From Thalassospira australica (GTDB lineage: Bacteria > Pseudomonadota > Alphaproteobacteria > Rhodospirillales > Thalassospiraceae): DNA of 64,000 nt. The position numbers and the translations under genes were made by a program. The stretch spans positions 2,559,689 to 2,623,688 of the forward strand of contig NZ_CP085258.1 of assembly GCF_044790785.1 (NCBI RefSeq), given 5' to 3'. Numbering within the stretch: the stretch's first letter is position 1; each line of letters starts with the position of its first letter. Under the pieces are notes generated by a model, which worked only from the letters and a program-made list of their open reading frames with translations, had not been told where the DNA came from and searched no databases. This document shows, one piece after another, positions 1-64,000 of the stretch.

Positions 1-1220
1 AGAGTACGTTCGACAAGGTTGCGCAATTCGCGCACATTCCCCGGCCAGTCATATCGTGTCAATCCGGCCCGAACCGCCCCATCCATCGCGACTTGCGGTA
101 CGCCAAGCTGCTTGGATAGCTTGCTCATGAACAGGCTGGCAAGTTCAAGCACGTCATCGCCGCGATCACGCAGGGGCGGCATGGCGATATGCATGACATT
201 GATCCGGTAAAACAGATCGGCACGGAACCGGCCTGCCTCGACCTCTGCCTCAAGATCGGCATTGGTGGCAAAGATGAATCGCAAATCAACCGGTGCCTCG
301 CGCTCCGACCCTACCGGGCGAATACGGCGGCTTTCAATCGCGCGCAAAAGCTTGCTTTGCGTCGCCAGCGACAATTCACCAACCTCGTCCAGAAACAGGG
401 TGCCGCCCTGCGCATGCATGAAAAGCCCGTCGCGCGTGGTTTGCGCCCCGGTAAAGGCTCCCTTAAGGTGTCCAAACAATTCGGCCTCGATCATTTCGGA
501 CGGAATCGCGGCACAATTGATCGGCACGAACGGCTTTTCGGCACGATCTGATAGCGCATGCAGGGAACGCGCCGTCACTTCCTTGCCCGTACCGCTTTCC
601 CCGGAAATCAGGATCGATGTCGGAAGTGGCGCGACCCGCGCAATCGTTTCGCGGATTTCCTGGATTTGCGCCGAATAACCAATCAGCTTGTCGCGCAGCA
701 AGACATGATCGGACGTTGCACGCAATTCATGGCGTAGAACATGGTTTTCGCGCCGTAACCGCATCCGGTCAAGGCAGCGCGCCACCGCGTTCAAAATCTG
801 GTTGGATCGAAACGGTTTCAGGACAAAGTCAACCGCCCCGGCCCGCAATGCCTTGATCGCGGTATCCAGATCGGCATAGGCCGTCATCAGGATGGCATCG
901 GAAAAAAAGCCGATCTCGCGCTGCTCGGTCAACCACTCAACCCCGGACTTGCCCGGCATGATGTTATCAAGGATCACGACATCAAAATGATGCTGATCGA
1001 GAAGCTTGGTCGCTTCTTCGCAATCGGCGGCTTCCTCGACCCGTTTGGCACGCGGCCCCAATGTGCGGACAAGGAAATTGCGCATCCCCGGTTCGTCATC
1101 GACAATCAGGATCGATGCCTTTTCCAGCCACGGTCCGAATTCCGGCCCCGGCTTGCCATCCGGTTGCGATGCAGGTAAAGATGCCGCCAAATCCGGCGCA
1201 CCCATTGCACTCGATCTCAT
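1..1220 (-). CDS. sigma-54-dependent Fis-family response regulator (NtrC-like); C-terminal HTH cut off by window start
   Basis: Absent from ORF track because it runs off the window. Reverse-complement translation is continuous and gives a receiver domain (ILIVDDEPGMRNFL), Walker A GESGTGKEV (rc of ~578-606), ELFGH, GAFTGA and DWPGNVRELRN motifs. ATG at rc 1218-1220 is preceded by GGAGGA SD; an alternative ATG lies at rc 1248-1250. Confidence 0.8.
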   Translation of the reverse strand, partial: MRSSAMGAPDLAASLPASQPDGKPGPEFGPWLEKASILIVDDEPGMRNFLVRTLGPRAKRVEEAADCEEATKLLDQHHFDVVILDNIMPGKSGVEWLTEQREIGFFSDAILMTAYADLDTAIKALRAGAVDFVLKPFRSNQILNAVARCLDRMRLRRENHVLRHELRATSDHVLLRDKLIGYSAQIQEIRETIARVAPLPTSILISGESGTGKEVTARSLHALSDRAEKPFVPINCAAIPSEMIEAELFGHLKGAFTGAQTTRDGLFMHAQGGTLFLDEVGELSLATQSKLLRAIESRRIRPVGSEREAPVDLRFIFATNADLEAEVEAGRFRADLFYRINVMHIAMPPLRDRGDDVLELASLFMSKLSKQLGVPQVAMDGAVRAGLTRYDWPGNVRELRNLVERT

Positions 1221-1340
1221 TGATATTCCTCCGCCGATCTTCCCGGTCATTTTGTTTTTATTTTTTCGAAGATTAGATCAGCAGCACCTGAAAAGCAAAA
1301 CCGTTGGTCGCATTCCTCAAAGTTCTTCGCGCAAGCACAA

Positions 1341-1376
1341 TAAAAATCGGGCGGGAAACCAATGTTCCCCGCCCGA
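1341..1376 (-). terminator. rho-independent terminator downstream of mmsA (minus-strand transcript)
   Basis: Hairpin: left arm tcgggcggg (1347-1355), loop aaaccaatgtt, right arm ccccgcccga (1367-1376). On the minus strand it is followed by a TTTTTA tract (1341-1346 on plus). It sits just 3' of the mmsA stop at 1411. Confidence 0.5.
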
Positions 1377-1410
1377 TAGGCTCAGTTTAGGATTTATGCT
1401 GCCAGCGGCA

Positions 1411-2910
1411 TCACTTCATCGTCGGCATGACGAATTCGGCACCCTTGCGAATGCCCGTCGGCCAGCGCGAGGTGATGGTTTTAAGGCGGGTATAGAACCG
1501 CACACCTTCCATGCCATGCATGTGGTGATCGCCAAACAGAGATGCCTTCCAGCCGCCGAATGAATGGAACGCCATCGGAACCGGGATCGGCACATTGATG
1601 CCGACCATGCCGGTCTGGGTGCGGTTGGCAAATTCACGCGCCGTATCGCCATCGCGGGTAAAGATCGCAGTACCATTGCCATATTCATGGCTATCAACAA
1701 GATCGGCAGCGGTTTCAAAATCATCGGTCCGAACGATCGACAGGACCGGGCCGAAAATTTCTTCCTTATAGATCGTCATGTCGGGCGTGACATTATCAAA
1801 CAAGGTGCCGCCAACGAAATAGCCGTCTTCATAGCCCTGCAAACGAATGTCGCGGCCGTCCACAACCAGCTTCGCGCCTTCTTCAACGCCCTTGTTGATG
1901 TAACCGACAACCTTGTCGCGATGCTGCGCAGTGACAAGTGGGCCCATCTCGGCTGCCGGATCTGTCCCTGGTGCGACGCGAAGCTCGTTAATGCGCGGGA
2001 CAAGCTTTTCGACCAGCGCATCCGCCGTCGCCTTGCCGACCGGCACCGCAACCGAAATCGCCATGCACCGTTCGCCAGCCGATCCATATGCCGCTCCCAT
2101 CAAGGCATCCACCGCCTGATCCATATCGGCATCCGGCATCACGATCATGTGGTTTTTCGCACCACCCAGCGCCTGGCAACGTTTGCCCTGCGCGGTCGCG
2201 GTTTCATAGATATATTTCGCAATCGGGGTCGACCCGACAAAGCTGATCGCGCTCACATCCGGGTCAAACAGCAACGCATCAACCGCTTCTTTGTCGCCCT
2301 GAACAACGTTGAACACGCCATCGGGAAGACCTGCCTCGCTCAGCCATTCGGCGAGCAGAAGCGACGCCGACGGATCGCGTTCCGACGGTTTGAGAATAAA
2401 ACAGTTGCCGCAGGCAAGCGCGACCGGGAACATCCACATCGGCACCATCGCCGGGAAGTTGAAAGGCGTAATACCCGCAACAATGCCAAGCGGCTGGCGC
2501 ACCGAATGGCTATCAACCTTGGTGCCGACATTCTCGGTAAACTCGCCCTTCAAAAGCTGCGGCGCGCCAGTGGCAAACTCAACAACCTCGATACCGCGGG
2601 TAACTTCGCCCAGCGCATCCGAAAGCACCTTGCCGTGCTCGGCAGTGATCGCGGCGGCCAATTCTTCGGAACGGCTTTCAAGAATGCCAAGGAATTTATT
2701 GAGGATACGGGCACGACGCAGCGGCGTGGTATTGGCCCATTCGGCGGCCACCGCACGTGCGCTTTCAACAGCCGTCCGAACCTCGGCCTTGGATGCAAGG
2801 TCAACCGTCGCACTCTGCTGACCGGTGGCCGGGTTGAACACGGCAGCACTGCGGCCCGATTTGCCGGCAACACGTTTGCCGTTGATGTAATGGGTGATCT
2901 GGCTGGACAT
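1411..2910 (-). CDS. mmsA: methylmalonate-semialdehyde dehydrogenase (CoA-acylating)
   Basis: 499 aa ORF with aldehyde dehydrogenase hallmarks and the MmsA-typical N-terminus ([17 protein letters not shown]), [17 protein letters not shown], catalytic Cys region GERCMA and [15 protein letters not shown] upstream of ATG at 2908-2910. Confidence 0.9.
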
Positions 2911-2980
2911 TCGGCTTCTCCCGATAATCTGATGATCTTTTGTTGCGGGTCATAAAAAAACTGCCCGCAAAGTATGCCGA

Positions 2981-3010
2981 TTATGGATATGCATATGGAT
3001 GCACATCAAT
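2981..3010. promoter_or_regulatory. candidate LysR-type operator in the mmsA/LysR divergent promoter region
   Basis: Three tandem hexamers ATGGAT-ATGCAT-ATGGAT containing the perfect 10-bp palindrome ATATGCATAT (2987-2996), lying between divergent starts 2910 (-) and 3057 (+). T-N11-A-like architecture. Confidence 0.3.
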
Positions 3011-3056
3011 TATCATTATTGCAAATTCGATGTGCAATTTTTAAAGTCGACTAATC

Positions 3057-3944
3057 ATGGATTGGGACCGCATTCGCATATTCCTTGCTGTTGCCAGACA
3101 AGGACAAATCCTGTCGGCTGCCCGTCAGCTTGGCCTGAACCACGCCACAGTCGGTCGACAATTGACCGCGCTGGAACAGGAACTTGGCACCAAGCTTGTC
3201 GAACGGCGCACTACCGGATCGGAACTGACCGAGGCCGGAAAGGCGCTAATGGGTGCGGCAGAGGCCGCAGAATCCGCCTTCCTTAAAGTCGGCACCGCCT
3301 TCCCCAACCGGGCAGAAGGCATCGTCGGGACCGTACGTGTCGGCGTACCCGACGGGCTTGGCAACTATTTTCTGGCGCGCGAACTGGCTGGCTTTGCCGC
3401 CCAGCATCCCGATCTGGTGATCCAGCTTGTGCCGCTGCCGCGCACCTTCTCGTTATCACAACGCGAGGCCGATATCGCCATCACCCTTGACCGCCCCAAA
3501 CAGGGGCGGCTGGTGATCAAAAAACTGACCGACTACTCGCTCAGCGTCTATGCATCCCAAAGCTACATCACACAATATGGCGCGATCCGGTCGGAACGCG
3601 ATCTGACCGACCGGTTGTTCGTCACCCATATCGAAGACCTGATTTACAGCCGCGCGCTTGATTACGCCGCACGCCTCGGCAAACTGATGAAGCGCCGCTT
3701 TGAATGCGGCAGTGTGGTCGCCCAGATGGAAGCGGTGCGCAACGGGCATGGCATTGGCATTTTGCATGATTATGCCGCACGCAATATGCCGGAACTGGTT
3801 CGGCTGTTACCCGATATCCATTTTATCCGGAACTACTGGATGCTGCTTCATCCCGATACCAAGGACACACGAACTGTTGCCGCCGTTGCTGATCATATTT
3901 CGCGAATCGTACGCGCGGCACGTGACCAGTTTGTTCTGGATTGA
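3057..3944 (+). CDS. LysR-family transcriptional regulator, divergent from mmsA
   Basis: N-terminal wHTH typical of LysR ([39 protein letters not shown]), then a substrate-binding co-inducer domain. 295 aa; divergent arrangement with its probable target mmsA. Confidence 0.85.
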
Positions 3945-4305
3945 TCCGGTTGATCAAACCTTGTCGGCAAGTCGCCAATCTGGCACTCCGGGGTCTGCTT
4001 TTTACCAAACCTGGCCATCGATAGATGCAGGCAATTCAATACTATACGTTTGATCGCAGGATCGAAGGCATACAGCGGTTTCTAATAAAGGCATTTGAAT
4101 GCTCGGAGCCCCAAAAATCCAGCCTTTGGCTGCATTTTCATTTATTTAACATACAATTTTTCACGACAGTCTCTTGCAAAACAGGGCCGATCACGGCCAT
4201 ATTCTTTCAGATATGGTTGGGGGAAACAGCCAATTGTGATGCGGTCGCGTGAATAACCTGACGAACAGGATCATTAGGCCTGTCACAATATGGCAGTAAC
4301 AACGT
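3945..4305 (+). promoter_or_regulatory. AT-rich non-coding leader/promoter region upstream of NRPS-PKS gene 1
   Basis: 360 bp with no convincing ORF and markedly lower GC than flanks (e.g. catttatttaacatacaatttttcacg). It immediately precedes the 25 kb operon. Confidence 0.4.
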
Positions 4306-7300
4306 TTGAAAGGTCAGACGTTGCAGAAGCGCACAAACACGTTTGCGCCGGGGACAGAACGGCAGGGAGAACCGCTTACAACGCCGCAGTCGAGCATATG
4401 GCTTGACTGGGCCGAAGGCGACGATTGCGCAAATTACAATATTTGCAGCGTCATCCGGTTCGAGGGCGATCTTGATATTGCAGCCCTTTACAAGGCAATT
4501 GTCCAAACCGATCAGGAAAATGACGCCCTGCGTCTGCGCTTTGCATCAGAAGGCGGCAATCCGTTTCAGACCTTTGCCGATGACTGCCGCGAAACCGATT
4601 TCAGCGTCATCGATTTAAGTTTTACCGATGATCCGGTTCTGATCGCCAATAACGAAGTCGAGGAAATCCGCCGCCGTCCGCTTGACCCGGAAAACGGATA
4701 TCATTGCCGCCATCGCCTGTTGCAACTGGGCACGGGACGTTACTGGTGGGTTCGGGTCTATCATCATCTGGTCTGTGACGGATATGCCGGGCATTTGATG
4801 GCGCAACGCGCGGCGGAAATTTACAGCGCACTTAAAACCGGTACTGCCGTCCCCGAAAGCACATTCGGGTCCTATGGCGACTTTATCGCTGCTGACGCGA
4901 CCTATCCCGAAACACCGGCCTATCAACGTGACCTTGTCTATTGGCAGGAACGCCTGCAAAACGATCACGCGATCACGCGGTTTTCATCCGACAAACCATC
5001 GGGAAAGCTGATTCAGGCCCGGCTGGAACAGACGCTGGATGGTCAGGAACTTGCCAGACTGACCCAGACGGCCAAAGCCTGCGGCACATCGCCCACCGCG
5101 ATTGTCATGGCCACATATTTCATCCTGCTGGGTCAGGTCACCCATATCAAACACCCGACCGTCACCATGCCGCTTCTAAACCGGATGGGACGGGTGGAAC
5201 GCCATACGCCGGGGGCATTTTCCTATATCGTGCCCTTCGATGCCGATTTGGGAAAACACTCACGTTTTTCGGAATTGGCCCGCGATATCTTTGCCCGGGC
5301 GCGTCGCGATGTCCGGCATATGCGCCTTGGCGCGCCGCGCATGCGTGCGGCAAGGCTGGGTGCCAGGGGCCTGTCGGGCGGCGGTGCCTTTTTCAACAGT
5401 CTGGACGGGGCAGAACCCTTATCCTTTACCGGGATCGATACGCGCCGGGTCAATATCTATAACGGGCCGGTCACCGACCTTGGCCTGATCTATATGATGC
5501 AGGCCATAAGCCCGGACAGGCAGGAAGCCGAAATCATCTGGCAATATGATACCGCTTGTCACGACGTTAAATCCGTTACCCGCATCGCCGACCGTTTCCG
5601 TCATTTCCTGTCCCGTGCACTGGACGACCCGGAACAGGAAATTGCGACGATTGCCGCACCGCCATTGGACGAGCTTGCCGTTATCCGCAAACTTGAAACC
5701 GGCGCGGCATTCACAAGACCGGTTCCCGAACGACTCATTCCTGACCGAATTCAGCACGCCATATCATCACGCCCCGGCGATATCGCGCTGATCACCGATG
5801 ATGGCCACGAAGTCACCTTTGCAACGCTGGGCCACATGGCCAATGCCGTTGCGCATCACCTGCGCCAAAGCGGGATTGCAGCGGGTGACTTTGTCGGCAT
5901 GAATGTCTCGCCGAGCGCGCAGCAAATTGCCGCTGTGATCGGCGTCCTGAAATGCGGGGCAGTCTGCGTGCAGCTCGACCCGTTGCAGCCCGTCGCACGC
6001 AACGCGTCGATGACACGTCATCTTGATTGCCGACTTGTTCTGAGTGACAACACCGACGCATGGCGCGAGATCGGCAACACCACCATCACGGTGAAGGATA
6101 TCAACGCCGTGCCGGGCATTGACGGCAGAACCGTCTTGGAAGATGTCCGTGCCGATATTTGCGGTGACGATATTGCCTTTGTCTTCCATACGTCGGGTTC
6201 AACCGGGCAACCAAAACCGGTTCCCGTTCATCACCAATCCCTTGCCGACAAGATCGACGTCGCCATTGCGCTATTCGGCATCGGATCACATGAAAACGGC
6301 AATCCTGAAACTATAGGACTGTTCCCATCGCTCGGATTTGATCCGTGGATGCATCAATTCTGTGTCGGGTTGATCTGTGGCCATCGTATGTGGCTGATGA
6401 CCCATGCGATACTCAGCGACGGGCATAAATTCTGGAACGGTGTAGCGCGACACCATGTCACCCACCTTATGTCGGTGCCATCATTTTATGAAAGTGTGAT
6501 TGATGCCATTCCGGCAGATGGCAATTTCAAATTGCGCCGAATGATCATTGGCGGCGAGGTCCTGCAACCAACACTTTCCCGGCGGCTTTATTCCGTTTTC
6601 GAGTCTGCCGATATCTGGAACTGCTATGGCCCGACCGAAGCCACAATCCATGCCGCTACCCATCTGATCCCAAGGGACATCAAAACCAAAAACATCCCGC
6701 TTGGCTGCGTCGACAGGGGGGCATTTGTCCGGATACTTGATGAGGACGGAAAACGGGTGCCGCTTGGTGTTCCGGGCGAGATTTACCTCGGCGGGATCGG
6801 GCTTAATCGCGGCTATATCAATATGCCCGCAGTAACCGCTGAAAAGTTTATCAAAGACCCGACTGGCGAGACCGGTGAAACCTTTTATCGCAGTGGCGAT
6901 CTGGTTTCCTGGGGCGAAGACGGGCTGCTTTATTATCATGGGCGCACGGACGAGCAGGTCAAAATCCGCGGGCAACGTATTGAAATCGGGGAAATCGAAT
7001 ACCAGCTTTCGCGTGTTTCCGGCGTTGGACGGGCTGCCGTATCGTATGTCAAAACCAATCATGGCGGCGAACTGATCGGTTATCTTCTATCCAACGGAAA
7101 CCCTTCGTCGCGGCCCGACATTGGCACCGTGCGTGGCGAACTGGCGCACCACCTGTCCGACGCAGCGGTTCCGACCCGCCTTGAATGGGCAGAAACGCTT
7201 CCACTGCTGCCGTCGGGCAAAATCGACCGTAAAGCACTTGCTGAATTTGCCGCACTCCGCGACAGCAAGCAACCTGTTGCCCAAGCCACCAGCCCGCAAC

Positions 7301-10300
7301 CAGCGGTCCGTAAACCCGATCAGATGCGCATCCTTCAACTGGCAGATAAAATTGCCAAAATCTGGATGGATTTGATCGAAACCGACGAAATTGAATTTGA
7401 CACCAACCTGTTTGAAGCCGGTGCCCATTCATTGCTGGTGCCACGTGCCCAGTTTGCCCTGTCAAAACTTGCCGGTCGCAATATCGCGTCGGTCGAAATA
7501 TTCAATCATCCGACCATCAATTCCTTTGCCCGTCACCTTTGTGCCGATGACCAAGCCCCCCCCGAAACCGTACAGGCCGACCCAGTAAAGTCCCAACGCA
7601 ATGTGTCTGAGAATCACGACATTGCGATTATCGGCATGGCGATGCGCCTGCCCGGTGCGAATGATCCCGACGCCTTCTGGTCAATGCTTGAAAACGGGAT
7701 CAATCAGATAAAGGATGTCGATATTTCGCGGCTAAGCGCAATGGGCGGCGATCCATCGGCGCTCGAAGACGCCGATTTCGTCGCACGTCACGGGATTCTC
7801 GACGATATCGATATGTTCGATCCCGCCCCGTTTGCCATGACTGCGGGCGAAGTCATCGAAACCGATCCCCAACAACGCCTGCTGCTTGAAGTCGCCCTTG
7901 GCGCGATGGAAGACGGGTCTTGTGATCCGGCGCGCGACGGCCCTGTCGGTGCCTATGTTGGCGTCGGTTTCCCGACCTATCTGGTCGACAGCCTGCGCGA
8001 CAGCCTGCGCGACCGCCCCGATGCGATCCGGTATGGCGTAACAATCGGCAATGACAAGGACTTCGCCGCCACACGGCTTGCCTACAAGCTGAACCTGACC
8101 GGCCCGGCCATCGCATCCTCGACCGCATGCTCGACCGGTCTTGTCAATATTGCGCTTGCCGTAAATGCATTGCGGTCCGGCCAATGCCGTGTCGCCCTTG
8201 CCGGTGGTGCCTCCCTTGGGATCAGCCCGGCTGGCGGATATTATTTCACGCAGGGCGGCATCGGATCACGAAGCGGCGTCTGCCGCCCGTTCGACAGCAA
8301 GGCAGACGGCGTTGTCGGCGGCAGCGGTGCGGCCATTATTCTTCTGAAACGTCTTGATGATGCCATTGCCGACAGGGATACCATTCATGCGATCATCAAA
8401 GGTGTCGGTATGAGTAATGACGGCTCTGCAAAAGCCGCCTTTACCGCCCCCAGTGTCGATGGTCAGGCAAAAGCCATCCAGACGGCCCTTGACGACGCCC
8501 AAATCGATCCATCCACCATCCGCTTTGTCGAAGGCCACGGCACCGCAACAGCCCTTGGCGACCCGATAGAGATCGCCGCACTGAACAAGGTTTATGCAAA
8601 GGCCGATGCAAGGCCAACGCATCCGATCTGGCTTGGCTCGGTCAAGGGCAATATCGGCCATCTGGACAGTGCCGCCGGAATTGCCGGTCTGATCAAGGCC
8701 GTATTGGCAATCCGCCACCGGGCATTCCCGCCGACCTGCCATTTCAATCAACCGAACGAAAACCTTGGTCTGGATCAGGGACCTTTTCGAATAAACAATA
8801 CCGTTCAACCATTGTCGAATAATGATGATGAACCGCTGCGCGCGGGCATCAGCAGCTTCGGGGTTGGCGGCACCAATGCGCATGTGATTATCGAGGAGGC
8901 CCCCCGTTTCGATGGACCGGCATCACGCCAGACACAAAACGATATTCCCCATATCCTACCGTTCTCGGCGGCAAGCGAAACCGCCTTGCAGAAACTTCTG
9001 ACCAACACCGCAAGCTGGCTTGACCGCCACGGATCAGGCATGGCGATATCCGATGTGGCCAACAGCTTGTCGTGCCGCCGCGCCTATCGTTTCAGGGCCG
9101 CCATCGTTGCCACCGACATCAACGCTGCGATTTCCTCCCTGACAAATCCGAAATCGCCCGCCCATCACCAATCCGTTGCCAGACGCAACACTCCTTCCAT
9201 CACCTTCCTGTTCCCCGGTCAGGGATCGCAACGACCGGGCATGGCTAAAGATCTTTGTGCCGCCGATCACGCATCAGCAGAACGGATACGCAATGCCTGC
9301 CTGCATGTGGCACAAACCGGTGGCCCCGATGATCTGTTTGACTTGCTGACCGTGCCTGATGAAAGCCCGGCAACCGCAAACCGCATGGCACGCACCGAAA
9401 TAGCCCAGCCCGCCCTGTTCATTTATGAATATGCGCTGGCAAACTGGCTGATCGAAAATGGCATTTCTCCTGCGGCACTGGCCGGGCACAGCATCGGCGA
9501 ATATGTCGCCGCCTGTATTGGCGGGGTTATGTCCTTTGACGATGCGCTTCGCCTTGTGGTGATGCGCGGTCGCCTGATGGGCCAGACCGAACCGGGATCA
9601 ATGTTTGCCCTGTCCATGGCCGAGGCCGAGGTCGGTGATCTTCTGTCGGCCTTTGGCCCCGATCTGTCGATGGCCGCAATCAACGGACCGCGTCAATGCG
9701 TGGTGGCAGGCAGCACCGAATGCATCGACGCACTTGAAGATCATATCACGGCTCAAGGGAAATCCGGTCGTCGGCTTGTGGTTTCCCATGCCTTCCATTC
9801 ACGCATGATGGAACCGGTTCTCGACGAATTCCGCAATACGGTCGCCAAAATCAGGCTGAACGCGCCAACCCTTCCGATCCAGTCCAACCTGACCGGTAAC
9901 TGGCTGACACCCGAAGACGCCACAAGCCCCGATTACTGGGTTCAACATCTGCGCAATGCGGTGCGCTTTGCCGATAATATCAAGGGACTTATCGCCGAAA
10001 TGCCCGAAACGATCATGGTCGAATGCGGTTTTGGCAACACGGCAAGCCGCCTTGCCATCGTCAACGGTACCCCGACGGGAAACAGCATGGCCCTGCAACC
10101 TGCCCCCGATGCCGCCCGAAAAACAGATGCCGTCATCACCGGCTCAAATGCACTGGCCGGAACGATTGCCAGACTTTGGGTCATGGGCACGTCGCCCGAT
10201 TGGGACAAGGTCAACCAATCCCATGATGCCCGCCGCATTCCATTGCCGACCTATGCCTTTGATCGACGCCGGTTCTGGCCGGACAAGGGAACCACCACAA

Positions 10301-10728
10301 CATCCGACCTGCAATCTTTCGCAGCCCCTGCCACATCGGCAGAAGTCACATCGCCACCGGCACAGAATGCACAGAATGCACAGAATGCACAGAATGAACC
10401 AAACGCAAACATGCACCGGCAGGCCACCATTCTGGACGTCTGGCGCAATATGTTTGGCGATCCGACCATCGGTCCCGATGATGACTTCTTTGAACTTGGC
10501 GGGGACTCCTTATTCGCAGTGCGGATCGCAACACGGCTTTCCGAAATCCTGGCCGCCGAAATTCCGGCTGCCGTAATGTTTGAAGGCCGCACGGCTTCGG
10601 GTGTTGCCAACCTGCTTGCATCCTTTGATACAAACAGCACGCCGACCAATCCCCAGCCAGCGCCAGCGACAACAGCAAAACCAACTGCAACAGCCCCCCT
10701 TCCATCACGCGAACAGGGAGTGCTGTAA
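4306..10728 (+). CDS. hybrid NRPS-PKS, modules 1-2: C(starter-like)-A-T-KS-AT-T
   Basis: C domain HHLVCDGYA (~4761-4790). A domain cores FHTSGSTGQPKPV (~6190), NCYGPTEAT, GEIYLGGIGLNRGY, YRSGDL, GRTDEQVKIRGQRIE, PSGKIDRKAL. PCP FEAGAHSLL (~7420). KS DTACSTGLV (~8120), EGHGTATALGDP, GNIGHLDSAAG. AT GHSIGEYVAA (~9483) with HAFH motif, indicating malonyl-CoA. C-terminal carrier FFELGGDSLFAVRIATRL (~10495). Annotated start is TTG at 4306; TTG at 4321 is also possible. The stop overlaps the gene 2 ATG (TAATG). Confidence 0.9.
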   Translation: MKGQTLQKRTNTFAPGTERQGEPLTTPQSSIWLDWAEGDDCANYNICSVIRFEGDLDIAALYKAIVQTDQENDALRLRFASEGGNPFQTFADDCRETDFSVIDLSFTDDPVLIANNEVEEIRRRPLDPENGYHCRHRLLQLGTGRYWWVRVYHHLVCDGYAGHLMAQRAAEIYSALKTGTAVPESTFGSYGDFIAADATYPETPAYQRDLVYWQERLQNDHAITRFSSDKPSGKLIQARLEQTLDGQELARLTQTAKACGTSPTAIVMATYFILLGQVTHIKHPTVTMPLLNRMGRVERHTPGAFSYIVPFDADLGKHSRFSELARDIFARARRDVRHMRLGAPRMRAARLGARGLSGGGAFFNSLDGAEPLSFTGIDTRRVNIYNGPVTDLGLIYMMQAISPDRQEAEIIWQYDTACHDVKSVTRIADRFRHFLSRALDDPEQEIATIAAPPLDELAVIRKLETGAAFTRPVPERLIPDRIQHAISSRPGDIALITDDGHEVTFATLGHMANAVAHHLRQSGIAAGDFVGMNVSPSAQQIAAVIGVLKCGAVCVQLDPLQPVARNASMTRHLDCRLVLSDNTDAWREIGNTTITVKDINAVPGIDGRTVLEDVRADICGDDIAFVFHTSGSTGQPKPVPVHHQSLADKIDVAIALFGIGSHENGNPETIGLFPSLGFDPWMHQFCVGLICGHRMWLMTHAILSDGHKFWNGVARHHVTHLMSVPSFYESVIDAIPADGNFKLRRMIIGGEVLQPTLSRRLYSVFESADIWNCYGPTEATIHAATHLIPRDIKTKNIPLGCVDRGAFVRILDEDGKRVPLGVPGEIYLGGIGLNRGYINMPAVTAEKFIKDPTGETGETFYRSGDLVSWGEDGLLYYHGRTDEQVKIRGQRIEIGEIEYQLSRVSGVGRAAVSYVKTNHGGELIGYLLSNGNPSSRPDIGTVRGELAHHLSDAAVPTRLEWAETLPLLPSGKIDRKALAEFAALRDSKQPVAQATSPQPAVRKPDQMRILQLADKIAKIWMDLIETDEIEFDTNLFEAGAHSLLVPRAQFALSKLAGRNIASVEIFNHPTINSFARHLCADDQAPPETVQADPVKSQRNVSENHDIAIIGMAMRLPGANDPDAFWSMLENGINQIKDVDISRLSAMGGDPSALEDADFVARHGILDDIDMFDPAPFAMTAGEVIETDPQQRLLLEVALGAMEDGSCDPARDGPVGAYVGVGFPTYLVDSLRDSLRDRPDAIRYGVTIGNDKDFAATRLAYKLNLTGPAIASSTACSTGLVNIALAVNALRSGQCRVALAGGASLGISPAGGYYFTQGGIGSRSGVCRPFDSKADGVVGGSGAAIILLKRLDDAIADRDTIHAIIKGVGMSNDGSAKAAFTAPSVDGQAKAIQTALDDAQIDPSTIRFVEGHGTATALGDPIEIAALNKVYAKADARPTHPIWLGSVKGNIGHLDSAAGIAGLIKAVLAIRHRAFPPTCHFNQPNENLGLDQGPFRINNTVQPLSNNDDEPLRAGISSFGVGGTNAHVIIEEAPRFDGPASRQTQNDIPHILPFSAASETALQKLLTNTASWLDRHGSGMAISDVANSLSCRRAYRFRAAIVATDINAAISSLTNPKSPAHHQSVARRNTPSITFLFPGQGSQRPGMAKDLCAADHASAERIRNACLHVAQTGGPDDLFDLLTVPDESPATANRMARTEIAQPALFIYEYALANWLIENGISPAALAGHSIGEYVAACIGGVMSFDDALRLVVMRGRLMGQTEPGSMFALSMAEAEVGDLLSAFGPDLSMAAINGPRQCVVAGSTECIDALEDHITAQGKSGRRLVVSHAFHSRMMEPVLDEFRNTVAKIRLNAPTLPIQSNLTGNWLTPEDATSPDYWVQHLRNAVRFADNIKGLIAEMPETIMVECGFGNTASRLAIVNGTPTGNSMALQPAPDAARKTDAVITGSNALAGTIARLWVMGTSPDWDKVNQSHDARRIPLPTYAFDRRRFWPDKGTTTTSDLQSFAAPATSAEVTSPPAQNAQNAQNAQNEPNANMHRQATILDVWRNMFGDPTIGPDDDFFELGGDSLFAVRIATRLSEILAAEIPAAVMFEGRTASGVANLLASFDTNSTPTNPQPAPATTAKPTATAPLPSREQGVL
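10361..10396 (+). repeat. perfect 4x tandem 9-bp repeat (cacagaatg) encoding (AQN)4 in the AT-to-carrier linker of gene 1
   Basis: Counted directly: four identical 9-mers at 10361-69, 10370-78, 10379-87 and 10388-96. In-frame, low-complexity linker. Confidence 0.9.
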
Positions 10729-13700
10729 TGAATACCGATCAGCTGTTTCGCCGCACGCAAACCGCACGCACCCTGCTTGATAAACTTCGTCAGCGCGACA
10801 TTGCGCTAAGCCTGCATGCCAACGGGCACGATCTTTGTTTTGATGCCCCGACCGGTGCGTTTGACGATGCCCTGAAATCCGAAACCCGTGACCTGAAGGC
10901 TGAAATCATCGGCCTGCTGCGCGCACCCTCCGAACCAGACACCAAGGGTTCCAGCGCCGGTCCGATCCTCAAATCCTTCCCGGCCCATCCCGCCATCGAA
11001 GGACAATGGATTGCACGGCGCGACCAGCCGACAAGTGCGAATTACCATATCGTCACGGGCTTTTCCCTTCCCGAAGGAACCGGTTTCAGTGCGGTCCGCG
11101 ATGCCATCGCCACCATTGTCAAGCGCCATGATGCCCTCAGATCGACCTTTGTCGAACAGGATGGGCAACTGATCCAGCGCGTGCATGCCTACATGCCTGT
11201 AAGCGTGCGCAAGATCGAAACCACCCGTGAAATTCGTCATGATCTTTTTGATCTCGCCACCGGTCCTTTGGCCCGGTTTGGCTATGTCGGACATGACGAT
11301 GGACAAGTCCCGCAACTGGCCATGGCAATCGATCATCTGTGCTTTGATGGTCAATCGGTCATGTTGCTGCAAAAAGAGCTTCTTGCCATTCTTGCCGGAA
11401 ATCCCCCCGGAAACATTCCCGACATCGAAAAACTTGTGCGCAACGCGCATTACAATTTGGATCGGGAACGCGGCGAAATCGCTCGGAAATTCTGGTCGTC
11501 ACGAACCGATAAGTTGTTATCTGTCGGACTGCCTGACGATCCGGCAACAGACAGCAATGGCGACGGCAAACGCTTTTTGATCGAACTGACGGGGCAAGAC
11601 GCCGAAGCCGTTGCAAAGCTTGCCAGCCATACCCGCAAAACGACCCAGACCACACTCTGGGCAGCACTCACCATCGCAGTGATCGCACGGCACAAGGAAA
11701 ACGCCACAGCCATCATCGGGCTGCCTTTTGCCGGCCGCAGGGACAGGGAAACCATGCAGTCTATGGGCTGCTTTGTGAATCTCCTGCCTGTCGCGATCAA
11801 ACCCGATATGACAGGCACCCTTGAAAACCTGACCAGACAGGTCGGGCACGAGGTCCTGTCCATACTCGATGTTCAGGATTACCCCCTGTCGCGTCTGGTT
11901 CACGATCTGACACAGGCGGCACAGGGCCCGATAGGCCAGCCATTCGATGCCGTTCATGTAATGGAAACCTCCGACAGCCCGTTCGTGATCGAAGATCTCG
12001 ACTTCGGCGCGGGTAAATTCCCCCTGATGATCGGCATGATGAAAAACGGCGCGGAAACATTTTTGGCTGTCGAATATCAAAGTAACATCTATGGCAACGC
12101 ATGGGCTGAACGCTTTGCAAAACGTTTCCTGACCTTTGCACGTGCGCTTGCCAAAAACCCGGACATGCCGCTTGGCCTTGTTGATCTGCTGCCCGAAGAC
12201 GAACGCGACCACCTGTCCATCACGCTGAACGATACTGCATCGGATTACCCGCACGACTGCGGTCTTGGTGAATTACTCGCCCGGCAAATCGCCAAGCCAG
12301 CCAATGCGGACAAGGTCGCCCTGCAAGATCGTGATCGAAAAATCACTTATCGCATGTTGGGCCAACGGGTTGCCGCCATTTCTGCCGGGCTTGATGCTCT
12401 TGATGTTGCGCCCGGTTCGATTGTTGCTCTGGCCGCCGATCGTTCTCTTGATGCGATTATCACCCTTCTGGGCATTGCATGGCATGGGGCGGCCTATCTG
12501 CCGATTGATAAATCGCTGCCCGGCGATGCTATTGCCACCCTGATGGCCGAATGCGGTGCCGGTATTTTGCTGTGTGACGACGCCGAATTTGAACGCCTGT
12601 CGGGCCTGTCTGGTCGCGTTCGTATTGCCCGTCTTCCCGACACCAACGCAACATCCGATGCGACCTTTACCAGACGATCCGGCGATGATCTGGCTTATGT
12701 CATGTTTACCTCCGGCTCCACCGGCGCCCCCAAGGGGGTGCTGATCCCCAACCGGGCAGTGGCACGTCTGGTTGTCAATAACCGGGCGCTTGCGTTTGAT
12801 GACACCGATGTCATGGCACAGGCCGCATCGCTTGGCTTTGATGCCGCAACCCTTGAAATCTGGGCCCCGCTTCTGAATGGTGGCAGACTGGTTCTGATCG
12901 ATAACGAAACCCTGTTTGATCCAGAATCCCTTCACAATGCCCTTAAAGATGGCGGTGTCACCACCATGTGGCTGACCGCAAGCCTGTTTAACCGGATCGC
13001 CGATGATGCCCCGGGTTGCTTTGCCCCGCTCAAAAGACTGCTTTCCGGGGGCGAGGTGCTCAGTCCAGCTCACCTGCAAAAAGTCATGGCCGCCTGCCCG
13101 GACCTGGCCCTGATCAACGGCTACGGCCCGACGGAAAATACGACCTTTACCTGTATCCACCCGATCACGGCTCAAGACGTCCAATCGGCAAACATCCCGA
13201 TTGGACGACCGATTGGCAATACCCGCACCTATATTCTTGATACCGGCGGTCAACCGGTTCCAACCGGGGTCTGGGGCGAACTTTACGCCGCAGGCGACGG
13301 GCTGGCACTGGGATATTCCGGCGCGCCCGAACGCACCGCCAAGGCATTCGTCACGTTCGATCATTTGCCCGAAACGCGCCTTTACAAAACCGGCGACCGT
13401 GCGCGCTGGCGGGCGGATGGTGTAATTGAATTTGGCGGCCGCGGTGACGGGCAGGTCAAAATTCGCGGGCACCGGATTGAAACCGCCGCCATTGAAAAAC
13501 GCCTTGCCGAAATCGATGGCATTCGCAATGCCTGCGTGATTGCCGCCGACTCTGGTGCCGATGCCTTCCTTGGGGCGGCCATCGCCGCCGATCAGGATAA
13601 CAGCACCATCTGGATGCAGGTCCTTGGCCGCAATCTGCCCGATTACATGATCCCCGAACGGTTTCTCGTGCTTGATCATCTGCCAGTCAATGTGAATGGC

Positions 13701-16700
13701 AAGGTGGATCGAAAACAGCTTCTTCATGCCCTGACAGATACGGCACCACTTGTCCCCCAAACCGGCAACGCTGCGACCGGCAACGAACTGGAACAGATCG
13801 TTACCGAACAATTCAGGGCCCTGTTTGGCAACCGGGACATCACCCCGTCATCGGATTTCTTTGCACTGGGCGGGCACAGCCTTGTCGCCATGCGCCTTGC
13901 CGGATTGCTCGAAAAATCCACCGGCATTCGCCCGAAACTTCAGGATATCTTTGTTGCCCGGACAGTCGGCGGGATAGCAACCCTTCTTGCCAACCATAAA
14001 CAGAATGGCAAACAATTCCGGATCCCCAAGGCAGACGGCCCGAAATTCCCGCTTTCAAGCGGACAGGCCCGCCTTTGGGTTTTGCAACGCATGCAGCCCG
14101 ACATGGCGGTCTATTCCGTCCCCGCCGCGTTTGAAATCAATGGTCCGATTGATGCCGATGCCTTGCAGGCCGCCCTGCACAAACTTGAAGAACGGCAACA
14201 TGCGCTGCGCCTGCGCTTCAAATCTGATCCGCATCATCCCGATGGCGTCAGCCAGTATCTGGCACCCGCCGGTTCATGGGTTCTTGGCCGCCATCAAATG
14301 GACGAAGGCCCCGCCCGCCTGTTCATCGCACGCGAAACCGTTCGTCCGTTCGATCTTGAAAACAAACCATTGGCACGGGCCGATCTGATCACGCTCGCCC
14401 CCAAACGTCACTGGATGCTGGTTTCCCTGCATCATGCGATTTGCGATGGCTGGTCGATGCCGACATTGCTGCGCGATCTTGCCGCCCTTTATGCCGCCGA
14501 AACCGGTGCAACCGCTGCTTCCTTGCCGTTACTCGACCGGCATTACGAGGATTTTGCAAGCTGGCAACATGGTTATTTAAACTCGACCGGGGGCAAGGAT
14601 TTGCTGGCCCGCTGGAAAGAACGGCTGTTGCCCCTGCCCGAACCACTGGCCCTGCCATCGGACCGACGCCGACCCAAAGTCCGTCGTTTTGCCGGTGATT
14701 TCAACGAAATTGCCTTTGGCGAACAAACCACGCGTCTGATCAACGATGCGGCGGATCGGCATGGCACAACCGCCTTTTCCATTCTGACCGCTTTGGTGCA
14801 AATCCTGATGTACCGCCAATGCGGGCAGACCGATATCCCGCTTGGCATGCTGGTGGCCGGCCGTGAACAGACCGCCCTTGATGATGTGGTCGGCTTCTTT
14901 GTCAACACCGTCGTCCTGCGCCAGAATGTTGATCCAAACGCCGGATTTGACGATCATCTGGCCCAAACCGGCAAAACCATCATTGATGCCCTGTCCGATC
15001 AGGCCGCCCCGTTCGAGGATGTGGTCGCCGCAGTCAATGCGCCGCGCGATCCCGCCCGCAATCCGCTGTTTGATGTTCTGGTCGCCTGGCAGGACAGCAT
15101 ACCTAACCTTGGAAAACTCGGCGATGCCGAACTCTCGCTGCTGAAAACCGAATTCCCGTTCTCGAAATTCGATCTTGCGTTCTATTTCAGCAAACAGAAC
15201 GACGCCCTGCTGTGTCAGATCGAATTTGATACCGACCTGTTTGACAAATCCACCATTCAGGCAATTTTCAACCGGCTTGAAATCCTTGCAGTTGCGGCCC
15301 TGTCCACGTCATCAAGCGCCAAAATCGCCGAATTACCTATTTTGCCCGCGAACGAGCGCACCCGGATCGATCAATTCAATGCCACCGATCTTGACCTTGT
15401 CATTGAACGCAGCATTTCCGAACCGTTTATCGATCAGGTCCGTGCCACGCCAGACGCACCGGCGGTTATCGGAACATCTGCAACGCTAAGCTACGAACAA
15501 TTCGCCCGTCGTGCTGCCGGGATTGCCGCAAAACTGCGCGCGGCATCGGTCGGACCGGGCGATGTCATCGGCGTTGCCGTGCGTCGTTCGGTCGATATGC
15601 TGGCCGCGATTCACGGGATTCTTCTATGCGGTGCGGCATATAGCCCCCTTGACCCCGACCATCCCGAACAGCGCCGTACGGACATGCTTGATGATCTCGG
15701 CTATCCGCGCGTCGTCACCACCGCCGATCTGGCCGACCTGTTTGATGCCAACAATGTCCTGATCATCGATGGCCACGAAGATGCCGATATCCCTGATGCA
15801 ATCAACGCACCCGATGACCTTGCCTATGTGCTGTTCACATCCGGCTCGACCGGTCGCCCAAAGGGTGTCGAAATCGCCCATCGGGGTGTGTTGAACCGCA
15901 TCCTCTGGATGCAGGACGCCTTCCCGATTGGCCCCGATGACGTGATTTTGCAAAAAACCCCGATCACATTCGATGTGTCGGTCTGGGAACTGTTCTGGTG
16001 GTCATGGACGGGCGCACGCATTGTTCTGCCTGATCCGGGTGTTGAACGCGATCCGCAACAACTTGCCCAGGCCATTCGCGATCATGGCGTCACCACCATG
16101 CATTTCGTGCCTTCGATGCTGGCAAGTTTCCTGTTTTCGGTCGAACACGGGCTGGTCGATATCGAACATCTTGGCAGCCTCAAACGCGTTTTCGCCAGTG
16201 GCGAGGCGCTCGACCCGGCACTGGTAAAACGCTTCAACGATCTGCTATTTGATCGCTTCGGAACCGAACTGCATAACCTTTACGGCCCGACCGAGGCGAC
16301 GGTGGATGTCACATGGCATGCCTGCTCGCCACTTGAAAACCCCGATATCGTGCCGATTGGCAAACCAATTGCCAACACCACCATTCGCATCCTTGATGAC
16401 AAACTTGGCGACATGCCGATTGGCATTGCGGGTGAAATCGTGCTGGGCGGGCCACAGATCGCTCTTGGGTATCGCAACCGCCCGGAACTAACCACCGAAA
16501 AGTTCCCCGACGATCCCCGCAATCCGGGTCATAAACTGTATCGCACCGGTGATCTTGGTCGCTTCCTTGCCGACGGATCGGTCGAATATCTCGGTCGGAT
16601 TGATCATCAGGTCAAAATTCGCGGCTTCCGCATCGAATGCGGCGAAGTCGAAACCACGATTGAAAGCCACGATCTGGTCGAACGCGCATTGGTCAAGGCG

Positions 16701-19700
16701 GTCCGGGTTGGCGGTCTTGATGAATTGCATGCCTTTGTGCTGGGCGATGATGCACTCACCCTTGGCATTCTGCGCGATCATCTGCGCACGCGCCTGCCCG
16801 AATACATGATCCCGGCACGTTTCTTTGCACTTGATCATCTTCCCCTCACCAGCAGCGGCAAGGTCGACCGAAAGGCCCTTTCGGGCACACCAATGGCCGG
16901 TTCGCCCAAAACCGCCAGCCGAAGATCAAAACCGGCTATCGCCGCAAGATCCGACGCCGATAATCCCGATCTGGAAAATCTGGAACGGGTTCTGCAACGG
17001 CTGTGGCAGGAAATCCTGCCTGGTGTGATCGCGGGTCGTGACGACGGCTTCTTTGATGTCGGCGGCAATTCGCTTTTGCTGCTGCGTCTGCATGAAAAAA
17101 TCAATGCCCGCTGGCCCGGCACGATCAGCATTGCCGATCTGTTCGCAAGCCCCACCATCGCCCGCCAGGCCGAACTTCTGGCCGGACTGGATATCGCAAC
17201 CGACGATCCTGAACCGGCAAAGGGTGCGCCGCTTGCCACTAACGAACCGATTGCGGTGATCGGTATCGGCCTGCAACTTGCCGGGGCGGATGATATCGAT
17301 ACATTCTGGGCCGACGTCGCCCGTGGGGCGGATCGCGTCCGTCCGCTTCCGCCCGAACGCGACCACGAAACCCGCGACATGATGGCCGCCATTGGCCGTT
17401 CGGTTCCCGCGCGCTTCCGCGAAGCGGCCTATCTTGACCACATCTTTGATTTCGATCCGGGTCGTTTCCGCATGGCCCCGGCGGATGCCGCCCTGATTGA
17501 CCCGGAACAACGGTTGTTTATCGAAACCGCCCTGATGGCGATGGAAAATGCCGGTTATGGCGGGCAGGCCCTGCGTGGCCAGAAAGTCGGCATTTTTGCC
17601 GGTGGCGGGGCAAACCCGGCATGGCGCATTGCGATGGAGCATGTCGCACGCGACAAGGCCGAACAGATTTTTGCCCTTAACGTGCCGTCAAACATGGTCA
17701 CACGCCTGTCCTTCCTCAAGGACTGGCGCGGTCCGGCAAGTATCGTCGATACCGCCTGCTCGTCATCCTTGGTCGCGGTTCATCAGGCCTGCCAGAATTT
17801 GCGCAGCGGCACATGCACCGTCGCCCTTGCCGGCGGCGCGAAACTGATCCCCTGCCCGCCCGATGCCGATGGCGGCTTCACGATTGATTCTTCCACCGCC
17901 CGTACCCGCGCCTTTGACGATGCCGCTGATGGCACCGGCATGGGCGAAGGCAGCGTTGTCTTTGTCCTCAAACCGCTTGGTAATGCCATCGCCGATGGTG
18001 ATCCCGTTCATGCCATTATCCGCGGCAGTGCCGTCAATCAGGACGGCGCCTCAAGCGGGGCGGCCGCCCCCAACCCGGCCATGCAGGCCGATGTGATCCG
18101 GCAGGCCGCGCAAACGGCGGATATCGAACTGGGCTCCCTTTCCTATATCGAAGCCCACGGCACCGGCACGTCGCTTGGCGATCCGATTGAAATCGATGGC
18201 CTGACCCGCGCCTTCGCCCAAAGCACGGATGAAAATGGCTTTGCCCTGATCGGCTCGGCCAAGGGGAATTACGGCCATCTTGATGGGGCGGCGGGGGCAC
18301 TTGGTCTTGCACGCGCCATCATGGCATTACGCTTTGATCAGGCCCCGCCGCAACCCTTCTTTGAAACCCCCAACAGCCGGATTGATTTCGCGCGTGCGCC
18401 AGTACGCCCGACCAACCGCCTTGAACCGTTGGCGGACCGTGGCGCACCAAGACGTGCCGGTGTCAGTTCCTTCGGGCTAAGCGGCATCAACGCCCACGTC
18501 ATCCTTGAAGCCGCCCCAAAACGCAGCGCAAATGCACCGTATGATATCGCGCAAAACGGGACCTTCATCCTTGCGCTGTCTGCTGCCAACGAGGCCGCAT
18601 TAACCGACTATGCCGCCAAACTGCATCGCGACATCGCCAATGACACCACCCTTGATGTCCGGGACATCTGCCACACACTTGCTACCGGGCGCGACCAGCT
18701 CCGGCATCGCTTCGCCGTTTCGGTATCGGATCGCCAAAGCCTTCTGCACGCCCTTGCCGGTTTGATCGCCGGTGACACGGCAAATTGCGCCGCGCCCAAA
18801 CCTGCCGCGTTCTCTGTCCCGGCGGTTTCAGGTGATCCCGCCGATGCCACGGCCAATGCGCGCCAATGGCTCGAAGGGGCCAATCTGATCTGGCCCGAAG
18901 ATATGCGCGCACGCCGCGTATCCCTTCCCCATGCACCTTTTGCGAAAATCGTCTGCAAACCGGTCTTTGGCGACACCCGGGCACCCGATAACACGATCAT
19001 GACCGGCCCGGTCGAAACCGAAAGGGGCCGCTGCTTTGCCATTCCGGTCGCCTCCCCGTCCTTCTGGCCGACGAATGAACATCACCTGAACGGTCAACCG
19101 ACACTGGTCGGCATGGCCGTTCCCGCCATGATCGCAACTGCGGCCCGAAACGGCATGGGCGATCCGTCGGTACATATTTCTGACCTAAAATGGCAAAAGA
19201 CCCTTCTGCCCAATGCCCTGCCCGATGGCACGGCAACGCTTTTGCTTGGAAATGACGGTCATGTCGAACTGGGTGGCCGCCTTAAAAACGGCAAATGGTC
19301 GGTCTTTGCCACCGCGCACTGGACGAATGATGCACCGGCAAACAGCCACCGCGACAATTTGCCGTCGCTTGACCATGTGCGCGCAAAATGTACGCTTGCG
19401 GCCAATATCCCCCCTTATGCCCCTCAGATCGGCCCGATCACGATCAGCGACCGCTGGGATTGCCGGACGTCCATGCATTACAGCGCGGACGAAACCACGG
19501 CGATCATGCATCTGAAACTGAAACCGCAATATCATGCCGACCTGCGCGACTGGATCATTCATCCGGCCATGGCCGATATTGCATGCAGCATGATTCTGAC
19601 GGCCGAGGATAATGGCTCTCTCCCCGTCGGCATTGACGAAATCATACTGCACGCGCCGTTTAGCGGCGATATCATTGTCTGTGCCGACCGTCGTCATCCG

Positions 19701-22700
19701 GGGCAGGCCGACTTCACCTTCTTTGATGCCGACAGCCACAAACTGCTCCTGACCATACGCGGCATTCGTTTCTCGGGGGATAGTAACGGCAAAGCAGAAT
19801 CCGCCATGCCGGAACTGCTCGAAATTGACTGGCTGCCGGGCACGGTTGAAATGCAACCGGTTCCCGAAAACACCCTGATGATTGTCGATGGCGATTTCTG
19901 GCCGGTCCCGCCTGCCTGCCTGCGTATCCATCCCGATGCCCTTGCCACCACCGGCAAGGATATGCTGGCAACGGCGCAAAACGTCATTCTGGCCTTGGAA
20001 CCGGGCGAAGACATCGCCCTTCGCACCGCCCGATGCCTACGTTCTATCCTGCGCACCATGCGCGGGCGGATGCGGTTTGTCGTTGCCGGATGCGGCGCCT
20101 ATCAGATCAATGGCGATACCATTCCCACCAACCCGGATCAAAGTGCAGCAGCCGGTGTTGCCATCGCCGCAAGCGCCGAAGAACCCCGCCTGGTCCTCTC
20201 CTTTGCCGATATCGCACCGGATGATTTCCTTGCTTATATCGGTACTGAGCTGGCAACCGAACCGGGCCACGATCCGGTTGCGGCTTATCGCAATCAGGTC
20301 CGCTATTGTCGCAAACTCCGCCCGGTTTCCGCGCATGACAATCTGGCAAAAACCAACTGGCCCGATCATGGCGTCTGTGTCGTAACTGGCGGTACCGGCG
20401 GCTTTGCCATGGCCCTTGCCGATGAAATGGCGATGGGCGGCAAAGTGGCTCTTGCCCTGCTTGCCCGTCGCGGTGAAGACGGCCTTGATGCAACAACAAG
20501 GACACAGCTTGCACACCTTCGCGCAACCGGCATCAAGGTATCAATCCACACCTGCGACGTTGCCGACAAAGACGCGCTTTCCGATACGCTTGCCACGATC
20601 CGAAATAGTCTCGGCCCGATCACGGCCATTGCCCATGCCGCCGGGCTTGCCGATGGCGGGTTCCTTGCCGTCCGCGACATGGATGCGTTCGACACCATCA
20701 TGGCCGCCAAGATCAACGGCGCCCGTCATCTTGACACCCTGACCCTTAACGACCCCGTGCAGGCCTTTGTCATGTTCGGCAGCCTGACGGCCATCGTCGG
20801 TGTGCCCGGTCAGGCCGCCTATAGTGCGGCCAACGCCTTCCTTGACGGTTTTGCCCGTTACCGCAGGTCGCAGGGCCGCCCGGCCCTGACCATCGACTGG
20901 TGCGCTCTTGCCGATCAGGGCATGGCCGCACGTCACAATGTTCCGCTTCAGGACGGGGCCGCCATTACCCCGCAACAGGCCCCGGTCTTCTGGCGCGACG
21001 CGATGCACAGCACGGCCGCACAGCTTGTCGTGCTTGATCCCGCCCTTGCTGGTGAAACAGCGGCACAACCGGTAAAACCCGTTTCCGCACCGGCATCTGC
21101 ATCTCCATCGACACCGGATATCCCGCAAAAGATCGCCACCATCTGGGCTGAAACACTCGGCTATGATGCCATCGCCCCGGATGATGATTTCTTTGCCCTT
21201 GGCGGGGATTCCATCACCGGCATGCAGATCGTGGATCGCATGAATGCCGAACTGAAATTGTCGCTGGCGATTTCGGACCTGTTTGCCGCACCGACGGTAT
21301 CCGACCTTGCAGCACAATTCGGCCCATCACCGGCGGGCGATGTCAACCTGCCGGAACCATCCAGGTATCATGAGGCGATATCGACGGGCCCGGTCAATCC
21401 CACGGATAAAATCGCAAAAATCTGGGCCGAAATCCTTGGCTATGACAACATCGACCCGGACGAGGATTTCTATGCCCTTGGCGGCGATTCCATAACCGGC
21501 ATGCAGATCGTGGATCGCATGAATGCCGAACTGGCCTGCAATATCGGTCTTGCCGACCTGTTTGAAACCCCGACGATCACGGCACTGGCCACAAAGATAT
21601 CGCCATCAGTTGAAACTGTGAAACCATCGCCCGTTTCCCTGTCTCCGGCACCAAAACCGGCACAGCCCAAGGTCAAGCTCGAGGTTGAGGTTGAAACCGA
21701 TCCGCGCCGCGCGCCGGAAATGGAATTCTATCCGCTGGCCCCCGAACAGGTTTCGGTTCTGCATGCCGAACAAAGCGGCAATCTGGGCACCGCCTTTAAC
21801 CTGCCCCATGCCTTCATGCTTGACGACAGTGTCGATCTTGATCGCTTGCGTGATGCCATCATCCGCCTGACGGAACGTCATGAAATCCTGCGCACCCGCT
21901 TGATCGCCAAGGGTGATGACTGGGTCATGAAAATTCTGCCACTTCATGACGCCCTGCCCGATCTGACGCTGATCGAACTTGATGCTTCCGTATCGCTTGA
22001 AGATGCCGGTGTGTACCTTGTCATGCCGTTCGATCTGGCAACGGAAATTCCCGCGCGCTGGCGTCTGCTATGTGCTGCCGACGGCCAAAAGGCATTGTTC
22101 TTTGATATCCATCATACGGTTTCCGATGGCTTTACCATTGAAATGCTGCTGTCGGAATTGCTGGCGATTTATCGTGGGCAGCCCCTGCCACCCGTCCCCT
22201 ATCAGTTGCGCGATTACGCCTGGTGGAGCCATCTACCCGAAAGCCGCAAGCGGCTTGAAACCGCGCGTGATTACTGGCTCTCCCTGTATCAGGGACCACT
22301 TCCGAGGCTCGACCTGCCATCGGATCGCAAACGTCCGGCTTTCCATAGCTTCACAGGGGAAATCGTCGCGTTTGATCTTGATCCGGCGGTGCTGAAATCG
22401 GCCCGCAAATTCGCATCCGATCAACGTGTGACCATGTTCTCGCTGATGATGGCAACATGGTTTGCCGTCCTTGGCCGGATCGCCGCCACCGACGATCTGG
22501 TCATCAGCGTCCCGGTCAACCAGCGCGATGGTGCTGGCTTCCGCGATGCGCCGGGCATGATGGTTTCACTTCTGCCACTCCGCATGCAGATTGCCGATGA
22601 TGAAACCTTTGCATCTCTTCTGCACAAGGTGCAAAACCATCATATTGATGCCCTCCGCCACCGGGCCTATTTCCTGGATCTTCTACTGGATGATCTCTCA

Positions 22701-25700
22701 CCACCGGCCGAACCCGAACGCACCCTGCTGTCCGAAGTTTCTCTATCCTATATGAACTATGCACAGGGCGATTACGGACCGGACGAACAAGCCAAATCCA
22801 TGCGCCCCATTGGGCTTGGCCGGCAGCAATGCAAAAACGATCTGGCGATCTTTGTGCGCGACCTTCCCGAAAGAATGGTCATCTCGTTCGACTATTATGT
22901 CGATATGTTTGATCGCGCCCGCATGGTCGAACTCGGTCACATCTTTACGACAACCCTGAAAAAACTGGTTGCCACGGACGCCAACGCAAACACCGCACCG
23001 ATTGCCTCCCTGGATCTTCTGCCCGATGATCAGAAAGCAAATATCGAAATCTGGGAACAGGGTCCGCAACCGGAAACCAGCCTTGATGCGGATGCGAATG
23101 CCGGGATCTTTGCGATATTCGCCAATCAGGCCTCCGTCACCCCCGATGCCCCTGCCATCCGCGATACCAATGGCACATGGACCTTTGGGGAACTGCATGC
23201 CAAGGCGCGCGCCATTGCCAATTGCCTGCAAACCGCCGGGATCGAACCGGGCGATCTGGTTGCAATGCATATTGAACGTGGTCGTCCGGCCATTGCCGCA
23301 ATTCTCGCGATTACCGCCATCGGCGCGGGATATGTCCCGCTTGATCCGGCCTATCCGGTGGCACGCAATCAATTCATCCTTGCCGACAGCGGGGCCAAAC
23401 TGGTTCTGGTTGATAACGCCGGGCATGACGCCCTTGGCTCCCTGTCCGAAACCGGCGATCCATCCCCGCAACGGATCAATATTGTGGGCATTGCCCCGGC
23501 ACCAGCCGATTTCACCCTTCCCGAACTGACCAACCCGGACAGTTTTCCTGCCTATATCATGTATACCTCCGGCTCGACCGGAACGCCCAAGGGGGTTCTG
23601 ATCGAACAGGGTGCAGTACGCCGGCTGGCATTGGGCGCGGATTACGCCAAAATCGTTGCCTCTGATGTGGTGGCACAGGCAGGCCCACTGGCATTTGATG
23701 CCTCGACCTTTGAAATATGGGCGACCTTGCTGCGTGGTGCGGAAATCGCCGTGATTGACCGCGATGACCTGCTTGATCCGGCCAAACTCGGCGATGCCCT
23801 GTCGCAATCGGGTGTTACGAAAATGTTCATGAGCGTCGGCCTGTTCAACCGTCAGGTCGATCATGATCCCCGCACCCTTGCCGGGCTTGATATCCTGATG
23901 GTCGGCGGGGACGCGATCAGCAAACAGCATGTCCGCACCTTTATCGCCGCCTGCCCGCACGTCACGGTTCTGAACGGTTATGGCCCGACCGAAAGCACGA
24001 CCTTTGCCGTTGTCGGCCCGATCACCGAAAATGATCTGTCGGGCGATACCGATGCCACCATCATCGGCAAACCCATCCCCTGTACCAAAACGCTGATCCT
24101 TGATCAGAACGGTCAACGCACCCCGGTTGGCGTCTGGGGCGAATTGATGATTGGCGGGTCACGTCTGGCGCGCGAATACTGGCAACGTCCCGACCTGACC
24201 TGCGAACGGTTCATCCCCGATCCCGATCAGCCCGGCGAACGGCTCTATCGCACCGGCGACCTGACCCGATGGACCCGCGAGGGCCGAATCGAATTTGGCG
24301 GCCGTCATGACAATCAGATCAAACTGCGCGGTTTCCGTATTGAACTGGATGAAATCGAACAACAGCTTCAATCCACACCCGACATCAAAAATGCGGTTGC
24401 CCTGTTTGACTCGATCGCCCCTGATGGTGGGGCGATCATCGGCTGTATTCAGACGACACAGAATCAGGATATCGATTTCCCTGCCCTGATGACGTGGCTT
24501 GGCCAACATCTGCCCGGCTACATGATCCCGGCGAAATGGCATATCGTCGATGCCATCCCGATCACCGCCAATGGCAAGGTCGACCGAAAGGCCCTGCTCG
24601 AAACGGTGCGCACGCAATCGAGCGCGCTGGCCCTTGACGGCAACACCGATACCCCGCCCGCCAACGCCGCCGAAAAACTGGTTGCCGATATCTTTACCGA
24701 GGTTTTCGCAACCCCCATCCGTAACCGGCACGCAAGCTTCACCCAGCTTGGCGGTCACAGTCTGATGGCAATCCGGATCGTAAACCGCATTGCGGATCGG
24801 ACCGGCAAACGCATCAGCATGGCCGACTTCTTTGCCGATCCGACGGTCGCGGGGCTTGCCCGCCATATCGACAATGCCACCATTGATATCGCCGCAACCG
24901 GCAATGGCCAAATCCCGCCCGCACCGGAAATGGAACATTACCCGGCCAGCCACGCGCAAAAACGGCTTTATCTGCTCTCAAAGATGGACGGCAACAGCGG
25001 TGCCTATGGGATGCTTTATGTCTTCCGCTGCACCGGTGATTTGCGTGCCGATATCCTGCAATCCGCCCTGACCCGGCTGGTCGACCGTCATGAAACATTG
25101 CGCACGGGCTTTGCCGAACAGGACGGCACGATCACGCAGAAAATCCATGCCACCACCCCGCCCGCCGTCGCGTTTGACGATCTTTCCGGTCATGCCGATC
25201 CGGCCCGCGAAGCCCTTCGTCTGACCCGGCTTGAGGCGGCAACACCGATCATCCTCGATCAGCCGCCGCTGATCCGCGGGCGCGTCATCCGGGTGGCGGC
25301 CAATGAAAGCCTGATGATCCTGATGACCCATCATATCGTCGGCGATGGCTGGTCTTCGCGCATCCTGATCAACGAACTTGGCGCGCTTTATGATGCCGTC
25401 CTTCATCAGCGGAACGATGCCCTGCCGCAACTTCCGATCACATACAAGGATTTCGCCCATTGGCAATCCCGACAGGATTGGGCCGATGCTGCCGATTACT
25501 GGCGTCAACAGCTTGCCAATGCCCCGGAACAGATCAATCTGCCAACGGATCGCCCTGTACCGGAAAAACAATCCTTCCGCGGCGCGCATGTGCATCTTGC
25601 CCTGCCTGATGACGTCCTGTCCGGCCTGCACCAGCTCGCCAGCCGGAACAAAACAACCCTGTCATCGGTTGGCCTGTCGCTGTTTTCCGCCATGCTCTAT

Positions 25701-26252
25701 CGCCTGACGCGCCAACCTGACATGGTTATCGGCATGGGCGTTGCCGGGCGTGAACGTATCGAGACCGAGGGCCTGATCGGCTTCTTTGTCAATGTCCTGC
25801 CGATCCGCATGCAGCTTGACGACGACACCGATCTTGGCGACCTGATCCGTACCACCCATATCAATATTGGCAATGCGCTGGACCGGCAGGATTTCCCGTT
25901 TGATGAACTGGTCCGGGCCGTCGCACCAAAACGCAAATCCAACCGTCAGCCGCTGGTTAATGTGGTGTTCGAATATCAACGCTTCGAAGCCGTAACCAAT
26001 ATGACGCAATCCGGTCTGCCGCTGCTGGCTCCCGATGCCGACGGCATCCTGCCATCCAATATGGATGCCTTTGTCGATAACACGACGGCCAAACATGACA
26101 TCATTCTGTTCCTGACCGAAGAAGCCGGTCAGGCACGCTTCACCCTTGAATATGACACCGATCTGTTCGATGCGGAAACCATGCAGCGCTGGTTGGCCTT
26201 CCTTGGCAAATTTGCCGCTGCCGCCGCACAAAATGCCCAAAGGGATGCATAA
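10728..26252 (+). CDS. hybrid NRPS-PKS, modules 3-7: docking-C-A-T-C-A-T-KS-DH(like)-KR-ACP-ACP-C-A-T-C
   Basis: 5174 aa. TubC-N-like docking N-terminus (LLDKLRQRDIALSLHANGHDLCFDAP). C domains IDHLCFDGQS (~11331; first His replaced by Asp), HHAICDGWS (~14431), HHTVSDGFT (~22111), HHIVGDGWS (~25330). Three A domains with TSGSTG(A/R/T)PKGV cores (~12710, ~15838, ~23565). PCPs LGGHSL / VGGNSL / LGGHSL. KS DTACSSSL (~17750), EAHGTGTSLGDP, GNYGHLDGAAG, followed by a KS-AT-type linker but no AT (no GHSxG). DH-like region with degenerate HxxxGxxxxP (HHLNGQPTLVGMAVP). KR GGTGGFAMA plus YSAANAFLD. Two tandem carrier domains DDDFFALGGDSITGMQIVDRMNAEL. Ends in a C domain. ATG at 10728 with GGGAG SD; stop overlaps the gene 3 ATG. 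Confidence 0.9.
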   Translation: MNTDQLFRRTQTARTLLDKLRQRDIALSLHANGHDLCFDAPTGAFDDALKSETRDLKAEIIGLLRAPSEPDTKGSSAGPILKSFPAHPAIEGQWIARRDQPTSANYHIVTGFSLPEGTGFSAVRDAIATIVKRHDALRSTFVEQDGQLIQRVHAYMPVSVRKIETTREIRHDLFDLATGPLARFGYVGHDDGQVPQLAMAIDHLCFDGQSVMLLQKELLAILAGNPPGNIPDIEKLVRNAHYNLDRERGEIARKFWSSRTDKLLSVGLPDDPATDSNGDGKRFLIELTGQDAEAVAKLASHTRKTTQTTLWAALTIAVIARHKENATAIIGLPFAGRRDRETMQSMGCFVNLLPVAIKPDMTGTLENLTRQVGHEVLSILDVQDYPLSRLVHDLTQAAQGPIGQPFDAVHVMETSDSPFVIEDLDFGAGKFPLMIGMMKNGAETFLAVEYQSNIYGNAWAERFAKRFLTFARALAKNPDMPLGLVDLLPEDERDHLSITLNDTASDYPHDCGLGELLARQIAKPANADKVALQDRDRKITYRMLGQRVAAISAGLDALDVAPGSIVALAADRSLDAIITLLGIAWHGAAYLPIDKSLPGDAIATLMAECGAGILLCDDAEFERLSGLSGRVRIARLPDTNATSDATFTRRSGDDLAYVMFTSGSTGAPKGVLIPNRAVARLVVNNRALAFDDTDVMAQAASLGFDAATLEIWAPLLNGGRLVLIDNETLFDPESLHNALKDGGVTTMWLTASLFNRIADDAPGCFAPLKRLLSGGEVLSPAHLQKVMAACPDLALINGYGPTENTTFTCIHPITAQDVQSANIPIGRPIGNTRTYILDTGGQPVPTGVWGELYAAGDGLALGYSGAPERTAKAFVTFDHLPETRLYKTGDRARWRADGVIEFGGRGDGQVKIRGHRIETAAIEKRLAEIDGIRNACVIAADSGADAFLGAAIAADQDNSTIWMQVLGRNLPDYMIPERFLVLDHLPVNVNGKVDRKQLLHALTDTAPLVPQTGNAATGNELEQIVTEQFRALFGNRDITPSSDFFALGGHSLVAMRLAGLLEKSTGIRPKLQDIFVARTVGGIATLLANHKQNGKQFRIPKADGPKFPLSSGQARLWVLQRMQPDMAVYSVPAAFEINGPIDADALQAALHKLEERQHALRLRFKSDPHHPDGVSQYLAPAGSWVLGRHQMDEGPARLFIARETVRPFDLENKPLARADLITLAPKRHWMLVSLHHAICDGWSMPTLLRDLAALYAAETGATAASLPLLDRHYEDFASWQHGYLNSTGGKDLLARWKERLLPLPEPLALPSDRRRPKVRRFAGDFNEIAFGEQTTRLINDAADRHGTTAFSILTALVQILMYRQCGQTDIPLGMLVAGREQTALDDVVGFFVNTVVLRQNVDPNAGFDDHLAQTGKTIIDALSDQAAPFEDVVAAVNAPRDPARNPLFDVLVAWQDSIPNLGKLGDAELSLLKTEFPFSKFDLAFYFSKQNDALLCQIEFDTDLFDKSTIQAIFNRLEILAVAALSTSSSAKIAELPILPANERTRIDQFNATDLDLVIERSISEPFIDQVRATPDAPAVIGTSATLSYEQFARRAAGIAAKLRAASVGPGDVIGVAVRRSVDMLAAIHGILLCGAAYSPLDPDHPEQRRTDMLDDLGYPRVVTTADLADLFDANNVLIIDGHEDADIPDAINAPDDLAYVLFTSGSTGRPKGVEIAHRGVLNRILWMQDAFPIGPDDVILQKTPITFDVSVWELFWWSWTGARIVLPDPGVERDPQQLAQAIRDHGVTTMHFVPSMLASFLFSVEHGLVDIEHLGSLKRVFASGEALDPALVKRFNDLLFDRFGTELHNLYGPTEATVDVTWHACSPLENPDIVPIGKPIANTTIRILDDKLGDMPIGIAGEIVLGGPQIALGYRNRPELTTEKFPDDPRNPGHKLYRTGDLGRFLADGSVEYLGRIDHQVKIRGFRIECGEVETTIESHDLVERALVKAVRVGGLDELHAFVLGDDALTLGILRDHLRTRLPEYMIPARFFALDHLPLTSSGKVDRKALSGTPMAGSPKTASRRSKPAIAARSDADNPDLENLERVLQRLWQEILPGVIAGRDDGFFDVGGNSLLLLRLHEKINARWPGTISIADLFASPTIARQAELLAGLDIATDDPEPAKGAPLATNEPIAVIGIGLQLAGADDIDTFWADVARGADRVRPLPPERDHETRDMMAAIGRSVPARFREAAYLDHIFDFDPGRFRMAPADAALIDPEQRLFIETALMAMENAGYGGQALRGQKVGIFAGGGANPAWRIAMEHVARDKAEQIFALNVPSNMVTRLSFLKDWRGPASIVDTACSSSLVAVHQACQNLRSGTCTVALAGGAKLIPCPPDADGGFTIDSSTARTRAFDDAADGTGMGEGSVVFVLKPLGNAIADGDPVHAIIRGSAVNQDGASSGAAAPNPAMQADVIRQAAQTADIELGSLSYIEAHGTGTSLGDPIEIDGLTRAFAQSTDENGFALIGSAKGNYGHLDGAAGALGLARAIMALRFDQAPPQPFFETPNSRIDFARAPVRPTNRLEPLADRGAPRRAGVSSFGLSGINAHVILEAAPKRSANAPYDIAQNGTFILALSAANEAALTDYAAKLHRDIANDTTLDVRDICHTLATGRDQLRHRFAVSVSDRQSLLHALAGLIAGDTANCAAPKPAAFSVPAVSGDPADATANARQWLEGANLIWPEDMRARRVSLPHAPFAKIVCKPVFGDTRAPDNTIMTGPVETERGRCFAIPVASPSFWPTNEHHLNGQPTLVGMAVPAMIATAARNGMGDPSVHISDLKWQKTLLPNALPDGTATLLLGNDGHVELGGRLKNGKWSVFATAHWTNDAPANSHRDNLPSLDHVRAKCTLAANIPPYAPQIGPITISDRWDCRTSMHYSADETTAIMHLKLKPQYHADLRDWIIHPAMADIACSMILTAEDNGSLPVGIDEIILHAPFSGDIIVCADRRHPGQADFTFFDADSHKLLLTIRGIRFSGDSNGKAESAMPELLEIDWLPGTVEMQPVPENTLMIVDGDFWPVPPACLRIHPDALATTGKDMLATAQNVILALEPGEDIALRTARCLRSILRTMRGRMRFVVAGCGAYQINGDTIPTNPDQSAAAGVAIAASAEEPRLVLSFADIAPDDFLAYIGTELATEPGHDPVAAYRNQVRYCRKLRPVSAHDNLAKTNWPDHGVCVVTGGTGGFAMALADEMAMGGKVALALLARRGEDGLDATTRTQLAHLRATGIKVSIHTCDVADKDALSDTLATIRNSLGPITAIAHAAGLADGGFLAVRDMDAFDTIMAAKINGARHLDTLTLNDPVQAFVMFGSLTAIVGVPGQAAYSAANAFLDGFARYRRSQGRPALTIDWCALADQGMAARHNVPLQDGAAITPQQAPVFWRDAMHSTAAQLVVLDPALAGETAAQPVKPVSAPASASPSTPDIPQKIATIWAETLGYDAIAPDDDFFALGGDSITGMQIVDRMNAELKLSLAISDLFAAPTVSDLAAQFGPSPAGDVNLPEPSRYHEAISTGPVNPTDKIAKIWAEILGYDNIDPDEDFYALGGDSITGMQIVDRMNAELACNIGLADLFETPTITALATKISPSVETVKPSPVSLSPAPKPAQPKVKLEVEVETDPRRAPEMEFYPLAPEQVSVLHAEQSGNLGTAFNLPHAFMLDDSVDLDRLRDAIIRLTERHEILRTRLIAKGDDWVMKILPLHDALPDLTLIELDASVSLEDAGVYLVMPFDLATEIPARWRLLCAADGQKALFFDIHHTVSDGFTIEMLLSELLAIYRGQPLPPVPYQLRDYAWWSHLPESRKRLETARDYWLSLYQGPLPRLDLPSDRKRPAFHSFTGEIVAFDLDPAVLKSARKFASDQRVTMFSLMMATWFAVLGRIAATDDLVISVPVNQRDGAGFRDAPGMMVSLLPLRMQIADDETFASLLHKVQNHHIDALRHRAYFLDLLLDDLSPPAEPERTLLSEVSLSYMNYAQGDYGPDEQAKSMRPIGLGRQQCKNDLAIFVRDLPERMVISFDYYVDMFDRARMVELGHIFTTTLKKLVATDANANTAPIASLDLLPDDQKANIEIWEQGPQPETSLDADANAGIFAIFANQASVTPDAPAIRDTNGTWTFGELHAKARAIANCLQTAGIEPGDLVAMHIERGRPAIAAILAITAIGAGYVPLDPAYPVARNQFILADSGAKLVLVDNAGHDALGSLSETGDPSPQRINIVGIAPAPADFTLPELTNPDSFPAYIMYTSGSTGTPKGVLIEQGAVRRLALGADYAKIVASDVVAQAGPLAFDASTFEIWATLLRGAEIAVIDRDDLLDPAKLGDALSQSGVTKMFMSVGLFNRQVDHDPRTLAGLDILMVGGDAISKQHVRTFIAACPHVTVLNGYGPTESTTFAVVGPITENDLSGDTDATIIGKPIPCTKTLILDQNGQRTPVGVWGELMIGGSRLAREYWQRPDLTCERFIPDPDQPGERLYRTGDLTRWTREGRIEFGGRHDNQIKLRGFRIELDEIEQQLQSTPDIKNAVALFDSIAPDGGAIIGCIQTTQNQDIDFPALMTWLGQHLPGYMIPAKWHIVDAIPITANGKVDRKALLETVRTQSSALALDGNTDTPPANAAEKLVADIFTEVFATPIRNRHASFTQLGGHSLMAIRIVNRIADRTGKRISMADFFADPTVAGLARHIDNATIDIAATGNGQIPPAPEMEHYPASHAQKRLYLLSKMDGNSGAYGMLYVFRCTGDLRADILQSALTRLVDRHETLRTGFAEQDGTITQKIHATTPPAVAFDDLSGHADPAREALRLTRLEAATPIILDQPPLIRGRVIRVAANESLMILMTHHIVGDGWSSRILINELGALYDAVLHQRNDALPQLPITYKDFAHWQSRQDWADAADYWRQQLANAPEQINLPTDRPVPEKQSFRGAHVHLALPDDVLSGLHQLASRNKTTLSSVGLSLFSAMLYRLTRQPDMVIGMGVAGRERIETEGLIGFFVNVLPIRMQLDDDTDLGDLIRTTHINIGNALDRQDFPFDELVRAVAPKRKSNRQPLVNVVFEYQRFEAVTNMTQSGLPLLAPDADGILPSNMDAFVDNTTAKHDIILFLTEEAGQARFTLEYDTDLFDAETMQRWLAFLGKFAAAAAQNAQRDA
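21195..21533 (+). repeat. intragenic tandem duplication encoding two near-identical carrier (ACP/PCP) domains
   Basis: A 60-nt block gcccttggcgg(g/c)gattccat(c/a)accggcatgcagatcgtggatcgcatgaatgccgaactg occurs at 21195-21254 and again at 21474-21533 (2 mismatches, 279 nt apart). The flanks are about 80 percent identical. Confidence 0.85.
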
Positions 26253-29200
26253 TGAAAATCGCCGATTTCGATTTTGAAACTCTCGACACACCACCCGGGG
26301 CAGACAACCAACCCGATTCCCGACCATCGGCAACAACCGGCAGCATCGTGACCCGGTTTGCAACGATTGCCGCGTCGCATCCCAATCGCATTGCAACCCG
26401 CGATGAAACCGGCGAAATCAGCTATGCCGAACTGGACCGCCAAAGCAATCGTATCGCGCATTTCATTACCGGGCTTGCCCTGCCCGCCGGATCGCTTGTC
26501 GGCGTGATGACCGGGCGCAACCGCCATTACATCACCGCAACCCTTGGCGTCCTTAAGGCCGGTTTTGCCTTTGTGCCGCTTGATCCGAATGTACCGCTGA
26601 TCCGCCGCACCACACTGGTCCGCAATGCAGCACTACCGCTGATCATTTCCGAAGGCCCCCATATCGGCGACCTGCACCAGTTGCAGTGGCGCTGCAAAAC
26701 CGTCACCGACATTCTGTGTCTTGACCATGACGATATTGATATCCTGACGGAAAATCCCGGTTCCCTGATGTCGGTTGAACTGTGGGATCATCTGGCCGGC
26801 GATGATGCCGACAACATTCTGGCGGGTGGCTGGAAAAGTGCCTTTACCGGGCAGCCGATTGCGCAAAGTGCGATGGATGCCTTTGGCGCAAATGCGCGCA
26901 ACAAGGTCGCCGGTCTGGTATCACGCGATGCCCGCGTACTTGAAATCGGCTGCGCATCCGGTTTCACCATGAAGCATGTCGCCCCCGTCGTCAGCACCTA
27001 TGTCGCGACCGATCTGTCGCGTCGCAACGTCGAACGGACCGAGGCCCTGGCGATCAATCTTGGCATGACCCATGTTATCGGTCGGCAGCTTGGCGCGCAT
27101 GATATCGATGTTTATGAACCGGGCTCGTTCGACCTGATCATCATGAACAGCGTCATCGAAAACTTCCCCGGCTACGGTTATCTGCGCACGGTCCTGGCAA
27201 AGGCAAAAACCCTGTTGGCACCGGGTGGAGCGATTTATCTTGGCAATGTCTGGGATGCGGATCGTCGCGATGATTACCTTGCCGATCTGGCGCAGTTTGC
27301 CCGTGACACGGTGGGCAAGGGATACAATACCCGACTTGATTTCCTCGAAGACCTGTTTGTCCCCCAGTGCTTCCTTGAAGACTGGGCACGCGAACAGGGC
27401 GGCTTTGCCGCCAACCGATCCGCAATCGATGCCGACGGGTTCGATCCCGCCCCCTACACATTCGATTTCGTCCTGACAACGGATGCTGCCAAACAGCCTG
27501 CCCCGCCGCAAAAGCGCCGCCACGATCTGGCCGCACTGACCAACGATGCGCACACCGCAACCGAAACCAATGCAAACGATCTTGCCTATGTCCTGTTCAC
27601 CAGCGGTACCACCGGCACGCCAAAGGGGGTGATGATCGAACATGGCTCGGTTGTAAATCTGGCCCAGTCGGTTCTCGATACGCAGTTAAAACAGATCGGT
27701 GCCGATGCTCCCGACCGCGCCCTTAACCTGACCTGTGTCGCGCCCTTTGCCTTTGACGGCTCCATCGTTCAGATTTTCGCGGCCATCCTGAACGGGCATT
27801 GCCTGAACATCACCGGATCGGCCACGCGAAGCGACCCGGAAGCCCTGCATCACCTGATGGTCGCCAACGCAATTGATCAGCTTGACGCAACGCCAAGCCT
27901 GTTTTCCCTGCTCCTTGACTACTGGGAAGAAAACCGGCTTTCCTGCCCGGCTAGGATGGTGGTTCTGGGCGGTGAAACGGTTTCCGCCCGACTGGTCGAA
28001 CGTTTCTTTGCCCTGCCCGGCCAGACCGACCGCAAACTGGTCAATGCCTATGGCCCGACGGAATGCTGCGTTTCATCGGCCCAGTATGTGATGACCGCGC
28101 ACAACCATAAACAGATTCTGCCGCCCCCAATTGGCAAGGCCATTCAGGGCGTGCATGTGGAAATCTGCGATGATATGGGCCGCCCCTTGCCCGATGGTGT
28201 TCCGGGCGAAATCCGCATCGGCGGTGCCGGTGTCGCGCGCGGCTATCTGAACGACCCGGCCCTGACCGCGCACAAATTTGTCACCGATCACAACGGCAAC
28301 CGGTTCTATCGCAGCGGCGATATGGGCCGGCGGCGCAATGATGGCGAAATCGTTTTTCTTGGGCGCGAAGACGGCCAGATCAAGGTGCGCGGCAACCGGA
28401 TCGAACTGGGCGAAGTCGAACATGCCCTGCTTGCCCATCCCCATATCCGCCGTGCCGCCGTGGTCGCCCATGACCGTCATCAGAACGGCAATGTTGTTCT
28501 GGTCGGTTATGTCGTGACCGATGACAATGCCCATGCCGATTTCGATATCGCGGCGTGTAGGGCAAAACTTGAACAGGCCCTGCCGAACTATATGGTGCCC
28601 AACCATCTGATCACGATGGATGACCTTCCGCTGACCGTGAATGGCAAAATCGATCTTTCACGCCTTCCCATCCCCGAAAACACCGATCAGGCCACAAGCA
28701 CCACCGCAAAGCCGCTTGGCAGCGACCATGAACGCACCGTTGCCCGCCTGATGGGCGAGGTCCTTGATTGCACCGTCGATGACGCCACCGCCGATTTCTT
28801 TGAACTCGGCGGTCACAGCGTCCTTGCGGTTCAGTTCCTGTCAAAAATCAACAAGGTTACCGACGTCAAAATCCCGCTGGGCGATCTGTTTACCTGTGCC
28901 TCGGTCGAAAAGCTCGCCGCGCGCATTTCCGAACGCGAAAACGAAAGCGACGCCAAAAGCCCGATTGTCACCGTCAATGCAGCGGGTACCAAACCACCGA
29001 TGATCTGCTTCCATCCGGTCGGCGGCAATGTGCTGTGCTATCAAAACCTTGCCCGTGAATTCGGCCCCGATCAGCCGCTTTACATGGTCGAAGCCCAAGG
29101 CCTCGAAGAAGGCCAGAATTTGCAGCCAACGGTCGAGGAAATGGTGGCCGCATACATGCCTGCCATCCGCCACACCGTTCCCGACGGCCCGATCCATGTC

Positions 29201-29767
29201 ATCGGCTGGAGCTTCGGCGGATTGCTGGCCTTCGAGGCCGCCTTCCGCATGCAGCAGGCAGGGATCGATGTGCGCAATATCATCCTGCTTGATGCGATTG
29301 CCGTGCCCGATGCGGTCCGCGCCATCCTGCGCAAGGGCGAGGCCGAATATCTTGCCGATATCTTTGCCGAACTCGGCCTTGTCACGGTTGACGAATTGCG
29401 TCCGCTCACCCCCGAAGAACGCATCGACCTGTTGCTGGAACGCGGCAAAAACTGCGACCTTCTGCCTGACGAGGCAGATCGCGGCACCATGCGCCGCCTG
29501 CTTGCAGTATTCCAGAATAACGCACTGGCCGCCGTACATTATGTCCCGCCGAAAATTGACGGGATTGATGTCCTGCTGCTGCGCCCGACAACCGAAACCC
29601 GCGCCGCACCCAGCATCGAAGGCGATCAATATAGCGGCTGGCAAAGGGTCGCGGGTGATGCCCTGACCCTTGAATGGGTTGGCGGCACCCACGGATCAAT
29701 GATGTTCGATCCCCATGTGATCGAAGTTGCCGAACGCATCCGCCGTCATCTTGAAAAATCGAAATGA
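26252..29767 (+). CDS. NRPS termination module: A domain interrupted by a SAM-dependent methyltransferase (between cores A2 and A3), then T and TE
   Basis: A1/A2 cores (LKAGFAFVPLDP). Class I MT motif LEIGCASGF plus DLIIMNSVIENF (~26940-27200). A3 LAYVLFTSGTTGTPKGV (~27600), NAYGPTE, GEIRIGGAGVARGY, YRSGDMGRR, GQIKVRGNRIELGEVE, NGKIDLSRL. PCP FFELGGHSVLAVQF (~28805). TE GWSFGG (~29205). ATG at 26252 with AAGGGA SD, overlapping the gene 2 stop. Confidence 0.9.
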   Translation: MKIADFDFETLDTPPGADNQPDSRPSATTGSIVTRFATIAASHPNRIATRDETGEISYAELDRQSNRIAHFITGLALPAGSLVGVMTGRNRHYITATLGVLKAGFAFVPLDPNVPLIRRTTLVRNAALPLIISEGPHIGDLHQLQWRCKTVTDILCLDHDDIDILTENPGSLMSVELWDHLAGDDADNILAGGWKSAFTGQPIAQSAMDAFGANARNKVAGLVSRDARVLEIGCASGFTMKHVAPVVSTYVATDLSRRNVERTEALAINLGMTHVIGRQLGAHDIDVYEPGSFDLIIMNSVIENFPGYGYLRTVLAKAKTLLAPGGAIYLGNVWDADRRDDYLADLAQFARDTVGKGYNTRLDFLEDLFVPQCFLEDWAREQGGFAANRSAIDADGFDPAPYTFDFVLTTDAAKQPAPPQKRRHDLAALTNDAHTATETNANDLAYVLFTSGTTGTPKGVMIEHGSVVNLAQSVLDTQLKQIGADAPDRALNLTCVAPFAFDGSIVQIFAAILNGHCLNITGSATRSDPEALHHLMVANAIDQLDATPSLFSLLLDYWEENRLSCPARMVVLGGETVSARLVERFFALPGQTDRKLVNAYGPTECCVSSAQYVMTAHNHKQILPPPIGKAIQGVHVEICDDMGRPLPDGVPGEIRIGGAGVARGYLNDPALTAHKFVTDHNGNRFYRSGDMGRRRNDGEIVFLGREDGQIKVRGNRIELGEVEHALLAHPHIRRAAVVAHDRHQNGNVVLVGYVVTDDNAHADFDIAACRAKLEQALPNYMVPNHLITMDDLPLTVNGKIDLSRLPIPENTDQATSTTAKPLGSDHERTVARLMGEVLDCTVDDATADFFELGGHSVLAVQFLSKINKVTDVKIPLGDLFTCASVEKLAARISERENESDAKSPIVTVNAAGTKPPMICFHPVGGNVLCYQNLAREFGPDQPLYMVEAQGLEEGQNLQPTVEEMVAAYMPAIRHTVPDGPIHVIGWSFGGLLAFEAAFRMQQAGIDVRNIILLDAIAVPDAVRAILRKGEAEYLADIFAELGLVTVDELRPLTPEERIDLLLERGKNCDLLPDEADRGTMRRLLAVFQNNALAAVHYVPPKIDGIDVLLLRPTTETRAAPSIEGDQYSGWQRVAGDALTLEWVGGTHGSMMFDPHVIEVAERIRRHLEKSK

Positions 29768-29779
29768 TGGACTGAAAAC

Positions 29780-30541
29780 TCAGGCCCAGGACAGGCTTGC
29801 CGGATCGAACTCCGTTTGATCCGGCAGTGTCAGGCCAAGCCACCCCTGCACACCCGGCCAGATGATCGTGCGATACTGGCCAAAATTGGCATACCGCACC
29901 TCAAAACCAAGGCCCTTGCGCTCAATCGATGACGGCGCATAAAGCTCAAGCGGCGTCATCATCCCCGTGGTGATGGTCTTGGCAAGGCTTTCGCGCGCCA
30001 CCCAAAGCAGGCAAGCGACCCCATGATCGTCAAGATCAATGCTCCTGAACATCTTCCGCACATCGGGCGCAATTCCGTCCAGAATCGCGGGCACATCCTT
30101 CATCGTCGGCAGGTCGACATCAATCCCCAATGGATGGGCACGATGAAACACAAGGGCAACCGCAAACCGATCCGAATGCGACAGCGAAACCGACATGCCC
30201 TGAACATCGTCCCCGCCGCCAGCAATAATCGGCTGATCAAAAACCCCCGATCCGATTTCAATCGATTGCGGATCGATCCCCGGAAAATACGCCTTCAATG
30301 CCGCCTTCGCCGCCAGTCGCCCGCAGATAAAACTTTTACGGCGACGATCATGCCGGAAACTTGCCAGTCGACTCTTTTCCGCCGGATGTAACTGGTTTTC
30401 TGCCAGTTTGTTGCACCCGGCATCATCCAGCCCCTCCAGATCAAGAACCGCCAACACCGCGTGCAGGATATCGGATGGTGCATATGTTCCAGTGCCTTTC
30501 GGGCGCTGGAACATAAGGCTATGGGTTGTGATCGGGGACAT
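29780..30541 (-). CDS. Sfp/EntD-type 4'-phosphopantetheinyl transferase
   Basis: PPTase motifs FICGRLAAKAALKA, SLSHSDRFAVALVF, LGIDVD and WVARESLAKT. ATG at rc 30539-30541 (MSPITT) with AGAAGG SD; the longer ORF to 30592 is probably an over-extension. Its stop lies 12 bp from the convergent NRPS gene 3 stop. Confidence 0.7.
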   Translation of the reverse strand: MSPITTHSLMFQRPKGTGTYAPSDILHAVLAVLDLEGLDDAGCNKLAENQLHPAEKSRLASFRHDRRRKSFICGRLAAKAALKAYFPGIDPQSIEIGSGVFDQPIIAGGGDDVQGMSVSLSHSDRFAVALVFHRAHPLGIDVDLPTMKDVPAILDGIAPDVRKMFRSIDLDDHGVACLLWVARESLAKTITTGMMTPLELYAPSSIERKGLGFEVRYANFGQYRTIIWPGVQGWLGLTLPDQTEFDPASLSWA

Positions 30542-30641
30542 CCGGGTGGCCTTCTGTGCGTCATCAAAAACAGATAAAAAAAGAATGCCCAAAGCACGCT
30601 TTGGGCATTCTCGAAATACGGTCTGAAAACCCGATGATCAA

Positions 30642-31202
30642 TCAGGCTTTGGCGGTCGTTGCACCCGCTGCCGGTTTGGCCGTGGTTTTGCCGCCTTTGA
30701 CAAATTCGGACGCCTTGCGTTTGCCGTCTTCGAATTCGTCCTTGAAACGACCCTTCATTTCATCGGCGTCGAAATCCTCAACCGTTCCGCCCTTGGCAAA
30801 GTGCCACGCGAAAACACGACCCAGCGCATAGGTGCAGGCACCGGCAAAGGTCGGCATGGCGACAACACCAAAGATCGTGCCAACAACCGGAACCTTGCGC
30901 ACCAGCGCCGCCGTTGCATAACCGACACCGGTCATCGGCAGAACCGTTGCAACCAGGGTCGAAATCGAACTCTTGATCGCATTCTCAGAGAACGGAACAC
31001 CATAAATGTCACAAAGCTTTGCAAGCATCCGCACCTGGATGGTGCTGCTGGTGGCCATTTCAAGGAACGGGATCGGGACAAGACCACCAACCGCAGCATA
31101 AACGCTATGACGATGGATGCAGTCACGGGACTGGGCACGAATTTCATCCGCTTTCGCGACGGCCAGTTCTTCAGTCTCTTCGATGGTTTCTGCTTCGCTC
31201 AT
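30642..31202 (-). CDS. DUF697 (YcjF-like) membrane protein, paralog A
   Basis: Core GGLVPIPFLEMATSSTIQVRMLAKLCDIYGVPFS matches the YcjF DUF697 signature (PLPLLDML...IGDIYGIELG). ATG MSEAETIEE at rc 31200-31202 with AGAGG SD. Confidence 0.6.
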   Translation of the reverse strand: MSEAETIEETEELAVAKADEIRAQSRDCIHRHSVYAAVGGLVPIPFLEMATSSTIQVRMLAKLCDIYGVPFSENAIKSSISTLVATVLPMTGVGYATAALVRKVPVVGTIFGVVAMPTFAGACTYALGRVFAWHFAKGGTVEDFDADEMKGRFKDEFEDGKRKASEFVKGGKTTAKPAAGATTAKA

Positions 31203-31303
31203 TATCGCCTCTTGAATTTCTACCTGTAAGTTGATGATCTGCACGCAAAACTTATTCTTCAACTTTACCTGAACTAACCGAAAGTAGCAATGTGTAACAC
31301 CCT

Positions 31304-32698
31304 TTATTTGCTACCGGTTTTTGAAATTTCAGGCTGCCCCGCACTCTCATGTGTCGCGGTCGGTTCCATGTCGCTCTGTTTTACAATACCGTCCCCGTCT
31401 CCGCCGGACCGGTCAAACGACGAGGCGACCGATTTCAAAACATCTTCTGCCGTCTTGCCCGAAGACGAAGCGCCCTCCGCCCCGCCTTCTGTCGGGGCCG
31501 CCGGCTTCATCAGGGGCGTAATCGGAAGCGGGTCAGAATTTGCCGGTGCGTTCCTGTTTGCCCCGGCCGGTCGTTGGCGTTTGCCCGCCGGATCGACCGG
31601 TTCGCGGATCCCGGGCGAAATCGCATTTTGCGGTGCCACTTCCTGCGAACGCGCATTCACCGCCCCCGCATTCGGCAGGCTTTCCTCGGTATCGTTCACA
31701 AGCTCCGCACCAGAATCTGAATCCGGGCTGCTGGCCGTCGGTGCATCCGCAGTATTAAGGATCACGGGCAGGCCGTCCTTGCCGCCAATGATGATCGTCT
31801 TGCTGTTTTTCGATGTCGCAAGCGTCATGGTGGCTTCGATACCGCGCAGGCGCAGATATTCCTCGGTAATCGTTTTGGCAACGATATCCTGAAATTCACG
31901 AATACCTTCCGCCTCGATTTTCTTGCGCTGCTTTTCCTTTTCCTCACGCGCAAGACGGAAATCATATTCCAGCATCGCCTGATATTGTTCGGCCTTGCGT
32001 TCAATGGCATCCGCAACGCGTTCCGGCAGAATAACTGACCGGATCAGAACATCCTCAACCGTTACCAGCCGCCCCTGAAAACTCTGATTAACCAGCGACG
32101 ACCCCAGCTCGTTGACCATGCGTTCAAGAATTTCGGCCTGAATGAAGGCACGGGTTTCGGTATAAAGCTGTTCGGGGGTATAGCGCGAAATCAATTCACG
32201 CGCGTGCGATCCGATTTCCGGATAGACAAGGATTTCCGCATAATTCGGCCCGACCAGCTTGTGCAGCATCCCGACCGCTTCGCGATTGATCCGATAACGC
32301 ACCGCGATATCGACTTCCATCGACAGACCGTTTGATGAAATGGTGTCGTAAACCCGCGCCTGATTTTGCAGACGCGCGTCATAGACATACATTTCATCCC
32401 ACGGGAAGATCATGTGAATGCCTTCACCGTAACTTTGATCAACCACCGTCCCGCCAAAGAACCGGTACCACATCACCGCAACATGCCCGGCAGGCACGGT
32501 AATGAAAATCTGCGGTGCCAACGCGAAAATCGCGATCAGCAAAAACAGAATCCCGATCAGAAATGCCGTGCGCAAACGCCGCAGGCGTTCCCCTGCGCTG
32601 ATGAAAAAGCGCCGCCAAAAGATCGACCACCGCCCTCTTTTGCGGGCAGTTGCGTTTTCGTCTGGTGCTCCGGGTGCGACTGTCGCGCTATCAACCAT
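31304..32698 (-). CDS. SPFH/band-7 (prohibitin/HflC-like) membrane protein with long disordered C-terminal tail
   Basis: N-terminal TM (LIGILFLLIAIFALAP), then SPFH core (VPAGHVAVMWYRFFGG...SMEVDIAVRYRI) and a coiled-coil (EEKEKQRKKIEAEGIRE). This is followed by about 170 aa of A/P/S/G/D-rich low-complexity sequence. Confidence 0.75.
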   Translation of the reverse strand: MVDSATVAPGAPDENATARKRGRWSIFWRRFFISAGERLRRLRTAFLIGILFLLIAIFALAPQIFITVPAGHVAVMWYRFFGGTVVDQSYGEGIHMIFPWDEMYVYDARLQNQARVYDTISSNGLSMEVDIAVRYRINREAVGMLHKLVGPNYAEILVYPEIGSHARELISRYTPEQLYTETRAFIQAEILERMVNELGSSLVNQSFQGRLVTVEDVLIRSVILPERVADAIERKAEQYQAMLEYDFRLAREEKEKQRKKIEAEGIREFQDIVAKTITEEYLRLRGIEATMTLATSKNSKTIIIGGKDGLPVILNTADAPTASSPDSDSGAELVNDTEESLPNAGAVNARSQEVAPQNAISPGIREPVDPAGKRQRPAGANRNAPANSDPLPITPLMKPAAPTEGGAEGASSSGKTAEDVLKSVASSFDRSGGDGDGIVKQSDMEPTATHESAGQPEISKTGSK

Positions 32699-32756
32699 TC
32701 ATCATCTCGTCGTCGGGTGTATCATGGCGCATGCTGATCGCCCCTCAGCCATCATC

Positions 32757-32954
32757 TTATTCATAGTCAAGGTCTTTAAGCTTTTCACGAAGCTCCCGCG
32801 ACGGGCGCGCGACGATCTGAACCAGAAAATCACCAATCGGGGTAATGACAATCGCCAGCAGGAAATGGCCCAGAAACCCGAACGACGTTTTGCGCCCAAG
32901 CATGCCGCAAACAATGCAGGCCAGCAGATAAATTACAATCAAAATCAAATGCAT
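32757..32954 (-). CDS. small hydrophobic membrane protein (65 aa), hypothetical
   Basis: Two predicted TM helices (ILIVIYLLACIVCGMLG; FLGHFLLAIVITPIG). Co-directional, located between the SPFH gene and DUF697 paralog B. Coding status is uncertain. Confidence 0.35.
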   Translation of the reverse strand: MHLILIVIYLLACIVCGMLGRKTSFGFLGHFLLAIVITPIGDFLVQIVARPSRELREKLKDLDYE

Positions 32955-32998
32955 CGTTTCGCCACCCGAATTCCTGTTATTGCGCGATTACGCATTCT

Positions 32999-33505
32999 TT
33001 ACGCCGTTTTTCCGTCCCGTTCGAATTTCAGGCCATCCTTGAATTTCTGACGAAACTCGGCCTCCGCCTTTTTGGCATCAAAGTTCGTTAATGTGCCGCC
33101 CGCGGCATAATGCTGCTGGAAAACCCGGCCAAGCGCATAGGTAAATGCCGCATTGAAACCCGGCATCGTCACAATGCTCAGTGTCGATCCGACAATCGGC
33201 ATCACCTTGGCAAGGTTGGAAAATATCCCGGTTCCCAAAAGAGCCCGCCCCAAAACACCACTGGTAATGCACGCCGTTAAGGCCGCAATCACCGATTTGC
33301 CGCTGCTTTTGTTGAATTCGACGCCATAAACATCGCTCAGTTCCGCCAGCATTTTAAGCTGCACGGCAACCGTCGCCGCAGAATCGACAACAGGGATCGG
33401 AACAAAGCCGGTCGTGGCGGCCCATAGTGTATTGCGTTGCACAACACCACTTGCAAGCCGGTGCTGTTTGCGCCGCTTCAGCACTTCAAGCGTTTCAGCC
33501 CCCAT
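32999..33505 (-). CDS. DUF697 (YcjF-like) membrane protein, paralog B
   Basis: TGFVPIPVVDSAATVAVQLKMLAELSDVYGVEF... is a clear paralog of the 30642-31202 product. ATG MGAETLEV at rc 33503-33505 with GGGGGA SD. Confidence 0.6.
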   Translation of the reverse strand: MGAETLEVLKRRKQHRLASGVVQRNTLWAATTGFVPIPVVDSAATVAVQLKMLAELSDVYGVEFNKSSGKSVIAALTACITSGVLGRALLGTGIFSNLAKVMPIVGSTLSIVTMPGFNAAFTYALGRVFQQHYAAGGTLTNFDAKKAEAEFRQKFKDGLKFERDGKTA

Positions 33506-33700
33506 AACGTCCCCCGGTTTATTGTCCCGTGCCAAATCATAATCGCTAACTATCAGCACTGCAAACCGAATCAAGGTTTTATACAGCCTTGACCCAACTC
33601 CCGATGCAATCAACCATATGGTTTGTGAAAGCCGGTTTCTGAGGATATAACCGGCTTAACAGGATCATGATTTGAAAATATATGTCGCCGGAGACACGTT

Positions 33701-34483
33701 TTGAAGCTGTCTACCAAGATCGGGCTGGCCCTTTTTCTTGTGCTTGCAAGCGCACTGAGCATGACCACGGTCCTGAACTATCTGCGATTCGACCAGACGC
33801 TGCACACTCTTCTGTCACAGCGCATGACCGTGATCCTCAATGAAACCAGTCAGGATATCCTTGCGGGGATCGATCTGGGTTTGCGGCTGGAAAACATGGA
33901 AAATCTGCAATCAATCCTGAACCGGCGTCTGGATATGTCCAACGATATCCGCAATGTCGCCGTTCTGGACTGCGACGGCACGATCATCAGCAACGCCGCC
34001 CGGTCCGCTGATGACAAGGTCGGCTCCGGGGCCGCGATATCGCAACAGCCCCGTGATCAGTGGATCGATTTCGCACCGGGCATCGCCACCGCCGGGCAGG
34101 TTCTGCGCGACAGCCTTGGCCAATGCACCGGTCAGGTCGTCATCACCGCAAGCGCCCAGGCCTCCGAAGCCAAACTTGCCAATGCCCTATCTGAAATGTG
34201 GAAATCCGCCGCCCTTGGCATGGGCATGATCGTTCCCATCCTTGGCGTCCTGTTCATTCTGATGCGTCGTCGTCATCGCGTTTTCGAAGAACTGCACGAA
34301 GATCTGGCACGCGCGGTCGCGGGCGAAGCCCCCAATATCCGCCCCCATGACGGCGATGTCCTGACCGAAAGCGAAATCGAACTGATCGCCCTTTACCGTG
34401 AAATTCGCGATCAGTTACCTCATGACTCTGACAAAGACAGCACCGCTCGCGTATCAAAAACCCCGGCGGAGACAAAAAAATGA
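33701..34483 (+). CDS. membrane protein with TM-periplasmic domain-TM-cytoplasmic tail (sensor-like), hypothetical
   Basis: TTG start with GGAGA SD. N-terminal TM (IGLALFLVLASALSM), about 150 aa extracytoplasmic segment, second TM (MGMIVPILGVLFILM), acidic cytoplasmic tail. Its extracytoplasmic segment is a paralog of the N-terminus of the downstream MFS fusion. The stop overlaps the next start (ATGA). Confidence 0.5.
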   Translation: MKLSTKIGLALFLVLASALSMTTVLNYLRFDQTLHTLLSQRMTVILNETSQDILAGIDLGLRLENMENLQSILNRRLDMSNDIRNVAVLDCDGTIISNAARSADDKVGSGAAISQQPRDQWIDFAPGIATAGQVLRDSLGQCTGQVVITASAQASEAKLANALSEMWKSAALGMGMIVPILGVLFILMRRRHRVFEELHEDLARAVAGEAPNIRPHDGDVLTESEIELIALYREIRDQLPHDSDKDSTARVSKTPAETKK

Positions 34484-36498
34484 CCCTCTCTGCCAACCCG
34501 AAAACCAAACCCCGTCCCGCCGCATCCGGTCACACACCCCCACATGGCGGGAATATCCGAAGCCGCCTTTTCCCCAAGGGCACCATCTGGATTCTGCTGC
34601 TGTTCAGCACAATCTCGCTTTGCATCGCGCTGGTCGGGATTTCATGGCGGGCCGCCGAGCTGGCGCGCGCAGATCTGCAAACCGAAATCCGCGAAAAAGC
34701 CGGGATCGAGGCACGGGTTCTTGGCGAAAAAATCGAAAACGCCCTGAATCTGGGCATTCCGCTGCGCGAGATTGTCGGCTTCGAAGCCGTCGTCTATCAG
34801 CTTCGCGACGGAGATCCCGATCTGGTTTTTGCAGCCATTGCTGACAAGGGCGGCGAAATACTGCATGCAGGCGGCCTGCCATCCGATGAAATCGCCACCG
34901 CCCTGAAGGCCCCGTCGGGGAACGACACCCCCTATATCGTGACCCGTCTGGGCCTCCCCCAAGCCGAGGGGCGCGACGATATCGAGGTTGTCCTTGGTCA
35001 TGCCCGTGCCGCCCTGATGCGCCCGGTCACCGACAATCTTTATGACATTGCGATCATTTTCATCATTACGCTCGCCCTGTCGTTTGAACTGATGTTGCTG
35101 GTGCTGACCGTCAATGTCGCCCTGCCGGTGCGGGTTGCGCGCAAGGTTCTGGGCAATGTGCGCGACCGCAAATTCACCCTGCTGCATGGCCAAAGTACGC
35201 ATGACGAAATCGGCCAGTTCATGGAACGCATCAATTCCATGATCAACACCACCGCCCAAAAGGTCGGCACACATCCTCAACGCGAACGCGAGGTAAAGCT
35301 GATCGGGGTTCGCATGCTGGCCTTCATGTTCGTTCTGGCCGAAGAACTGGCCCGCCCGATCATGCCTGCCTTCTTTAGCCAGGTCACATCCCACAGCATC
35401 GATGGGCAGCTTGGTGCCGGTGTGGTCATGGCGGTGCATCTTCTGATGATCGCCCTTGCCATGCCGATCTGCAGCCTGTTTCAGGAACAGGTCGGATCAT
35501 TGCGCATGTATCTGTGCGGCGCGTTTCTGGCGACACTTGGCCTGATCGGCACCGCCTTTGCCGTTGGCATCTGGGACCTTGTGCTATGGCGCGCATTATC
35601 GGGGATCGGTTATGCCACCACCTTTGTCGCTTGTCAGTCCTATGTCCTTGATGCCACCAATGACAGCAACCGCACACAGGGTACGGCCATGATGGTCAGT
35701 GGCATCATGCTGGCCGATATCTGCGGCCCGGCCATCGGCGGGATTGTCGCCGGTCATTTCGGCCCGGACATGACCTTTATCGCCGGTGCGACCATTGCCT
35801 TTCTCGCCGTCCTTCTGGCCTTCTTCCTTATGGACAATATGGTGCGCGGCAAAACCCCGCCGCCGATCCCGACCAAAGCCGCCCTTCGTGCCATGCTCGG
35901 CAATCGCCGTTTGCAGGTGCTGATCCTGTTTGCCGCCATTCCCGCCAAACTGATCCTCAGCGGCTTTTTATATTACCTGACCCCGATGATCTTGCTGCAA
36001 TCGGGTGCCACCACGGCTGAAACCGGGCGGGTGATCATGCTTTACGGTCTGGTCGCCATCCTGACCGGCTGGGCCGCGGCAAAATGGACCGACAAGAACC
36101 AGAATGAAACCCGTGCGGTCGGCATTGGCGGCGGGTTGACCGCCGCCGGGTTGTTGCTGGCGGGCTGGCTTCCGGAATATGCGCTGTTTGCGGTGGCGGT
36201 TGCCCTGCTTGGTCTGGCACAGGCCACCTCAATCCCCGCACAGCTCTCCGCCAGTCTGAAACTCAGCAAGGATTTCACCAAGGATCACGGCACCGGCCCG
36301 GTCCTTGCGGTCCTGCGTCTGGCCGAACGGCTGGGCGGGGCGGCAGGTCCGTTGCTAGCCGCCGGTTTGACCCTTCTGGTCGGAACCACACATGCCGTCC
36401 TGATTTTCGGGGCTTTTGCCGCCGTCTCGGTTATGTGCTTCGAACTTCTGATCGGTCATGTTCCAGCCGACCAAAAAGAGCAGGGAGGGAAAAAATGA
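34480..36498 (+). CDS. MFS transporter fused to an N-terminal two-TM extracytoplasmic sensor-like domain plus HAMP-like linker
   Basis: 672 aa. N-terminal roughly 270 aa: TM, periplasmic domain, TM, HAMP-like (RVARKVLGNVRDRKFTLLHGQSTHDEIGQFMERI). C-terminal roughly 400 aa with a 12-TM MFS pattern (ALSGIGYATTFVACQSY, GPAIGGIVAGHFG). ATGA coupling on both sides. Confidence 0.7.
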   Translation: MTLSANPKTKPRPAASGHTPPHGGNIRSRLFPKGTIWILLLFSTISLCIALVGISWRAAELARADLQTEIREKAGIEARVLGEKIENALNLGIPLREIVGFEAVVYQLRDGDPDLVFAAIADKGGEILHAGGLPSDEIATALKAPSGNDTPYIVTRLGLPQAEGRDDIEVVLGHARAALMRPVTDNLYDIAIIFIITLALSFELMLLVLTVNVALPVRVARKVLGNVRDRKFTLLHGQSTHDEIGQFMERINSMINTTAQKVGTHPQREREVKLIGVRMLAFMFVLAEELARPIMPAFFSQVTSHSIDGQLGAGVVMAVHLLMIALAMPICSLFQEQVGSLRMYLCGAFLATLGLIGTAFAVGIWDLVLWRALSGIGYATTFVACQSYVLDATNDSNRTQGTAMMVSGIMLADICGPAIGGIVAGHFGPDMTFIAGATIAFLAVLLAFFLMDNMVRGKTPPPIPTKAALRAMLGNRRLQVLILFAAIPAKLILSGFLYYLTPMILLQSGATTAETGRVIMLYGLVAILTGWAAAKWTDKNQNETRAVGIGGGLTAAGLLLAGWLPEYALFAVAVALLGLAQATSIPAQLSASLKLSKDFTKDHGTGPVLAVLRLAERLGGAAGPLLAAGLTLLVGTTHAVLIFGAFAAVSVMCFELLIGHVPADQKEQGGKK

Positions 36499-37529
36499 CA
36501 TTCCCCCGTCCCCCGGCGTCACGCCTGTCTGGTATTCTCGCGGCCCTGATCCTCGCACTCGGCATGGTCGGCGTGGCGTTCTTGCCAACTGCATATGCGC
36601 AATCCTCAAAGGACCCGCTGAAAATCGCCATGATCCTGTGGCGCGGTGAAACCAATGTCGAACAGGGATTTCGCGCCTATTTCGATGAAAACAGCATCCC
36701 GGTCGACCTGACCATTTATGACGTTGCGCGTGATCTGTCGCGCGTGCCCGCCATCATCGATCAGATCCGCAAAGACCCGCCCGATCTGGTTTACACATGG
36801 GGCACCGGCATCACATCTTCTGTCGTCGGCAAATACGATGCCGTTGATCCGGCGCACAACATCACCGATCTTCCGGTGGTTTATGTAATGGTTTCATCGC
36901 CGTGGAAAACCGGCATCGCCGCCCCCGTGGGCCAAAGCCGCCCCAATGTCACCGGGGCCGCCCACATCGCCCCGCTTGCCGCCCAGATCAACGCCATCCG
37001 TGCCTATCGCCCGATGGATAAACTCGGGGTGGTCTATAACAGCCGCGAGGATAATTCCGTTTCCAACGTCGCCGATCTGACTGAACTCGGCCGCGAAATG
37101 GGGTTCGAGGTTCTGGCCGCCACCCTTGGTACCGACGGCGAACCGTCCCCCGATGACATTGCCCCTGCGGTTGCCGAACTGGCGCGCAAGGGTGCCGATA
37201 TCCTGTATATCGGCCCCGACAATTTCATCGGCAATTATCGCGACACCCTGACCGATGCCGGTTTTGCCAACGGGCTTGCTGCGTTTAGCGCGACCGAACT
37301 TGAAGTCCGCGACGGTCACGCCATGCTGGGCCTTGTCAGCCGCTATGAACTTGTCGGCCGTCTCGCCGCCAGCAAGGTCGAACAAATTCTGATTGATGGC
37401 ATATCGCCGGCCGATATCCCGGTCGAAACGCTTGACCGGTTTTCTTATCTGATCCGGCTGTCATCGGCGCGCAAACTGAAACTCTATCCGCCCCTGTCGC
37501 TGCTCGATTACGCGGAAGTCATCGAATGA
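36495..37529 (+). CDS. periplasmic substrate-binding protein (ABC_sub_bind/PF04392-like)
   Basis: Signal peptide (ILAALILALGMVGVAFLPTAYAQ), periplasmic binding-protein fold pattern, GGAGGG SD, ATG overlapping the MFS stop. No cognate permease or ATPase nearby. Confidence 0.6.
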   Translation: MTFPRPPASRLSGILAALILALGMVGVAFLPTAYAQSSKDPLKIAMILWRGETNVEQGFRAYFDENSIPVDLTIYDVARDLSRVPAIIDQIRKDPPDLVYTWGTGITSSVVGKYDAVDPAHNITDLPVVYVMVSSPWKTGIAAPVGQSRPNVTGAAHIAPLAAQINAIRAYRPMDKLGVVYNSREDNSVSNVADLTELGREMGFEVLAATLGTDGEPSPDDIAPAVAELARKGADILYIGPDNFIGNYRDTLTDAGFANGLAAFSATELEVRDGHAMLGLVSRYELVGRLAASKVEQILIDGISPADIPVETLDRFSYLIRLSSARKLKLYPPLSLLDYAEVIE

Positions 37530-38197
37530 CCCAACTGACCCGGCTTGGCCCTTCCCATCTTCCGGCCATCATCGCCCTGCATCACAGGGTGATTGCGGAC
37601 CTGCCGCCGGGTAATGCCGCCACCGAAACCGATCAGTTCTTTGCCGATCATCTGGATGCCTGCGGGCAAATCTTTGGGGCCTTTGACGGGGACCGTCTGA
37701 TGGCCTATTGCGTGCTGGGATTGCCGCGCGAAACCGATCCGAATTTCGGCACCGACCATCACCTGCCCCCAGATCAGCTTCGCAAGGTCGCCCATATCGA
37801 CGGGGTCGCGGTTGATCCGCAATGGCGCGGACGGGGATGGCAACGCAGAATGGTCGAATACCGCATCGAAATCGCCCGAAAAAGCGGGCGCACCATCGTT
37901 CTCAGCACCGTCGCACCAACCAATTTCGCAAGCCTGATCAGCACGGTCTCAACCGGCCTTACCATTCATGGGTTGATCGCAAAATTTGGTGGAAACCGTT
38001 TTCTGCTGCGCCGGGATATCGGCCCCGATCAGGATGCAAAATTCCCGTCCGCACCCGATACCGCAATCTGGTGCGCCAGTGACGATCTTGCGACCTGTCG
38101 GAAATTGCTTGATGACGGATTTATCGGCCCGCTTTGCCAATCATCAACCCACGGCACGGCACCGCGCATCGGCTGGGTTCCGGCTATATCCGCCTAA
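37526..38197 (+). CDS. GNAT-family N-acetyltransferase
   Basis: GNAT motif A (VAVDPQWRGRGWQRRMV). 223 aa; ATG overlaps the upstream stop (ATGA). Confidence 0.65.
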   Translation: MTQLTRLGPSHLPAIIALHHRVIADLPPGNAATETDQFFADHLDACGQIFGAFDGDRLMAYCVLGLPRETDPNFGTDHHLPPDQLRKVAHIDGVAVDPQWRGRGWQRRMVEYRIEIARKSGRTIVLSTVAPTNFASLISTVSTGLTIHGLIAKFGGNRFLLRRDIGPDQDAKFPSAPDTAIWCASDDLATCRKLLDDGFIGPLCQSSTHGTAPRIGWVPAISA

Positions 38198-38206
38198 TAA
38201 CGCGGC

Positions 38207-39487
38207 TTATTGCTGATAGGTATAATTCCATTTGCGCGGCCCTTTCGGGTCGGCCTGCTGATAATAGGGTTGCCAGTCGCAGGCATGCGCATCGGTTTCC
38301 CAATAACATGCCGCCCCCTTATGGAACGGCAGGAAATTGCCCTTTTCAAACATATCGTCGGCAACCACACTCCGGAATGTCGGATATGTTTCCTTCATCC
38401 GGTCGATATTTTCATGAACGATCCGCGTGATCCAGTACACCACATATGGATCAGCCGGTTCATAGGCAATCAGGGACGCCTTGAAGCCATAGGATGAAAT
38501 CGCTTCTTCCTGCGCGCTATATGTTTTCGCTGGCAAAACCTGATTAAAGAAATACTGGTTTGCCTTGACCATTTCATCGGTCAAAGGCCCGCCCATGCCA
38601 ACAACCCGCGCCCCGCAGCCAAGCGTATCTTCAATCAGGGTCGCCGGATGCCCGATCCAAAGACCGAACGCATCGATATAATTCTCGCAGATGCCAAGCT
38701 CGTTATAATCCTGCGCAACGCCGTAAACGGTATCAAGATCATCAACCGTGATGTTGTAGCGCGACAGAAGTTCAAGCCACAATTCCCGCGATGCCGATCC
38801 TTCCGGCCCGATATTGATGCGTTTGCCGCGCAAATCGGCAACCGATTCAATGTCGGAATCATCGCGCACAACCAGCAGCCCCATTTCATCATGCAGCGAC
38901 ATTACCGACCGCGCACCGGGGATCGGCGCAATGCCTTTCTGCGCTTCCCAGTTATTGTTCGACTGCACGATGGCAAGCTGCACCCGCCCTTCCTTCATCA
39001 GGCGGATATTGCTGCCAACTCCCTGGGATCGCAACGGCACGCAATGCACGCGATGGCGTTCAAAGGTACGGCTCATCATCTCGCAAATCTGGGCTGCGAC
39101 CTTGAAATACACGCCGCTCGTGCTGCCGCTGTAAATCGCCGCGTAATAGGATCTCTCGGTCTTGCCGTCCCCGGCAATCTCATCGATGTTGCTCAACGCC
39201 GCCAGACTTTCCGGGTCGGTTGCCCGGCGACGGTACTGCGACAACGGAATGGCATCGGGCTTGTAAATCAGGCCGTCGATCAGATCGGGATTGGATATTG
39301 CCGGATCAATGATGGCATCGTCATATGTGTCGACATTGATATCGGGCAGGACGTCAACCGGCGACATATCGGCATTTGCGTCCTCGGCAACAGTACCGCT
39401 CTGCGCATAGGCAACAGCAGACACCGCTGACAACATCATCGCCAGCATACCGGTCGCAATCGTTCTCATGCCGATCTCAAAACGCAA
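38207..39487 (-). CDS. TAXI-family TRAP transporter solute receptor (orphan, no adjacent DctQM permease)
   Basis: Signal peptide (MLAMMLSAVSAVAYAQ). TAXI-like core (YYAAIYSGSTSGVYFKVAAQICE...NIRLMKEGRVQLAIVQS). 426 aa. Confidence 0.6.
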   Translation of the reverse strand: MRFEIGMRTIATGMLAMMLSAVSAVAYAQSGTVAEDANADMSPVDVLPDINVDTYDDAIIDPAISNPDLIDGLIYKPDAIPLSQYRRRATDPESLAALSNIDEIAGDGKTERSYYAAIYSGSTSGVYFKVAAQICEMMSRTFERHRVHCVPLRSQGVGSNIRLMKEGRVQLAIVQSNNNWEAQKGIAPIPGARSVMSLHDEMGLLVVRDDSDIESVADLRGKRINIGPEGSASRELWLELLSRYNITVDDLDTVYGVAQDYNELGICENYIDAFGLWIGHPATLIEDTLGCGARVVGMGGPLTDEMVKANQYFFNQVLPAKTYSAQEEAISSYGFKASLIAYEPADPYVVYWITRIVHENIDRMKETYPTFRSVVADDMFEKGNFLPFHKGAACYWETDAHACDWQPYYQQADPKGPRKWNYTYQQ

Positions 39488-39704
39488 AACCGTCCACTCA
39501 ATCGTTAGTGATGAACCAATCGCCGCATTCTAAAGGATCATCGGGAAGCCCGTCGAGAGCGAAGATGAATTAATATCCCTATTCTCAGCGATTTAACACA
39601 ACGAACAATATTCAGATTGTGTTTGACGCAACATCATACGACCCTCATAAACCACAAGGATACATAACAGAAAACCGGACCACGGCCAGATTTCGGAGAA
39701 GACG

Positions 39705-40787
39705 ATGACGTCCATCATCGCCCCTGATCCCGGGCGTAAAGATATTTATCAGGCTTTCGACCTGATATCCTCCTGGCCGGAATATCGCCAAAGCCCGCTG
39801 ATCCGGGCAACGGGTCTTGCCCGCGAACTGGGTCTTGGCACTGTCTGGGTCAAGGATGAAAGCAAACGGTTCGGCCTTGGCGGGGTCAAGGCGCTTGGCG
39901 CGCCCTATGGCCTGAAACAGCAGCTTTTAAAACGCGGCCTGACACCCGGAAGCCCCATGTGCGCGGGCTATACCGCCGTTGCCGCAACCGATGGCAATCA
40001 CGGCCTTGCCGTGGCATGGGCGGCCCAAAAATTCGGCTGTCATGCGCGGATCTATGTCGGCACAGAGGTCGATCAGGCCCGCATTGCCCGCATCACCGAT
40101 AACGGGGCTGAAATCGTCCGGGTGGATGGCACCTATGACGATGCGGTTCTTGCCGCCGAAAATGCCGCACAATCACCCGACGTCCTTCTGATCACCGATA
40201 CCGACTATGGCCATGCGCTCGACGTCACACGCGACATCATGGCGGGTTATGCGGTTCTCGGCATCGAATGCGCCCGGCAGCTCCGGGCTGAAAACATCAC
40301 CCCGGATCATGTTTTCCTGCAATGCGGGGTGGGCGGCATGGCAGCAGGTTGCGCCATCGGCCTTTGGCATGAAAGCGGCCAGAAACCGAATGTCTGCACG
40401 GTCGAGGCAACAAACGCCGCCTGCATTCAGCAAAGCCTTGCAACCGGCGAACTGACATCGGTGCCGGGCAAGCTCCTGACCCGCATGATCGGACTGTCCT
40501 GTGGCAAACCGAGTCTCCCGGCGTTTGAAATCCTGCGCGAAGTATCCACCCATAGCATCGCGATTGACGATGACGTCGCCCTGCTGGTCCAAAACACGCT
40601 TTCCGCCGGGATCAACGGCGACGCCCCGCTTGAAACATGGGATACCGGCATTGCAGGCATCGCCGGGCTGTGGCATGTGGCAAAAAACCACGATCTTCGC
40701 ACCCGTTTTGGCCTGAATGCCCAAACCAACGTGCTCGTGATCAACAGCGAAGGCCCTATTCCGCTGCCATACCGTACAAATATCTGA
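39705..40787 (+). CDS. diaminopropionate ammonia-lyase family PLP-dependent enzyme (YgeX/DpaL-like)
   Basis: VWVKDESKRFGLGGVKALGA and TDGNHGLAVAWAAQKFG closely parallel E. coli YgeX (KDESKRFGLNAFKMLGG; TDGNHGRGVAWAA). The Lys in GGVKALG is the PLP lysine. Confidence 0.65.
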   Translation: MTSIIAPDPGRKDIYQAFDLISSWPEYRQSPLIRATGLARELGLGTVWVKDESKRFGLGGVKALGAPYGLKQQLLKRGLTPGSPMCAGYTAVAATDGNHGLAVAWAAQKFGCHARIYVGTEVDQARIARITDNGAEIVRVDGTYDDAVLAAENAAQSPDVLLITDTDYGHALDVTRDIMAGYAVLGIECARQLRAENITPDHVFLQCGVGGMAAGCAIGLWHESGQKPNVCTVEATNAACIQQSLATGELTSVPGKLLTRMIGLSCGKPSLPAFEILREVSTHSIAIDDDVALLVQNTLSAGINGDAPLETWDTGIAGIAGLWHVAKNHDLRTRFGLNAQTNVLVINSEGPIPLPYRTNI

Positions 40788-40826
40788 ATTCTTTCGACGC
40801 GAAAAAGGCTTTCGGTTATGCCCCCA

Positions 40827-40847
40827 ACTGGACAGCGACTGGACAGC
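40827..40847. promoter_or_regulatory. tandem direct repeat (ACTGGACAGC x2, 11-bp register) upstream of ABC exporter operon; candidate operator
   Basis: actggacagc at 40827-40836 and again at 40838-40847, about 65 bp upstream of ATG 40912. A TACAAT -10-like hexamer lies downstream (~40871). Confidence 0.3.
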
Positions 40848-40911
40848 CCTGCCGGGCACCGGTACAGTCGCGTACAATGACCACATCGGGTTCTATGGGG
40901 ACTGCAAACAA

Positions 40912-42561
40912 ATGAAATTGCTCGAACTGTTGTCTTGGGGGGATAACAGACTGATGGCCCGGCTTGCACTTGCCGGCGGGCTATCGGGTGCGGGCAGTGC
41001 GGTTCTGCTGGGTCTGGTCAATGCCGCCGCCGAAGGCATTGCCGATGACGGTGTTGACCGGGTTGACTGGCTTCTGGCGGGCGGCTTTATTGCCCTTGCC
41101 GTGGTCTATTTCCTCGCCGAGGTTTTCCTGCTTGCCAACATCTCGACCCAGATCGAACAGGGCATCGACAAGGTGCGGCGAAAACTGCTGGATCAGATCG
41201 CCCGTGCCGACTTTGCCCGGCTTGAAACCTTCGGACAGGCCCGCCTGTTTGACAGCATCACCCAAAGCACTCAGGTCATTTCGCAGAACTCGCACATGAT
41301 CGGCATGTCGTTCCGCTCCCTTCTGCTGGTGGTTGCGGTCATGATCTATGTCTTCTGGCTCTCCACGCTGGCCTTTTTCCTGATCGTGCTGGTGATCGGG
41401 GCCGGGATTGTCATTTACCTGCGCATGGGCAAACAGCTCGGCATGTGGTTTGGCAAACTCCATCTCGCCGAAACCAGCCTGTTTGGCAAGGTCGCTGATC
41501 TGTTTTCGGGCATCCGCGAAGTCCGCATGTGGTCATCGCGCAGCAGCACCCTTTTCAATGCCTTTTCGGAAAATTCGCTGCAAAAGGAACAGATCACGGC
41601 GGAAACCCACAGCCTGATGTTCCGTCAGATGATCATGGGCATGACCGCCTTTTATGTCCTGCTGGCGGTGATCGTCTTTATCGTGCCGGTCTATACCGAT
41701 AATTTCGGCTCCACGGTTTCCAAGGTCAGCACCGCCGTCCTGTTCATGATCGGCCCGATCAGCACCGTGGTGCAGGCAATGGCGGTTCTGGGGTCGGCGG
41801 AACAGGCCGCCGCGCGCATGGTCACGCTGTCAAAGGATCTGGACGAAATTGCCGAACCGATTGACGAAAACGGCACAAAGCTGCCCGATACATTTACGAA
41901 CATCGCGTTTGATGACGTCTGCTTTACCTATCCCAACCGCGACCCGCGCCACGGCTTTGTTCTTGGCCCGATCAGCCTTGCGGTTAAAAAGGGCGAACTG
42001 ATTTTCATCACCGGCGGCAACGGGGCAGGCAAATCCACCCTGATCAAACTTCTGACCGCTCTTTATCGCCCGGTATCGGGTGCCATCCGGTTTGACGATA
42101 TCCAGCTTGGCGCGCAAAATATCGCCTCCTTCCGCGATAAAATCGCCACCGTGTTTTCCGATTTCCATCTGTTTTCGGAATTGCACGGATCGGCTGAAAT
42201 TGATCCCGACGAAGCAGATTACTGGCTCAACCTATTTGAACTGTCCCACGTGACGGGTATTCGCGACGGCAAATTTGTTTCCATCGCCCTGTCGGCCGGG
42301 CAACGCAAACGGCTTGGCCTGATCACCGCCATTCTCGAACATCGCCCGATCCTTGTTCTCGATGAATGGGCCGCCGATCAGGACCCCTATTTCCGTAAAA
42401 AGTTTTATTACGAAATCCTGCCACAGATCAAAGCACGCGGCACAACCATCATCGCCGTCACCCATGACGACCATTATTTCGATGCCGCCGACCGCCGCCT
42501 GCACCTTGAATCCGGCACCCTGCACGAACTCGACCGCAACGACCCGCGTGGAAGGATCTGA
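40912..42561 (+). CDS. cyclic-peptide-type ABC exporter (fused TMD-NBD; SyrD/PvdE/YojI family), subunit 1
   Basis: 6-TM N-terminal domain. Walker A GGNGAGKST, signature LSAGQRKRLGLI, Walker B LVLDEWAADQD. Confidence 0.8.
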   Translation: MKLLELLSWGDNRLMARLALAGGLSGAGSAVLLGLVNAAAEGIADDGVDRVDWLLAGGFIALAVVYFLAEVFLLANISTQIEQGIDKVRRKLLDQIARADFARLETFGQARLFDSITQSTQVISQNSHMIGMSFRSLLLVVAVMIYVFWLSTLAFFLIVLVIGAGIVIYLRMGKQLGMWFGKLHLAETSLFGKVADLFSGIREVRMWSSRSSTLFNAFSENSLQKEQITAETHSLMFRQMIMGMTAFYVLLAVIVFIVPVYTDNFGSTVSKVSTAVLFMIGPISTVVQAMAVLGSAEQAAARMVTLSKDLDEIAEPIDENGTKLPDTFTNIAFDDVCFTYPNRDPRHGFVLGPISLAVKKGELIFITGGNGAGKSTLIKLLTALYRPVSGAIRFDDIQLGAQNIASFRDKIATVFSDFHLFSELHGSAEIDPDEADYWLNLFELSHVTGIRDGKFVSIALSAGQRKRLGLITAILEHRPILVLDEWAADQDPYFRKKFYYEILPQIKARGTTIIAVTHDDHYFDAADRRLHLESGTLHELDRNDPRGRI

Positions 42562-42563
42562 TC

Positions 42564-44237
42564 ATGCTGCTCATTGATCTTCTGCGATCCAGAACCCGCA
42601 TCGATCTGCGGCATGCCGTTGGCCTGCTGTCGCTGGCATCGATTGCCACCACCATGGTGCTGATCATCGTCAATCTGGCCGCCGAACAGGCCGAAGACGG
42701 CGTGGCCAGCATGCGCTATCTCGGCCTGATGGCCCTGTCGCTGATCGGCTATATCTGGGCCCAGAAAAAATCCAGCGACATGATCGCCGCCGAGGTGGAA
42801 CACATCCTCCATCAACTCCGCCTCAGCCTGTTTGACCGTGTGCGAAATGCCGCTCCCGATACGCTGGCCAAGGTCGGACAGGGCGCGGTTCAAACCGCAC
42901 TCACCCAGGAAATGCAAACCGTATCGGCCGCCCTGCCCCTGATGCTGAACGGCGTGCAGCAGGTGGTCCTGATCATCTGTGTCGCGGCCTATCTCGCATG
43001 GCTGTCGACCTTTGCCTTTGTGATGATTTCCGTTCTGGCCGTTGTGGTTTCAACCATCCATCTGCAACGCATGCGTAAAATCAACGCCGCCACCCGTGAC
43101 GCGATTGATGATGAAAACCTGCTTTTTGGTGGCCTGACCGATCTGTTGCACGGCTTCAAGGAAGTCAAAATGAACAGTCGGCGTCGCGATGCGCTGCTCG
43201 GCGCACTCAATGACCGTTCCATCCGCGCGCGCGACACCAAATCCGTGGTCAAGGCCCAATGGTCGCGTGAATTCGCCCTGATCCAGTTGGCCTTCTACGG
43301 GATGATGGCGGCAATGGTATTCATCGTTCCGATCTTCACATCGGATTATCATGACGTTGCCGTGCAAACCACGACCGCGGCCCTGTTCATGATCGGCCCG
43401 ATCGGGGCCGTGGTTGCCTCTGTCCCCAGCTTCACCGATTCCGATGTGGCGCTCCGCAAGATCAATGATATCGATCACCAGCTCGAAGACGCCCTTGACG
43501 CCCAACATGCCCAAGAGGCCACCAACGGCACGTCATCGCCCGAAACCCTTGATAAATTGCGCGGTGCCCTTGGCAATATCGCCGAAATCAGCCTGCGCGA
43601 CGTTCGTTTCGCCTATCCCGGCACGACCGATAGCCCCGGCTTTGCCGTCGGCCCGATCAATGCCACCTTCAAAAAGGGCGAAATCACCTTTATCACCGGC
43701 GGCAACGGGGCTGGCAAATCAACCATCATCGCCGTTCTGACCGGCCTTCGCCCGGCGGCAAGCGGTTCGATCATGGTCAATGACTGCCCGCTCCCGACCG
43801 ACGCCTTGCAGCTTTATCGCGATCATTTCGCGACCGTGCTCTCGGACTATCACCTGTTTCGCGAACTGTACGGCATGGATGATATCGATCCCAAACGGGT
43901 TGAAACCCTGCTTAAACAGATGGAAATCAATGACAAGGTCGAACTGGATGACAATGCCTTTTCAACGACGTCGCTGTCACAGGGGCAACGCAAACGCCTT
44001 GCCCTGATCGCGGCCCTGCTCGAAGAAAAGCCGGTTCTTGTCCTTGATGAATGGGCCGCCGATCAGGACCCGCATTTCCGCTCGGTCTTCTATGAAAAAA
44101 TCCTGCCGTCCTTGCGCAAGCAGGGCAAGATCATCATCTGCGTGACCCATGATGACCGCTGGTTTGACACCGCCGATACCATCTATCACGTCCGCGACGG
44201 CGAATTTGTCGACGGGCGTCAAACCACCTCCGCCTGA
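42564..44237 (+). CDS. cyclic-peptide-type ABC exporter (fused TMD-NBD), subunit 2 (paralog)
   Basis: Same architecture. GGNGAGKST, LSQGQRKRLALI, LVLDEWAADQD. ATG 3 nt after the upstream stop. Confidence 0.8.
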   Translation: MLLIDLLRSRTRIDLRHAVGLLSLASIATTMVLIIVNLAAEQAEDGVASMRYLGLMALSLIGYIWAQKKSSDMIAAEVEHILHQLRLSLFDRVRNAAPDTLAKVGQGAVQTALTQEMQTVSAALPLMLNGVQQVVLIICVAAYLAWLSTFAFVMISVLAVVVSTIHLQRMRKINAATRDAIDDENLLFGGLTDLLHGFKEVKMNSRRRDALLGALNDRSIRARDTKSVVKAQWSREFALIQLAFYGMMAAMVFIVPIFTSDYHDVAVQTTTAALFMIGPIGAVVASVPSFTDSDVALRKINDIDHQLEDALDAQHAQEATNGTSSPETLDKLRGALGNIAEISLRDVRFAYPGTTDSPGFAVGPINATFKKGEITFITGGNGAGKSTIIAVLTGLRPAASGSIMVNDCPLPTDALQLYRDHFATVLSDYHLFRELYGMDDIDPKRVETLLKQMEINDKVELDDNAFSTTSLSQGQRKRLALIAALLEEKPVLVLDEWAADQDPHFRSVFYEKILPSLRKQGKIIICVTHDDRWFDTADTIYHVRDGEFVDGRQTTSA

Positions 44238-44241
44238 TCCG

Positions 44242-44982
44242 TCACGCCACCATCAGCGCATCCCCGACCACGCGCACGATGTCATCCCCGGCATTGCGCA
44301 GGAAAAAATGCCCGCCGGGCAAAACATGCTTGGCAAAATCACCCGTGGTTGCCACGGCCCAGTCGTCCAATTCGTCGGGCACCGGGTTCGGGTCATCTGC
44401 CCCGCCAAAGGCGGTAATCGGGCAGGAAAGCCGTGGCAGTCCGGTCGACACCGCGGTTTCCGACAATCTGAAATCCGCCCGAAGGCCGGGTTCAAACAAC
44501 GCGCGATATTCCGCATTTTCCAGAATTTCGCTGGGCGTCCCGCCATAATTGGCAATCCCCTGCCAGAAATCCTCTGACGACAGATGATGTAACGGCGCCC
44601 GATGCCCGGCCACATTCGGCCCGCGCCGTGCCGCAACAAACAGATGAACCGGCGTTGCCATCCCCGCCTGTTGCAAATGACACGCCAGATGATGGGAAAT
44701 CAGCGCCCCCATCGAATAACCGAAAAACGCAAATGGCCGATCCATAACCGGCTTTAATCCCTCGGCCACCGCCGCAACCATATCCGAAAGATCATCAATC
44801 ACCGGATCGCCAAACCGCTGTTCGCGCCCCGGCAAATTGACCGGCACCACATCGATGTCATCGGGGAATTGTGTCAGCCACGGCCGATAGGCCAATGCCC
44901 CGCCCCCGGCAAACGGAAAACAGAACAGCCGCAACCGCGTCCCCGCCGTGATGCTCTGACCGACCCAGACATTTTGCGTCAT
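44242..44982 (-). CDS. type II (editing) thioesterase
   Basis: alpha/beta-hydrolase GYSMGALISHH (GxSxG), LFCFPFAGGG, LPGGHFF. ATG MTQNVW at rc 44980-44982 with GGAAAG SD; the ORF track extends to a TTG at 45000. Confidence 0.8.
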   Translation of the reverse strand: MTQNVWVGQSITAGTRLRLFCFPFAGGGALAYRPWLTQFPDDIDVVPVNLPGREQRFGDPVIDDLSDMVAAVAEGLKPVMDRPFAFFGYSMGALISHHLACHLQQAGMATPVHLFVAARRGPNVAGHRAPLHHLSSEDFWQGIANYGGTPSEILENAEYRALFEPGLRADFRLSETAVSTGLPRLSCPITAFGGADDPNPVPDELDDWAVATTGDFAKHVLPGGHFFLRNAGDDIVRVVGDALMVA

Positions 44983-45040
44983 GTTTCTTTCCGTCCCCAA
45001 TTGCCGACTGCTTTACCTGTCGCAATATTATCGCGCAATT

Positions 45041-45583
45041 TCAAGCCGCTAAACGCGCCAGCGCGCCGGAAAACCCATCCATGGTTTCAATCGCAATCAA
45101 TGTGGCCTGTGCCTGTGCCTGCGGGTCGGTTTCGCCCGTCGCCTTGAATGCCGCCTCGTAATCGCACCAGCCCTGATAAAAATCCCCGCCCTTCGCATCC
45201 CCGTCAAACAGCCAGCGCGACAATGCCTCGATATCACGGCTCGGATCGCGATACTCGATATCGATGCCGATCATGGCATCCGGGTCTTTGGCTATCGCCA
45301 CCGCCACAAGATCGCGGCTGTGACTGATGCTCGCACAATGGGTCACACCATCGATGATCAAGCCCGGCTGACCCGAACTTTGCCGCACGGTTTCATATGC
45401 CGCCTCACCCGCAATATCGGGCCACATATACCGTCCAAGATCACCCAGCATCTGCCACCCGCGTGCAGAACTTTGCCGCCGCCGTTTCGCCCGGTCACCC
45501 TGCAAATCATCCATCCGCCACCAGCACCAAAAAACGGTGCCGTCAAAGGCGCTTTGAACATTGAAAATAGCGGAATTTTTCAT
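45041..45583 (-). CDS. second 4'-phosphopantetheinyl transferase (EntD/AcpT-like, short)
   Basis: ASISHSRDLVAVAIA, IGIDIE (GxDxE) and WCDYEAAFKATGE (WxxxEAxxKA) motifs. Probable start MKNSAIF; the ORF track extends to 45625. Confidence 0.6.
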   Translation of the reverse strand: MKNSAIFNVQSAFDGTVFWCWWRMDDLQGDRAKRRRQSSARGWQMLGDLGRYMWPDIAGEAAYETVRQSSGQPGLIIDGVTHCASISHSRDLVAVAIAKDPDAMIGIDIEYRDPSRDIEALSRWLFDGDAKGGDFYQGWCDYEAAFKATGETDPQAQAQATLIAIETMDGFSGALARLAA

Positions 45584-45706
45584 ATACCCGGCAAGTTTTG
45601 GTTGTGCGGTTGGCGGTAAGTTCATTAAACCTGATATACCTTGCCCGGTTCGGGCAGATGATCCTTGTCGATTACAGAAATAATATCAACAAAAGGCAGG
45701 TTGGAT

Positions 45707-46108
45707 ATGCGCAGTTTGAAATTTGCAGTCGTCGGTTTGCTGGCACTTGTTGTTGCCGCATGCCGCACCGCCCCGGTTCAGAATGTCACGAGTCAGCCCT
45801 TCCCGGCTGATGCGGCAAAGCTCAGCATGGCACAGATCGAAGAAAGCATCATCAAGGCCGCCGGTGAACGCGAATGGATTGTTCAGCGTAAAGCCGACGG
45901 CGAACTGATCGCGACCTATTCCCCGCGTGACCACCTTGCCAAGGTCGAAATCGATTTCGATCAGTCCGAATTTTCGATTTCCTATGTCGACAGCACCAAC
46001 CTGAATTATGATGGGACTTCGATCCATTACAATTACAATCGCTGGGTCAACAATCTGCGACAGGATATCTTGCGCGAGGTATCGGCAAAGGCCGCCCTCG
46101 CCAACTAG
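45707..46108 (+). CDS. lipoprotein, hypothetical
   Basis: Signal peptide with lipobox LVVAAC (MRSLKFAVVGLLALVVAAC). Confidence 0.5.
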   Translation: MRSLKFAVVGLLALVVAACRTAPVQNVTSQPFPADAAKLSMAQIEESIIKAAGEREWIVQRKADGELIATYSPRDHLAKVEIDFDQSEFSISYVDSTNLNYDGTSIHYNYNRWVNNLRQDILREVSAKAALAN

Positions 46109-46110
46109 GT

Positions 46111-46860
46111 TTGGATATGAGTTTGCTGCACGCCAGAATTTCGCACTGGGCGTTTTGGGAAGACCGCGACGAACACGCGGTTCTGAAATCCGGCGCATCC
46201 GGGCACATCGCCGTCCCGATTGACGGTATGAACAATGCCAATCTGGCGCGCAGCCTCAAACCTGCCTGGCGGCGGCGTCTTGACCTCTATGGCCGCGCCG
46301 CTGCCGAGGTGCTGGGCCATACCATCCGTGATGGCGACAACCCGCATATCGTTTTTGCCTCGCGCCACGGCAATATTGATCGAACCCTGAAACTCCTCCA
46401 TCAGGTCGCGACCAACGAAACCCTCTCCCCCGCCGATTTCAGCATGTCGGTGCATAACGCGCTGGTCGGGGTTGCCTCGATCAACTGGTCGATCACCCAA
46501 AGCCACACCGCCATTTCGGCTGGAAATGACAGCCTGATCGCCGCCCTCACCGAAACATTATGCCAACTCACAAGCGAGGATGGCCCGGTCATCCTGTGCT
46601 ATGTTGATCTGCCGCTGCCCGATATTTACGACGATAACGACCCCGACGACATTTCCGGCACCGCCCTTGCCATCCGGTTTGATCAACCGACTGAGCCGGA
46701 AGGCGAAATGTTCCGGTTCGATCCGATCGCCGATCATGATCCCGCCGTCCAGCCCCACCGACAGGCCCGCGCCATCGCCGCCTGCCTTGGCACACCGTCA
46801 AAAACCGGGTTGAACCTGCCGGGGAAATCCGGCGGCTGGGCAATGCAACCGCATGGCTGA
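46111..46860 (+). CDS. APE-type KS chain-length-factor-like protein (KS N-terminal-like, no catalytic Cys)
   Basis: About 250 aa, first gene of the coupled operon. Resembles the small KS/CLF-like partner protein of aryl-polyene clusters. TTG at 46111 or ATG at 46117. Confidence 0.5.
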   Translation: MDMSLLHARISHWAFWEDRDEHAVLKSGASGHIAVPIDGMNNANLARSLKPAWRRRLDLYGRAAAEVLGHTIRDGDNPHIVFASRHGNIDRTLKLLHQVATNETLSPADFSMSVHNALVGVASINWSITQSHTAISAGNDSLIAALTETLCQLTSEDGPVILCYVDLPLPDIYDDNDPDDISGTALAIRFDQPTEPEGEMFRFDPIADHDPAVQPHRQARAIAACLGTPSKTGLNLPGKSGGWAMQPHG

Positions 46861-47680
46861 TAAACACGGTATCCCGGCACGGCTATCAAGGGGCGTTAAC
46901 TGGTACTGGCGGTTGCTGGCGACCGGCTTTGCCTTTTTATTCTTCGGGTTGGGCGGGCTTTTGATGGCCATCACCATTTTCCCCGCCATGATGATCATCC
47001 TGCGCGACCGCGCCAAACGCCGCCAATATGCCCAGTTTGTCATCTGTCGCGGTTTTCGCGTCTTTGTCTGGATGCTTGATGTCACCGGGGTTGCCGTCGC
47101 CCAGACCGAAAATATCGAACGCCTGCGTTCCGCACGCGGCGCACTGATCATCGCCAATCACCCGACATTACTTGATGTCGTGATGATTTTGGCGCAGATG
47201 GATCGCTGCCAGTGTGTGGTCAAACATCAACTGTTTCGCAATCCGTTCATGGCCGGTGTGGTGCGCGCGGCCGGTTTCATTCGCAACAATGATGACCCGA
47301 AAAACCTGATATCGCAGGCGCGCGATCATCTTTCGGCCGGTGCGTGTATCCTGATTTTCCCCGAAGGTACGCGCACCCCCAGCCGCCGCAAACTGGGCCA
47401 ATTGCAACGCGGGGTAGCGAATATCGCGATAGAAACACAAGTCGACTTGATTCCTGTGGTTGTGCACTGTAATCACGATACCCTGAAAAAGGGGGTACCG
47501 TGGTATCGCATTCCGCCGTCGAAAATCCGTTTTCGCCTCGTGGTCGATGCACCGCTATCATTTGGGGACATTGCTGATCCGACACTAAGCCGCGCCAGAC
47601 AGGCGCGTTTGCTGACCCGGATCATCAAGGATTATTATCTGGATAGACTGACGCATGACTTCGCTGGAAACAGAACTTAA
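46853..47680 (+). CDS. lysophospholipid/glycerol-3-phosphate acyltransferase (PlsC/LPLAT family)
   Basis: H(X)4D motif NHPTLLD, FPEGTR, N-terminal TM. Confidence 0.75.
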   Translation: MADKHGIPARLSRGVNWYWRLLATGFAFLFFGLGGLLMAITIFPAMMIILRDRAKRRQYAQFVICRGFRVFVWMLDVTGVAVAQTENIERLRSARGALIIANHPTLLDVVMILAQMDRCQCVVKHQLFRNPFMAGVVRAAGFIRNNDDPKNLISQARDHLSAGACILIFPEGTRTPSRRKLGQLQRGVANIAIETQVDLIPVVVHCNHDTLKKGVPWYRIPPSKIRFRLVVDAPLSFGDIADPTLSRARQARLLTRIIKDYYLDRLTHDFAGNRT

Positions 47681-47918
47681 AGCCTTCATTATCGAGACAC
47701 TTAATCTCGAAGACATAAGTGTCGAGGATATCGACAGCGAAGAAGCCCTGTTTGTCGACGGGCTGGGCCTTGATTCCATTGATGCCCTTGAACTTGGCGT
47801 TGCAATCCAGAAAAAATATGATGTCCGGATCGATGCCAAAAACGAAGATGTCAAAACCCATTTTGCATCGGTGCGCAATCTGGCGACATTCATTCAGGCT
47901 TCGGGAAAGGAGGGGTAA
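47655..47918 (+). CDS. acyl carrier protein 1
   Basis: 87 aa, DGLGLDSIDALEL (DSL-type phosphopantetheine site). Confidence 0.7.
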   Translation: MTSLETELKAFIIETLNLEDISVEDIDSEEALFVDGLGLDSIDALELGVAIQKKYDVRIDAKNEDVKTHFASVRNLATFIQASGKEG

Positions 47919-47920
47919 TC

Positions 47921-48169
47921 ATGCACAGTCGCCAGGACGTTTATCAGCAGCTTCACGATTACCTTGTCGAACTTTTCGAAGTCCCGGCCGAAGATATCAC
48001 CCCTGATGCCCGCCTGTTCGAAGACCTTGACCTCGACAGCATCGATGCCGTCGACCTGATCGTCAAATTCCAGGAAATCACCGGCAAGAAAATCCCGGCC
48101 ATGGAATTCCGGTCTGTCCGCACCGTCGATGACGTCGTCGAGAAGATCCATGACCTGGTCAGCTCCTAA
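47921..48169 (+). CDS. acyl carrier protein 2
   Basis: 82 aa, EDLDLDSIDAVDL. AAGGAGGGG SD 3 nt after the ACP1 stop. Confidence 0.7.
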   Translation: MHSRQDVYQQLHDYLVELFEVPAEDITPDARLFEDLDLDSIDAVDLIVKFQEITGKKIPAMEFRSVRTVDDVVEKIHDLVSS

Positions 48170-48749
48170 ACGGTTCGCGACCATCCTGCTTGCCGTACTG
48201 GGTGTCACCTATCCGGTTCTGGTTTATTTCGGCCTGTCCGTCTTTTCCCCGCAGATCATCCTGATCGGCCTTCTGATCATCGTGCTTTTGCGCGCCGTGA
48301 CATTTGTTTTCGCAAAACGTTATGCCGCCGCCGGTCTTGCGGTTCTGGTCGCAGGCATCGTTACCATCGGCGGCGTTGCAAGCGAACTTCTCGCCATCCG
48401 TTTCTATCCGGTAATCGTCAGCCTGACGATGGGATCGGTCTTTACCGTCACGCTCTTTACCGACAAACCGATGGTCGAACGCCTTGCCCGGATGAGGATG
48501 CCCGATCTTGACGATTACTCGATTGCCTATACCCGCAAACTGACCAAAATCTGGATCGGGTTCTTTGTCACCAATGCGCTGATTGCGGGCTGGACGGCGC
48601 TTTATGCCAATATGGAAATCTGGACGCTGTATAACGGCCTTATTTCCTACATCCTGATGGGCCTATTGTTCATTGGCGAATGGCCGGTCCGGCGCATGCT
48701 CCGTGCCCGCCATGACCGCAAAACCGCAAACGGCACGGAATCCCCATGA
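48150..48749 (+). CDS. integral membrane protein (APE-cluster conserved), hypothetical
   Basis: About 5 predicted TMs. Start ambiguous (ATG 48129 or 48150), overlapping the ACP2 3' end. Confidence 0.5.
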   Translation: MTWSAPKRFATILLAVLGVTYPVLVYFGLSVFSPQIILIGLLIIVLLRAVTFVFAKRYAAAGLAVLVAGIVTIGGVASELLAIRFYPVIVSLTMGSVFTVTLFTDKPMVERLARMRMPDLDDYSIAYTRKLTKIWIGFFVTNALIAGWTALYANMEIWTLYNGLISYILMGLLFIGEWPVRRMLRARHDRKTANGTESP

Positions 48750-50434
48750 CCGGCTTTATCGAAAACCTGCATGATCCGCAAAACGCCGCCACCGCCCTTT
48801 GCATCGAAGGCGACCGGGTATTTCGCGTTGGCGATCTGCGTGCCGATATCGACCGCCTTTGCCCCACCCTGTCCGCATCTTCGCGCATCGCCATTCATTG
48901 CCAGTCGGCCCGTCTGTTCCTGATGGCGATCACCGCGGCATGGCGTGCGGGTGCGACCGTAATTTTCCCGGCAACCGACCGTCCGGCCTACCTTGATGGC
49001 ATTGTCGATCAGTTCGATCTTTATCTGGATGATGCCGCGATCCTCGAAAGACTTGCCACCGCAACCGCCGCAAACACCTGCTGCAACATGACGCTGCCCG
49101 CCGCATCCGATTGCCGCGCGGTGTTCTTTACCTCCGGCTCGACCGGGGATGCCAAACCGATCCCTAAAACACTGGCCCTGATCGAAGCCGAGATCGCCAT
49201 ACAGGAACCGCTTTGGCAACCGCACATCCCGCCGGGCGCGCGCATTGTCGGGCTGGTATCCCATCAGCATATCTATGGCCTGATTTTCCGCATCGTCTGG
49301 CCGGTGATGACAGGCCGTGTCTTTACTGCCGATCCCGCCCCCTATTGGGAAATGATGCAGGGCGATATCAATACCGGCGATGTCCTGATCACAAGCCCCG
49401 CGCACCTCAAAAACCTGCATCCCGATCTGGCCGGTGTGCCGCGCCCATCCCTGATCTTTTCATCGGGTGGCCCGCTTGACCTTGCCGCCGCGACCGAAAC
49501 CACTGCCATGCTCGGCACCTGCCCGACCGAAATTTACGGCAGCACCGAAACCGGCGGCATCGCCCATCGCCAGCAGACCGGCGACAACTGCCCGTGGCAT
49601 CCGCTGCCCGGTGTCGACATTGGTCTGAATGATGCCGGATGCCTGCGCGTGCGCGCCGCCCATATCGCGGGCGATGACTGGTATCAGACCGAAGACATCG
49701 CAAAGATCGATAACACAACCGGCACCTTCACCCTGCATGGCCGGGCCGACCGGGTGGTCAAGGTCGAAGGCAAACGCATTTCGCTGGGCGCGGTTGAACG
49801 CCATCTGCGCCAAAGCCATCTGGTCGAAGACGCCGTTGCCCTGATCCCCGATGATAATGACCGCCGCCTTGGCGTGGTGGCCGTGCTGTCGCCTGCCGGC
49901 CGCGATATGCTCGCCGATATCGGGCGGTTTCGCATGGGCCGCCAACTCCGGCGTGAAATCGCCAAATTCGAAGACGACGCAGCCTTGCCGCAACGCTGGC
50001 GCTTTGTCGATCAGCTACCATCCGACAGTCAGGGCAAACGTCCGCTTCATTTGCTGCGTGCCCTTTTTGCCGATATGGAACCTCTAACGCCTGAAATCGT
50101 TATACAAAATCGCGATGATGACCGCGTCAATCTGGCGCTGCGCCTGCCCACGGATCTGCTTTATTTCCGTGGCCATTTCCCCGGCATGCCGATCCTGCCC
50201 GGTGTCGTGCAACTGCACTGGGCCGTGGATCAGGCCGCAACGCTTTTTGATGTCCCGGTCACCATCGGCGAAGTGACACAACTGAAATACCGAAAGCCGA
50301 TCAAACCCGGCTCGACCGTGATGCTGGAACTTGATTGCGACCGCGACAGTGCGAAAATCAAATTCCGCTATCATTCCGACGCCGAAGGCGATCACAGCTC
50401 CGGTATTCTGAAATGGCGCGAGGCTGCCTCATGA
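48746..50434 (+). CDS. acyl-ACP/aryl ligase-like adenylating enzyme fused to C-terminal hotdog thioester dehydratase
   Basis: AMP-binding FFTSGSTGDAKPI, YGSTETGGIA. C-terminal FabA/FabZ-like YFRGHFPGMPILPGV. ATGA coupling. Confidence 0.75.
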   Translation: MTGFIENLHDPQNAATALCIEGDRVFRVGDLRADIDRLCPTLSASSRIAIHCQSARLFLMAITAAWRAGATVIFPATDRPAYLDGIVDQFDLYLDDAAILERLATATAANTCCNMTLPAASDCRAVFFTSGSTGDAKPIPKTLALIEAEIAIQEPLWQPHIPPGARIVGLVSHQHIYGLIFRIVWPVMTGRVFTADPAPYWEMMQGDINTGDVLITSPAHLKNLHPDLAGVPRPSLIFSSGGPLDLAAATETTAMLGTCPTEIYGSTETGGIAHRQQTGDNCPWHPLPGVDIGLNDAGCLRVRAAHIAGDDWYQTEDIAKIDNTTGTFTLHGRADRVVKVEGKRISLGAVERHLRQSHLVEDAVALIPDDNDRRLGVVAVLSPAGRDMLADIGRFRMGRQLRREIAKFEDDAALPQRWRFVDQLPSDSQGKRPLHLLRALFADMEPLTPEIVIQNRDDDRVNLALRLPTDLLYFRGHFPGMPILPGVVQLHWAVDQAATLFDVPVTIGEVTQLKYRKPIKPGSTVMLELDCDRDSAKIKFRYHSDAEGDHSSGILKWREAAS

Positions 50435-52119
50435 AAATCTGTGCCGTCATCCCGACCCATAACCATCATGACGTCCTGGCTGACGTCGTGTCGCGCATCC
50501 GCGAATATGATCTGCCGGTGATCATCATTGATGACGGCTCGAACGCGCAAACGCATGATGTTGTGGCCGCCCTGCATGATCCCGAAAATGGCGTCACATG
50601 TCAGCACCTGCCCGAAAATGGCGGCAAGGGGGTTGCGGTAATGGCCGGTCTTGCCCTGGCCGAACGCGCCGGTTTCACCCACGCCATTCAGGTCGATGCC
50701 GACGGGCAGCATAATCTTGACCGCATTGCCGAAATGATCCGCATCGCCCGCGAAGATCCCGCCGCCCTCATCACCGGGCTGCCGGTCTATGATGACAGCA
50801 TCCCGCAAAAACGCCGCATCGGGCGCTGGGTATCCCATGTATGGGTCTGGATCGAAACATTATCCACCCACATCCGCGACAGCATGTGCGGCTTTCGCGT
50901 GTACCCGGTTTCCGAAAGCCTCGCCGTCTGGCGCGAAGAAGGCTGCGGCCATAAAATGGATTTCGATACCGAACTGATGGTGCGCCTGTATTGGCGCGGT
51001 GTCCCCGTCCGCCATGTCCCGACCGAAGTCACATATCCCGAAAACAACACCTCAAACTTCCGCATGTGGAAGGACAATGTCCTGATCACATGGATGCATA
51101 CCCGCCTGTTTTTCGGTATGCTGGCCCGCCTGCCCGGCTTCATCGCGCGCGGCGGTCGTTTCGGTCCGAAAACCGGTACGGACCGCAATCAAAGCCACTG
51201 GGCGGAAATTGACGAACGCGGCATGTATTGGGGCATCCGGTTCCTTGGCATGGTTTATCGCTATGGCGGGCGCAGGCTTTGCATGGTGGTGATGTTTCCG
51301 ATCATCGCCTATTTCTTTGCCACAGGGCGGATTGCGCGCCGCGCATCGCAGGATTTCCTGACCCGGATTGCCGCCATCACCAATCAACCCAAACCGGGCC
51401 TGCGTGACAGTTTCCGCCATTTCATGAATTTCGGCGAAAGCGCGCTGGATAAAATTGCCGCATGGTCGGGCGAAATGAAGATCGACGATCTGGACCTGCC
51501 CGATCACGCCGACAGCCTGTTTGCCTATATCCCGCGCGATCAGGCAGTCATCCTGTTCGTATCCCATTTCGGCAATATCGAACTGGTGCGTGCGATTGCC
51601 AGCCGCGACCGCGATTTTCGCGTCAATGTGCTGCTGCATCAAAAAAACGCCGCCCGTTTTGGCCGGGTCTTGCAAAAATTCGCCCCCGAAAGTCAGGTCG
51701 ATCTGATCGAAGTCACCGATATCGGCCCCGATACCGCGATGCTGCTGCGTGAAAAGGTCGAACGCGGCGAATGGATCGTGATTGCCGCCGACCGCGTTGC
51801 CATCGGTGCCCGCGATAAATCGGTACGTGTCCCGTTTCTGGGTGATCCGGCCCCCTTCCCGCAGGGGCCGTTTGTTCTGGCCCATCTGCTGCAATGCCCG
51901 GTCTATATGGTTGCGGCATGGCGCAATGGGAAACGCTTTGAAATCGCGTGGGAAAAACTGGCCGATAAAATAACCCTGCCGCGCGCCAATCGTACCGGCA
52001 AAATCACCGAATATGCCGAACAATATGCGGGCTGGCTTGAAAAGCTTGTTGTTACAAAACCGCTGCAATGGTTCAATTTCTATGACTTCTGGGCGAATAA
52101 AAAGGACGACAATGAATAA
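50431..52119 (+). CDS. family-2 glycosyltransferase fused to lipid-A-type (LpxL/HtrB-like) acyltransferase
   Basis: N-terminal GT2 (ICAVIPTHNHHDVL...IIIDDGSND-like, DADGQH). C-terminal LPLAT-like domain (FVSHFGNIELVRAI). ORF track start 50335 trimmed to the coupled ATG at 50431. Confidence 0.7.
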   Translation: MKICAVIPTHNHHDVLADVVSRIREYDLPVIIIDDGSNAQTHDVVAALHDPENGVTCQHLPENGGKGVAVMAGLALAERAGFTHAIQVDADGQHNLDRIAEMIRIAREDPAALITGLPVYDDSIPQKRRIGRWVSHVWVWIETLSTHIRDSMCGFRVYPVSESLAVWREEGCGHKMDFDTELMVRLYWRGVPVRHVPTEVTYPENNTSNFRMWKDNVLITWMHTRLFFGMLARLPGFIARGGRFGPKTGTDRNQSHWAEIDERGMYWGIRFLGMVYRYGGRRLCMVVMFPIIAYFFATGRIARRASQDFLTRIAAITNQPKPGLRDSFRHFMNFGESALDKIAAWSGEMKIDDLDLPDHADSLFAYIPRDQAVILFVSHFGNIELVRAIASRDRDFRVNVLLHQKNAARFGRVLQKFAPESQVDLIEVTDIGPDTAMLLREKVERGEWIVIAADRVAIGARDKSVRVPFLGDPAPFPQGPFVLAHLLQCPVYMVAAWRNGKRFEIAWEKLADKITLPRANRTGKITEYAEQYAGWLEKLVVTKPLQWFNFYDFWANKKDDNE

Positions 52120-53674
52120 CAGCCGCACCACTGTCCTGTTTGGCGAGGAAAACCTGCGCATCGAAGATATCGTTGCCCTTGCCGAACAACGTGCCCTGCC
52201 CGTCCTGTCATCCGACCCGGAATTCACCACGCGCATTCAGGCCGGGGCCGATTTCCTTGATCGGGAATTGCGTGATCACGGCCATATCTATGGTGTCACC
52301 ACCGGCTATGGCGATTCCGTATCGCGCCGCGTGCCGCCCGAACTGGTCGCCGAACTGCCGCTGCATCTCAGCCGGTTTCACGGCTGCGGCCTTGGCGATA
52401 TTCTGGCCCCCGATCAGGCGCGCGCCGTCCTTGCCGTCCGCCTCGCATCCCTTTGTACCGGCTATTCCGGTGTCAGCCTTGATCTTCTGCGTCAGCTTGC
52501 CGGATTGCTCGAACATGACATCACCCCCCTGATCCCCGAAGAAGGATCGGTGGGCGCCAGCGGCGATCTGACCCCGCTTTCCTATGTGGCCGCCGCCCTG
52601 ATCGGCGAACGCGACGTGCTGTATCGCGGCCGGAAAATGACCGCCCTTGATGCGCTTGCATCCTCCGGGTTAACGCCGTTAACGCTGCGCCCCAAGGAAG
52701 CCCTGGCGATCATGAATGGCACATCGGTCATGACCGCGATGATGTGTCAGGCGTTCGTGCGTGCTGATTACCTTTGCCGCCTGACCGCACGCATCACAGC
52801 ACTTGCCTCCATCGGGTTGCTCGGCAATCCCGCCCATTTTGACAAACGCCTGTTTGCCGCCAAACCCCATCCGGGGCAGGCCCGCATTGCCGCCTTTATC
52901 GAAACCGACCTTGCCGATCTGGGCACCAATTATGCCCCCGCCCGGTTGCAGGACCGCTATTCGCTGCGCTGTGCACCGCATGTCATCGGCGTTCTGGCCG
53001 ACATGATGCCGACCTTCCGCGCAACGCTTGAAACCGAACTTAATAGCGCCAATGACAACCCGCTGATCGATGTCGAAGGCGAAACCATCCTGCATGGCGG
53101 GCATTTCTATGGCGGCCATGTTGCCTTTGTCGCCGATGGCATGAAAACCCTGATCGCCAATCTGGCCGATCTGATGGACCGGCAGATGGCGCTTCTGGTC
53201 GATACCAAGTTCAATCACGGCCTGCCATCGAACCTGTCGGGATCGGATGCCAGCCGCGCCTCGATCAATCACGGGCTCAAGGCCGTGCAGATCGGCGTTT
53301 CCGCCTGGACGGCAGAGGCATTGAAAAACACCATGCCCGCCAGCGTCTTCTCCCGTTCGACCGAATGCCACAATCAGGACAAGGTCAGCATGGGAACGAT
53401 TGCCGCCCGCGATTGCCTGCGCATCCTGCAACTGACCGAACAGGTCGCCGCTGCCAACCTGATTGCCGTCAAACAGGCGATCACGCTGCGCCTTAACAAC
53501 GGTGACATCAAACCGGAACAGCTTGGCAGCGACATCACCGCCTTCCTTGATGCGCTTGGCAATGACATCCCGTTTATCGCCGAAGACGAGCCACTCGAAG
53601 CAACCCTTCGCCTTCTGATCGACCGCATTCAATCGCGTCAATGGGCGCTTTATGGCGGGGGTCTGGCATCATGA
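52112..53674 (+). CDS. MIO-dependent aromatic amino-acid ammonia-lyase (HAL/TAL/PAL family)
   Basis: MIO-forming Ala-Ser-Gly triad in EEGSVGASGDLTPLSYVAAAL. Conserved GVTTGYG and LAIMNGTS regions. ATG 52112 overlaps the upstream stop; the ORF track over-extends to 52013. Confidence 0.8.
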   Translation: MNNSRTTVLFGEENLRIEDIVALAEQRALPVLSSDPEFTTRIQAGADFLDRELRDHGHIYGVTTGYGDSVSRRVPPELVAELPLHLSRFHGCGLGDILAPDQARAVLAVRLASLCTGYSGVSLDLLRQLAGLLEHDITPLIPEEGSVGASGDLTPLSYVAAALIGERDVLYRGRKMTALDALASSGLTPLTLRPKEALAIMNGTSVMTAMMCQAFVRADYLCRLTARITALASIGLLGNPAHFDKRLFAAKPHPGQARIAAFIETDLADLGTNYAPARLQDRYSLRCAPHVIGVLADMMPTFRATLETELNSANDNPLIDVEGETILHGGHFYGGHVAFVADGMKTLIANLADLMDRQMALLVDTKFNHGLPSNLSGSDASRASINHGLKAVQIGVSAWTAEALKNTMPASVFSRSTECHNQDKVSMGTIAARDCLRILQLTEQVAAANLIAVKQAITLRLNNGDIKPEQLGSDITAFLDALGNDIPFIAEDEPLEATLRLLIDRIQSRQWALYGGGLAS

Positions 53675-54078
53675 TCAGTGCATCCGTCACCGAAACGGTG
53701 CAATTCTATCACCTTGATCCGATGAATGTCGTCTGGCACGGCAATTACGTGCAGTTCTTTGAAAATGCCCGCTGCGCGCTTCTGGATCGGATCGACTACA
53801 ATTATCCGCAAATGGATGCGTCGGGCTATGTCTGGCCGGTGGTGGATATGCGGGTCAAATATGTCCGCCCCTGCACCTTCGGGCAAAACATCACGATCAC
53901 CGCGACGCTCCGCGAATATGAAAACCGGCTTAAAATCGACTATCTGGTCAGCGACAGCAAAACCGGTGAAAAACTGACCAAGGGCTTCACCATTCAGGTC
54001 GCGGTCGAAAAATCCAGCGGCGAAATGCTCTATCGCAGCCCCGATTTCTTCATCGAAAAGATGGAGGCCCTTGTTTGA
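53671..54078 (+). CDS. 4HBT-type hotdog acyl-CoA/ACP thioesterase
   Basis: YHLDPMNVVWHGNY and other 4-hydroxybenzoyl-CoA-thioesterase-like features. About 135 aa. ATGA coupling. Confidence 0.6.
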   Translation: MISASVTETVQFYHLDPMNVVWHGNYVQFFENARCALLDRIDYNYPQMDASGYVWPVVDMRVKYVRPCTFGQNITITATLREYENRLKIDYLVSDSKTGEKLTKGFTIQVAVEKSSGEMLYRSPDFFIEKMEALV

Positions 54079-54710
54079 TCCCGATCCGCCGCCTGATCGC
54101 CCCCCTCGCAACCGCCGCCCTGCTGGCCGCAGGCATGACCGGCACCGCACGGGCGGATAATATTCCGGCCCCCTCCACCATCAATCAGGATCAATATCTC
54201 GGCGGTTCCTTCACCATGGACCGCCATCTTGACGGCTTTGAAAAACCGCTCACCTCGAACGGTGATTTCGTTCTGTCCCCGACAAAGGGTCTGGTCTGGC
54301 GCACGTTGCAACCCTTCCCCGGCACCACAATCCTTGATGATCACGGCATCACCCGGATCGATGATCAGGGCAACCGCGATGAGTTGGCCCGCGGTGATCA
54401 GTTCCGCCAGTTTGTCGAACTGATTTCGGCCGTTCTTGCCGGGAACTGGCAACCGCTTGAACAGCGTTTTGACATCGCCAAAGGCACGACCGAAAGTGAC
54501 GCATGGCAAGTCAGCCTGACGCCCAAAGACGGCAGCACCATCCAAAGCCAGATCACCAAAATCACCGCCACCGGCACAGATTTTGTCGAAAGCGTTCGAC
54601 TGGAAAAACCGACCGGCGATCATGATGCCATCACCCTTTCCGATCAGGCATTGCAAACCCTGCCCCTGCCGCCCGAATTTGCCGCTCTTCTGACCGGCGC
54701 GGCTCAGTAA
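54075..54710 (+). CDS. LolA-like outer-membrane lipoprotein carrier protein
   Basis: Signal peptide (LIAPLATAALLAAGMTGTARA). About 190 aa periplasmic beta-barrel-type protein at the LolA-like position of APE clusters. TTGA coupling. Confidence 0.5.
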   Translation: MIPIRRLIAPLATAALLAAGMTGTARADNIPAPSTINQDQYLGGSFTMDRHLDGFEKPLTSNGDFVLSPTKGLVWRTLQPFPGTTILDDHGITRIDDQGNRDELARGDQFRQFVELISAVLAGNWQPLEQRFDIAKGTTESDAWQVSLTPKDGSTIQSQITKITATGTDFVESVRLEKPTGDHDAITLSDQALQTLPLPPEFAALLTGAAQ

Positions 54711-57031
54711 TGGCGTTGCGCGCAACCCTCTGGGCCATGTGCCTGATCGCGATGGCGGTTTTTACCGCGTGGCAATTGCGCGGCGGTCATACCGGGATTG
54801 ATGCCGATATCCTGTCCCTGATCGGGCAGGAAAATGCCGACCAAAACGGGCCGCAAAGTGACATCGCCACCGTCCGCCATCTGCTGGCAAATGATGGTCG
54901 GCAGGTGATCTTCATGCTTTCGCACGCCAACCGCGACACGCTTGAAACCGCCGCCACTGATTTCGCGGACCGGATCGCCGCCCTTGATGGCACGCAGGGC
55001 ATCACCCTGCCCGGTCACAACAATGATCGCTTCACCGATCTGATGGCGCTTTATAGCCCGCACGCCAACAGCCTGCTATCCCCGTCTGATCGCGAAAAAC
55101 TGGCAGATGGCGACGCCGAAACCCTTTATCGCCGCGCCATCCAGAACCTCTATTCCCCGGCAACAACGCTCAGCAGCCAGTCGCTGAAACAGGACCCCTT
55201 TGCCCTTCTGCCCGCCTTCCTGTCCGACCTTGGTGCCAAGCTTGGCACCGGCAATGACGTGATCACCCGCGACGGGCAATTTTACCTGCCGGTCATGACA
55301 AGCCTGTCGCCCGATCTGCGAAGCTCTGGCAACGATCAGAAATGGGTCGCAGATGCCAATACCGCCCTGCAATCCGTCACCGATGCCACACCCGGCCTGA
55401 GCACCGCCAAAACCGGCCAGATATTCTTTGCCGTGGCAGAAGCCACCCGCGCGCAATCCGATGTGCAACGCATCGCCATCATCGCGACCATCGGCGTCCT
55501 TGTGATGATCGGGCTGGTGTTCTACTCCCCCATCCCGCTTCTGGCCGCCCTTCTGGTCGTCGGCAGCGGCCTTTTGGCAGGCCTTGCCGCCGTGGTCGCG
55601 ATCTTTCCGGCGATCCATGCGATTGCGCTGGTGTTTGGCGCGACCATGATCGGCATTTCGGTTGATTATGCCCTGCATTACCTTGTGCTGCGCTCCAATC
55701 CCGGATCACCCACGGACCGGCTACGTAAAATCAGACCGGGGCTAAGCCTTGGCCTTCTGACATCCGTGATCGGCTTTGGCGCGCTATCGCTCAGCCCCAC
55801 CCAATTGCTCTCCCAGATCGCGGTTTATTCCGTCGCCGGTCTGGTGGCGGCCTATTCTTCGGTGCTGTTCCTGTTGCCCCTGATCCCGGCCCGCAATGTC
55901 CGGGCGTCCTCGCCGATCCGCAAACTGCATGATGGCTTGCAAGTCGCCCTTGGCAAAACATTTGCCCCGATCCGCGTTCGCCTGATCGCAAGTGCCGCCA
56001 TCATCGTCACCCTTGCCCTTGCGGCCTTCCTGATCCCCGGCAATAACGATATCCGCCAGTTCGGTCACGGCAATGACGCCCTGATAGCGGACGCCGGTAA
56101 AATCGCCGATATCCTTGGCCTTGGCGGCAGCCCCGTCTTCCTCCGCATTGACGGGGATGATCCCCAAGCCCGCCTTGAAACCGGCGAAGCAGTACGCGAT
56201 GCCCTGACACCACTGATCGCCGATAACCGCCTTGGCGGCATGATCGGCCTGTCCGATCTGATCCCCTCGATTACCCGGCAAACCGAAAACCGCGATCTGG
56301 TCACAACCGCGCTTTATGATCGCTTTGGCACGGCCCTGTCCGATCAGTTGCCGGTCACTGTCACCGCACCGGACATGGGTGCCGATTACCTTGTCCCCGA
56401 TGACACCGCGGCAAGGACATTGCCCGAAATCGCCCGCCTGCATTCCAGCAGATCGGACATCATCCGGCTTCGCAACGCCACCGATATCGATGCCATCCGC
56501 AACGCCCTTGCCGATATCCAAAACGTCACCCTGATCAACCCACCCATCGCGATCAGCAACCAGTTTGCCGCCTATCGCCTGTGGGCATGGATTGCCTTGG
56601 GGGGCGCACTTTGTGTTGCCGCCATCCTCGCGGTTTTACGCTACGGGCTTCAAACCGGCACTTGCGTTTTTGCCGCCCCCGCCGGGGCGATCCTGTTTGC
56701 CGTGATGGGCGGTTATGCCTTTGGTATTACCCAAAGCTTCTTTACCACCATGGCGCTGTTTCTGGTCTTTGCCATCGGGGCGGATTATGTGCTGTTTCTG
56801 GCCGAAAGCCGCAACGCAACCCATGATGACGACACGCGCCTTGCGGTGTTGCTGTCGCTGATCAGCAGTGTGCTGGCCTTTGGTCTTCTCGCCACATCAT
56901 CCGTGCCGCTGGTGCGCGATATCGGATCGGTGATTGCAATCGGCCTGATCGGGGCATGGTTCCTTGCCTTCTGGATGACCGCACCAACACATTATAACGC
57001 GCAAACCCGACATAAAAGGGAACAAGAATAG
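54710..57031 (+). CDS. MMPL/RND-type exporter (predicted lipid exporter)
   Basis: 773 aa with two 6-TM bundles separated by a large periplasmic domain. TAATG coupling. Confidence 0.7.
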   Translation: MALRATLWAMCLIAMAVFTAWQLRGGHTGIDADILSLIGQENADQNGPQSDIATVRHLLANDGRQVIFMLSHANRDTLETAATDFADRIAALDGTQGITLPGHNNDRFTDLMALYSPHANSLLSPSDREKLADGDAETLYRRAIQNLYSPATTLSSQSLKQDPFALLPAFLSDLGAKLGTGNDVITRDGQFYLPVMTSLSPDLRSSGNDQKWVADANTALQSVTDATPGLSTAKTGQIFFAVAEATRAQSDVQRIAIIATIGVLVMIGLVFYSPIPLLAALLVVGSGLLAGLAAVVAIFPAIHAIALVFGATMIGISVDYALHYLVLRSNPGSPTDRLRKIRPGLSLGLLTSVIGFGALSLSPTQLLSQIAVYSVAGLVAAYSSVLFLLPLIPARNVRASSPIRKLHDGLQVALGKTFAPIRVRLIASAAIIVTLALAAFLIPGNNDIRQFGHGNDALIADAGKIADILGLGGSPVFLRIDGDDPQARLETGEAVRDALTPLIADNRLGGMIGLSDLIPSITRQTENRDLVTTALYDRFGTALSDQLPVTVTAPDMGADYLVPDDTAARTLPEIARLHSSRSDIIRLRNATDIDAIRNALADIQNVTLINPPIAISNQFAAYRLWAWIALGGALCVAAILAVLRYGLQTGTCVFAAPAGAILFAVMGGYAFGITQSFFTTMALFLVFAIGADYVLFLAESRNATHDDDTRLAVLLSLISSVLAFGLLATSSVPLVRDIGSVIAIGLIGAWFLAFWMTAPTHYNAQTRHKREQE

Positions 57032-58269
57032 TGAGACCCGATTGCGATATCGCCATCATCGGTGCCGGGCCTGCCGGATCGGTCATTGCCAAATTCCTGC
57101 ATGATGCCGGCATGGCTGTTACCGTGCTCGAAGCCGAAACTTTCCCGCGCTTCGTGATCGGCGAAAGCCTGCTGCCCAATTGCATGAATGTGCTTGAACG
57201 TGCCGGGCTTCTGGATGCGGTCGCCGATGCCGGGTTCCAGTTCAAAAACGGTGCCGTCTTCGAATGCGGCCCCCAATATATGTCGATTGATTTCCGCGAA
57301 AATTTCGAACCGTCCGATTGCTGGGGCACCACGTTTCAGGTGAAGCGGGCCCGCTTTGACCAGATTCTGGCAACCGAAACCGCCCGCGCCGGGGTCGATA
57401 TCCGCTTTGGCCATCGCGTCACATCGGCACATCTTTCCGATGGCGATTGCCGCCTTGGCTTCACCGATGAAAACGGCAATCCCGGCGAACTCCGCGCCGG
57501 GTTCGTGGTCGATGCCAGCGGCTATGGCCGCGTCCTTCCCCGGATGCTCGGCCTTGCCCGCCCCGGTAAGTCGATTGAACGCCGCGCACTTTTTACCCAC
57601 ATGCGCGATCACATCATCGATCCCGGCTATGACCGCGAAAAAATCCTGATCACGGTGCATCCGACCCGTCATGAAATCTGGTACTGGCTGATCCCGTTTT
57701 CCGATGGCACCGCATCCATCGGCGCGATCTATCCCGATAATGATCCGGCCTTTGCCGGCATGTCTGATCAGGACATTTTCAATCAGTTGATCAACGACAC
57801 ACGTCTCGGAAGCCTGCTTTCCAATGCCGAACCGATCCGCGACCTTAATTCCATCGCCGGATATAGCGCACAATCGGAAAAACTTTTTGGCGATGGTTAT
57901 GTGCTGCTTGGCAATTCGGCGGGCTTCCTTGATCCGGTCTTTTCATCGGGTGTCACCATCGCCATGCATTCCGCCGAACTGGCCGCCAAGGCCTTGATCG
58001 CGCGTCATAATGGCAAGTCTGTTGACTGGAACCTGGATTTCGCCGCCCCGCTGTCAAAGGGGGTCGATACGTTCCGATCCTATGTCGATGCATGGTATGA
58101 TGGACGGTTACAGACGATTATTTTCAATCAGCCCGATGACGATTCACAACTGAAACGTATGGTCGTATCGATCCTTGCAGGTTATGCATGGAATATGGAA
58201 AACCCGCTGGTCGCCAAAACCGAACGCTATCTTGAGATGTTGCACGATCTATGCGCTCCGTCGTCGTAA
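57031..58269 (+). CDS. flavin-dependent halogenase (tryptophan-halogenase-like)
   Basis: GxGxxG (IAIIGAGPAGS). Halogenase signature WxWxIP (EIWYWLIPF). GTG start overlapping the upstream stop (TAGTG). Confidence 0.65.
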   Translation: MRPDCDIAIIGAGPAGSVIAKFLHDAGMAVTVLEAETFPRFVIGESLLPNCMNVLERAGLLDAVADAGFQFKNGAVFECGPQYMSIDFRENFEPSDCWGTTFQVKRARFDQILATETARAGVDIRFGHRVTSAHLSDGDCRLGFTDENGNPGELRAGFVVDASGYGRVLPRMLGLARPGKSIERRALFTHMRDHIIDPGYDREKILITVHPTRHEIWYWLIPFSDGTASIGAIYPDNDPAFAGMSDQDIFNQLINDTRLGSLLSNAEPIRDLNSIAGYSAQSEKLFGDGYVLLGNSAGFLDPVFSSGVTIAMHSAELAAKALIARHNGKSVDWNLDFAAPLSKGVDTFRSYVDAWYDGRLQTIIFNQPDDDSQLKRMVVSILAGYAWNMENPLVAKTERYLEMLHDLCAPSS

Positions 58270-58916
58270 AAACCCTTGTCGCTGGCATGCTTGCCACAGG
58301 TCTGAGCGCCTGTGAAACAATGAACATGCCCGATCTGTCGATGCCCGACTTTTCCCTGCCCGATGTCTTTACATCGGCCCCGGCACAGACCGTGATGCTT
58401 GACGAGGGCTATGAATTCACCCTGCCCGAACAGCCATGGACCAATGATGACGCCATCGACGTCACCCAGCAGGTCACGGCAAACTGGCAAACCGCCAACA
58501 GCAGCGAAACCGGAACCGGCACCTTTCAGGCCCGCCTGTCCCTTGAACGCGATCACGCCCGCATCGTCATGATCGATGATCTGGGCCGTCGCGCGATTGA
58601 TATCGACTGGACGCCCGATGCCCTGTCGGTCCAAACCGCAGACTGGCTGCCCGCAACGCTTGATGCCAAACGCATGCTGGCCGATATCGTCATGGTCTAT
58701 TGGCCGCTCGATATCGTGCGCGATGCCCTGCCGGGCAATATGTCGATCCGCGAAACCATGGGCGAAAGGATGCTTCGCATGGATAACAGTGGCCGCGCCT
58801 ATGCCCGGATTGAACGCCCGATCCGCGATGTCTGGCAGGGTGTGGCGAAGCTTCGCAATGAACGGTTCGGCTATGCCATCACGATCCAATCGAAACGGAC
58901 GGAACCGTCATCATGA
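58251..58916 (+). CDS. lipoprotein (DUF3261-like position), hypothetical
   Basis: Lipobox LSAC. ATG 58251 overlaps the halogenase 3' end by 19 nt. Confidence 0.5.
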   Translation: MRSVVVKTLVAGMLATGLSACETMNMPDLSMPDFSLPDVFTSAPAQTVMLDEGYEFTLPEQPWTNDDAIDVTQQVTANWQTANSSETGTGTFQARLSLERDHARIVMIDDLGRRAIDIDWTPDALSVQTADWLPATLDAKRMLADIVMVYWPLDIVRDALPGNMSIRETMGERMLRMDNSGRAYARIERPIRDVWQGVAKLRNERFGYAITIQSKRTEPSS

Positions 58917-60142
58917 CGCCGGGTTCGCTCTATCTTTCCGCCCTTGGCATCGTATCGGCCCTTGGCAGCGGGATCGATGAAAGCCGCGCGACCCTGTTTG
59001 GCAATCGCCCGGCAGACATGATCGCGCGAGATGGCTTCCTGCCCGATCGCACCACGATCCTTGGCACTGTCGCGCATGATCCCGAACCACTGCCAGATCC
59101 CCTTGCCCGCCACGATACCCGCAACAACCGCCTGCTTTGGGCCGCAACCCGGCAGATCGAAACCGATATCACCAATCTGATCGCCGATATCGGCCGCGAC
59201 CGGATCGGTGTCATCATGGGCACCAGCACATCGGGCATCGAAGAAGGCACAAGCGATTACGAAGCCGCCCTTGATGGCGGGGCCTTTCCCGAAACGTTTG
59301 TGTATAGCCATCAGGAAATCGGATCACCCGCCGATTTCCTGCGCGATGCCTTTGATCTTGGCGGACCGTCTTACGCAATTTCGACGGCATGTTCATCAAG
59401 TGCCAAGGCCTTCGCCGCCGGGGCGCGCCTGATCAATGCCGGGCTGTGCGATGCGGTTCTGGTTGGCGGCGCCGATAGCCTCTGCCGCCTGACCGTGCGC
59501 GGTTTTGATGCCCTGCAATCGGTTTCAAACGGCATCTGCAACCCCATGAGCATCAATCGCGACGGCATCAATATCGGCGAAGGGGCCGCGATCTTCATCC
59601 TGCGCCGCGATGCGCATCCGGGTGCGGGCGCGATTGAACTTTTGGGGGTCGGTGAAAGCTCCGACGCCCATCATCCCAACGCCCCGCATCCCGATGGCCG
59701 GGGGGCCGCCATGGCAATGCAAAACGCGCTGGCAAACGCCAGCCTCACCCCCGCCGACATCGCCTATATCAATCTGCACGGCACCGCGACCCCGCTTAAT
59801 GACGGCATGGAGGCACGTGCGGTCTGCGATGTTCTCGGCGCCAACGTCCCGGCAAGCTCCACCAAACCGATGACCGGTCATACGCTGGGTGCTGCGGGCG
59901 CCATCGAAGCCGCGATGCTGTGGCTATCGCTTTGCGATGCCGCCAATGGTGCGCCCCTGCCGCGTCATATCTGGGACGGTGCATCTGATCCCGAAATTCC
60001 CGATATCAATCTGGTGACCAAGCCGGGCACCAGATTGCCACCCGCGGATCGGTTGGCAATGATGAGCAACTCGTTTGCCTTTGGCGGCAGCAACGTCTCG
60101 GTCATTCTTGGCCGGGGCTGGAACCGGGGGGACCGCGCATGA
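58913..60142 (+). CDS. beta-ketoacyl-ACP synthase (FabB/F-like)
   Basis: Active-site Cys AISTACSSSAKAF; His NLHGTATPLND and GHTLGAAGA. Confidence 0.85.
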   Translation: MTPGSLYLSALGIVSALGSGIDESRATLFGNRPADMIARDGFLPDRTTILGTVAHDPEPLPDPLARHDTRNNRLLWAATRQIETDITNLIADIGRDRIGVIMGTSTSGIEEGTSDYEAALDGGAFPETFVYSHQEIGSPADFLRDAFDLGGPSYAISTACSSSAKAFAAGARLINAGLCDAVLVGGADSLCRLTVRGFDALQSVSNGICNPMSINRDGINIGEGAAIFILRRDAHPGAGAIELLGVGESSDAHHPNAPHPDGRGAAMAMQNALANASLTPADIAYINLHGTATPLNDGMEARAVCDVLGANVPASSTKPMTGHTLGAAGAIEAAMLWLSLCDAANGAPLPRHIWDGASDPEIPDINLVTKPGTRLPPADRLAMMSNSFAFGGSNVSVILGRGWNRGDRA

Positions 60143-60627
60143 ATGCGTCTGTAAAACCCGCCTTCCCACCCGTCGAAACACTGGTGCCCCATGCCGCACC
60201 CATGCTTCTGATCGACCGCGTTCTGAATGCCGACGCCGAAAGCCTGACGGCAGAGGTCCACATCACCAAGGACAGCCTGTTCTTCACCCCCACGCACGGC
60301 GTCCCCGCCTATGTCGGGATCGAATATATCGCACAGTCGGTCGCCGCCTATAGCGGCTGGCGCGCCCAATCGGCGGCCCCCGGCACAGCACCCAAAATCG
60401 GTTATCTGCTCGGCACGCGCAAAATGACCATGGCGTGCGATGGCTTTGCCGATGGCGATGTGCTTGTCGTCCATGTGAAAAACATTTTCGAAGACGGCGA
60501 AATGGGTGTGTTTGACGGCGAGGTTCGCAAAGGTGACGAAACCCTTGTGACCGCCCGCATCAATGTCTATCAGCCAGACGACACCGCAGAAACCCCAACC
60601 AGCAACCAAGAAACGACAAAGCCATGA
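60139..60627 (+). CDS. hotdog 3-hydroxyacyl-ACP dehydratase (APE-type)
   Basis: 162 aa, PMLLIDRV motif typical of FabA/Z-like/thioester dehydrases. ATGA coupling. Confidence 0.6.
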   Translation: MNASVKPAFPPVETLVPHAAPMLLIDRVLNADAESLTAEVHITKDSLFFTPTHGVPAYVGIEYIAQSVAAYSGWRAQSAAPGTAPKIGYLLGTRKMTMACDGFADGDVLVVHVKNIFEDGEMGVFDGEVRKGDETLVTARINVYQPDDTAETPTSNQETTKP

Positions 60628-61349
60628 CAGAAACCATTCTGGTAACAGGTGCCAGCAAGGGGATCGGTGCCGCCACCGCGCGCCGTCTTGCAAGGGACGG
60701 TTTTGATATCATCGTCCATTATCATTCCGATCAAACCGGTGCCGAAGCCGTCCGTGATGACATCATTGCCCTTGGCCGCAATGCCCGCCTGATCCGGTTC
60801 GATATCGCTGACCGCGACGCGACGCGCACCGCAATCGAGGCCGACATTGCCGATCATGGCGCGCCCTATGGTGTGATCCTCAATGCCGGGCTGACCCGCG
60901 ATGGACCGTTTCCCGCCCTTGAAGACGACGATTGGGATCGGGTTCTGCACACCAATCTGGATGGCTTTTACAATGTGATCAAACCGCTGATCATGCCGAT
61001 CATTCAACGGCGCAAGGGCGGGCGGATCGTTGCGCTCACCTCCATCGCCGGGATCGCTGGCAATCGCGGGCAGGTCAATTATGCGGCATCAAAGGCCGGG
61101 ATCATCGGGGCGGTCAAATCACTCGCCCTTGAACTCGCCAAACGCAAAATCACCGTCAATGCCGTCGCCCCCGGCGTGATCGAAACCCAGATGACCGGCG
61201 ACCTGCCCGCGGACGAGGTCAAGGCGATGATCCCGATGCGCCGTTACGGCACAACGGATGAAGTCGCGGGCACCATCGCATTTCTGTGCAGCCCCGATGC
61301 GTCCTACATCACGCGCCAGGTCATCAGTGTGAATGGGGGCATGCTATGA
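60624..61349 (+). CDS. fabG: 3-oxoacyl-ACP reductase (SDR)
   Basis: TGASKGIGAATARRLA, catalytic YAASKAG, NAVAPGVIET. Confidence 0.85.
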   Translation: MTETILVTGASKGIGAATARRLARDGFDIIVHYHSDQTGAEAVRDDIIALGRNARLIRFDIADRDATRTAIEADIADHGAPYGVILNAGLTRDGPFPALEDDDWDRVLHTNLDGFYNVIKPLIMPIIQRRKGGRIVALTSIAGIAGNRGQVNYAASKAGIIGAVKSLALELAKRKITVNAVAPGVIETQMTGDLPADEVKAMIPMRRYGTTDEVAGTIAFLCSPDASYITRQVISVNGGML

Positions 61350-62590
61350 GCAACACCACCTCCACCCGCCGCGTGGTCGTCACCGGCATGGCGGGCATCA
61401 CCGCCCTTGGTGATAATTGGGAAACCATTTCATCGCGCATGGCGGCGGGTGAAACCGGCATCCGGCGCATGGATGACTGGGATGGCAAATATGATCTGCG
61501 CACCCGCCTTGCCGCCCCGGTGCAGGATTTCACGCTCAAGGGCAAATTCAGCCGCAAACAGCTCCGCAGCATGGGCCGTGTTGCCCAGATGTCGGTCGAT
61601 GCCACCGACAAGGCATTGGAAATGGCGGGTCTGCGTGACGATACCGCGATCCTGCAGGGTGGGCGTCTTGGCATTGCCTATGGCTCATCCTTCGGAAGCA
61701 CCCCGCCCGTTCTCGGTTTCACCCGCCTGATGGAACATGGCGACAGCAACGCCATCACCGCCACCAGCTACATCCAGATGATGAGCCACACCGCTGCCGT
61801 CAATATCGGCGTGCTCTATGGCATTTCCGGGCGCATCATCCCGACCTCGACCGCCTGCACATCGGGCAGCATGGGGATCGGATATGCGTATGAGGCAATC
61901 AAATTCGGCATGCAGGATCTGATGATCGCCGGCGGGGCGGAGGAACTCTGCCCCACCATGGTCGCCGTATTCGATACCCTGTTTGCCACCAGTACCAGTA
62001 ACGACGCCCCGGAACTCTCCCCGCGTCCCTATGATGCAAGGCGCGATGGTCTGGTAATCGGCGAAGGGGCCGGAACGCTTATTCTGGAAGAATATGAACA
62101 CGCCAAGGCCCGCGGGGCCAAGATTTACGGCGAAATCGTCGGCTTCGCCAGCAATTCCGACGGCGCGCACATCACCCAACCCGCAGCGGACAAAATGGAA
62201 GTCGCCCTTCGCCAGTCGCTTGAAAGTGCCGGGCTGTCGCCATCCGATATCGATATCGTCAACGGCCACGGCACCGCCACCGATCATGGCGACCTTGCCG
62301 AAAGCAGGGCGACCCGTGCCGTCTTTGACCGCGCCATTCCGATCCACACGCTCAAGGGCCATTTCGGCCATAGCCTCGGCGCATGTGGTGCCATCGAGGC
62401 ATGGCTTGGCCTTGAAATGATGCGCGAAGGCAAATTTGTCGCCACCGCCAATCTTGAACAGGTCGATCCCGATTGCGCCGAACTTGATTACATCTTTGGC
62501 GACGCCAGAAACCTTTCGGCCGAACATATGATGAGCAACAATTTCGCCTTTGGCGGTATCAACACGTCCCTGATCTTCCGGCAAATCTAG
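61346..62590 (+). CDS. beta-ketoacyl-ACP synthase II-like (second KS of operon)
   Basis: Cys TSTACTSGSMG; His NGHGTATDHGD and GHSLGACGA. ATG 61346 overlaps the fabG stop. Confidence 0.85.
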   Translation: MSNTTSTRRVVVTGMAGITALGDNWETISSRMAAGETGIRRMDDWDGKYDLRTRLAAPVQDFTLKGKFSRKQLRSMGRVAQMSVDATDKALEMAGLRDDTAILQGGRLGIAYGSSFGSTPPVLGFTRLMEHGDSNAITATSYIQMMSHTAAVNIGVLYGISGRIIPTSTACTSGSMGIGYAYEAIKFGMQDLMIAGGAEELCPTMVAVFDTLFATSTSNDAPELSPRPYDARRDGLVIGEGAGTLILEEYEHAKARGAKIYGEIVGFASNSDGAHITQPAADKMEVALRQSLESAGLSPSDIDIVNGHGTATDHGDLAESRATRAVFDRAIPIHTLKGHFGHSLGACGAIEAWLGLEMMREGKFVATANLEQVDPDCAELDYIFGDARNLSAEHMMSNNFAFGGINTSLIFRQI

Positions 62591-62606
62591 GGTTGCCCAT
62601 CACAAC

Positions 62607-62639
62607 AAAAACCCCGGCATCTGCCGGGGTTTTGCGTTT
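62607..62639. terminator. bidirectional rho-independent terminator between the convergent KS and RidA genes
   Basis: AAAA, then stem CCCCGGCA (62612-19), loop TC, TGCCGGGG (62622-29), then TTTTGCGTTT. Confidence 0.55.
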
Positions 62640-63049
62640 CAGGCGGCGTTCTTGTCCGCCGGGATCGATGCCGTCGCCTCGATCTCGATCAAGGCCTCGT
62701 CTTCGACAAGCGCACTGACGACAACCATCGTCATCGCCGGGAAATTCTTGCCAAGCACCCGGCGATAGGCCTCGCCAACCTCGCGCTGTTTCGCAAGATA
62801 TTCCTTCTTGTCGACCACATACCATGTCAGCCGCGTCAAATGCTCCGGCCCGCCACCGGCGGCCTCCAGCACATCGACGATATTACGCAACGCCTGTTCC
62901 ATCTGACCGACGAAATCCTTGGCGACAAAGACCTGATCAGCGTTCCAGCCGATCTGCCCGCCGATATAAAGCGGCACCCCGTCGGCCAGCACGCCATTTG
63001 CGTAACCCTTGGGCGGTTTCCATCCGTCTGGCTGAATGATTTTATGCAT
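62639..63049 (-). CDS. RidA/YjgF-family protein
   Basis: 136 aa, RidA fold signatures (YIGGQIGW...PAMTMVVVSALV..IEIEATA). Confidence 0.8.
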   Translation of the reverse strand: MHKIIQPDGWKPPKGYANGVLADGVPLYIGGQIGWNADQVFVAKDFVGQMEQALRNIVDVLEAAGGGPEHLTRLTWYVVDKKEYLAKQREVGEAYRRVLGKNFPAMTMVVVSALVEDEALIEIEATASIPADKNAA

Positions 63050-63473
63050 CTTTTTCTACCATTTCATTGATTTCGTTGTCGATTTTGGCACGCAAATCAT
63101 CGGGCCACGGCACCGATTTACCGGCACCTCTTCTGGTAAACACCAGCGTCGCTGTCATCGAAAGGCGTTGCTCGTCGCCACAGACAGCCGTGATTTCAAG
63201 ATCAAGGCTCGACCGCCCCAACCGTTTGGGCACCAGCCGGAATTCAAGCATCTCGCCAAGGCGGCTTGGCGCATTAAACGCAATCTGAAGCCCGGCGGTC
63301 GGCACCGCCACCTCGTCCACCCCATGCATCTGTGCAAAGCTGAACCCGATGCGATCCTCGAACCATTCTTCGACCGTCGCATTGATCATTTCGAAATAGC
63401 GCGGATAAAAAACGATCCCCGCCGGGTCGCAATGCTGAAACAGGACTTTCTGGGCATAGGTGAATGTCGTCAT
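63042..63473 (-). CDS. hotdog-fold acyl-CoA thioesterase (YbgC/4HBT-like)
   Basis: QHCDPAGIVFYPRYFEM... Start probably MTTFTYA; the ORF track over-extends to 63509. Confidence 0.6.
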   Translation of the reverse strand: MTTFTYAQKVLFQHCDPAGIVFYPRYFEMINATVEEWFEDRIGFSFAQMHGVDEVAVPTAGLQIAFNAPSRLGEMLEFRLVPKRLGRSSLDLEITAVCGDEQRLSMTATLVFTRRGAGKSVPWPDDLRAKIDNEINEMVEKDA

Positions 63474-63474
63474 C

Positions 63475-64000
63475 TCACACCCCCAGATACCGGTCGGCAA
63501 GCTCGTCACTCAGTTCATCCACCGCCCCCGTCCATGCGGTAACGCCCTTTTCGACGACCACATAACGGTCCGCAACACCGGATAATTCCTTCAATGACTT
63601 GTCAACGACAAGGATCGACAACCCCGATTGCTTCAACCGGTTGATCGCAGCCCAAATCTCTTGGCGCACCACCGGCGCCAGCCCCTCGGTCGCTTCGTCA
63701 AGGATCAGAAGCCTTGGGTTGGTCATCAATGCCCGACCAATGGCAAGCATCTGCTGCTCCCCACCCGAAAGCGTCATCGCCTTCTGGTCGCGCCGCTCGG
63801 CAAGCCGTGGGAATAAATCCGCCACCCGGTCAAAATCCCATTCCCCGGCCCGTGCGGCTGCCATCAGGTTTTCCATCACGGTCAATCGGGCAAAGCACCG
63901 CCGCCCTTCGGGGACAAGCCCGATGCCAAGGCGTGCGGCCTTGTGCGATGGCAGTTTCGCAAGATCGGTATCGGCAAAGCGGACCTCCCCATCCCGGTGA
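63475..64000 (-). CDS. LivF-like branched-chain amino-acid ABC transporter ATP-binding protein, C-terminal part (gene continues beyond window)
   Basis: ABC signature LSGGEQQMLAIGRAL, Walker B LLILDEATEGLAP. The ORF-track Met at 63885 is internal; the reading frame stays open to the window edge. Confidence 0.7.
   Translation of the reverse strand, partial: HRDGEVRFADTDLAKLPSHKAARLGIGLVPEGRRCFARLTVMENLMAAARAGEWDFDRVADLFPRLAERRDQKAMTLSGGEQQMLAIGRALMTNPRLLILDEATEGLAPVVRQEIWAAINRLKQSGLSILVVDKSLKELSGVADRYVVVEKGVTAWTGAVDELSDELADRYLGV

What the first reader, a model, noticed from the sequence alone, without database searches (positions are those of the whole stretch)
4306..29767. 25.5 kb three-gene hybrid NRPS-PKS assembly line (5 NRPS + 2 PKS modules) with TAATG-coupled genes
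Direct motif reading gives C-A-T-KS-AT-T (gene 1), docking-C-A-T-C-A-T-KS-DHlike-KR-ACP-ACP-C-A-T-C (gene 2) and A(MT)-T-TE (gene 3). The inferred product is an N-capped pentapeptide interrupted by two ketide units: one malonate with beta-keto retained, one beta-hydroxy or olefin. One residue is methylated, and the chain is released by the TE (macrolactone, lactam or acid). The final module is split across genes 2 and 3 (C | A-T-TE). Both gene junctions are 1-nt TAATG overlaps with good SD sequences, implying strictly coupled stoichiometric expression. I cannot match this architecture to a characterised pathway by eye.
Basis: partly seen in the sequence, partly recalled or inferred. Interest (0 to 1): 0.8.

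Follow-up and report, generated by a model that had tools for sequence, protein, structure and literature searches.

The report
Known thalassospiramide NRPS-PKS gene cluster
The three giant genes are real and were read correctly, but they are the Thalassospira australica copy of the already characterised thalassospiramide (ttcA-B-C plus ttcD) assembly line, which makes lipopeptide calpain inhibitors by a famously non-colinear route, so the finding is correct but not new.

Summary
There are three ORFs at 4306-10728, 10728-26252 and 26252-29767, joined by TAATG overlaps. Their domain order is C-A-T-KS-AT-T | dock-C-A-T-C-A-T-KS-(no AT)-DH-KR-T-T-C-A-T-C | A(MT)-T-TE.

The window is Thalassospira australica chromosome; genes 2 and 3 are exact matches to WP_404420596.1 and WP_404420598.1. 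The locus is the orthologue of the thalassospiramide cluster ttcA-C plus the PPTase ttcD:
- It lacks the same domains as published Ttc (KR1b, AT4, MT5).
- The published mutant residues TtcA-G631, TtcA-K972 and TtcB-K2045 fall on the same-numbered catalytic residues here.
- It aligns collinearly over 35.8 kb at 89.7% nucleotide identity with T. xiamenensis M-5, with TtcA/B/C at 87.5/90.1/95.2% amino-acid identity.
- Gene 3 is 49% identical to the protein a source names TtbB, from Tistrella.

In the characterised orthologue, module 1b is usually skipped, A3 loads T1a, the chain is passed back from module 4 to module 2, KR4 and MT6 act across modules, and the AT-less module 4 uses an AT encoded outside the cluster.

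Novelty: already known. Interest: low.

The parts
3057..3944 (+). LysR-family regulator gene directly upstream (the 'ttc -1' position). It is conserved in T. xiamenensis M-5. Deleting it did not affect heterologous production in the published work.
   Evidence: Pfam HTH_1 + LysR_substrate; same gene in M-5 locus L001; paper.
4306..10728 (+). ttcA orthologue: modules 1a (C-A-T) and 1b (KS-AT-T). The longest ORF starts at TTG 4306 (2140 aa, which is the paper's numbering). The likely real start is TTG 4321 (2135 aa).
   Evidence: 87.5% aa identity to M-5 TtcA.
4372..5661 (+). C1a, starter (lipo-initiation) condensation domain, HHLVCDG at aa 153.
   Evidence: Pfam Condensation aa 23-452; motif; the best PDB sequence matches are 7c1h/7c1k/7c1p and 4jn3 (CDA peptide synthetase I), which from my own knowledge are the RzmA and CDA starter C domains. 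C1a inactivation abolishes all products in the orthologue.
5752..7230 (+). A1a adenylation domain (Phe/Tyr in the orthologue). Specificity code DPHSIGCIHK; A3 motif G631; A10 K972.
   Evidence: mutants TtcA-G631D and TtcA-K972A in the paper.
7333..7545 (+). T1a carrier domain (approximate limits), variant GAHS motif with Ser1042.
   Evidence: Pfam PP-binding, 2 stretches; sequence.
7618..8745 (+). KS1b ketosynthase with the Cys/His/His residues present (STACS, EGHGTA, NIGHL).
9202..10011 (+). AT1b acyltransferase, GHSIG + HAFH (malonyl-type motif). It is the only AT-like coding sequence in the whole window.
10426..10617 (+). T1b (ACP) of PKS module 1b. This module has no KR.
10728..26252 (+). 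ttcB orthologue (5174 aa): modules 2, 3, 4 and 5, plus C6. Exact match to WP_404420596.1 (Thalassospira australica).
   Evidence: 90.1% aa identity to M-5 TtcB.
10770..10922 (+). N-terminal TubC_N-type docking domain.
   Evidence: Pfam PF18563, E 1.6e-7.
10965..13988 (+). Module 2, C2-A2-T2 (approximate limits). C2 has DHLCFDG rather than HHxxxDG. A2 code is DALWLGGTFK (Val). C2 is the acceptor for pass-back in the published model.
   Evidence: paper.
14046..17177 (+). Module 3, C3-A3-T3. A3 code is DVWHFSLVDK (Ser); A10 is K2045. In the orthologue A3 also loads T1a.
   Evidence: TtcB-K2045A in the paper.
17244..18776 (+). KS4 (DTACSS, EAHGTGT, NYGHL) plus the KS-flanking linker (KAsynt_C_assoc / RhiE-like). 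There is no AT domain: this is a trans-AT-type module.
19005..19787 (+). DH4, a divergent dehydratase (approximate limits). Catalytic His lies in NEHHLNGQ and Asp in HPAMAD.
   Evidence: Pfam PS-DH E 9e-4; motif-level alignment to RzxB and CurF DH; sequence. The paper annotates a DH in module 4.
20370..20912 (+). KR4 ketoreductase: TGGTGG, an LAD motif (B-type-like), and S...YxxxN.
   Evidence: Pfam KR E 1e-48; motifs.
21126..21602 (+). Tandem carrier domains T4a and T4b: 67% aa identity, both with LGGDSI, Ser motifs 93 residues apart.
21720..24872 (+). Module 5, C5-A5-T5 (approximate limits). A5 code is DAFFMGGTFK (Val-like).
24933..26234 (+). C6, the condensation domain of the split terminal module (HHIVGDG).
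26252..29767 (+). ttcC orthologue (1171 aa): A6 interrupted by MT, then T6 and TE. Exact match to WP_404420598.1 (Thalassospira australica).
   Evidence: 95.2% aa identity to M-5 TtcC; 49% to Tistrella bauzanensis TtbB.
26918..27286 (+). MT6 methyltransferase, inserted in A6 upstream of the A3 core motif (SGTTGTPK at aa 451). The motif I Gly is G233, equivalent to G234 in the 1174-aa forms.
   Evidence: TtcC-G234D in the paper.
28736..29743 (+). T6 (LGGHSV) and the TE (GWSFG), the releasing and cyclising thioesterase.
29780..30592 (-). ttcD orthologue, an Sfp-type 4'-phosphopantetheinyl transferase convergent with ttcC. These are maximal ORF limits; the M-5 gene encodes 257 aa.
   Evidence: Pfam ACPS / 4PPT_N; same position in M-5. 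Deleting TtcD lowers titre about 5-fold in the paper.

Best explanation
[quoted passage not shown] It encodes a seven-module hybrid NRPS/trans-AT-PKS line.

Shown here: gene and domain anatomy, intact catalytic motifs, adenylation specificity codes, orthology and synteny.

Inferred from the experimentally dissected orthologue in Thalassospira sp. CNJ-328:
1. C1a N-acylates the residue on T1a with a roughly C10 fatty acid.
2. T1a is loaded either by A1a (Phe/Tyr) or, preferentially, by the downstream A3 (Ser).
3. PKS module 1b (KS-AT-T, no KR) is usually skipped. When it is used, its beta-keto group is reduced by KR4.
4. Modules 2 (Val), 3 (Ser) and 4 (KS-DH-KR-T-T, malonyl supplied by an AT encoded outside the cluster) add a Val-Ser-C2 unit.
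5. The chain can be passed back from module 4 to C2 zero, one or two times.
6. On the last pass DH4 creates the alpha,beta-unsaturated gamma-amino acid.
7. Module 5 adds Val.
8. The split module 6 adds Tyr, N-methylated by MT6, which can also methylate the module-5 Val.
9. The TE releases the chain as a depsipeptide with a 12-membered ring.

The ring's unsaturated carbonyl alkylates the catalytic Cys115 of calpain 1.
For: - Source organism: genes 2 and 3 are exact matches to T. australica RefSeq proteins on a 4.55-Mb contig.
- Architecture: the domain order from Pfam is what the Ttc paper describes. That is three genes plus PPTase TtcD, seven modules, missing KR1b, AT4 and MT5, tandem T in module 4, MT at the N-terminal side of A6, and no stand-alone AT or A nearby.
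- Residue numbering: published point mutants land on the same-numbered catalytic residues here, namely TtcA-G631 (A3 motif), TtcA-K972 (A10 Lys) and TtcB-K2045 (A10 Lys). TtcC-G234 corresponds to the invariant motif-I Gly, which is 233 here and 234 in the 1174-aa forms.
- Synteny: a 35.8-kb collinear alignment at 89.7% nt identity to T. xiamenensis M-5. The flanks are the same: aldehyde dehydrogenase, LysR | ttcABC | PPTase, DUF697, Band_7, DUF697, MFS, and onward. TtcA/B/C are 87.5/90.1/95.2% identical.
- Relatives: gene 3 is 49% identical over its full length to the protein a source names TtbB, from Tistrella bauzanensis. The alignment to TtbA skips the A5 N-terminal part, as expected for the published A5-less Tistrella line.
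- Specificity codes: A2 DALWLGGTFK (Val), A3 DVWHFSLVDK (Ser) and A5 DAFFMGGTFK (Val-like) fit the Val-Ser-C2-Val core. They are identical to those of M-5.
- Starter domain: the best solved-structure matches to C1a are 7c1h/7c1k/7c1p and 4jn3, which I recognise as starter C domains.
- Literature on distribution: every sequenced Thalassospira carried the cluster, as its only NRPS cluster (PMC5577590).
- Product target: PMC4350077.
Against: - No chemistry exists for this strain. The review notes that several cluster-bearing strains gave no detectable product.
- I could not retrieve the CNJ-328 ttc sequence itself. Identity to the characterised cluster is therefore inferred through residue numbering and through T. 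xiamenensis-group orthologues.
- There are small differences from the published description. The T4a-T4b repeat offset is 93 aa here, against an 86-aa recombination deletion in CNJ-328. A1a code position 239 is His here and Leu in M-5.
- The DH4 assignment is weak by sequence alone.
- The A1a and A6 codes are non-canonical, so their Phe/Tyr and Tyr assignments rest on the orthologue rather than on prediction.
Confidence: 0.93

Rival explanations
1. Strictly colinear assembly line. Each of the seven modules acts once, giving a single N-acyl pentapeptide with two ketide units, the first keeping its beta-keto group.
For: The domain order itself permits this reading. Per the review, seven modules used colinearly would account for only the smallest members of the family.
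Against: In the orthologous Ttc line:
- KS1b inactivation leaves the dominant 'A1-like' products, so module 1b is normally skipped.
- A1a inactivation leaves the Ser-first products, so A3 loads T1a.
- Products carry 0-2 extra Ser-C2-Val units, which requires pass-back.
- The module-1b ketide is found reduced, as a statine-like residue.
The catalytic residues concerned are conserved here.
Confidence: 0.04
2. The cluster is an intact but silent or non-producing copy in T. australica, because expression or supporting genes are lacking.
For: The review of Zhang et al. 2016 reports that several bacteria carrying the cluster had no detectable production, and attributes this to genes outside the cluster. 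The simple scan found no sigma-70-like promoter between the LysR gene and ttcA.
Against: All three ORFs are uninterrupted over 25.5 kb, with every catalytic motif intact and 88-95% identity to orthologues. That pattern implies purifying selection. The PPTase is present. The promoter scan is a crude consensus match and covers only one promoter type.
Confidence: 0.15
3. A related but chemically distinct product family: same scaffold logic, but with different building blocks.
For: The A1a code differs at position 239 from M-5 (His against Leu), and that position varies across the genus (H/L/E/Q/A). The A1a and A6 codes are non-canonical.
Against: The A2, A3, A5 and A6 codes are identical to those of T. 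xiamenensis M-5. The A1a code is identical to that of the T. xianhensis-group representative P0139. Residue 1 is already known to be variable (Ser/Phe/Tyr) within the known family.
Confidence: 0.05

Closest known systems
ttc thalassospiramide cluster of Thalassospira sp. CNJ-328 (TtcA, TtcB, TtcC, PPTase TtcD). Sources: Ross et al. 2013 JACS and Zhang W. et al. 2016 JBC (both cited, not readable here); Zhang J.J. et al. bioRxiv 10.1101/560987.
   Same: - Three genes plus a convergent PPTase.
- Identical domain order, with the same 'missing' KR1b, AT4 and MT5.
- Tandem T in module 4, and MT at the N-terminal side of A6.
- Published mutant residue numbers coincide: G631, K972 and K2045 exactly, and G234 with G233.
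- LysR gene upstream.
   Different: - Different species (T. australica).
- TtcC is 1171 aa, against the 1174-aa form implied by G234.
- The T4a-T4b spacing is 93 aa, against the 86 implied by the published deletion.
- Direct sequence identity to CNJ-328 was not measured. Against T. xiamenensis M-5 it is 87.5-95.2% aa.
ttm / ttb clusters of Tistrella mobilis and T. bauzanensis (TtmA/B, TtbA/B), the 'incomplete' thalassospiramide lines.
   Same: The terminal A(MT)-T-TE protein (49% identity to TtbB) and the C-A-T-KS-DH-KR-T-T-C-...-T-C core (about 45% identity). Same product family and same pass-back logic.
   Different: Two genes instead of three; no module 1b; A1 and A5 absent or truncated (the alignment skips residues 4110-4431 of the window's TtcB); no PPTase; unrelated genomic context.
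Syrbactins (syringolin / glidobactin).
   Same: A 12-membered ring with an alpha,beta-unsaturated amide that covalently traps a protease nucleophile by Michael addition. The comparison is drawn in PMC4350077.
   Different: The target is the proteasome Thr1, not calpain Cys115. The assembly line is unrelated, and the ring is closed as a lactam rather than an ester.
Trans-AT PKS/NRPS hybrids such as bacillaene PksJ.
   Same: An AT-less KS module with a KS-flanking linker, and a KR acting on more than one position. The Ttc paper cites this as precedent.
   Different: Ttc has no dedicated trans-AT gene in or near the cluster (none in this 64-kb window). It also contains one cis-AT module.

Membership tests
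ttc-type thalassospiramide NRPS-PKS cluster | Three consecutive genes with domain order C-A-T-KS-AT-T | C-A-T-C-A-T-KS-DH-KR-T-T-C-A-T-C | A(MT)-T-TE (seven modules). | tested here: met
   Pfam scans and motifs, compared with the description in 10.1101/560987 and PMC5577590.
ttc-type thalassospiramide NRPS-PKS cluster | Characteristic missing domains: no KR in module 1b, no AT in module 4, no MT in module 5, and no stand-alone AT or A gene nearby. | tested here: met
   No KR hit in gene 1 and no Acyl_transf_1 hit in gene 2. tblastn with AT1b finds only itself in the 64-kb window. The only MT is in gene 3.
ttc-type thalassospiramide NRPS-PKS cluster | Adjacent PPTase gene (ttcD). | tested here: met
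   29780-30592 (-) hits ACPS / 4PPT_N. Same position in T. xiamenensis M-5.
ttc-type thalassospiramide NRPS-PKS cluster | Orthology and synteny with ttc loci of other Thalassospira. | tested here: met
   35.8 kb collinear at 89.7% nt identity with CP004388.1; 87.5/90.1/95.2% aa identity. Homologues at 66-93% identity are named Thalassospira.
ttc-type thalassospiramide NRPS-PKS cluster | Catalytic residues at the positions mutated in the characterised Ttc proteins. | tested here: met
   G631, K972 (gene 1) and K2045 (gene 2) match exactly. G234 corresponds to G233 here and is 234 in the 1174-aa TtcC forms.
ttc-type thalassospiramide NRPS-PKS cluster | A-domain specificities compatible with Val (A2), Ser (A3), Val (A5) and Tyr (A6). 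| tested here: inconclusive
   A2, A3 and A5 have Val, Ser and Val-like codes. The A6 code (DGVDVGAVSK) and the A1a code (DPHSIGCIHK) are non-canonical. A6 resembles the Tistrella TtbB code DAIDVGAVGK.
ttc-type thalassospiramide NRPS-PKS cluster | Production of thalassospiramides (12-membered depsipeptide ring, N-Me-Tyr, variable acyl-peptide tail). | not testable with these tools
   Needs LC-MS/MS of T. australica or heterologous expression.
Starter (lipo-initiation) condensation domain, Cs | The N-terminal C domain is closest to known Cs domains rather than to LCL/DCL domains, with an intact HHxxxDG motif. | tested here: met
   HHLVCDG at aa 153. The top solved-structure hits are 7c1k/7c1h/7c1p and 4jn3/5du9 (CDA peptide synthetase I), E 1e-30 to 1e-33. 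That these are the RzmA and CDA starter C domains is from my own knowledge. No phylogeny was run.
Trans-AT PKS module | KS followed by a flanking linker without an AT, with the extender unit supplied by a discrete AT. | tested here: met
   KAsynt_C_assoc, RhiE-like and CurL-like linkers follow KS4, with no AT. The discrete AT is not in the window; the paper proposes a primary-metabolic AT. The identity of that AT was not tested.
Interrupted adenylation domain (A-MT-A) | A methyltransferase embedded between A-domain core motifs. | tested here: met
   AMP-binding matches as two stretches. The second begins at profile position 151 (aa 424). MT lies at aa 223-345 and the A3 motif at aa 451.

The most novel reading that the evidence does not exclude
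Two modest possibilities remain.

1. The T. australica line makes analogues not yet catalogued. Its A1a pocket has His at code position 239, a position that varies across the genus, and its T4a-T4b linker is longer than the one implied for CNJ-328.

2. The family is much wider than the genera named in the literature I could read (Thalassospira, Tistrella, Oceanibaculum, Fodinicurvata). TtcC-like A(MT)-T-TE proteins at about 50% identity are named by sources as Telmatospirillum, Pleomorphomonas, Nitrospirillum, Chlorobium/Chlorobiaceae, Acidobacteria and Vicinamibacterales. Where I looked, they sit next to NRPS/PKS partners: a TtcB-like gene in Magnetovirga frankeli and a rearranged set of genes in a Chlorobiaceae MAG. 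A soil Proteobacteria MAG also carries a TtcC-like gene. Undescribed thalassospiramide-like covalent protease inhibitors may therefore exist outside marine Alphaproteobacteria.
Probability: 0.3. Interest if true: 0.4.

Novelty: already known. Interest (0 to 1): 0.15.

Why it matters
The thalassospiramide line is a textbook-breaking assembly line. It shows pass-back chain extension, module skipping, cross-module adenylation, ketoreduction and methylation, and a trans-AT module with no dedicated AT. Its products are nanomolar covalent calpain inhibitors. All of that is already published for the orthologous cluster, so this window adds only another species' copy. Its practical value is as a natural sequence variant (88-95% identical) for comparative or engineering work on pass-back. 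It also illustrates that colinear reading of domain order mispredicts the product.

Tried and rejected
- E. coli genome search with the first 9.7 kb found no match, so the window is not enterobacterial.
- + strand ORFs 1006-1563 and 1564-2955 gave no Pfam hits. The real gene there is the - strand aldehyde dehydrogenase at 1411-2910.
Only L007, a soil Proteobacteria MAG at 53%, is a true relative.
- Ross 2013 (JACS), Zhang 2016 (JBC) and the 2020 journal version of the bioRxiv paper are not held. Architecture and mechanism are therefore cited from the preprint and a review.
- The CNJ-328 ttc proteins could not be identified by name in the cluster listings, so no direct identity figure is given.
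- The promoter scan of the LysR-ttcA spacer found no sigma-70-like site, only small hairpins. This is uninformative.
- The sequence search of the DH region against PDB was not significant (E 0.19), although the catalytic motifs align. I ran no further search on it, because the orthologue's chemistry already demands a DH.
- I considered Dickeya, Serratia and Pseudomonas hybrid clusters from GC content alone. The homologue names excluded them.

Full report
**1. Observation**

The window has three head-to-tail ORFs at exactly the coordinates given:
- 4306-10728 (2140 aa from a TTG)
- 10728-26252 (5174 aa)
- 26252-29767 (1171 aa)

Both junctions read TAATG, with one shared A. GGGAG and AAGGGA lie a few bases upstream.

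- Gene 1: C-A-T-KS-AT-T.
- Gene 2: TubC_N docking-C-A-T-C-A-T-KS-(KS-flanking linker, no AT)-weak DH-KR-T-T-C-A-T-C.
- Gene 3: an adenylation domain split by a methyltransferase, then T-TE.

Catalytic motifs are intact:
- C domains have HHxxxDG, except C2, which has DHLCFDG.
- KS1b and KS4 both have Cys/His/His.
- AT1b has GHSIG and HAFH (malonyl type).
- KR4 has TGGTGG, LAD and YxxxN.
- DH4 keeps the His (NEHHLNGQ) and the Asp (HPAMAD).
- The TE has GWSFG.

The DH is the only weak call: Pfam E 9e-4, PDB E 0.19. Even so, its two catalytic motifs align to the RzxB and CurF dehydratases.

The likely true start of gene 1 is the TTG at 4321, preceded by AAAGG. The M-5 orthologue's annotated start aligns to residue 6, and the 2140-aa form is not in the protein collection.

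**2. What it is**

Genes 2 and 3 are exact matches to RefSeq proteins of Thalassospira australica on a 4.55-Mb contig. Full-length homologues of gene 3 at 66-93% identity are all Thalassospira. At 49% identity, a source names one of them TtbB, from Tistrella bauzanensis. That name pointed to the thalassospiramide clusters.

The preprint by Zhang, Tang, Huan, Ross and Moore (10.1101/560987) describes the Thalassospira sp. CNJ-328 cluster as follows:
- It consists of ttcA-C plus a PPTase, TtcD.
- There is no stand-alone AT or A gene nearby.
- Module 4 is trans-AT.
- KR1b, AT4 and MT5 are missing.
- Module 4 has a newly recognised DH and tandem T domains.
- ttcC encodes a four-domain terminal module, with the MT at the N-terminal side of A6.

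This is exactly the anatomy found here. The convergent PPTase gene is at 29780-30592. tblastn with AT1b finds no second AT anywhere in the 64 kb.

**3. Independent tie to the characterised proteins**

The preprint's point mutants are TtcA-G631D, TtcA-K972A, TtcB-K2045A and TtcC-G234D.
- Residue 631 of gene 1 is the Gly of the A3 motif SGSTGQPK.
- Residue 972 of gene 1 is the A10 Lys.
- Residue 2045 of gene 2 is the A10 Lys.
- The MT motif-I Gly is 233 here. It is invariant across 14 diverse homologues and sits at 234 in the 1174-aa TtcC forms of the T. xiamenensis/xianhensis group. This reconciles the fourth mutant.

One small difference remains. The published T4a/T4b recombination deleted 86 residues (3511-3596). 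The two LGGDSI motifs here are 93 residues apart, at 3491 and 3584.

**4. Synteny**

The cluster of T. xiamenensis M-5 (CP004388.1) was assembled from loci L001 and L003. It aligns collinearly with window 4123-39723 over 35.8 kb at 89.7% nucleotide identity. TtcA, TtcB and TtcC are 87.5, 90.1 and 95.2% identical.

Gene order in the flanks is the same: aldehyde dehydrogenase (-), LysR (+) | ttcA-B-C | PPTase (-), DUF697, Band_7, DUF697, hypothetical, MFS, ABC substrate-binding, GNAT, NMT1-like binding protein, PALP enzyme. The 1-nt gene overlaps are conserved in M-5.

A review (PMC5577590) states that ttc has seven modules. It also states that every sequenced Thalassospira carried the cluster, as its only NRPS cluster. 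Some carriers, however, showed no detectable product.

**5. Substrate codes**

I extracted the ten-residue specificity codes by alignment to GrsA-PheA.

| Domain | Code | Reading |
|---|---|---|
| A1a | DPHSIGCIHK | non-canonical |
| A2 | DALWLGGTFK | Val |
| A3 | DVWHFSLVDK | Ser |
| A5 | DAFFMGGTFK | Val-like |
| A6 | DGVDVGAVSK | non-canonical |

The A2 code is given after correcting one alignment gap.

A2, A3, A5 and A6 are identical to those of M-5. A1a differs only at position 239 (His against Leu) and equals the T. xianhensis-group code. The Val-Ser-(C2)-Val pattern fits the published Ser-C2-Val linker and ring. The Tyr assignment for A6 and the Phe/Tyr assignment for A1a rest on the orthologue's genetics and chemistry.

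The best solved-structure matches to C1a are 7c1h/7c1k/7c1p and CDA peptide synthetase I, 4jn3. From my own knowledge these are the RzmA and CDA starter C domains, which agrees with the paper's starter-C annotation.

**6. How it most likely works**

These steps are inferred from the orthologue, not shown here.
- C1a acylates the T1a-bound residue with a fatty acid, mostly C10:1.
- T1a is loaded by A1a (Phe/Tyr) or, preferentially, by A3 (Ser).
- Module 1b is usually skipped. When it is used, the ketide is reduced, probably by KR4.
- Modules 2-4 add Val, Ser and a malonyl unit. The malonyl comes from an AT outside the cluster; AT1b inactivation was partly complemented by that AT.
- The intermediate is passed back from module 4 to C2 zero to two times.
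- Module 5 adds Val.
- C6 (on TtcB) and A(MT)-T-TE (TtcC) add N-Me-Tyr and release the cyclic depsipeptide.
- MT6 also methylates the module-5 Val at low frequency.

The 12-membered ring's alpha,beta-unsaturated carbonyl alkylates Cys115 of calpain 1 by Michael addition (PMC4350077).

**7. Comparison with relatives**

Tistrella bauzanensis TtbA/TtbB (locus L006) aligns with the window's TtcB at about 45% identity. The alignment skips residues 4110-4431, the A5 N-terminal part. This matches the published 'incomplete' A5-less architecture.

Magnetovirga frankeli has a 5128-aa TtcB-like gene followed by a TtcC-like gene. It is collinear through A5 at 43-47% identity.

A Chlorobiaceae MAG carries a rearranged set with a PPTase and an embedded ABC transporter pair.

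**8. Verdict**

- The domain-level interpretation is right.
- The product prediction is naive.
- The statement that no characterised pathway matches is wrong.

The locus is an orthologue of a known cluster in a genus where the cluster is reported to be universal.

Novelty: already known. Interest: low. The main residual uncertainty is whether this particular strain produces the compounds, and which analogues. That needs LC-MS.

Noticed in passing
window 44242-63542: A second biosynthetic locus that looks like an aryl-polyene / xanthomonadin-type (type II FAS-like) cluster. It contains a stand-alone thioesterase (44242-45000, -), Ketoacyl-synt_2 (46111-46860), an acyltransferase (46853-47680), AMP-binding + ApeI-like dehydratase (48746-50434), GT2 + lipid-A acyltransferase (50335-52119), an aromatic amino-acid ammonia-lyase (52013-53674), a 773-aa protein with no Pfam hit (54710-57031), an FAD halogenase-like enzyme (57031-58269), DUF3261 (58251-58916) and two KS genes (58913-60142, 61286-62590).
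   Followed up: partly
window 40912-44237; L005 1548-4828: Two adjacent ABC ATPase genes (549 and 557 aa) lie 11 kb downstream of ttcC. In order, they are 42% and 39% identical to an ABC pair embedded inside the TtcC-like NRPS/PKS locus of a Chlorobiaceae MAG. They are a possible dedicated exporter for this compound class. I did not test whether the pair is linked to ttc in other Thalassospira.
   Followed up: partly
L004 (Magnetovirga frankeli CP032508.2), L005 (Chlorobiaceae MAG JAAXWN010000001.1), L007 (soil Proteobacteria MAG): TtcC-like A(MT)-T-TE proteins at about 50% identity occur well outside the genera named in the thalassospiramide literature I could read. Sources name them Telmatospirillum, Pleomorphomonas, Nitrospirillum, Chlorobium/Chlorobiaceae, Acidobacteria and Vicinamibacterales. 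In the two contexts I inspected they have NRPS/PKS partners: a TtcB-like gene in Magnetovirga and a rearranged gene set in the Chlorobiaceae MAG. L007 matched on the TtcC-like gene only.
   Followed up: partly
window 1377-1410 versus L001 2055-7107: T. xiamenensis M-5 carries about 5 kb between the sigma-54 response regulator and the aldehyde dehydrogenase that the window lacks. The insert encodes a TonB-dependent receptor, a FhuF-like protein and an SbmA/BacA-type ABC protein. This is an indel of an iron/peptide-uptake module just upstream of the cluster.
   Followed up: no
window 6340-6348 region (gene 1 aa 679-683) and homologues P0138-P0146: Position 239 of the A1a specificity code varies among Thalassospira TtcA proteins (H, L, E, Q, A), while the other nine positions are nearly fixed. 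It could tune first-residue choice (Phe/Tyr) between species.
   Followed up: no
window 11328-11348 (gene 2 aa 201-207) and 7423-7434 (gene 1 aa 1040-1043): C2, the domain proposed to receive both skipped and passed-back chains, has DHLCFDG instead of HHxxxDG. It is only 20-23% identical to C3 and C5. T1a, which is loaded by two different A domains, has GAHS instead of the usual GGxS.
   Followed up: no
window 26918-27286: The methyltransferase sits upstream of the A3 core motif of A6 (MT at aa 223-345, A3 motif at aa 451). To my knowledge backbone N-methyltransferases usually sit between A8 and A9. The paper links this unusual position to MT6 acting on the neighbouring module.
   Followed up: no
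window 30642-33613 (-): A DUF697 / Band_7 (SPFH) / DUF697 gene trio lies immediately beyond the PPTase. It is conserved in the same place in T. xiamenensis M-5. In the paper, deleting the +1 to +4 genes had no effect on heterologous production.
   Followed up: no

Follow-up and report, generated by a model that had tools for sequence, protein, structure and literature searches.

Aryl-polyenes (APE) are the most widespread family of biosynthetic gene clusters (BGCs) of Gram-negative bacteria. In Escherichia coli CFT073 and Xenorhabdus doucetiae, the apeA-R genes share a common order, i.e., lipoprotein, KS-CLF, acyltransferase, two ACPs, membrane protein, adenylating enzyme, DH, GT/acyltransferase, thioesterase, LolA-like, RND-like, DUF3261, KS, DH, KR, and KS, the first gene of the E. 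coli BGC (apeA) encoding a lipoprotein (PMC8253772). The thalassospiramide cluster (ttcA-D) has been described in Thalassospira sp. CNJ-328 by Zhang, Tang, Huan, Ross, and Moore (bioRxiv 10.1101/560987). Once transferred to Pseudomonas putida, ttc led to the production of nearly all the analogs, one known analog being wild-type-specific; the cloned DNA, going by SI Table 2, would not have carried the downstream TEII, ABC, or aryl-polyene genes, and no extra pathway-specific enzymes were needed (10.1101/560987). The N-acyl moiety of thalassospiramides is mainly C10:1(delta3), with C10, C8, and OH-C10 also found, and the C1a-H154A mutation abolished all products (10.1101/560987).

The DNA analyzed in this work (the window) is a stretch of 64,000 nucleotides from Thalassospira australica, in which counterparts of both systems lie close to each other. 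It is very probable that these are two separate units placed side by side, with neither feeding the other, and that their being neighbors reflects a genome arrangement particular to the lineage.

Identity and structure of the thalassospiramide locus

Judged from its sequence, the region spanning positions 4306-29767, together with the PPTase gene at 29780-30541, is the ortholog of the already published ttcA-D cluster. The names of the homologs do not include "TtcA", and orthology was established from the tables, residues, and primers of the original work (10.1101/560987). The ttcA ortholog (4306..10728, + strand) encodes a Cstarter-A-T-KS-AT-T protein (modules 1a and 1b), recognized through Pfam, catalytic residues, and the published primers; the ttcB ortholog (10728..26252, +) encodes dock-C-A-T-C-A-T-KS-(DH)-KR-T-T-C-A-T-C (modules 2-5, then the C domain of module 6; Pfam and motif scan); and the ttcC ortholog (26252..29767, +) encodes an A domain with an embedded methyltransferase followed by T-TE (Pfam and MT motif). 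According to Pfam and motif scans, the domain order of the three proteins, including the AT-less PKS module of TtcB (Pfam), is identical to the published module description. The tandem T domains of TtcB are located at about aa 3491 and 3584 (motif scan), its DH domain is a weak PS-DH match (Pfam, E 9e-4), and the MT motif of TtcC (LEIGCASG, aa 230-237) lies one residue from the published G234.

The mutation sites H154, G631, K972, and TtcB-K2045 (A10 motif) fall exactly on catalytic residues of the window, while another four (S1041, C1274, S1728, and TtcC-G234) are off by one. The published primers match the window at 20/20, 20/20, 40/41, 38/40, and 37/41 positions; with a primer-site identity of about 88-100%, the identity with ttc is one of orthology, and the strain differs. 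The ttcD ortholog (29780..30541, -) encodes an Sfp-type PPTase of 253 aa from its ATG, in agreement with Pfam (ACPS/4PPT_N) and with SI Table 2, and its check primers map at 20/20 on both sides. Its position directly downstream of ttcC, within the published flanking genes, is that of a dedicated PPTase.

The flanking genes match SI Table 2 in both size and order (499-aa MMSDH, 295-aa LysR, 253-aa PPTase, 186-aa DUF697, prohibitin, 260-aa hypothetical protein, and MFS), the LysR regulator (3057..3944, +; Pfam HTH_1 and LysR_substrate) being equivalent to ttc -1 (10.1101/560987). Thus, the window and CNJ-328 share the genus, the three-gene hybrid NRPS-PKS with a starter C, an AT-less PKS module, tandem T domains, and an A domain with embedded MT, as well as the PPTase directly downstream and the neighbors MMSDH, LysR, DUF697, prohibitin, DUF697, 260-aa protein, and MFS (10.1101/560987). 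They differ in the length of TtcB (5186 aa in CNJ-328 vs. 5174 aa) and TtcC (1174 vs. 1171 aa), and the siderophore-uptake genes at ttc -6 to -3 of CNJ-328 are absent from the window, where a sigma-54 regulator directly adjoins MMSDH. All the close loci belong to Thalassospira, the producers of thalassospiramides being Thalassospira or Tistrella. Since SI Table 2 stops at the MFS gene (+6), the clone would end there; the homology arms of the capture vector matched the window at only 26/49 and 29/50 positions, i.e., at noise level, and the right end of the clone was not mappable in this way.

Organization of the aryl-polyene cluster

As far as gene content and order can tell, the region 45041-62590 is a canonical and self-contained APE cluster following the E. 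coli apeA-R order. The complete aryl-polyene operon that had been foreseen downstream of the peptide genes was indeed recovered at 46111-62590, 16.3 kb past the end of gene 3, and includes a KS-CLF, two KSs, a KR, two DHs, two ACPs, and an adenylating enzyme.

All these genes are transcribed from the + strand. The first block (46111..48749) comprises ApeC (KS-CLF), ApeD (acyltransferase), ApeE and ApeF (ACPs), and ApeG (membrane protein), assigned through Pfam Ketoacyl-synt_2, Acyltransferase, two PP-binding matches, and a weak IspA-like membrane match, respectively. It is followed (48746..52119) by a fused ApeH-ApeI (adenylating enzyme and dehydratase; Pfam AMP-binding and ApeI-like) and by ApeJ (GT2 and lipid A-type acyltransferase; Glycos_transf_2 and Lip_A_acyltrans); the best NCBIfam match of ApeH is 4-coumarate-CoA ligase, under cut-off. 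An aromatic amino-acid ammonia-lyase (52013..53674; Pfam Lyase_aromatic, E 1.6e-152), with the MIO motif ASG at aa 182, has the TAL and HAL models as best NCBIfam matches, all under cut-off, and probably supplies a starter of the cinnamate or coumarate type. The segment 53641..57031 encodes ApeK (4HBT thioesterase), ApeL (LolA-like), and ApeM (large membrane protein), identified through Pfam, with ApeM called from its position, its size, and a weak MMPL/RND match (E 0.029). A flavin-dependent halogenase (57031..58269; Pfam Trp_halogenase, GxGxxG and WxWxIP as WYWLIP) precedes ApeN (DUF3261), ApeO (KS), ApeP (DH), ApeQ (KR), and ApeR (KS), located at 58251..62590 (Pfam DUF3261, ketoacyl-synt, ApeP-like, adh_short/KR). 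The whole APE core (ApeO/ApeC, ApeR, ApeQ, ApeI, and ApeP, through PF13723, ketoacyl-synt, adh_short, PF22818 ApeI-like, and PF22817 ApeP-like), the tandem ACPs ApeE/F with the adenylating acyl-ACP synthetase ApeH, and the attachment/export set (ApeD, ApeJ, ApeK, ApeG, ApeL, ApeM, and ApeN, plus the ApeA lipoprotein) are present.

The first gene of the operon, coding for an ApeA-like small lipoprotein (45707..46108, +), was recognized from conservation, a lipobox (VVAAC), and position, its product having nothing significant in Pfam. This frame is 84-96% conserved and open in 6/7 relatives, with one stop in locus L005, and the gene is annotated as 133 aa in relatives. A minus-strand ORF overlapping it (45686-46198), first taken as a gene, is spurious, being 60-80% conserved and interrupted.

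Divergently from the operon lies PPTase-2 (45041..45625, -), a short and divergent Sfp-like protein exhibiting the motifs SISHS...IGIDIE and W..E..K and weak HetI and ACPS matches. It returned nothing significant in Pfam, and a PDB sequence search was empty; its homologs are named 4'-PPTase family in the source annotations.

Compared with E. coli CFT073 and X. doucetiae, the window lacks the ApeB methyltransferase and has ApeH and ApeI fused, and it harbors, as additional genes, the aromatic ammonia-lyase, the flavin halogenase, and the adjacent dedicated PPTase, whereas the E. coli APE depends on the orphan AcpT. Flexirubin biosynthesis relies on a tyrosine ammonia-lyase-type starter supply (FlxA), and xanthomonadin bears a halogenated aryl head group. 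The ammonia-lyase of the window resembles the former and the halogenase recalls the latter; however, the FlxA NCBIfam model scores 304 vs. a cut-off of 700 bits, and dialkylresorcinol genes are absent from the window. A literature search for Thalassospira and arylpolyene found no paper.

According to the proposed scheme, the APE unit (45041-62590) is transcribed divergently from its own small PPTase; the ammonia-lyase would make a cinnamate- or coumarate-type acid, which ApeH would load on ApeE/F and ApeO/C, R, Q, I, and P would extend to a polyene. The flavin halogenase may halogenate the ring, ApeD/J/K would attach the polyene to a membrane lipid, and ApeG/L/M/N would move the product to the outer membrane.

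The interval between the two clusters and its conservation in relatives

Downstream of ttcABC, a terminator-like hairpin with a 14-bp stem lies upstream of ttcD (30581-30612); apart from this strong hairpin, scanning the junctions for promoters and terminators gave nothing above shuffled expectation. The DUF697, SPFH-prohibitin, and DUF697 genes, corresponding to ttc +1 to +4 (30642..33613, -; Pfam and SI Table 2 order), keep their synteny with ttc in those relatives with loci long enough to include them, and their deletion left production unaffected (10.1101/560987). The + strand region 33701..38197 carries genes for a hypothetical membrane protein (ttc +5; ORF 33701-34483, with nothing significant in Pfam), an MFS (ttc +6), an ABC_sub_bind protein, and a GNAT acetyltransferase, assigned from Pfam, SI Table 2, and conserved synteny. 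An NMT1_3/TAXI-type periplasmic binding protein (38207..39487, -; Pfam), used as a synteny anchor with which five Thalassospira loci were retrieved, is followed by a PLP enzyme similar to diaminopropionate ammonia-lyase (39705..40787, +; Pfam PALP, NCBIfam NF006058 at 302.6 bits vs. a cut-off of 276), by two half-size ABC exporters assigned to the cyclic-peptide-export family (40912..44237, +; NCBIfam TIGR01194 at 299 and 329 bits vs. a cut-off of 286), and by a stand-alone type II thioesterase (TEII; 44242..44982, -; Pfam Thioesterase). Therefore, the TEII, the second PPTase, and the cyclic-peptide exporters announced for this interval by the original prediction are all there (Pfam, NCBIfam, and motifs). 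Exact-sequence look-ups of the TEII, with both possible starts, and of P0161 gave no match, and a megablast of the 26-48 kb region against plasmids returned a single 100-bp ABC match only.

The block from ttc to the second ABC gene is maintained in 15/15 related loci covering that stretch, down to about 52% identity; the exporters remain with ttc in every Thalassospira relative reaching them, and TEII does likewise in all loci that extend to it, with variable DNA past TEII. In one lineage (Thalassospira sp. NFXS8 and locus L020), TEII has been relocated between the SPFH and DUF697 genes, two genes from ttcD. Both PPTase-2 and APE are absent beside TEII in three lineages, i.e., T. xianhensis (L001), L011/L012, and L021/L022 (with L021 sharing its contig with the ttcB/C locus L018), and PPTase-2 is absent wherever APE is. 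Conversely, a metagenome-assembled genome (L006) harbors PPTase-2, the ApeA-like gene, and APE among TetR and TRAP-transporter genes, without the ttc block, TEII, or exporters, its APE proteins being 64-97% identical to those of the window. The two clusters are adjacent across one Thalassospira subclade (the window, L002, L005, and L007-L010), in which they may be co-regulated. GC content and skew revealed no boundary between them. The right flank of the window (62.4-64 kb) had no match in any fetched locus, so the difference from T. xianhensis in APE cannot be put down to a simple, clean indel.

These comparisons bear on the idea, put forward at the outset, that the genes in between represent an accessory set common to ttc and APE. 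Their location between the two clusters would agree with it, as would the fact that PPTase-2 and TEII are co-directional and just 58 nucleotides apart (40 from an upstream TTG), such that they may be co-transcribed in the window strain. Nevertheless, such sharing is very unlikely: where APE is missing, TEII and the exporters are still found with ttc, TEII being close to ttcD in NFXS8, PPTase-2 stays with APE in L006, and APE encodes a thioesterase (ApeK) and an export system of its own. Each gene thus partitions to one cluster, TEII and the exporters with ttc and PPTase-2 with APE.

It might also be supposed that neither cluster makes use of TEII and the ABC exporters, these being ordinary conserved chromosome content or working for another NRPS elsewhere, as about 9 kb of genes without an obvious biosynthetic role separate them from ttcD and heterologous production does not need them (10.1101/560987). 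This appears rather unlikely, given that synteny between the exporters and ttc holds at every level of divergence sampled, as it does for TEII in the loci long enough to include it, in spite of the variable DNA beyond TEII; moreover, TEII moved nearer to ttcD in one lineage, and both TEIIs and exporters of cyclic peptides typically accompany NRPSs. In the two-unit reading, the synteny of this block suggests that it would provide export and carrier-domain editing for ttc in the native host, even though it is dispensable in the heterologous one (10.1101/560987).

The starter C domain and the origin of the N-acyl group

The predicted C domain of gene 1, with HHLVCDG ahead of the first A domain, was confirmed: a Condensation domain occupies aa 23-452 of TtcA, and the motif lies at aa 153-159 (Pfam and motif scan). 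Its N-terminal position, the catalytic His (H154), and a bit-score ranking placing it closest to characterized Cs domains assign it to the starter C domains. The "lipopeptide-type assembly line" initially proposed holds as regards this domain but not as a plain lipopeptide NRPS, TtcA-C being of the hybrid NRPS-PKS type and comprising two PKS modules, of which one is AT-less (Pfam). The nearest solved relatives are RzmA-Cs (117 bits) and CdaPS1-Cs (108 bits), the internal C domains scoring 30-50 bits; ObiF1 and EntF score slightly below the first two, and fatty-acyl and aryl-acyl donors are poorly split by such a ranking. The chain-length gate residue is Gly162 in TtcA vs. R148 in RzmA, and a glycine at this position fits a C8-C10 acyl group.

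The alternative that had been raised is that the type II machinery of APE builds a (possibly halogenated) aryl-polyene acyl-ACP used as donor by the TtcA starter C, leading to a polyene-capped peptide. The adjacency of ttc and APE in several Thalassospira, the presence of a starter C domain, and the fact that both an ACP-dependent acceptor (CdaPS1) and aryl-carrier-dependent ones (ObiF1 and EntF) are found among the solved C domains closest to that domain speak in its favor. Precedents also exist among actinomycetes, where cinnamoyl or polyene starters made by type II PKSs are passed to NRPS starter C domains (skyllamycin, WS9326, and kitacinnamycin). As in CDA and daptomycin (acyl-ACP) and in the cinnamoyl lipopeptide skyllamycin, the starter C takes an acyl thioester (PMC7804268, in part); however, in those systems the acyl supply is encoded by the cluster, whereas in ttc the acyl group would come from primary metabolism and inheritance of the NRPS is not tied to that of the neighboring type II system. 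Indeed, APE is missing beside ttc in the three lineages mentioned above and stands alone in L006, it carries a full set of genes of its own for lipid attachment and export, and the pocket gate residue suits medium chains. Furthermore, a host that had been given no APE genes fully produces the product family of the ortholog, bearing C8-C10 fatty acids, apart from the wild-type-specific analog (10.1101/560987). On these grounds, a polyene supply by APE is extremely improbable: relatives separate the clusters, the starter C is nearest to lipoinitiation domains, and the ortholog product bears a plain fatty acid. The other explanation originally offered, that of two independent neighboring BGCs, is the one borne out by the self-sufficiency of the ttc ortholog in a heterologous host and by the separate occurrence of the two clusters in relatives.

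A minor variant would be that, in native strains with abutting clusters, the promiscuous starter C occasionally takes an ApeE/F-bound polyene or short intermediate, giving minor, membrane-associated polyene-capped thalassospiramides. We give it hardly any credit; if true, such compounds would escape the published targeted LC-MS.

In the two-unit reading, the first unit (about 3057-45000) would correspond to the thalassospiramide locus of Thalassospira, with TtcA-C forming a non-linear hybrid NRPS-PKS whose carrier domains would be primed by TtcD. Primary fatty-acid metabolism would supply the starter C with medium-chain fatty acyl thioesters (mainly C10:1(delta3), but also C8, C10, and OH-C10) for N-acylation of the first residue. 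Far more likely than polyene-capped peptides is that the natural ttc cluster is about 15 kb longer than published, with TEII and two cyclic-peptide exporters always traveling along.

The peptide cluster is a pathway already published and experimentally dissected, and the main value here is its correct annotation. The locus also offers a clean example of adjacent BGCs, and of the accessory genes in between, being assigned by comparing relatives. This APE lineage has its own small divergent PPTase, missed at standard Pfam thresholds, and the conserved TEII/exporter block seems to be part of the natural thalassospiramide locus, outside the published clone.

Assembly line architecture and correspondence with the ttc cluster

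The domains of the three genes of the assembly line were assigned by Pfam and motif scans. Gene 1 (4306-10728) encodes C-A-T-KS-AT-T and, as originally predicted, carries a C domain ahead of its first A domain (Condensation at aa 23-452, HHLVCDG at aa 153-159; ORF list and Pfam). Gene 2 (10728-26252) encodes dock-C-A-T-C-A-T-KS-(DH)-KR-T-T-C-A-T-C, with a PKS module devoid of an AT, and gene 3 (26252-29767) encodes A-T-TE, with a methyltransferase embedded in the A domain. Of the earlier description as a lipopeptide-type assembly line, the NRPS with a starter C domain holds, while the type is that of a hybrid NRPS-PKS (Pfam, motif scans).

Since Thalassospira makes thalassospiramides, these genes were compared with the published thalassospiramide cluster (ttc) of Thalassospira sp. 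CNJ-328 (Zhang et al., bioRxiv 10.1101/560987), whose modules are 1a (C-A-T), 1b (KS-AT-T, without KR), 2, 3, the trans-AT module 4 (with DH, KR and tandem T), 5, and 6, which carries the sole MT and the TE. The domain order in the window is the same as this module order. The neighbouring genes also have the same set and order as in SI Table 2 of that work, i.e., MMSDH (499 aa), LysR (295 aa), TtcD (253 aa), DUF697 (186 aa), prohibitin, DUF697 fragments, a 260-aa hypothetical protein and then an MFS gene; agreement in size requires the first ATG rather than an upstream TTG. In the gap between the DUF697 gene and ttcD, a hairpin with a 14-bp stem and a subsequent T run (30581-30612, minus strand) overlaps the TTG from which the longest ttcD ORF would start; this favours the ATG at 30541 as start codon, in line with the published 253 aa. 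The MFS gene (ttc +6 position) carries an N-terminal extension of roughly 270 aa.

The published mutation sites TtcA-H154A, G631D, K972A and TtcB-K2045A fall at the exact positions in the window proteins, H154 being the second His of HHxxxDG, G631 the A3 glycine, and K972 and TtcB-K2045 two A10 lysines. S1041, C1274, S1728 and TtcC-G234 are offset by one residue; the published primers map on the window with 20/20, 20/20, 40/41, 38/40, 37/41 and 32/33 matches, and the nearest TtcA homolog cluster shows 88% identity. Judged on sequence, the strain is related to but distinct from CNJ-328, and the assembly line is its ttc ortholog. In CNJ-328, ttc -6 to -3 (TonB receptor, FhuF and ABC genes) stand between the sigma-54 regulator and MMSDH; the window has none of them. 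The sigma-54 Fis-type regulator (1-1275, minus strand, motif WPGNVRELRN), cut by the left window end, adjoins MMSDH (1411-2910, minus strand).

Some details of the domains can also be recorded. The first C domain of TtcB reads DHLCFDG at aa ~200-206, with Asp in place of the first His of HHxxxDG, and the active-site motif of the module 1b KS is SSTACST, not DTACSS. In gene 3, the methyltransferase (aa 223-345) is an early insertion in the A domain, whose AMP-binding profile restarts at profile position 151 (aa 424), ahead of the A3 motif (aa 451); such insertions more often sit between A8 and A9. Behind the module-4 KS (18228-21000) comes a KS-AT linker (RhiE-like/CurL-like) but no AT. No free-standing AT gene was found in the whole 64 kb, the aryl-polyene cluster included; a primary-metabolism AT has been proposed to serve this module (10.1101/560987).

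The starter C domain and the N-acyl donor

The original prediction had considered that the aryl-polyene (APE) machinery might supply the N-acyl group of the peptide. The ttc cluster integrated in Pseudomonas putida yields thalassospiramide A and nearly all the wild-type analogs, only one known analog being specific to the wild type, and its authors concluded that further pathway-specific enzymes are unnecessary (10.1101/560987). Since SI Table 2 covers genes -7 to +6 and stops there, we infer that the clone ends in the MFS gene, well before the type II thioesterase (TEII), the exporters and the APE genes. At the N-terminus the predominant acyl group is C10:1(delta3), with C10, C8 and hydroxy-C10 also found, and inactivation of the starter C domain (H154A) abolishes all products (10.1101/560987).

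The best scores of the starter C domain were obtained with the two solved lipoinitiation domains, RzmA-Cs (7C1H/7C1K, 117 bits) and CdaPS1-Cs (4JN3, 108 bits), followed by the aryl-accepting domains of ObiF1 (105 bits) and EntF (94 bits), and by internal, elongation C domains (30-50 bits). The ObiF1 and EntF values are close to those of lipoinitiation, so that an aryl donor is still compatible with the sequence rank taken by itself. Gly162 of the starter C domain aligns with R148, the chain-length gate of RzmA, a position at which replacement by the smaller Ala or Gly turns the preference of RzmA to C8-C10. The compound cis-3-decenoyl-ACP is the FabA product in ordinary unsaturated fatty-acid synthesis, and a C10:1(delta3) acyl group of this origin fits a donor from primary metabolism. 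The starter C domain belongs to the ordinary lipoinitiation type, and the product of the ttc ortholog carries a plain fatty acid; these findings, together with the separation of the two clusters in relatives, speak against the APE cluster as acyl supplier. That native strains make a minor congener with a polyene cap has nothing in its favour and is extremely improbable.

The aryl-polyene cluster

As predicted, a complete aryl-polyene-type operon (46111-62590, Pfam) lies 16.3 kb past the end of gene 3. The genes at 45707-62590 follow the E. coli apeA-R order (PMC8253772): a small lipoprotein, KS-CLF (PF13723), an acyltransferase, two ACPs, a membrane protein, an adenylating enzyme fused to an ApeI-type dehydratase, a GT2/lipid A-type acyltransferase, a 4HBT thioesterase, a LolA-like protein, a 773-aa membrane protein with a weak MMPL match, DUF3261, KS, an ApeP-type dehydratase, KR and KS. 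At the site of the first gene, the longest minus-strand ORF (45686-46198, 170 aa) was discarded as spurious, being 60-80% conserved and broken in every relative. The overlapping plus frame is 84-96% conserved and open in six of seven relatives, with one stop in L005; its gene starts with Met at 45707, encodes 133 aa (the same size as in the output of gene callers) and has a lipobox (VVAAC). It matches no Pfam family, and the lipobox and first position match those of ApeA, pointing to an ApeA-like first gene of the operon.

In comparison with E. coli, two genes are inserted, encoding an aromatic amino-acid ammonia-lyase and a flavin halogenase (GxGxxG and WxWxIP motifs). The ammonia-lyase (52013-53674) has the MIO motif; TAL and HAL models are its best NCBIfam matches, none of them reaching the cut-off. 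At the selectivity-switch position (aa ~118-126) it carries Phe-His (LSRFHGCG), where HAL has Ser-His, TAL His-Leu and PAL Phe-Leu, so that its substrate is not assignable by the usual switch. The adenylating domain is most similar to 4-coumarate ligases (NCBIfam, below cut-off). From these gene assignments, the product is likely an ammonia-lyase-derived, possibly halogenated aryl polyene on a membrane lipid. Genes for attachment, release and export are all part of the cluster, so that a peptide partner does not seem to be required.

The operon is immediately followed, on the opposite strand, by a gene of the RidA family (62639-63049) and one for a thioesterase of the 4HBT fold (63042-63509), the latter overlapped by a plus-strand ORF (63036-63542) without a family match; this right flank matches none of the fetched loci.

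Segregation of the intervening genes among relatives

The interval does contain a stand-alone thioesterase (TEII, 44242-44982, minus strand), two PPTases and two ABC exporters (40912-44237); with scores of 299 and 329 bits, both exporters exceed the NCBIfam cut-off for "cyclic peptide export" (286 bits). The short PPTase-2 ORF (45041-45625, minus strand) is below Pfam thresholds (ACPS E 0.09); it has the Sfp-type motifs SISHS...IGIDIE and W..E..K, and part of the sources annotate its homologs as members of the 4'-phosphopantetheinyl transferase family. This small PPTase (180-194 aa), found almost only in Thalassospira, always adjoins the APE operon in divergent orientation. E. coli APE clusters, in contrast, have no dedicated PPTase.

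Synteny was compared over 23 related loci with flanks of 10 kb only. The anchor, a periplasmic binding protein (38207-39487), has matches at 76-94% identity in five loci, all from Thalassospira. In L002, L004, L005, L013, L014, L017, L018, L019 and L020, with anchor identity down to ~52%, the order ttcB/C, ttcD, DUF697, SPFH, DUF697, hypothetical, MFS, binding protein, GNAT, binding protein, PLP enzyme, ABC1, ABC2 persists over whatever part of it each locus covers. The ~14 kb at 30642-44237 keep a fixed gene order beside ttc in the sampled relatives (L002, L005, L013-L023), to ~50-60% protein identity; genes without an obvious biosynthetic role are DUF697-SPFH-DUF697, a membrane protein, MFS, two binding proteins, GNAT and a diaminopropionate ammonia-lyase-like enzyme. 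TEII follows the ABC block in every locus reaching that far, except in a divergent lineage, Thalassospira sp. NFXS8 (L023, 10001-10810) and L020 (6815-7546), where the SPFH and DUF697 genes flank it and only two genes separate its position from that of ttcD by count. The upstream NRPS gene of L023 is called as 6164 aa, which suggests that ttcA/ttcB may be fused or split differently.

Beyond TEII, PPTase-2 and APE are found in the window, L002, L005 and L007-L010. Other loci carry different genes at this point: enolase-like, LysR and tartrate dehydrogenase genes in T. xianhensis (L001; a TtcA ortholog with 87% identity is known in this species), AraC, SHMT and serine dehydratase genes in L011/L012, and kinase, TRAP transporter and hut genes in L021/L022 (L021 and the ttcB/C of L018 are on one contig). 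The T. xianhensis locus is homologous to the window up to ~44949, at the 5' end of TEII. Conversely, the MAG locus L006 harbors PPTase-2 (48% identical), the ApeA-like gene and a full APE operon (proteins 64-97% identical to those of the window, ammonia-lyase included) among TetR, TRAP-transporter and amidohydrolase genes; TEII, exporters and NRPS are all absent within 10 kb.

Joint conservation of the two clusters therefore fails among the 23 loci: relatives carry the ttc block without an adjacent APE (10-kb flanks) and APE without ttc (L006), which makes two independent neighbouring BGCs very likely. The accessory genes, which had been thought to be shared, each segregate to one side, placing the boundary between TEII and PPTase-2. 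By synteny, TtcD, the exporters and TEII go with ttc, and PPTase-2 with APE. Synteny also suggests that TEII and the exporters may act in the ttc pathway, and they appear dispensable in P. putida.

The ttc cluster had been described in print and APE clusters form a well-known family, so the additions made here are small: the conserved ttc neighbourhood appears to reach ~45 kb, and an APE-linked divergent PPTase and a corrected gene call upstream of apeC are reported.

Follow-up and report, generated by a model that had tools for sequence, protein, structure and literature searches.

An acyltransferase-less polyketide synthase module in Thalassospira is very probably module 4 of the thalassospiramide assembly line, with acyl loading from outside the module

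How is a polyketide synthase (PKS) module loaded when it has no acyltransferase (AT) of its own and sits in a line that carries an AT elsewhere, and is its unusual DH domain still active? These questions are raised by 64,000 nucleotides of Thalassospira DNA (the window), in which an earlier note, made from the letters alone, had picked out an AT-less KS module with a degenerate DH and tandem carriers at 17240-21540. The region is very probably module 4 of the thalassospiramide hybrid NRPS-PKS, within an orthologue of TtcB, and the AT activity of this module would be supplied from outside it. The AT-less module, the unusual DH and the doubled carriers are real, but they have already been published and mutagenised, so that the observation is correct and not new. 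TtcB module 4 is the subject of Ross et al. 2013 (JACS), Zhang W. et al. 2016 (JBC) and Zhang J.J. et al. (bioRxiv 10.1101/560987), the last of which later appeared in Nat Chem Biol 2020 (as cited in PMC12081711).

Judged from their sequences, genes 1-3 of the window and the adjoining phosphopantetheinyl transferase (PPTase) gene are orthologues of ttcA-D, which encode the thalassospiramide synthetase. All features given here lie on the plus strand unless stated otherwise. In the Pfam annotation, the ttcA orthologue (gene 1, 4306..10728) encodes module 1a, which opens with a starter C domain, and the KS-AT-T module 1b. The ttcB orthologue (gene 2, 10728..26252) encodes a docking region followed by modules 2, 3 (Ser), 4 and 5 and a final C domain, and the ttcC orthologue (gene 3, 26252..29767) encodes module 6, an A domain interrupted by MT and followed by T and TE. 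The resulting order, C-A-T-KS-AT-T / C-A-T-C-A-T-KS-DH-KR-T-T-C-A-T-C / (MT)A-T-TE and then the PPTase, is that of the published Ttc. The Sfp-type PPTase (29780..30592, minus strand; Pfam ACPS and 4PPT_N) occupies the position of ttcD. Upstream, a LysR-family regulator of 295 aa (3057..3944; Pfam HTH_1 and LysR_substrate) is the orthologue of ttc -1, which it matches in size and position (SI Table 2, 10.1101/560987), and the wider order ALDH(499 aa)-LysR(295 aa)-A-B-C-PPTase-DUF697-Band7 has the sizes given in the same table. Gene 2 encodes 5174 aa against 5186 aa for TtcB, and gene 3 encodes 1171 aa against 1174 aa for TtcC.

The correspondence extends to single residues. H154, G631 and K972 of the published TtcA mutants coincide with motif residues in window numbering, and the A10 lysine of gene 2 is K2045, the residue mutated in the published TtcB-K2045A; S1728 (TtcA) and G234 (TtcC; G233 here) are off by one residue. 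The published primers and spacers fall at the expected sites with 2-3 mismatches each, and the AT1b check amplicon of the paper maps to 9372-9654 with its length of 283 bp unchanged. The A3 domain of gene 2 bears FDVSVWE, and Pfam finds four PP-binding stretches in the scanned fragment of the protein (aa 2001-5174). TtcB module 4 of Thalassospira sp. CNJ-328 thus shares with the window its genus, gene and domain order, near-identical protein sizes, catalytic-residue numbering, lack of an AT, unusual DH motif, tandem T domains and a PPTase directly downstream of the synthetase genes. It differs in coming from another, related strain, with mismatched primer sites and a DH region about 83% identical to that of the window (83% to the TtcB-DH4 printed in SI Fig. 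6 of 10.1101/560987). Further, 13 of 14 related loci belong to Thalassospira genomes, as expected for a cluster of Thalassospira, Tistrella or Oceanibaculum, and the best tblastn segments reach 89-93% identity. Over module 4, identity to the nine full-length orthologues in Thalassospira ranges from 53.5-87% (54-89% in best tblastn segments), strain MCCC 1A03138 being the closest (87%).

KS4 (17244..18353) has an intact triad (C2344, H2477 and the histidine of GNYGH) and matches both the N and C models of Pfam ketoacyl-synt (E 2e-54 and 6e-35 in gene 2). The KS motifs that had been read by eye are in place in the gene 2 translation, with DTACSSSL at aa 2341, HGTGT at 2477 and GNYGH at about 2513. 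The domain is followed by a flanking subdomain (18369..18947; Pfam KAsynt_C_assoc, RhiE-like_linker and CurL-like_PKS_C), composed of KS-AT-type and post-AT-type linkers with no AT between them. An alignment of the two PKS genes covers the KS and KS-AT linker, ending at aa 1612 of gene 1 and aa 2676 of gene 2, and resumes weakly between the post-AT linker of gene 1 (aa 1933-2055) and aa 2689-2815 of gene 2 (E 0.003). Gene 2 thus cleanly lacks about 320 aa of AT. The claim of a module with a KS-AT-type linker and no AT therefore holds: neither GHSxG nor an Acyl_transf_1 match occurs anywhere in gene 2. An AT between the module 4 KS and KR, the observation that would have spoken against this claim, was looked for with Pfam HMMs and by motif search and was not detected, and the module 4 AT is absent from all nine orthologues too. 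Among solved structures, the AT-less KS chains 6mhk, 4wky, 4z37, 4ope, 5elp and RhiE align across the entire flanking subdomain, to about residue 570 of the query, whereas the cis-AT chains of CurL and DEBS end short of this, near residues 507-521. When solved KS chains are ranked by phmmer, trans-AT chains are mixed with CurL (second) and DEBS at similar scores.

The remaining domains of the module are also present. KR4 (19815..20927), with structural and catalytic subdomains, carries TGGTGG and YSAAN, and the note's view of it as intact is borne out by YSAANAFLD at aa 3365 and a Pfam KR match at aa 3215-3395 (E 1.4e-48). The first carrier, T4a (21126..21314; Pfam PP-binding), has a GGDS motif with Ser 3495; the second, T4b (21405..21593), was placed by self-alignment, with Ser 3588 in its own GGDS. 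The two are near-identical, with an identical 20-aa core, and the tandem GGDS motifs are retained in 9/9 orthologues. The tandem carriers are thus confirmed, but the right boundary drawn at 21540 clips T4b, which ends near nt 21593. The carrier repeat spans 93 aa in the window, against the 86-residue recombinant deletion of the Ttc paper, in which collapsing the tandem to one carrier lowered the yield and left the products unchanged (10.1101/560987).

For the window strain, the chemistry of the module can be proposed from these domains and the published model. KS4 would accept from T3 a peptidyl chain with a terminal serine and condense it with malonate on T4a or T4b. The β-keto group would then be reduced by KR4, and dehydration by DH4 would complete the 4-amino-5-hydroxy-pent-2-enoyl unit found in the 12-membered ring. 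The malonyl unit would be placed on the T4 carriers by an AT outside module 4.

As to which AT this may be, the earlier note had offered either the gene 1 AT or an unlinked trans-AT, and print has largely answered the choice: for the orthologous Ttc an AT outside the cluster is sufficient, while a contribution of the gene 1 AT gets some support from the orthologues. Module 4 is termed a trans-AT module by Zhang J.J. et al., who proposed the housekeeping fatty-acid malonyl transferase as its loader on genetic evidence from a heterologous host (10.1101/560987). The Ttc cluster yields thalassospiramides in Pseudomonas putida without a cognate AT, and there the TtcA AT1b S1728A mutant is still productive, although every product needs extension by module 4 (10.1101/560987). 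Together with the AT-free Ttm line of Tistrella mobilis, these results imply that an AT outside the cluster suffices.

A different reading, possible but rather doubtful, is that AT1b of gene 1 is the natural loader and acts across modules, the housekeeping AT being only a backup seen in heterologous hosts. AT1b (9202..10011; Pfam Acyl_transf_1, E 3e-46) is the sole AT domain in the window and, as claimed from the letters, of malonyl type, with GHSIGE at aa 1727 and HAFH at aa 1828. Its tblastn search of the 64 kb returns only itself, and Pfam scans find no AT in other plausible window ORFs, which agrees with the lack of a free-standing AT gene noted before; likewise, it is the only AT within 10 kb of each orthologous locus, where no free-standing AT is found, and a dedicated AT gene is reported absent from the ttc cluster (10.1101/560987). 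Further, five Thalassospira lineages have lost A1a, KS1b and T1b but retain the AT between T1 and C2. These orphan ATs keep the GQGxQ, GHSIGE, Arg and xAFH motifs, their dN/dS of 0.10-0.27 is similar to that of the C1 domain (purifying selection), and their core is 63-64% identical to the window AT, against about 54-59% for module 4. No ACP other than T4a and T4b follows a KS in the orphan-AT lines. As the AT is kept under purifying selection without KS1b or T1b, the in-line AT may also serve module 4, and in the Ttc line A, MT and possibly KR domains are documented to act across modules (10.1101/560987). However, TtcA-S1728A in P. putida still forms B-like products at 8-24%, and these require both PKS modules; Ttm, with no AT domain, makes thalassospiramide A both natively and in P. 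putida (10.1101/560987). Moreover, some of the cluster-bearing strains are reported thalassospiramide non-producers (PMC5577590).

Loading by an AT outside the cluster, which is preferred here, has counterparts in other systems. TtmA module 4 of the 'incomplete' Tistrella line is likewise an AT-less KS-DH-KR-T-T module with EHxLxGxPTLVGM and HPALxD motifs; unlike the window, Ttm has no AT in the whole line and lacks module 1b, A1 and A5. By their descriptions, BrnF (barnesin), FK228 and didemnin also have AT-less KS(-DH)-KR modules that follow an NRPS module and make vinylogous or statine-type residues. Their clusters contain no AT, and a fatty-acid malonyl transferase is thought to serve them (PMC13096860, PMC5577590). 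These lines have no cis-AT module, whereas Thalassospira Ttc has one in-line AT besides. Classical trans-AT PKSs (bacillaene, rhizoxin, oxazolomycin) resemble the window in the KS and flanking subdomain without an AT and in the occurrence of tandem ACPs. The window differs from them in that the cluster and its surroundings contain no dedicated AT gene and a single AT-less module is set in a mostly NRPS line. That a dedicated free-standing trans-AT, distinct from FabD and encoded elsewhere in the Thalassospira genome, loads module 4 is improbable. Classical systems do use such enzymes, and the AT search covered the 64-kb window, but production in P. putida requires only the cloned cluster (10.1101/560987). 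Further, the AT reported outside the didemnin cluster of Tistrella mobilis is the fatty-acid one only (PMC5577590), and FabD has been proposed for comparable orphan modules in FK228 (PMC5577590) and barnesin (PMC13096860).

The second question concerns DH4 (18990..19787), a double-hotdog domain with non-canonical motifs, whose catalytic residues are His 2785 (nt 19080-19082) and Asp 2950 (nt 19575-19577). Its first motif, H2785-HLN-G2789-QPTL-V2794-G, had been read as HxxxGxxxxP with a 4-residue insertion; it aligns ungapped to the DH of CurF and to canonical DHs, a Val occupying the position of the canonical Pro. The suspicion of inactivity built on this finds no support either, as the catalytic His and Asp do not vary among orthologues, a PKS-DH fold is predicted and the domain has been published as DH4. 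Nine orthologues (42-91% identity to the window) all carry His 2785 and Asp 2950, and the catalytic pair also occurs in the TtcB and TtmA sequences of the paper's supplement. H2785-xxx-G2789 and HPAMAD2950 are invariant in nine aligned sequences, as are about 80 further positions. In searches of the PDB, a profile of the DH4 orthologues matches the CurF DH (E 6e-10) as well as CurK, RzxB and MlnD. An AlphaFold model (pLDDT 88.7, pTM 0.87) has the PKS-DH double-hotdog fold, and Foldseek pairs it with the DH domains of AlnB, CurF, CurK and RzxB (E 1e-17 to 1e-16, TM 0.68-0.80). DH profiles and folds are therefore matched, where a failure to match any DH profile would have counted against a DH at this position.

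The sequence of DH4 departs from the canon in several respects. It scores below the Pfam gathering cut-offs (PS-DH 18.9-21.7 bits against 23.7; PKS_DH_N 16.8-19.4 against 27), although the relatives P0006, P0015 and P0027 pass that of PS-DH. Canonical support motifs are absent, with Val 2794 for Pro, ISDRWDC for the YGP region and Ser 2954 for the Q/H of DxxxQ/H. The same variants recur widely: the subfamily has 35 cluster representatives at E<=1e-10, EHxLxGxP(T/I/L)(L/M)VGM is found in about 19/31 inspected relatives, and GHSxG between KS and DH in 0/20 of the top DH4 hits that also include the upstream KS. As far as sequence comparison can tell, the motif variants mark a conserved subfamily rather than decay, and this subfamily sits in AT-less KS-DH-KR-T modules within NRPS lines.

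The published work points the same way. In the annotation of Zhang J.J. et al. this domain is DH4 and gives rise to the conserved α,β-unsaturated residue that module 4 makes and that is present in every thalassospiramide product; no DH4 point mutant was found in their preprint (10.1101/560987). DH4 is predicted to be active from this product structure, the presence of no other dehydratase in the cloned region and its conservation. That it has instead decayed, the double bond coming from another enzyme or from spontaneous elimination, is hardly credible: the sub-threshold Pfam scores and the substituted Pro, YGP tyrosine and Q/H would fit, but they are set against the invariant His and Asp, a variant motif conserved among many unrelated NRPS-PKS proteins, a confident model that fits solved DH domains, unaffected production on deletion of ttc -1 and +1 to +4 (non-assembly-line), an earlier construct showing the upstream genes -7 to -1 to be non-essential, a functional assembly line in a foreign host, and dehydration tied by the paper to passage through module 4 (10.1101/560987).

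The orphan AT of the five lineages suggests that the in-line AT has some bearing on module 4. Less probably than not, this AT would be more than the cis-AT of module 1b, which is often skipped, and would act as an internal loader of module 4 within its own assembly line. The housekeeping AT that suffices in P. putida would in that case be redundant, and the thalassospiramide line would offer a natural case of a cis-encoded AT serving a distant module of the same megasynthase.

The hybrid NRPS-PKS line is encoded by three co-directional, translationally coupled plus-strand genes, to which Pfam assigns the architectures C-A-T-KS-AT-T (gene 1, 4306-10728), TubC-type dock-C-A-T-C-A-T-KS-linker-(weak DH)-KR-T-T-C-A-T-C (gene 2, 10728-26252) and A(MT)-T-TE (gene 3, 26252-29767). 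Gene 3 is followed by an Sfp-type PPTase (29780-30592, minus strand), and gene 1 is preceded by a LysR regulator (3057-3944) and, further upstream, by a 499-aa aldehyde dehydrogenase on the minus strand (1411-2910). An exact-sequence search with the gene 3 product matched no record. A long plus-strand ORF without a Pfam match (1564-2955) overlaps the aldehyde dehydrogenase; the real gene here is the dehydrogenase, which is the methylmalonate-semialdehyde dehydrogenase named ttc -2 in the published cluster.

Thalassospiramides originate from Thalassospira, and their synthetase was described by Zhang, Tang, Huan, Ross and Moore (10.1101/560987; published in Nat Chem Biol 2020, as cited in PMC12081711). 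The gene order of the ttc cluster of Thalassospira sp. CNJ-328 is shared with the window, TtcB and TtcC (5186 and 1174 aa) have counterparts of 5174 and 1171 aa, and the ttc -2 and ttc -1 products have exactly the lengths of their counterparts (499 and 295 aa). In the window, the positions mutated in the preprint (TtcA H154, G631 and K972; TtcB K2045) hold the expected motif residues under the same numbers. Its primers and CRISPR spacers find their expected sites with 2-3 mismatches, the check amplicon for AT1b, the acyltransferase of gene 1, has the named length of 283 bp, and the DH region shares 83% identity with TtcB-DH4 as given in SI Fig. 6. Given this close correspondence, the window carries the ttc orthologue of a related strain, in which the flagged stretch of gene 2 is module 4. 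The AT-less module, the unusual DH and the tandem carriers are already known parts of a characterised pathway that has been experimentally dissected. An orthologue scan with each species represented by one genome yielded 13 Thalassospira loci, and across nine full-length orthologues module 4 identity is 53.5-87%, the upper value belonging to strain MCCC 1A03138.

Some 10-15 kb downstream of the ttcC orthologue, and by gene count past ttc +6, the final gene in SI Table 2, a further group of genes (39705-45000) encodes a PLP-dependent enzyme, two ABC transporter proteins, both with an ATP-binding domain (one of them also weakly matching a transmembrane region), and a type II thioesterase (44242-45000, minus strand). 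These could possibly supply an editing thioesterase and exporter for the thalassospiramide line, or form an unrelated locus. Beyond them lies a plus-strand aryl-polyene/xanthomonadin-like lipid cluster without an AT gene (46111-62590), comprising Ketoacyl-synt_2, an acyltransferase, an AMP-ligase fused to an ApeI-like dehydratase, a glycosyltransferase fused to a lipid-A-type acyltransferase, an aromatic ammonia lyase, a halogenase-like flavoprotein, DUF3261, two KS genes, an ApeP-like dehydratase, a FabG-like reductase and a LolA-like protein.

The missing acyltransferase of module 4 is real. All motifs that the earlier note had quoted for the gene 2 KS are found (DTACSSSL at aa 2341, HGTGT at 2477, GNYGH), as are those of the gene 1 AT (GHSIGE at aa 1727, HAFH at 1828), the YSAANAFLD of an intact KR (aa 3365) and the GGDS motifs of both carriers (Ser 3495 and Ser 3588). 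The end assigned to the stretch in that note clips the second carrier, which extends to ~nt 21593. Gene 2 has neither GHSxG nor an Acyl_transf_1 match, and the isolated KS-to-KR stretch remains unmatched by this Pfam model even at E 0.01. Genes 1 and 2 align across the KS and the KS-AT linker and then once more, weakly, at the post-AT linker, so that ~320 aa of AT are cleanly absent. The claim that no free-standing AT lies in the 64-kb window also stands, as tblastn with the gene 1 AT returned only the self-match and the other plausible ORFs gave none in Pfam scans. In comparisons with solved KS structures, the AT-less chains 6mhk, 4wky, 4z37, 4ope, 5elp and RhiE cover the full flanking subdomain, to query residue ~570, while CurL and DEBS chains end near residues 507-521; phmmer scores for KS4 and for KS1b of gene 1 did not tell cis-AT and trans-AT ancestry apart.

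How, then, is module 4 loaded? Zhang et al. termed it a trans-AT module, counted AT4 among the missing domains, saw no stand-alone AT near either ttc or its Tistrella mobilis counterpart ttm, and credited loading to an AT of host primary metabolism (10.1101/560987). Each cluster yields thalassospiramide A in P. putida without a cognate AT, while expression of ttc in E. coli was unsuccessful (10.1101/560987). The earlier note had rightly posed the gene 1 AT and an AT outside the cluster as the alternatives, and production in P. putida shows that one outside the cluster is sufficient. The AT1b mutation S1728A (the Ser is S1729 in the window) lowered B-like products to 8-24%, yet they were still made (10.1101/560987); as all products require module 4 extension, AT1b is dispensable for this module in P. 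putida. Reviews likewise attribute primary-metabolism AT activity to the thalassospiramide, didemnin and FK228 lines (PMC5577590), and the same source has been suggested in a 2026 paper for barnesin, in which a KS-DH-KR module gives rise to a vinylogous residue (PMC13096860).

The tandem carriers T4a and T4b share an identical 20-aa core (ALGGDSITGMQIVDRMNAEL; 21192-21251 and 21471-21530) and lie 93 residues apart. In CNJ-328, recombination between the two deleted 86 residues (10.1101/560987), which means that linker length or the reported limits vary between strains. Merging them into a single chimeric carrier reduced all products equally (10.1101/560987); doubling thus boosts flux and leaves product identity unaffected. 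T1b, the carrier of the PKS module of gene 1, shows no special similarity to either beyond the common GGDS motif, and the comparison is therefore uninformative on which AT serves them.

A role for the gene 1 AT in native hosts is nevertheless kept alive by related loci. A single AT, located upstream of module 2, is present in 10/10 Thalassospira loci with upstream sequence. In five lineages (T. mesophila, T. australica, strain HF15 and two MAGs; loci L004, L005, L007, L008 and L011) ttcA and ttcB are fused, and the long ORF opens with C1-T1-[linker-AT-linker]-C2 over its first ~1100 aa (e.g. L005:1001-5500), while A1a, KS1b, T1b and the docking domain are missing. This orphan AT retains GQGxQ, GHSIGE, the malonate-binding Arg and the catalytic His, and shares 63-64% identity with the window AT over its core, above module 4 overall. 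It is intact and under purifying selection, with a dN/dS of 0.10-0.27, similar to that of the C1 domain (0.17-0.21). Since it is kept under selection without a KS or ACP of its own, the orphan AT would most simply serve T4a and T4b. This reading is compatible with the published evidence that a housekeeping AT suffices, and the gene 1 AT may accordingly be a redundant or native loader of module 4. At three of these loci (L005:14678-17107, and likewise L007 and L011), module 5, after the tandem carriers, is C-T without an A domain, in agreement with the published architecture of the 'incomplete' Tistrella line.

The dehydratase of module 4 is a conserved, atypical DH rather than a decayed one, and we infer its activity from product structure and conservation. 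DH4 was first annotated, as an unusual dehydratase, in the preprint, where its action is linked to the final passage through module 4 and its product is the α,β-unsaturated unit of the 12-membered ring, the calpain-reactive pharmacophore; no DH4 point mutant was found there (10.1101/560987). In an alignment of the window with eight orthologues (42-91% identity), ~80 positions are invariant, including H53 (aa 2785), G57, P59, V62, P67 and H213-P-A-x-x-D218 (aa 2950). The corresponding profile matches the CurF DH at E 6e-10 over nearly its full length, and CurK, RzxB and MlnD as well. The supposed 4-residue insertion in the His motif does not exist: the alignment to CurF is ungapped, and the canonical Pro is replaced by Val. 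A 27-sequence alignment from the exhaustive search described below gave an AlphaFold model (pLDDT 88.7) that matches the PKS DH domains AlnB, CurF, CurK and RzxB at E 1e-17 to 1e-16 and TM 0.68-0.80. Conserved residues, profile matches and fold argue against an inactive domain. Other identities for the stretch between KS and KR, such as an aminotransferase or a methyltransferase, are rejected, as Pfam matches only DH and the fold is that of a DH. In T. alkalitolerans (L009:12005-13276), a low-complexity insert of ~140 aa, rich in Asn, Gly, Thr and Ser, sits mid-DH4 between the hotdog halves.

Beyond Thalassospira, a word-indexed search with the DH region returned two fragments only; an exhaustive HMMER search gave 139 cluster representatives at E<=1e-3, of which 35 reach E<=1e-10. 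The motif EHxLxGxP(T/I/L)(L/M)VGM occurs in ~19 of 31 inspected representatives, and farther matches carry the canonical HxxxGxxxxPG in the same register. GHSxG is absent between KS and DH in all of the 20 top matches that also include the upstream KS. More than 20 clusters at 50% identity (P0006, P0010-P0034) are large NRPS-PKS proteins with an AT-less KS-DH-KR-T and the EHxLxGxPTLVGM variant, most with a single carrier. The variant, with Val for the canonical Pro, Ser for Q/H and no YGP, is the mark of a conserved subfamily in AT-less KS-DH-KR-T modules of NRPS lines.

The earlier note's observation is thus confirmed and its interpretation partly supported. As found, the region is of little importance, its features belonging to a characterised pathway, and the check serves mainly to keep it from being described as a new mixed cis/trans-AT system or as carrying a dead DH. 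The DH subfamily is readily missed by standard DH models and bears on the annotation of vinylogous-amino-acid warheads. The sole part of the analysis that may be new is the argument from the orphan AT, whose presence in several Thalassospira lineages offers a testable handle on which AT feeds module 4 in native hosts.
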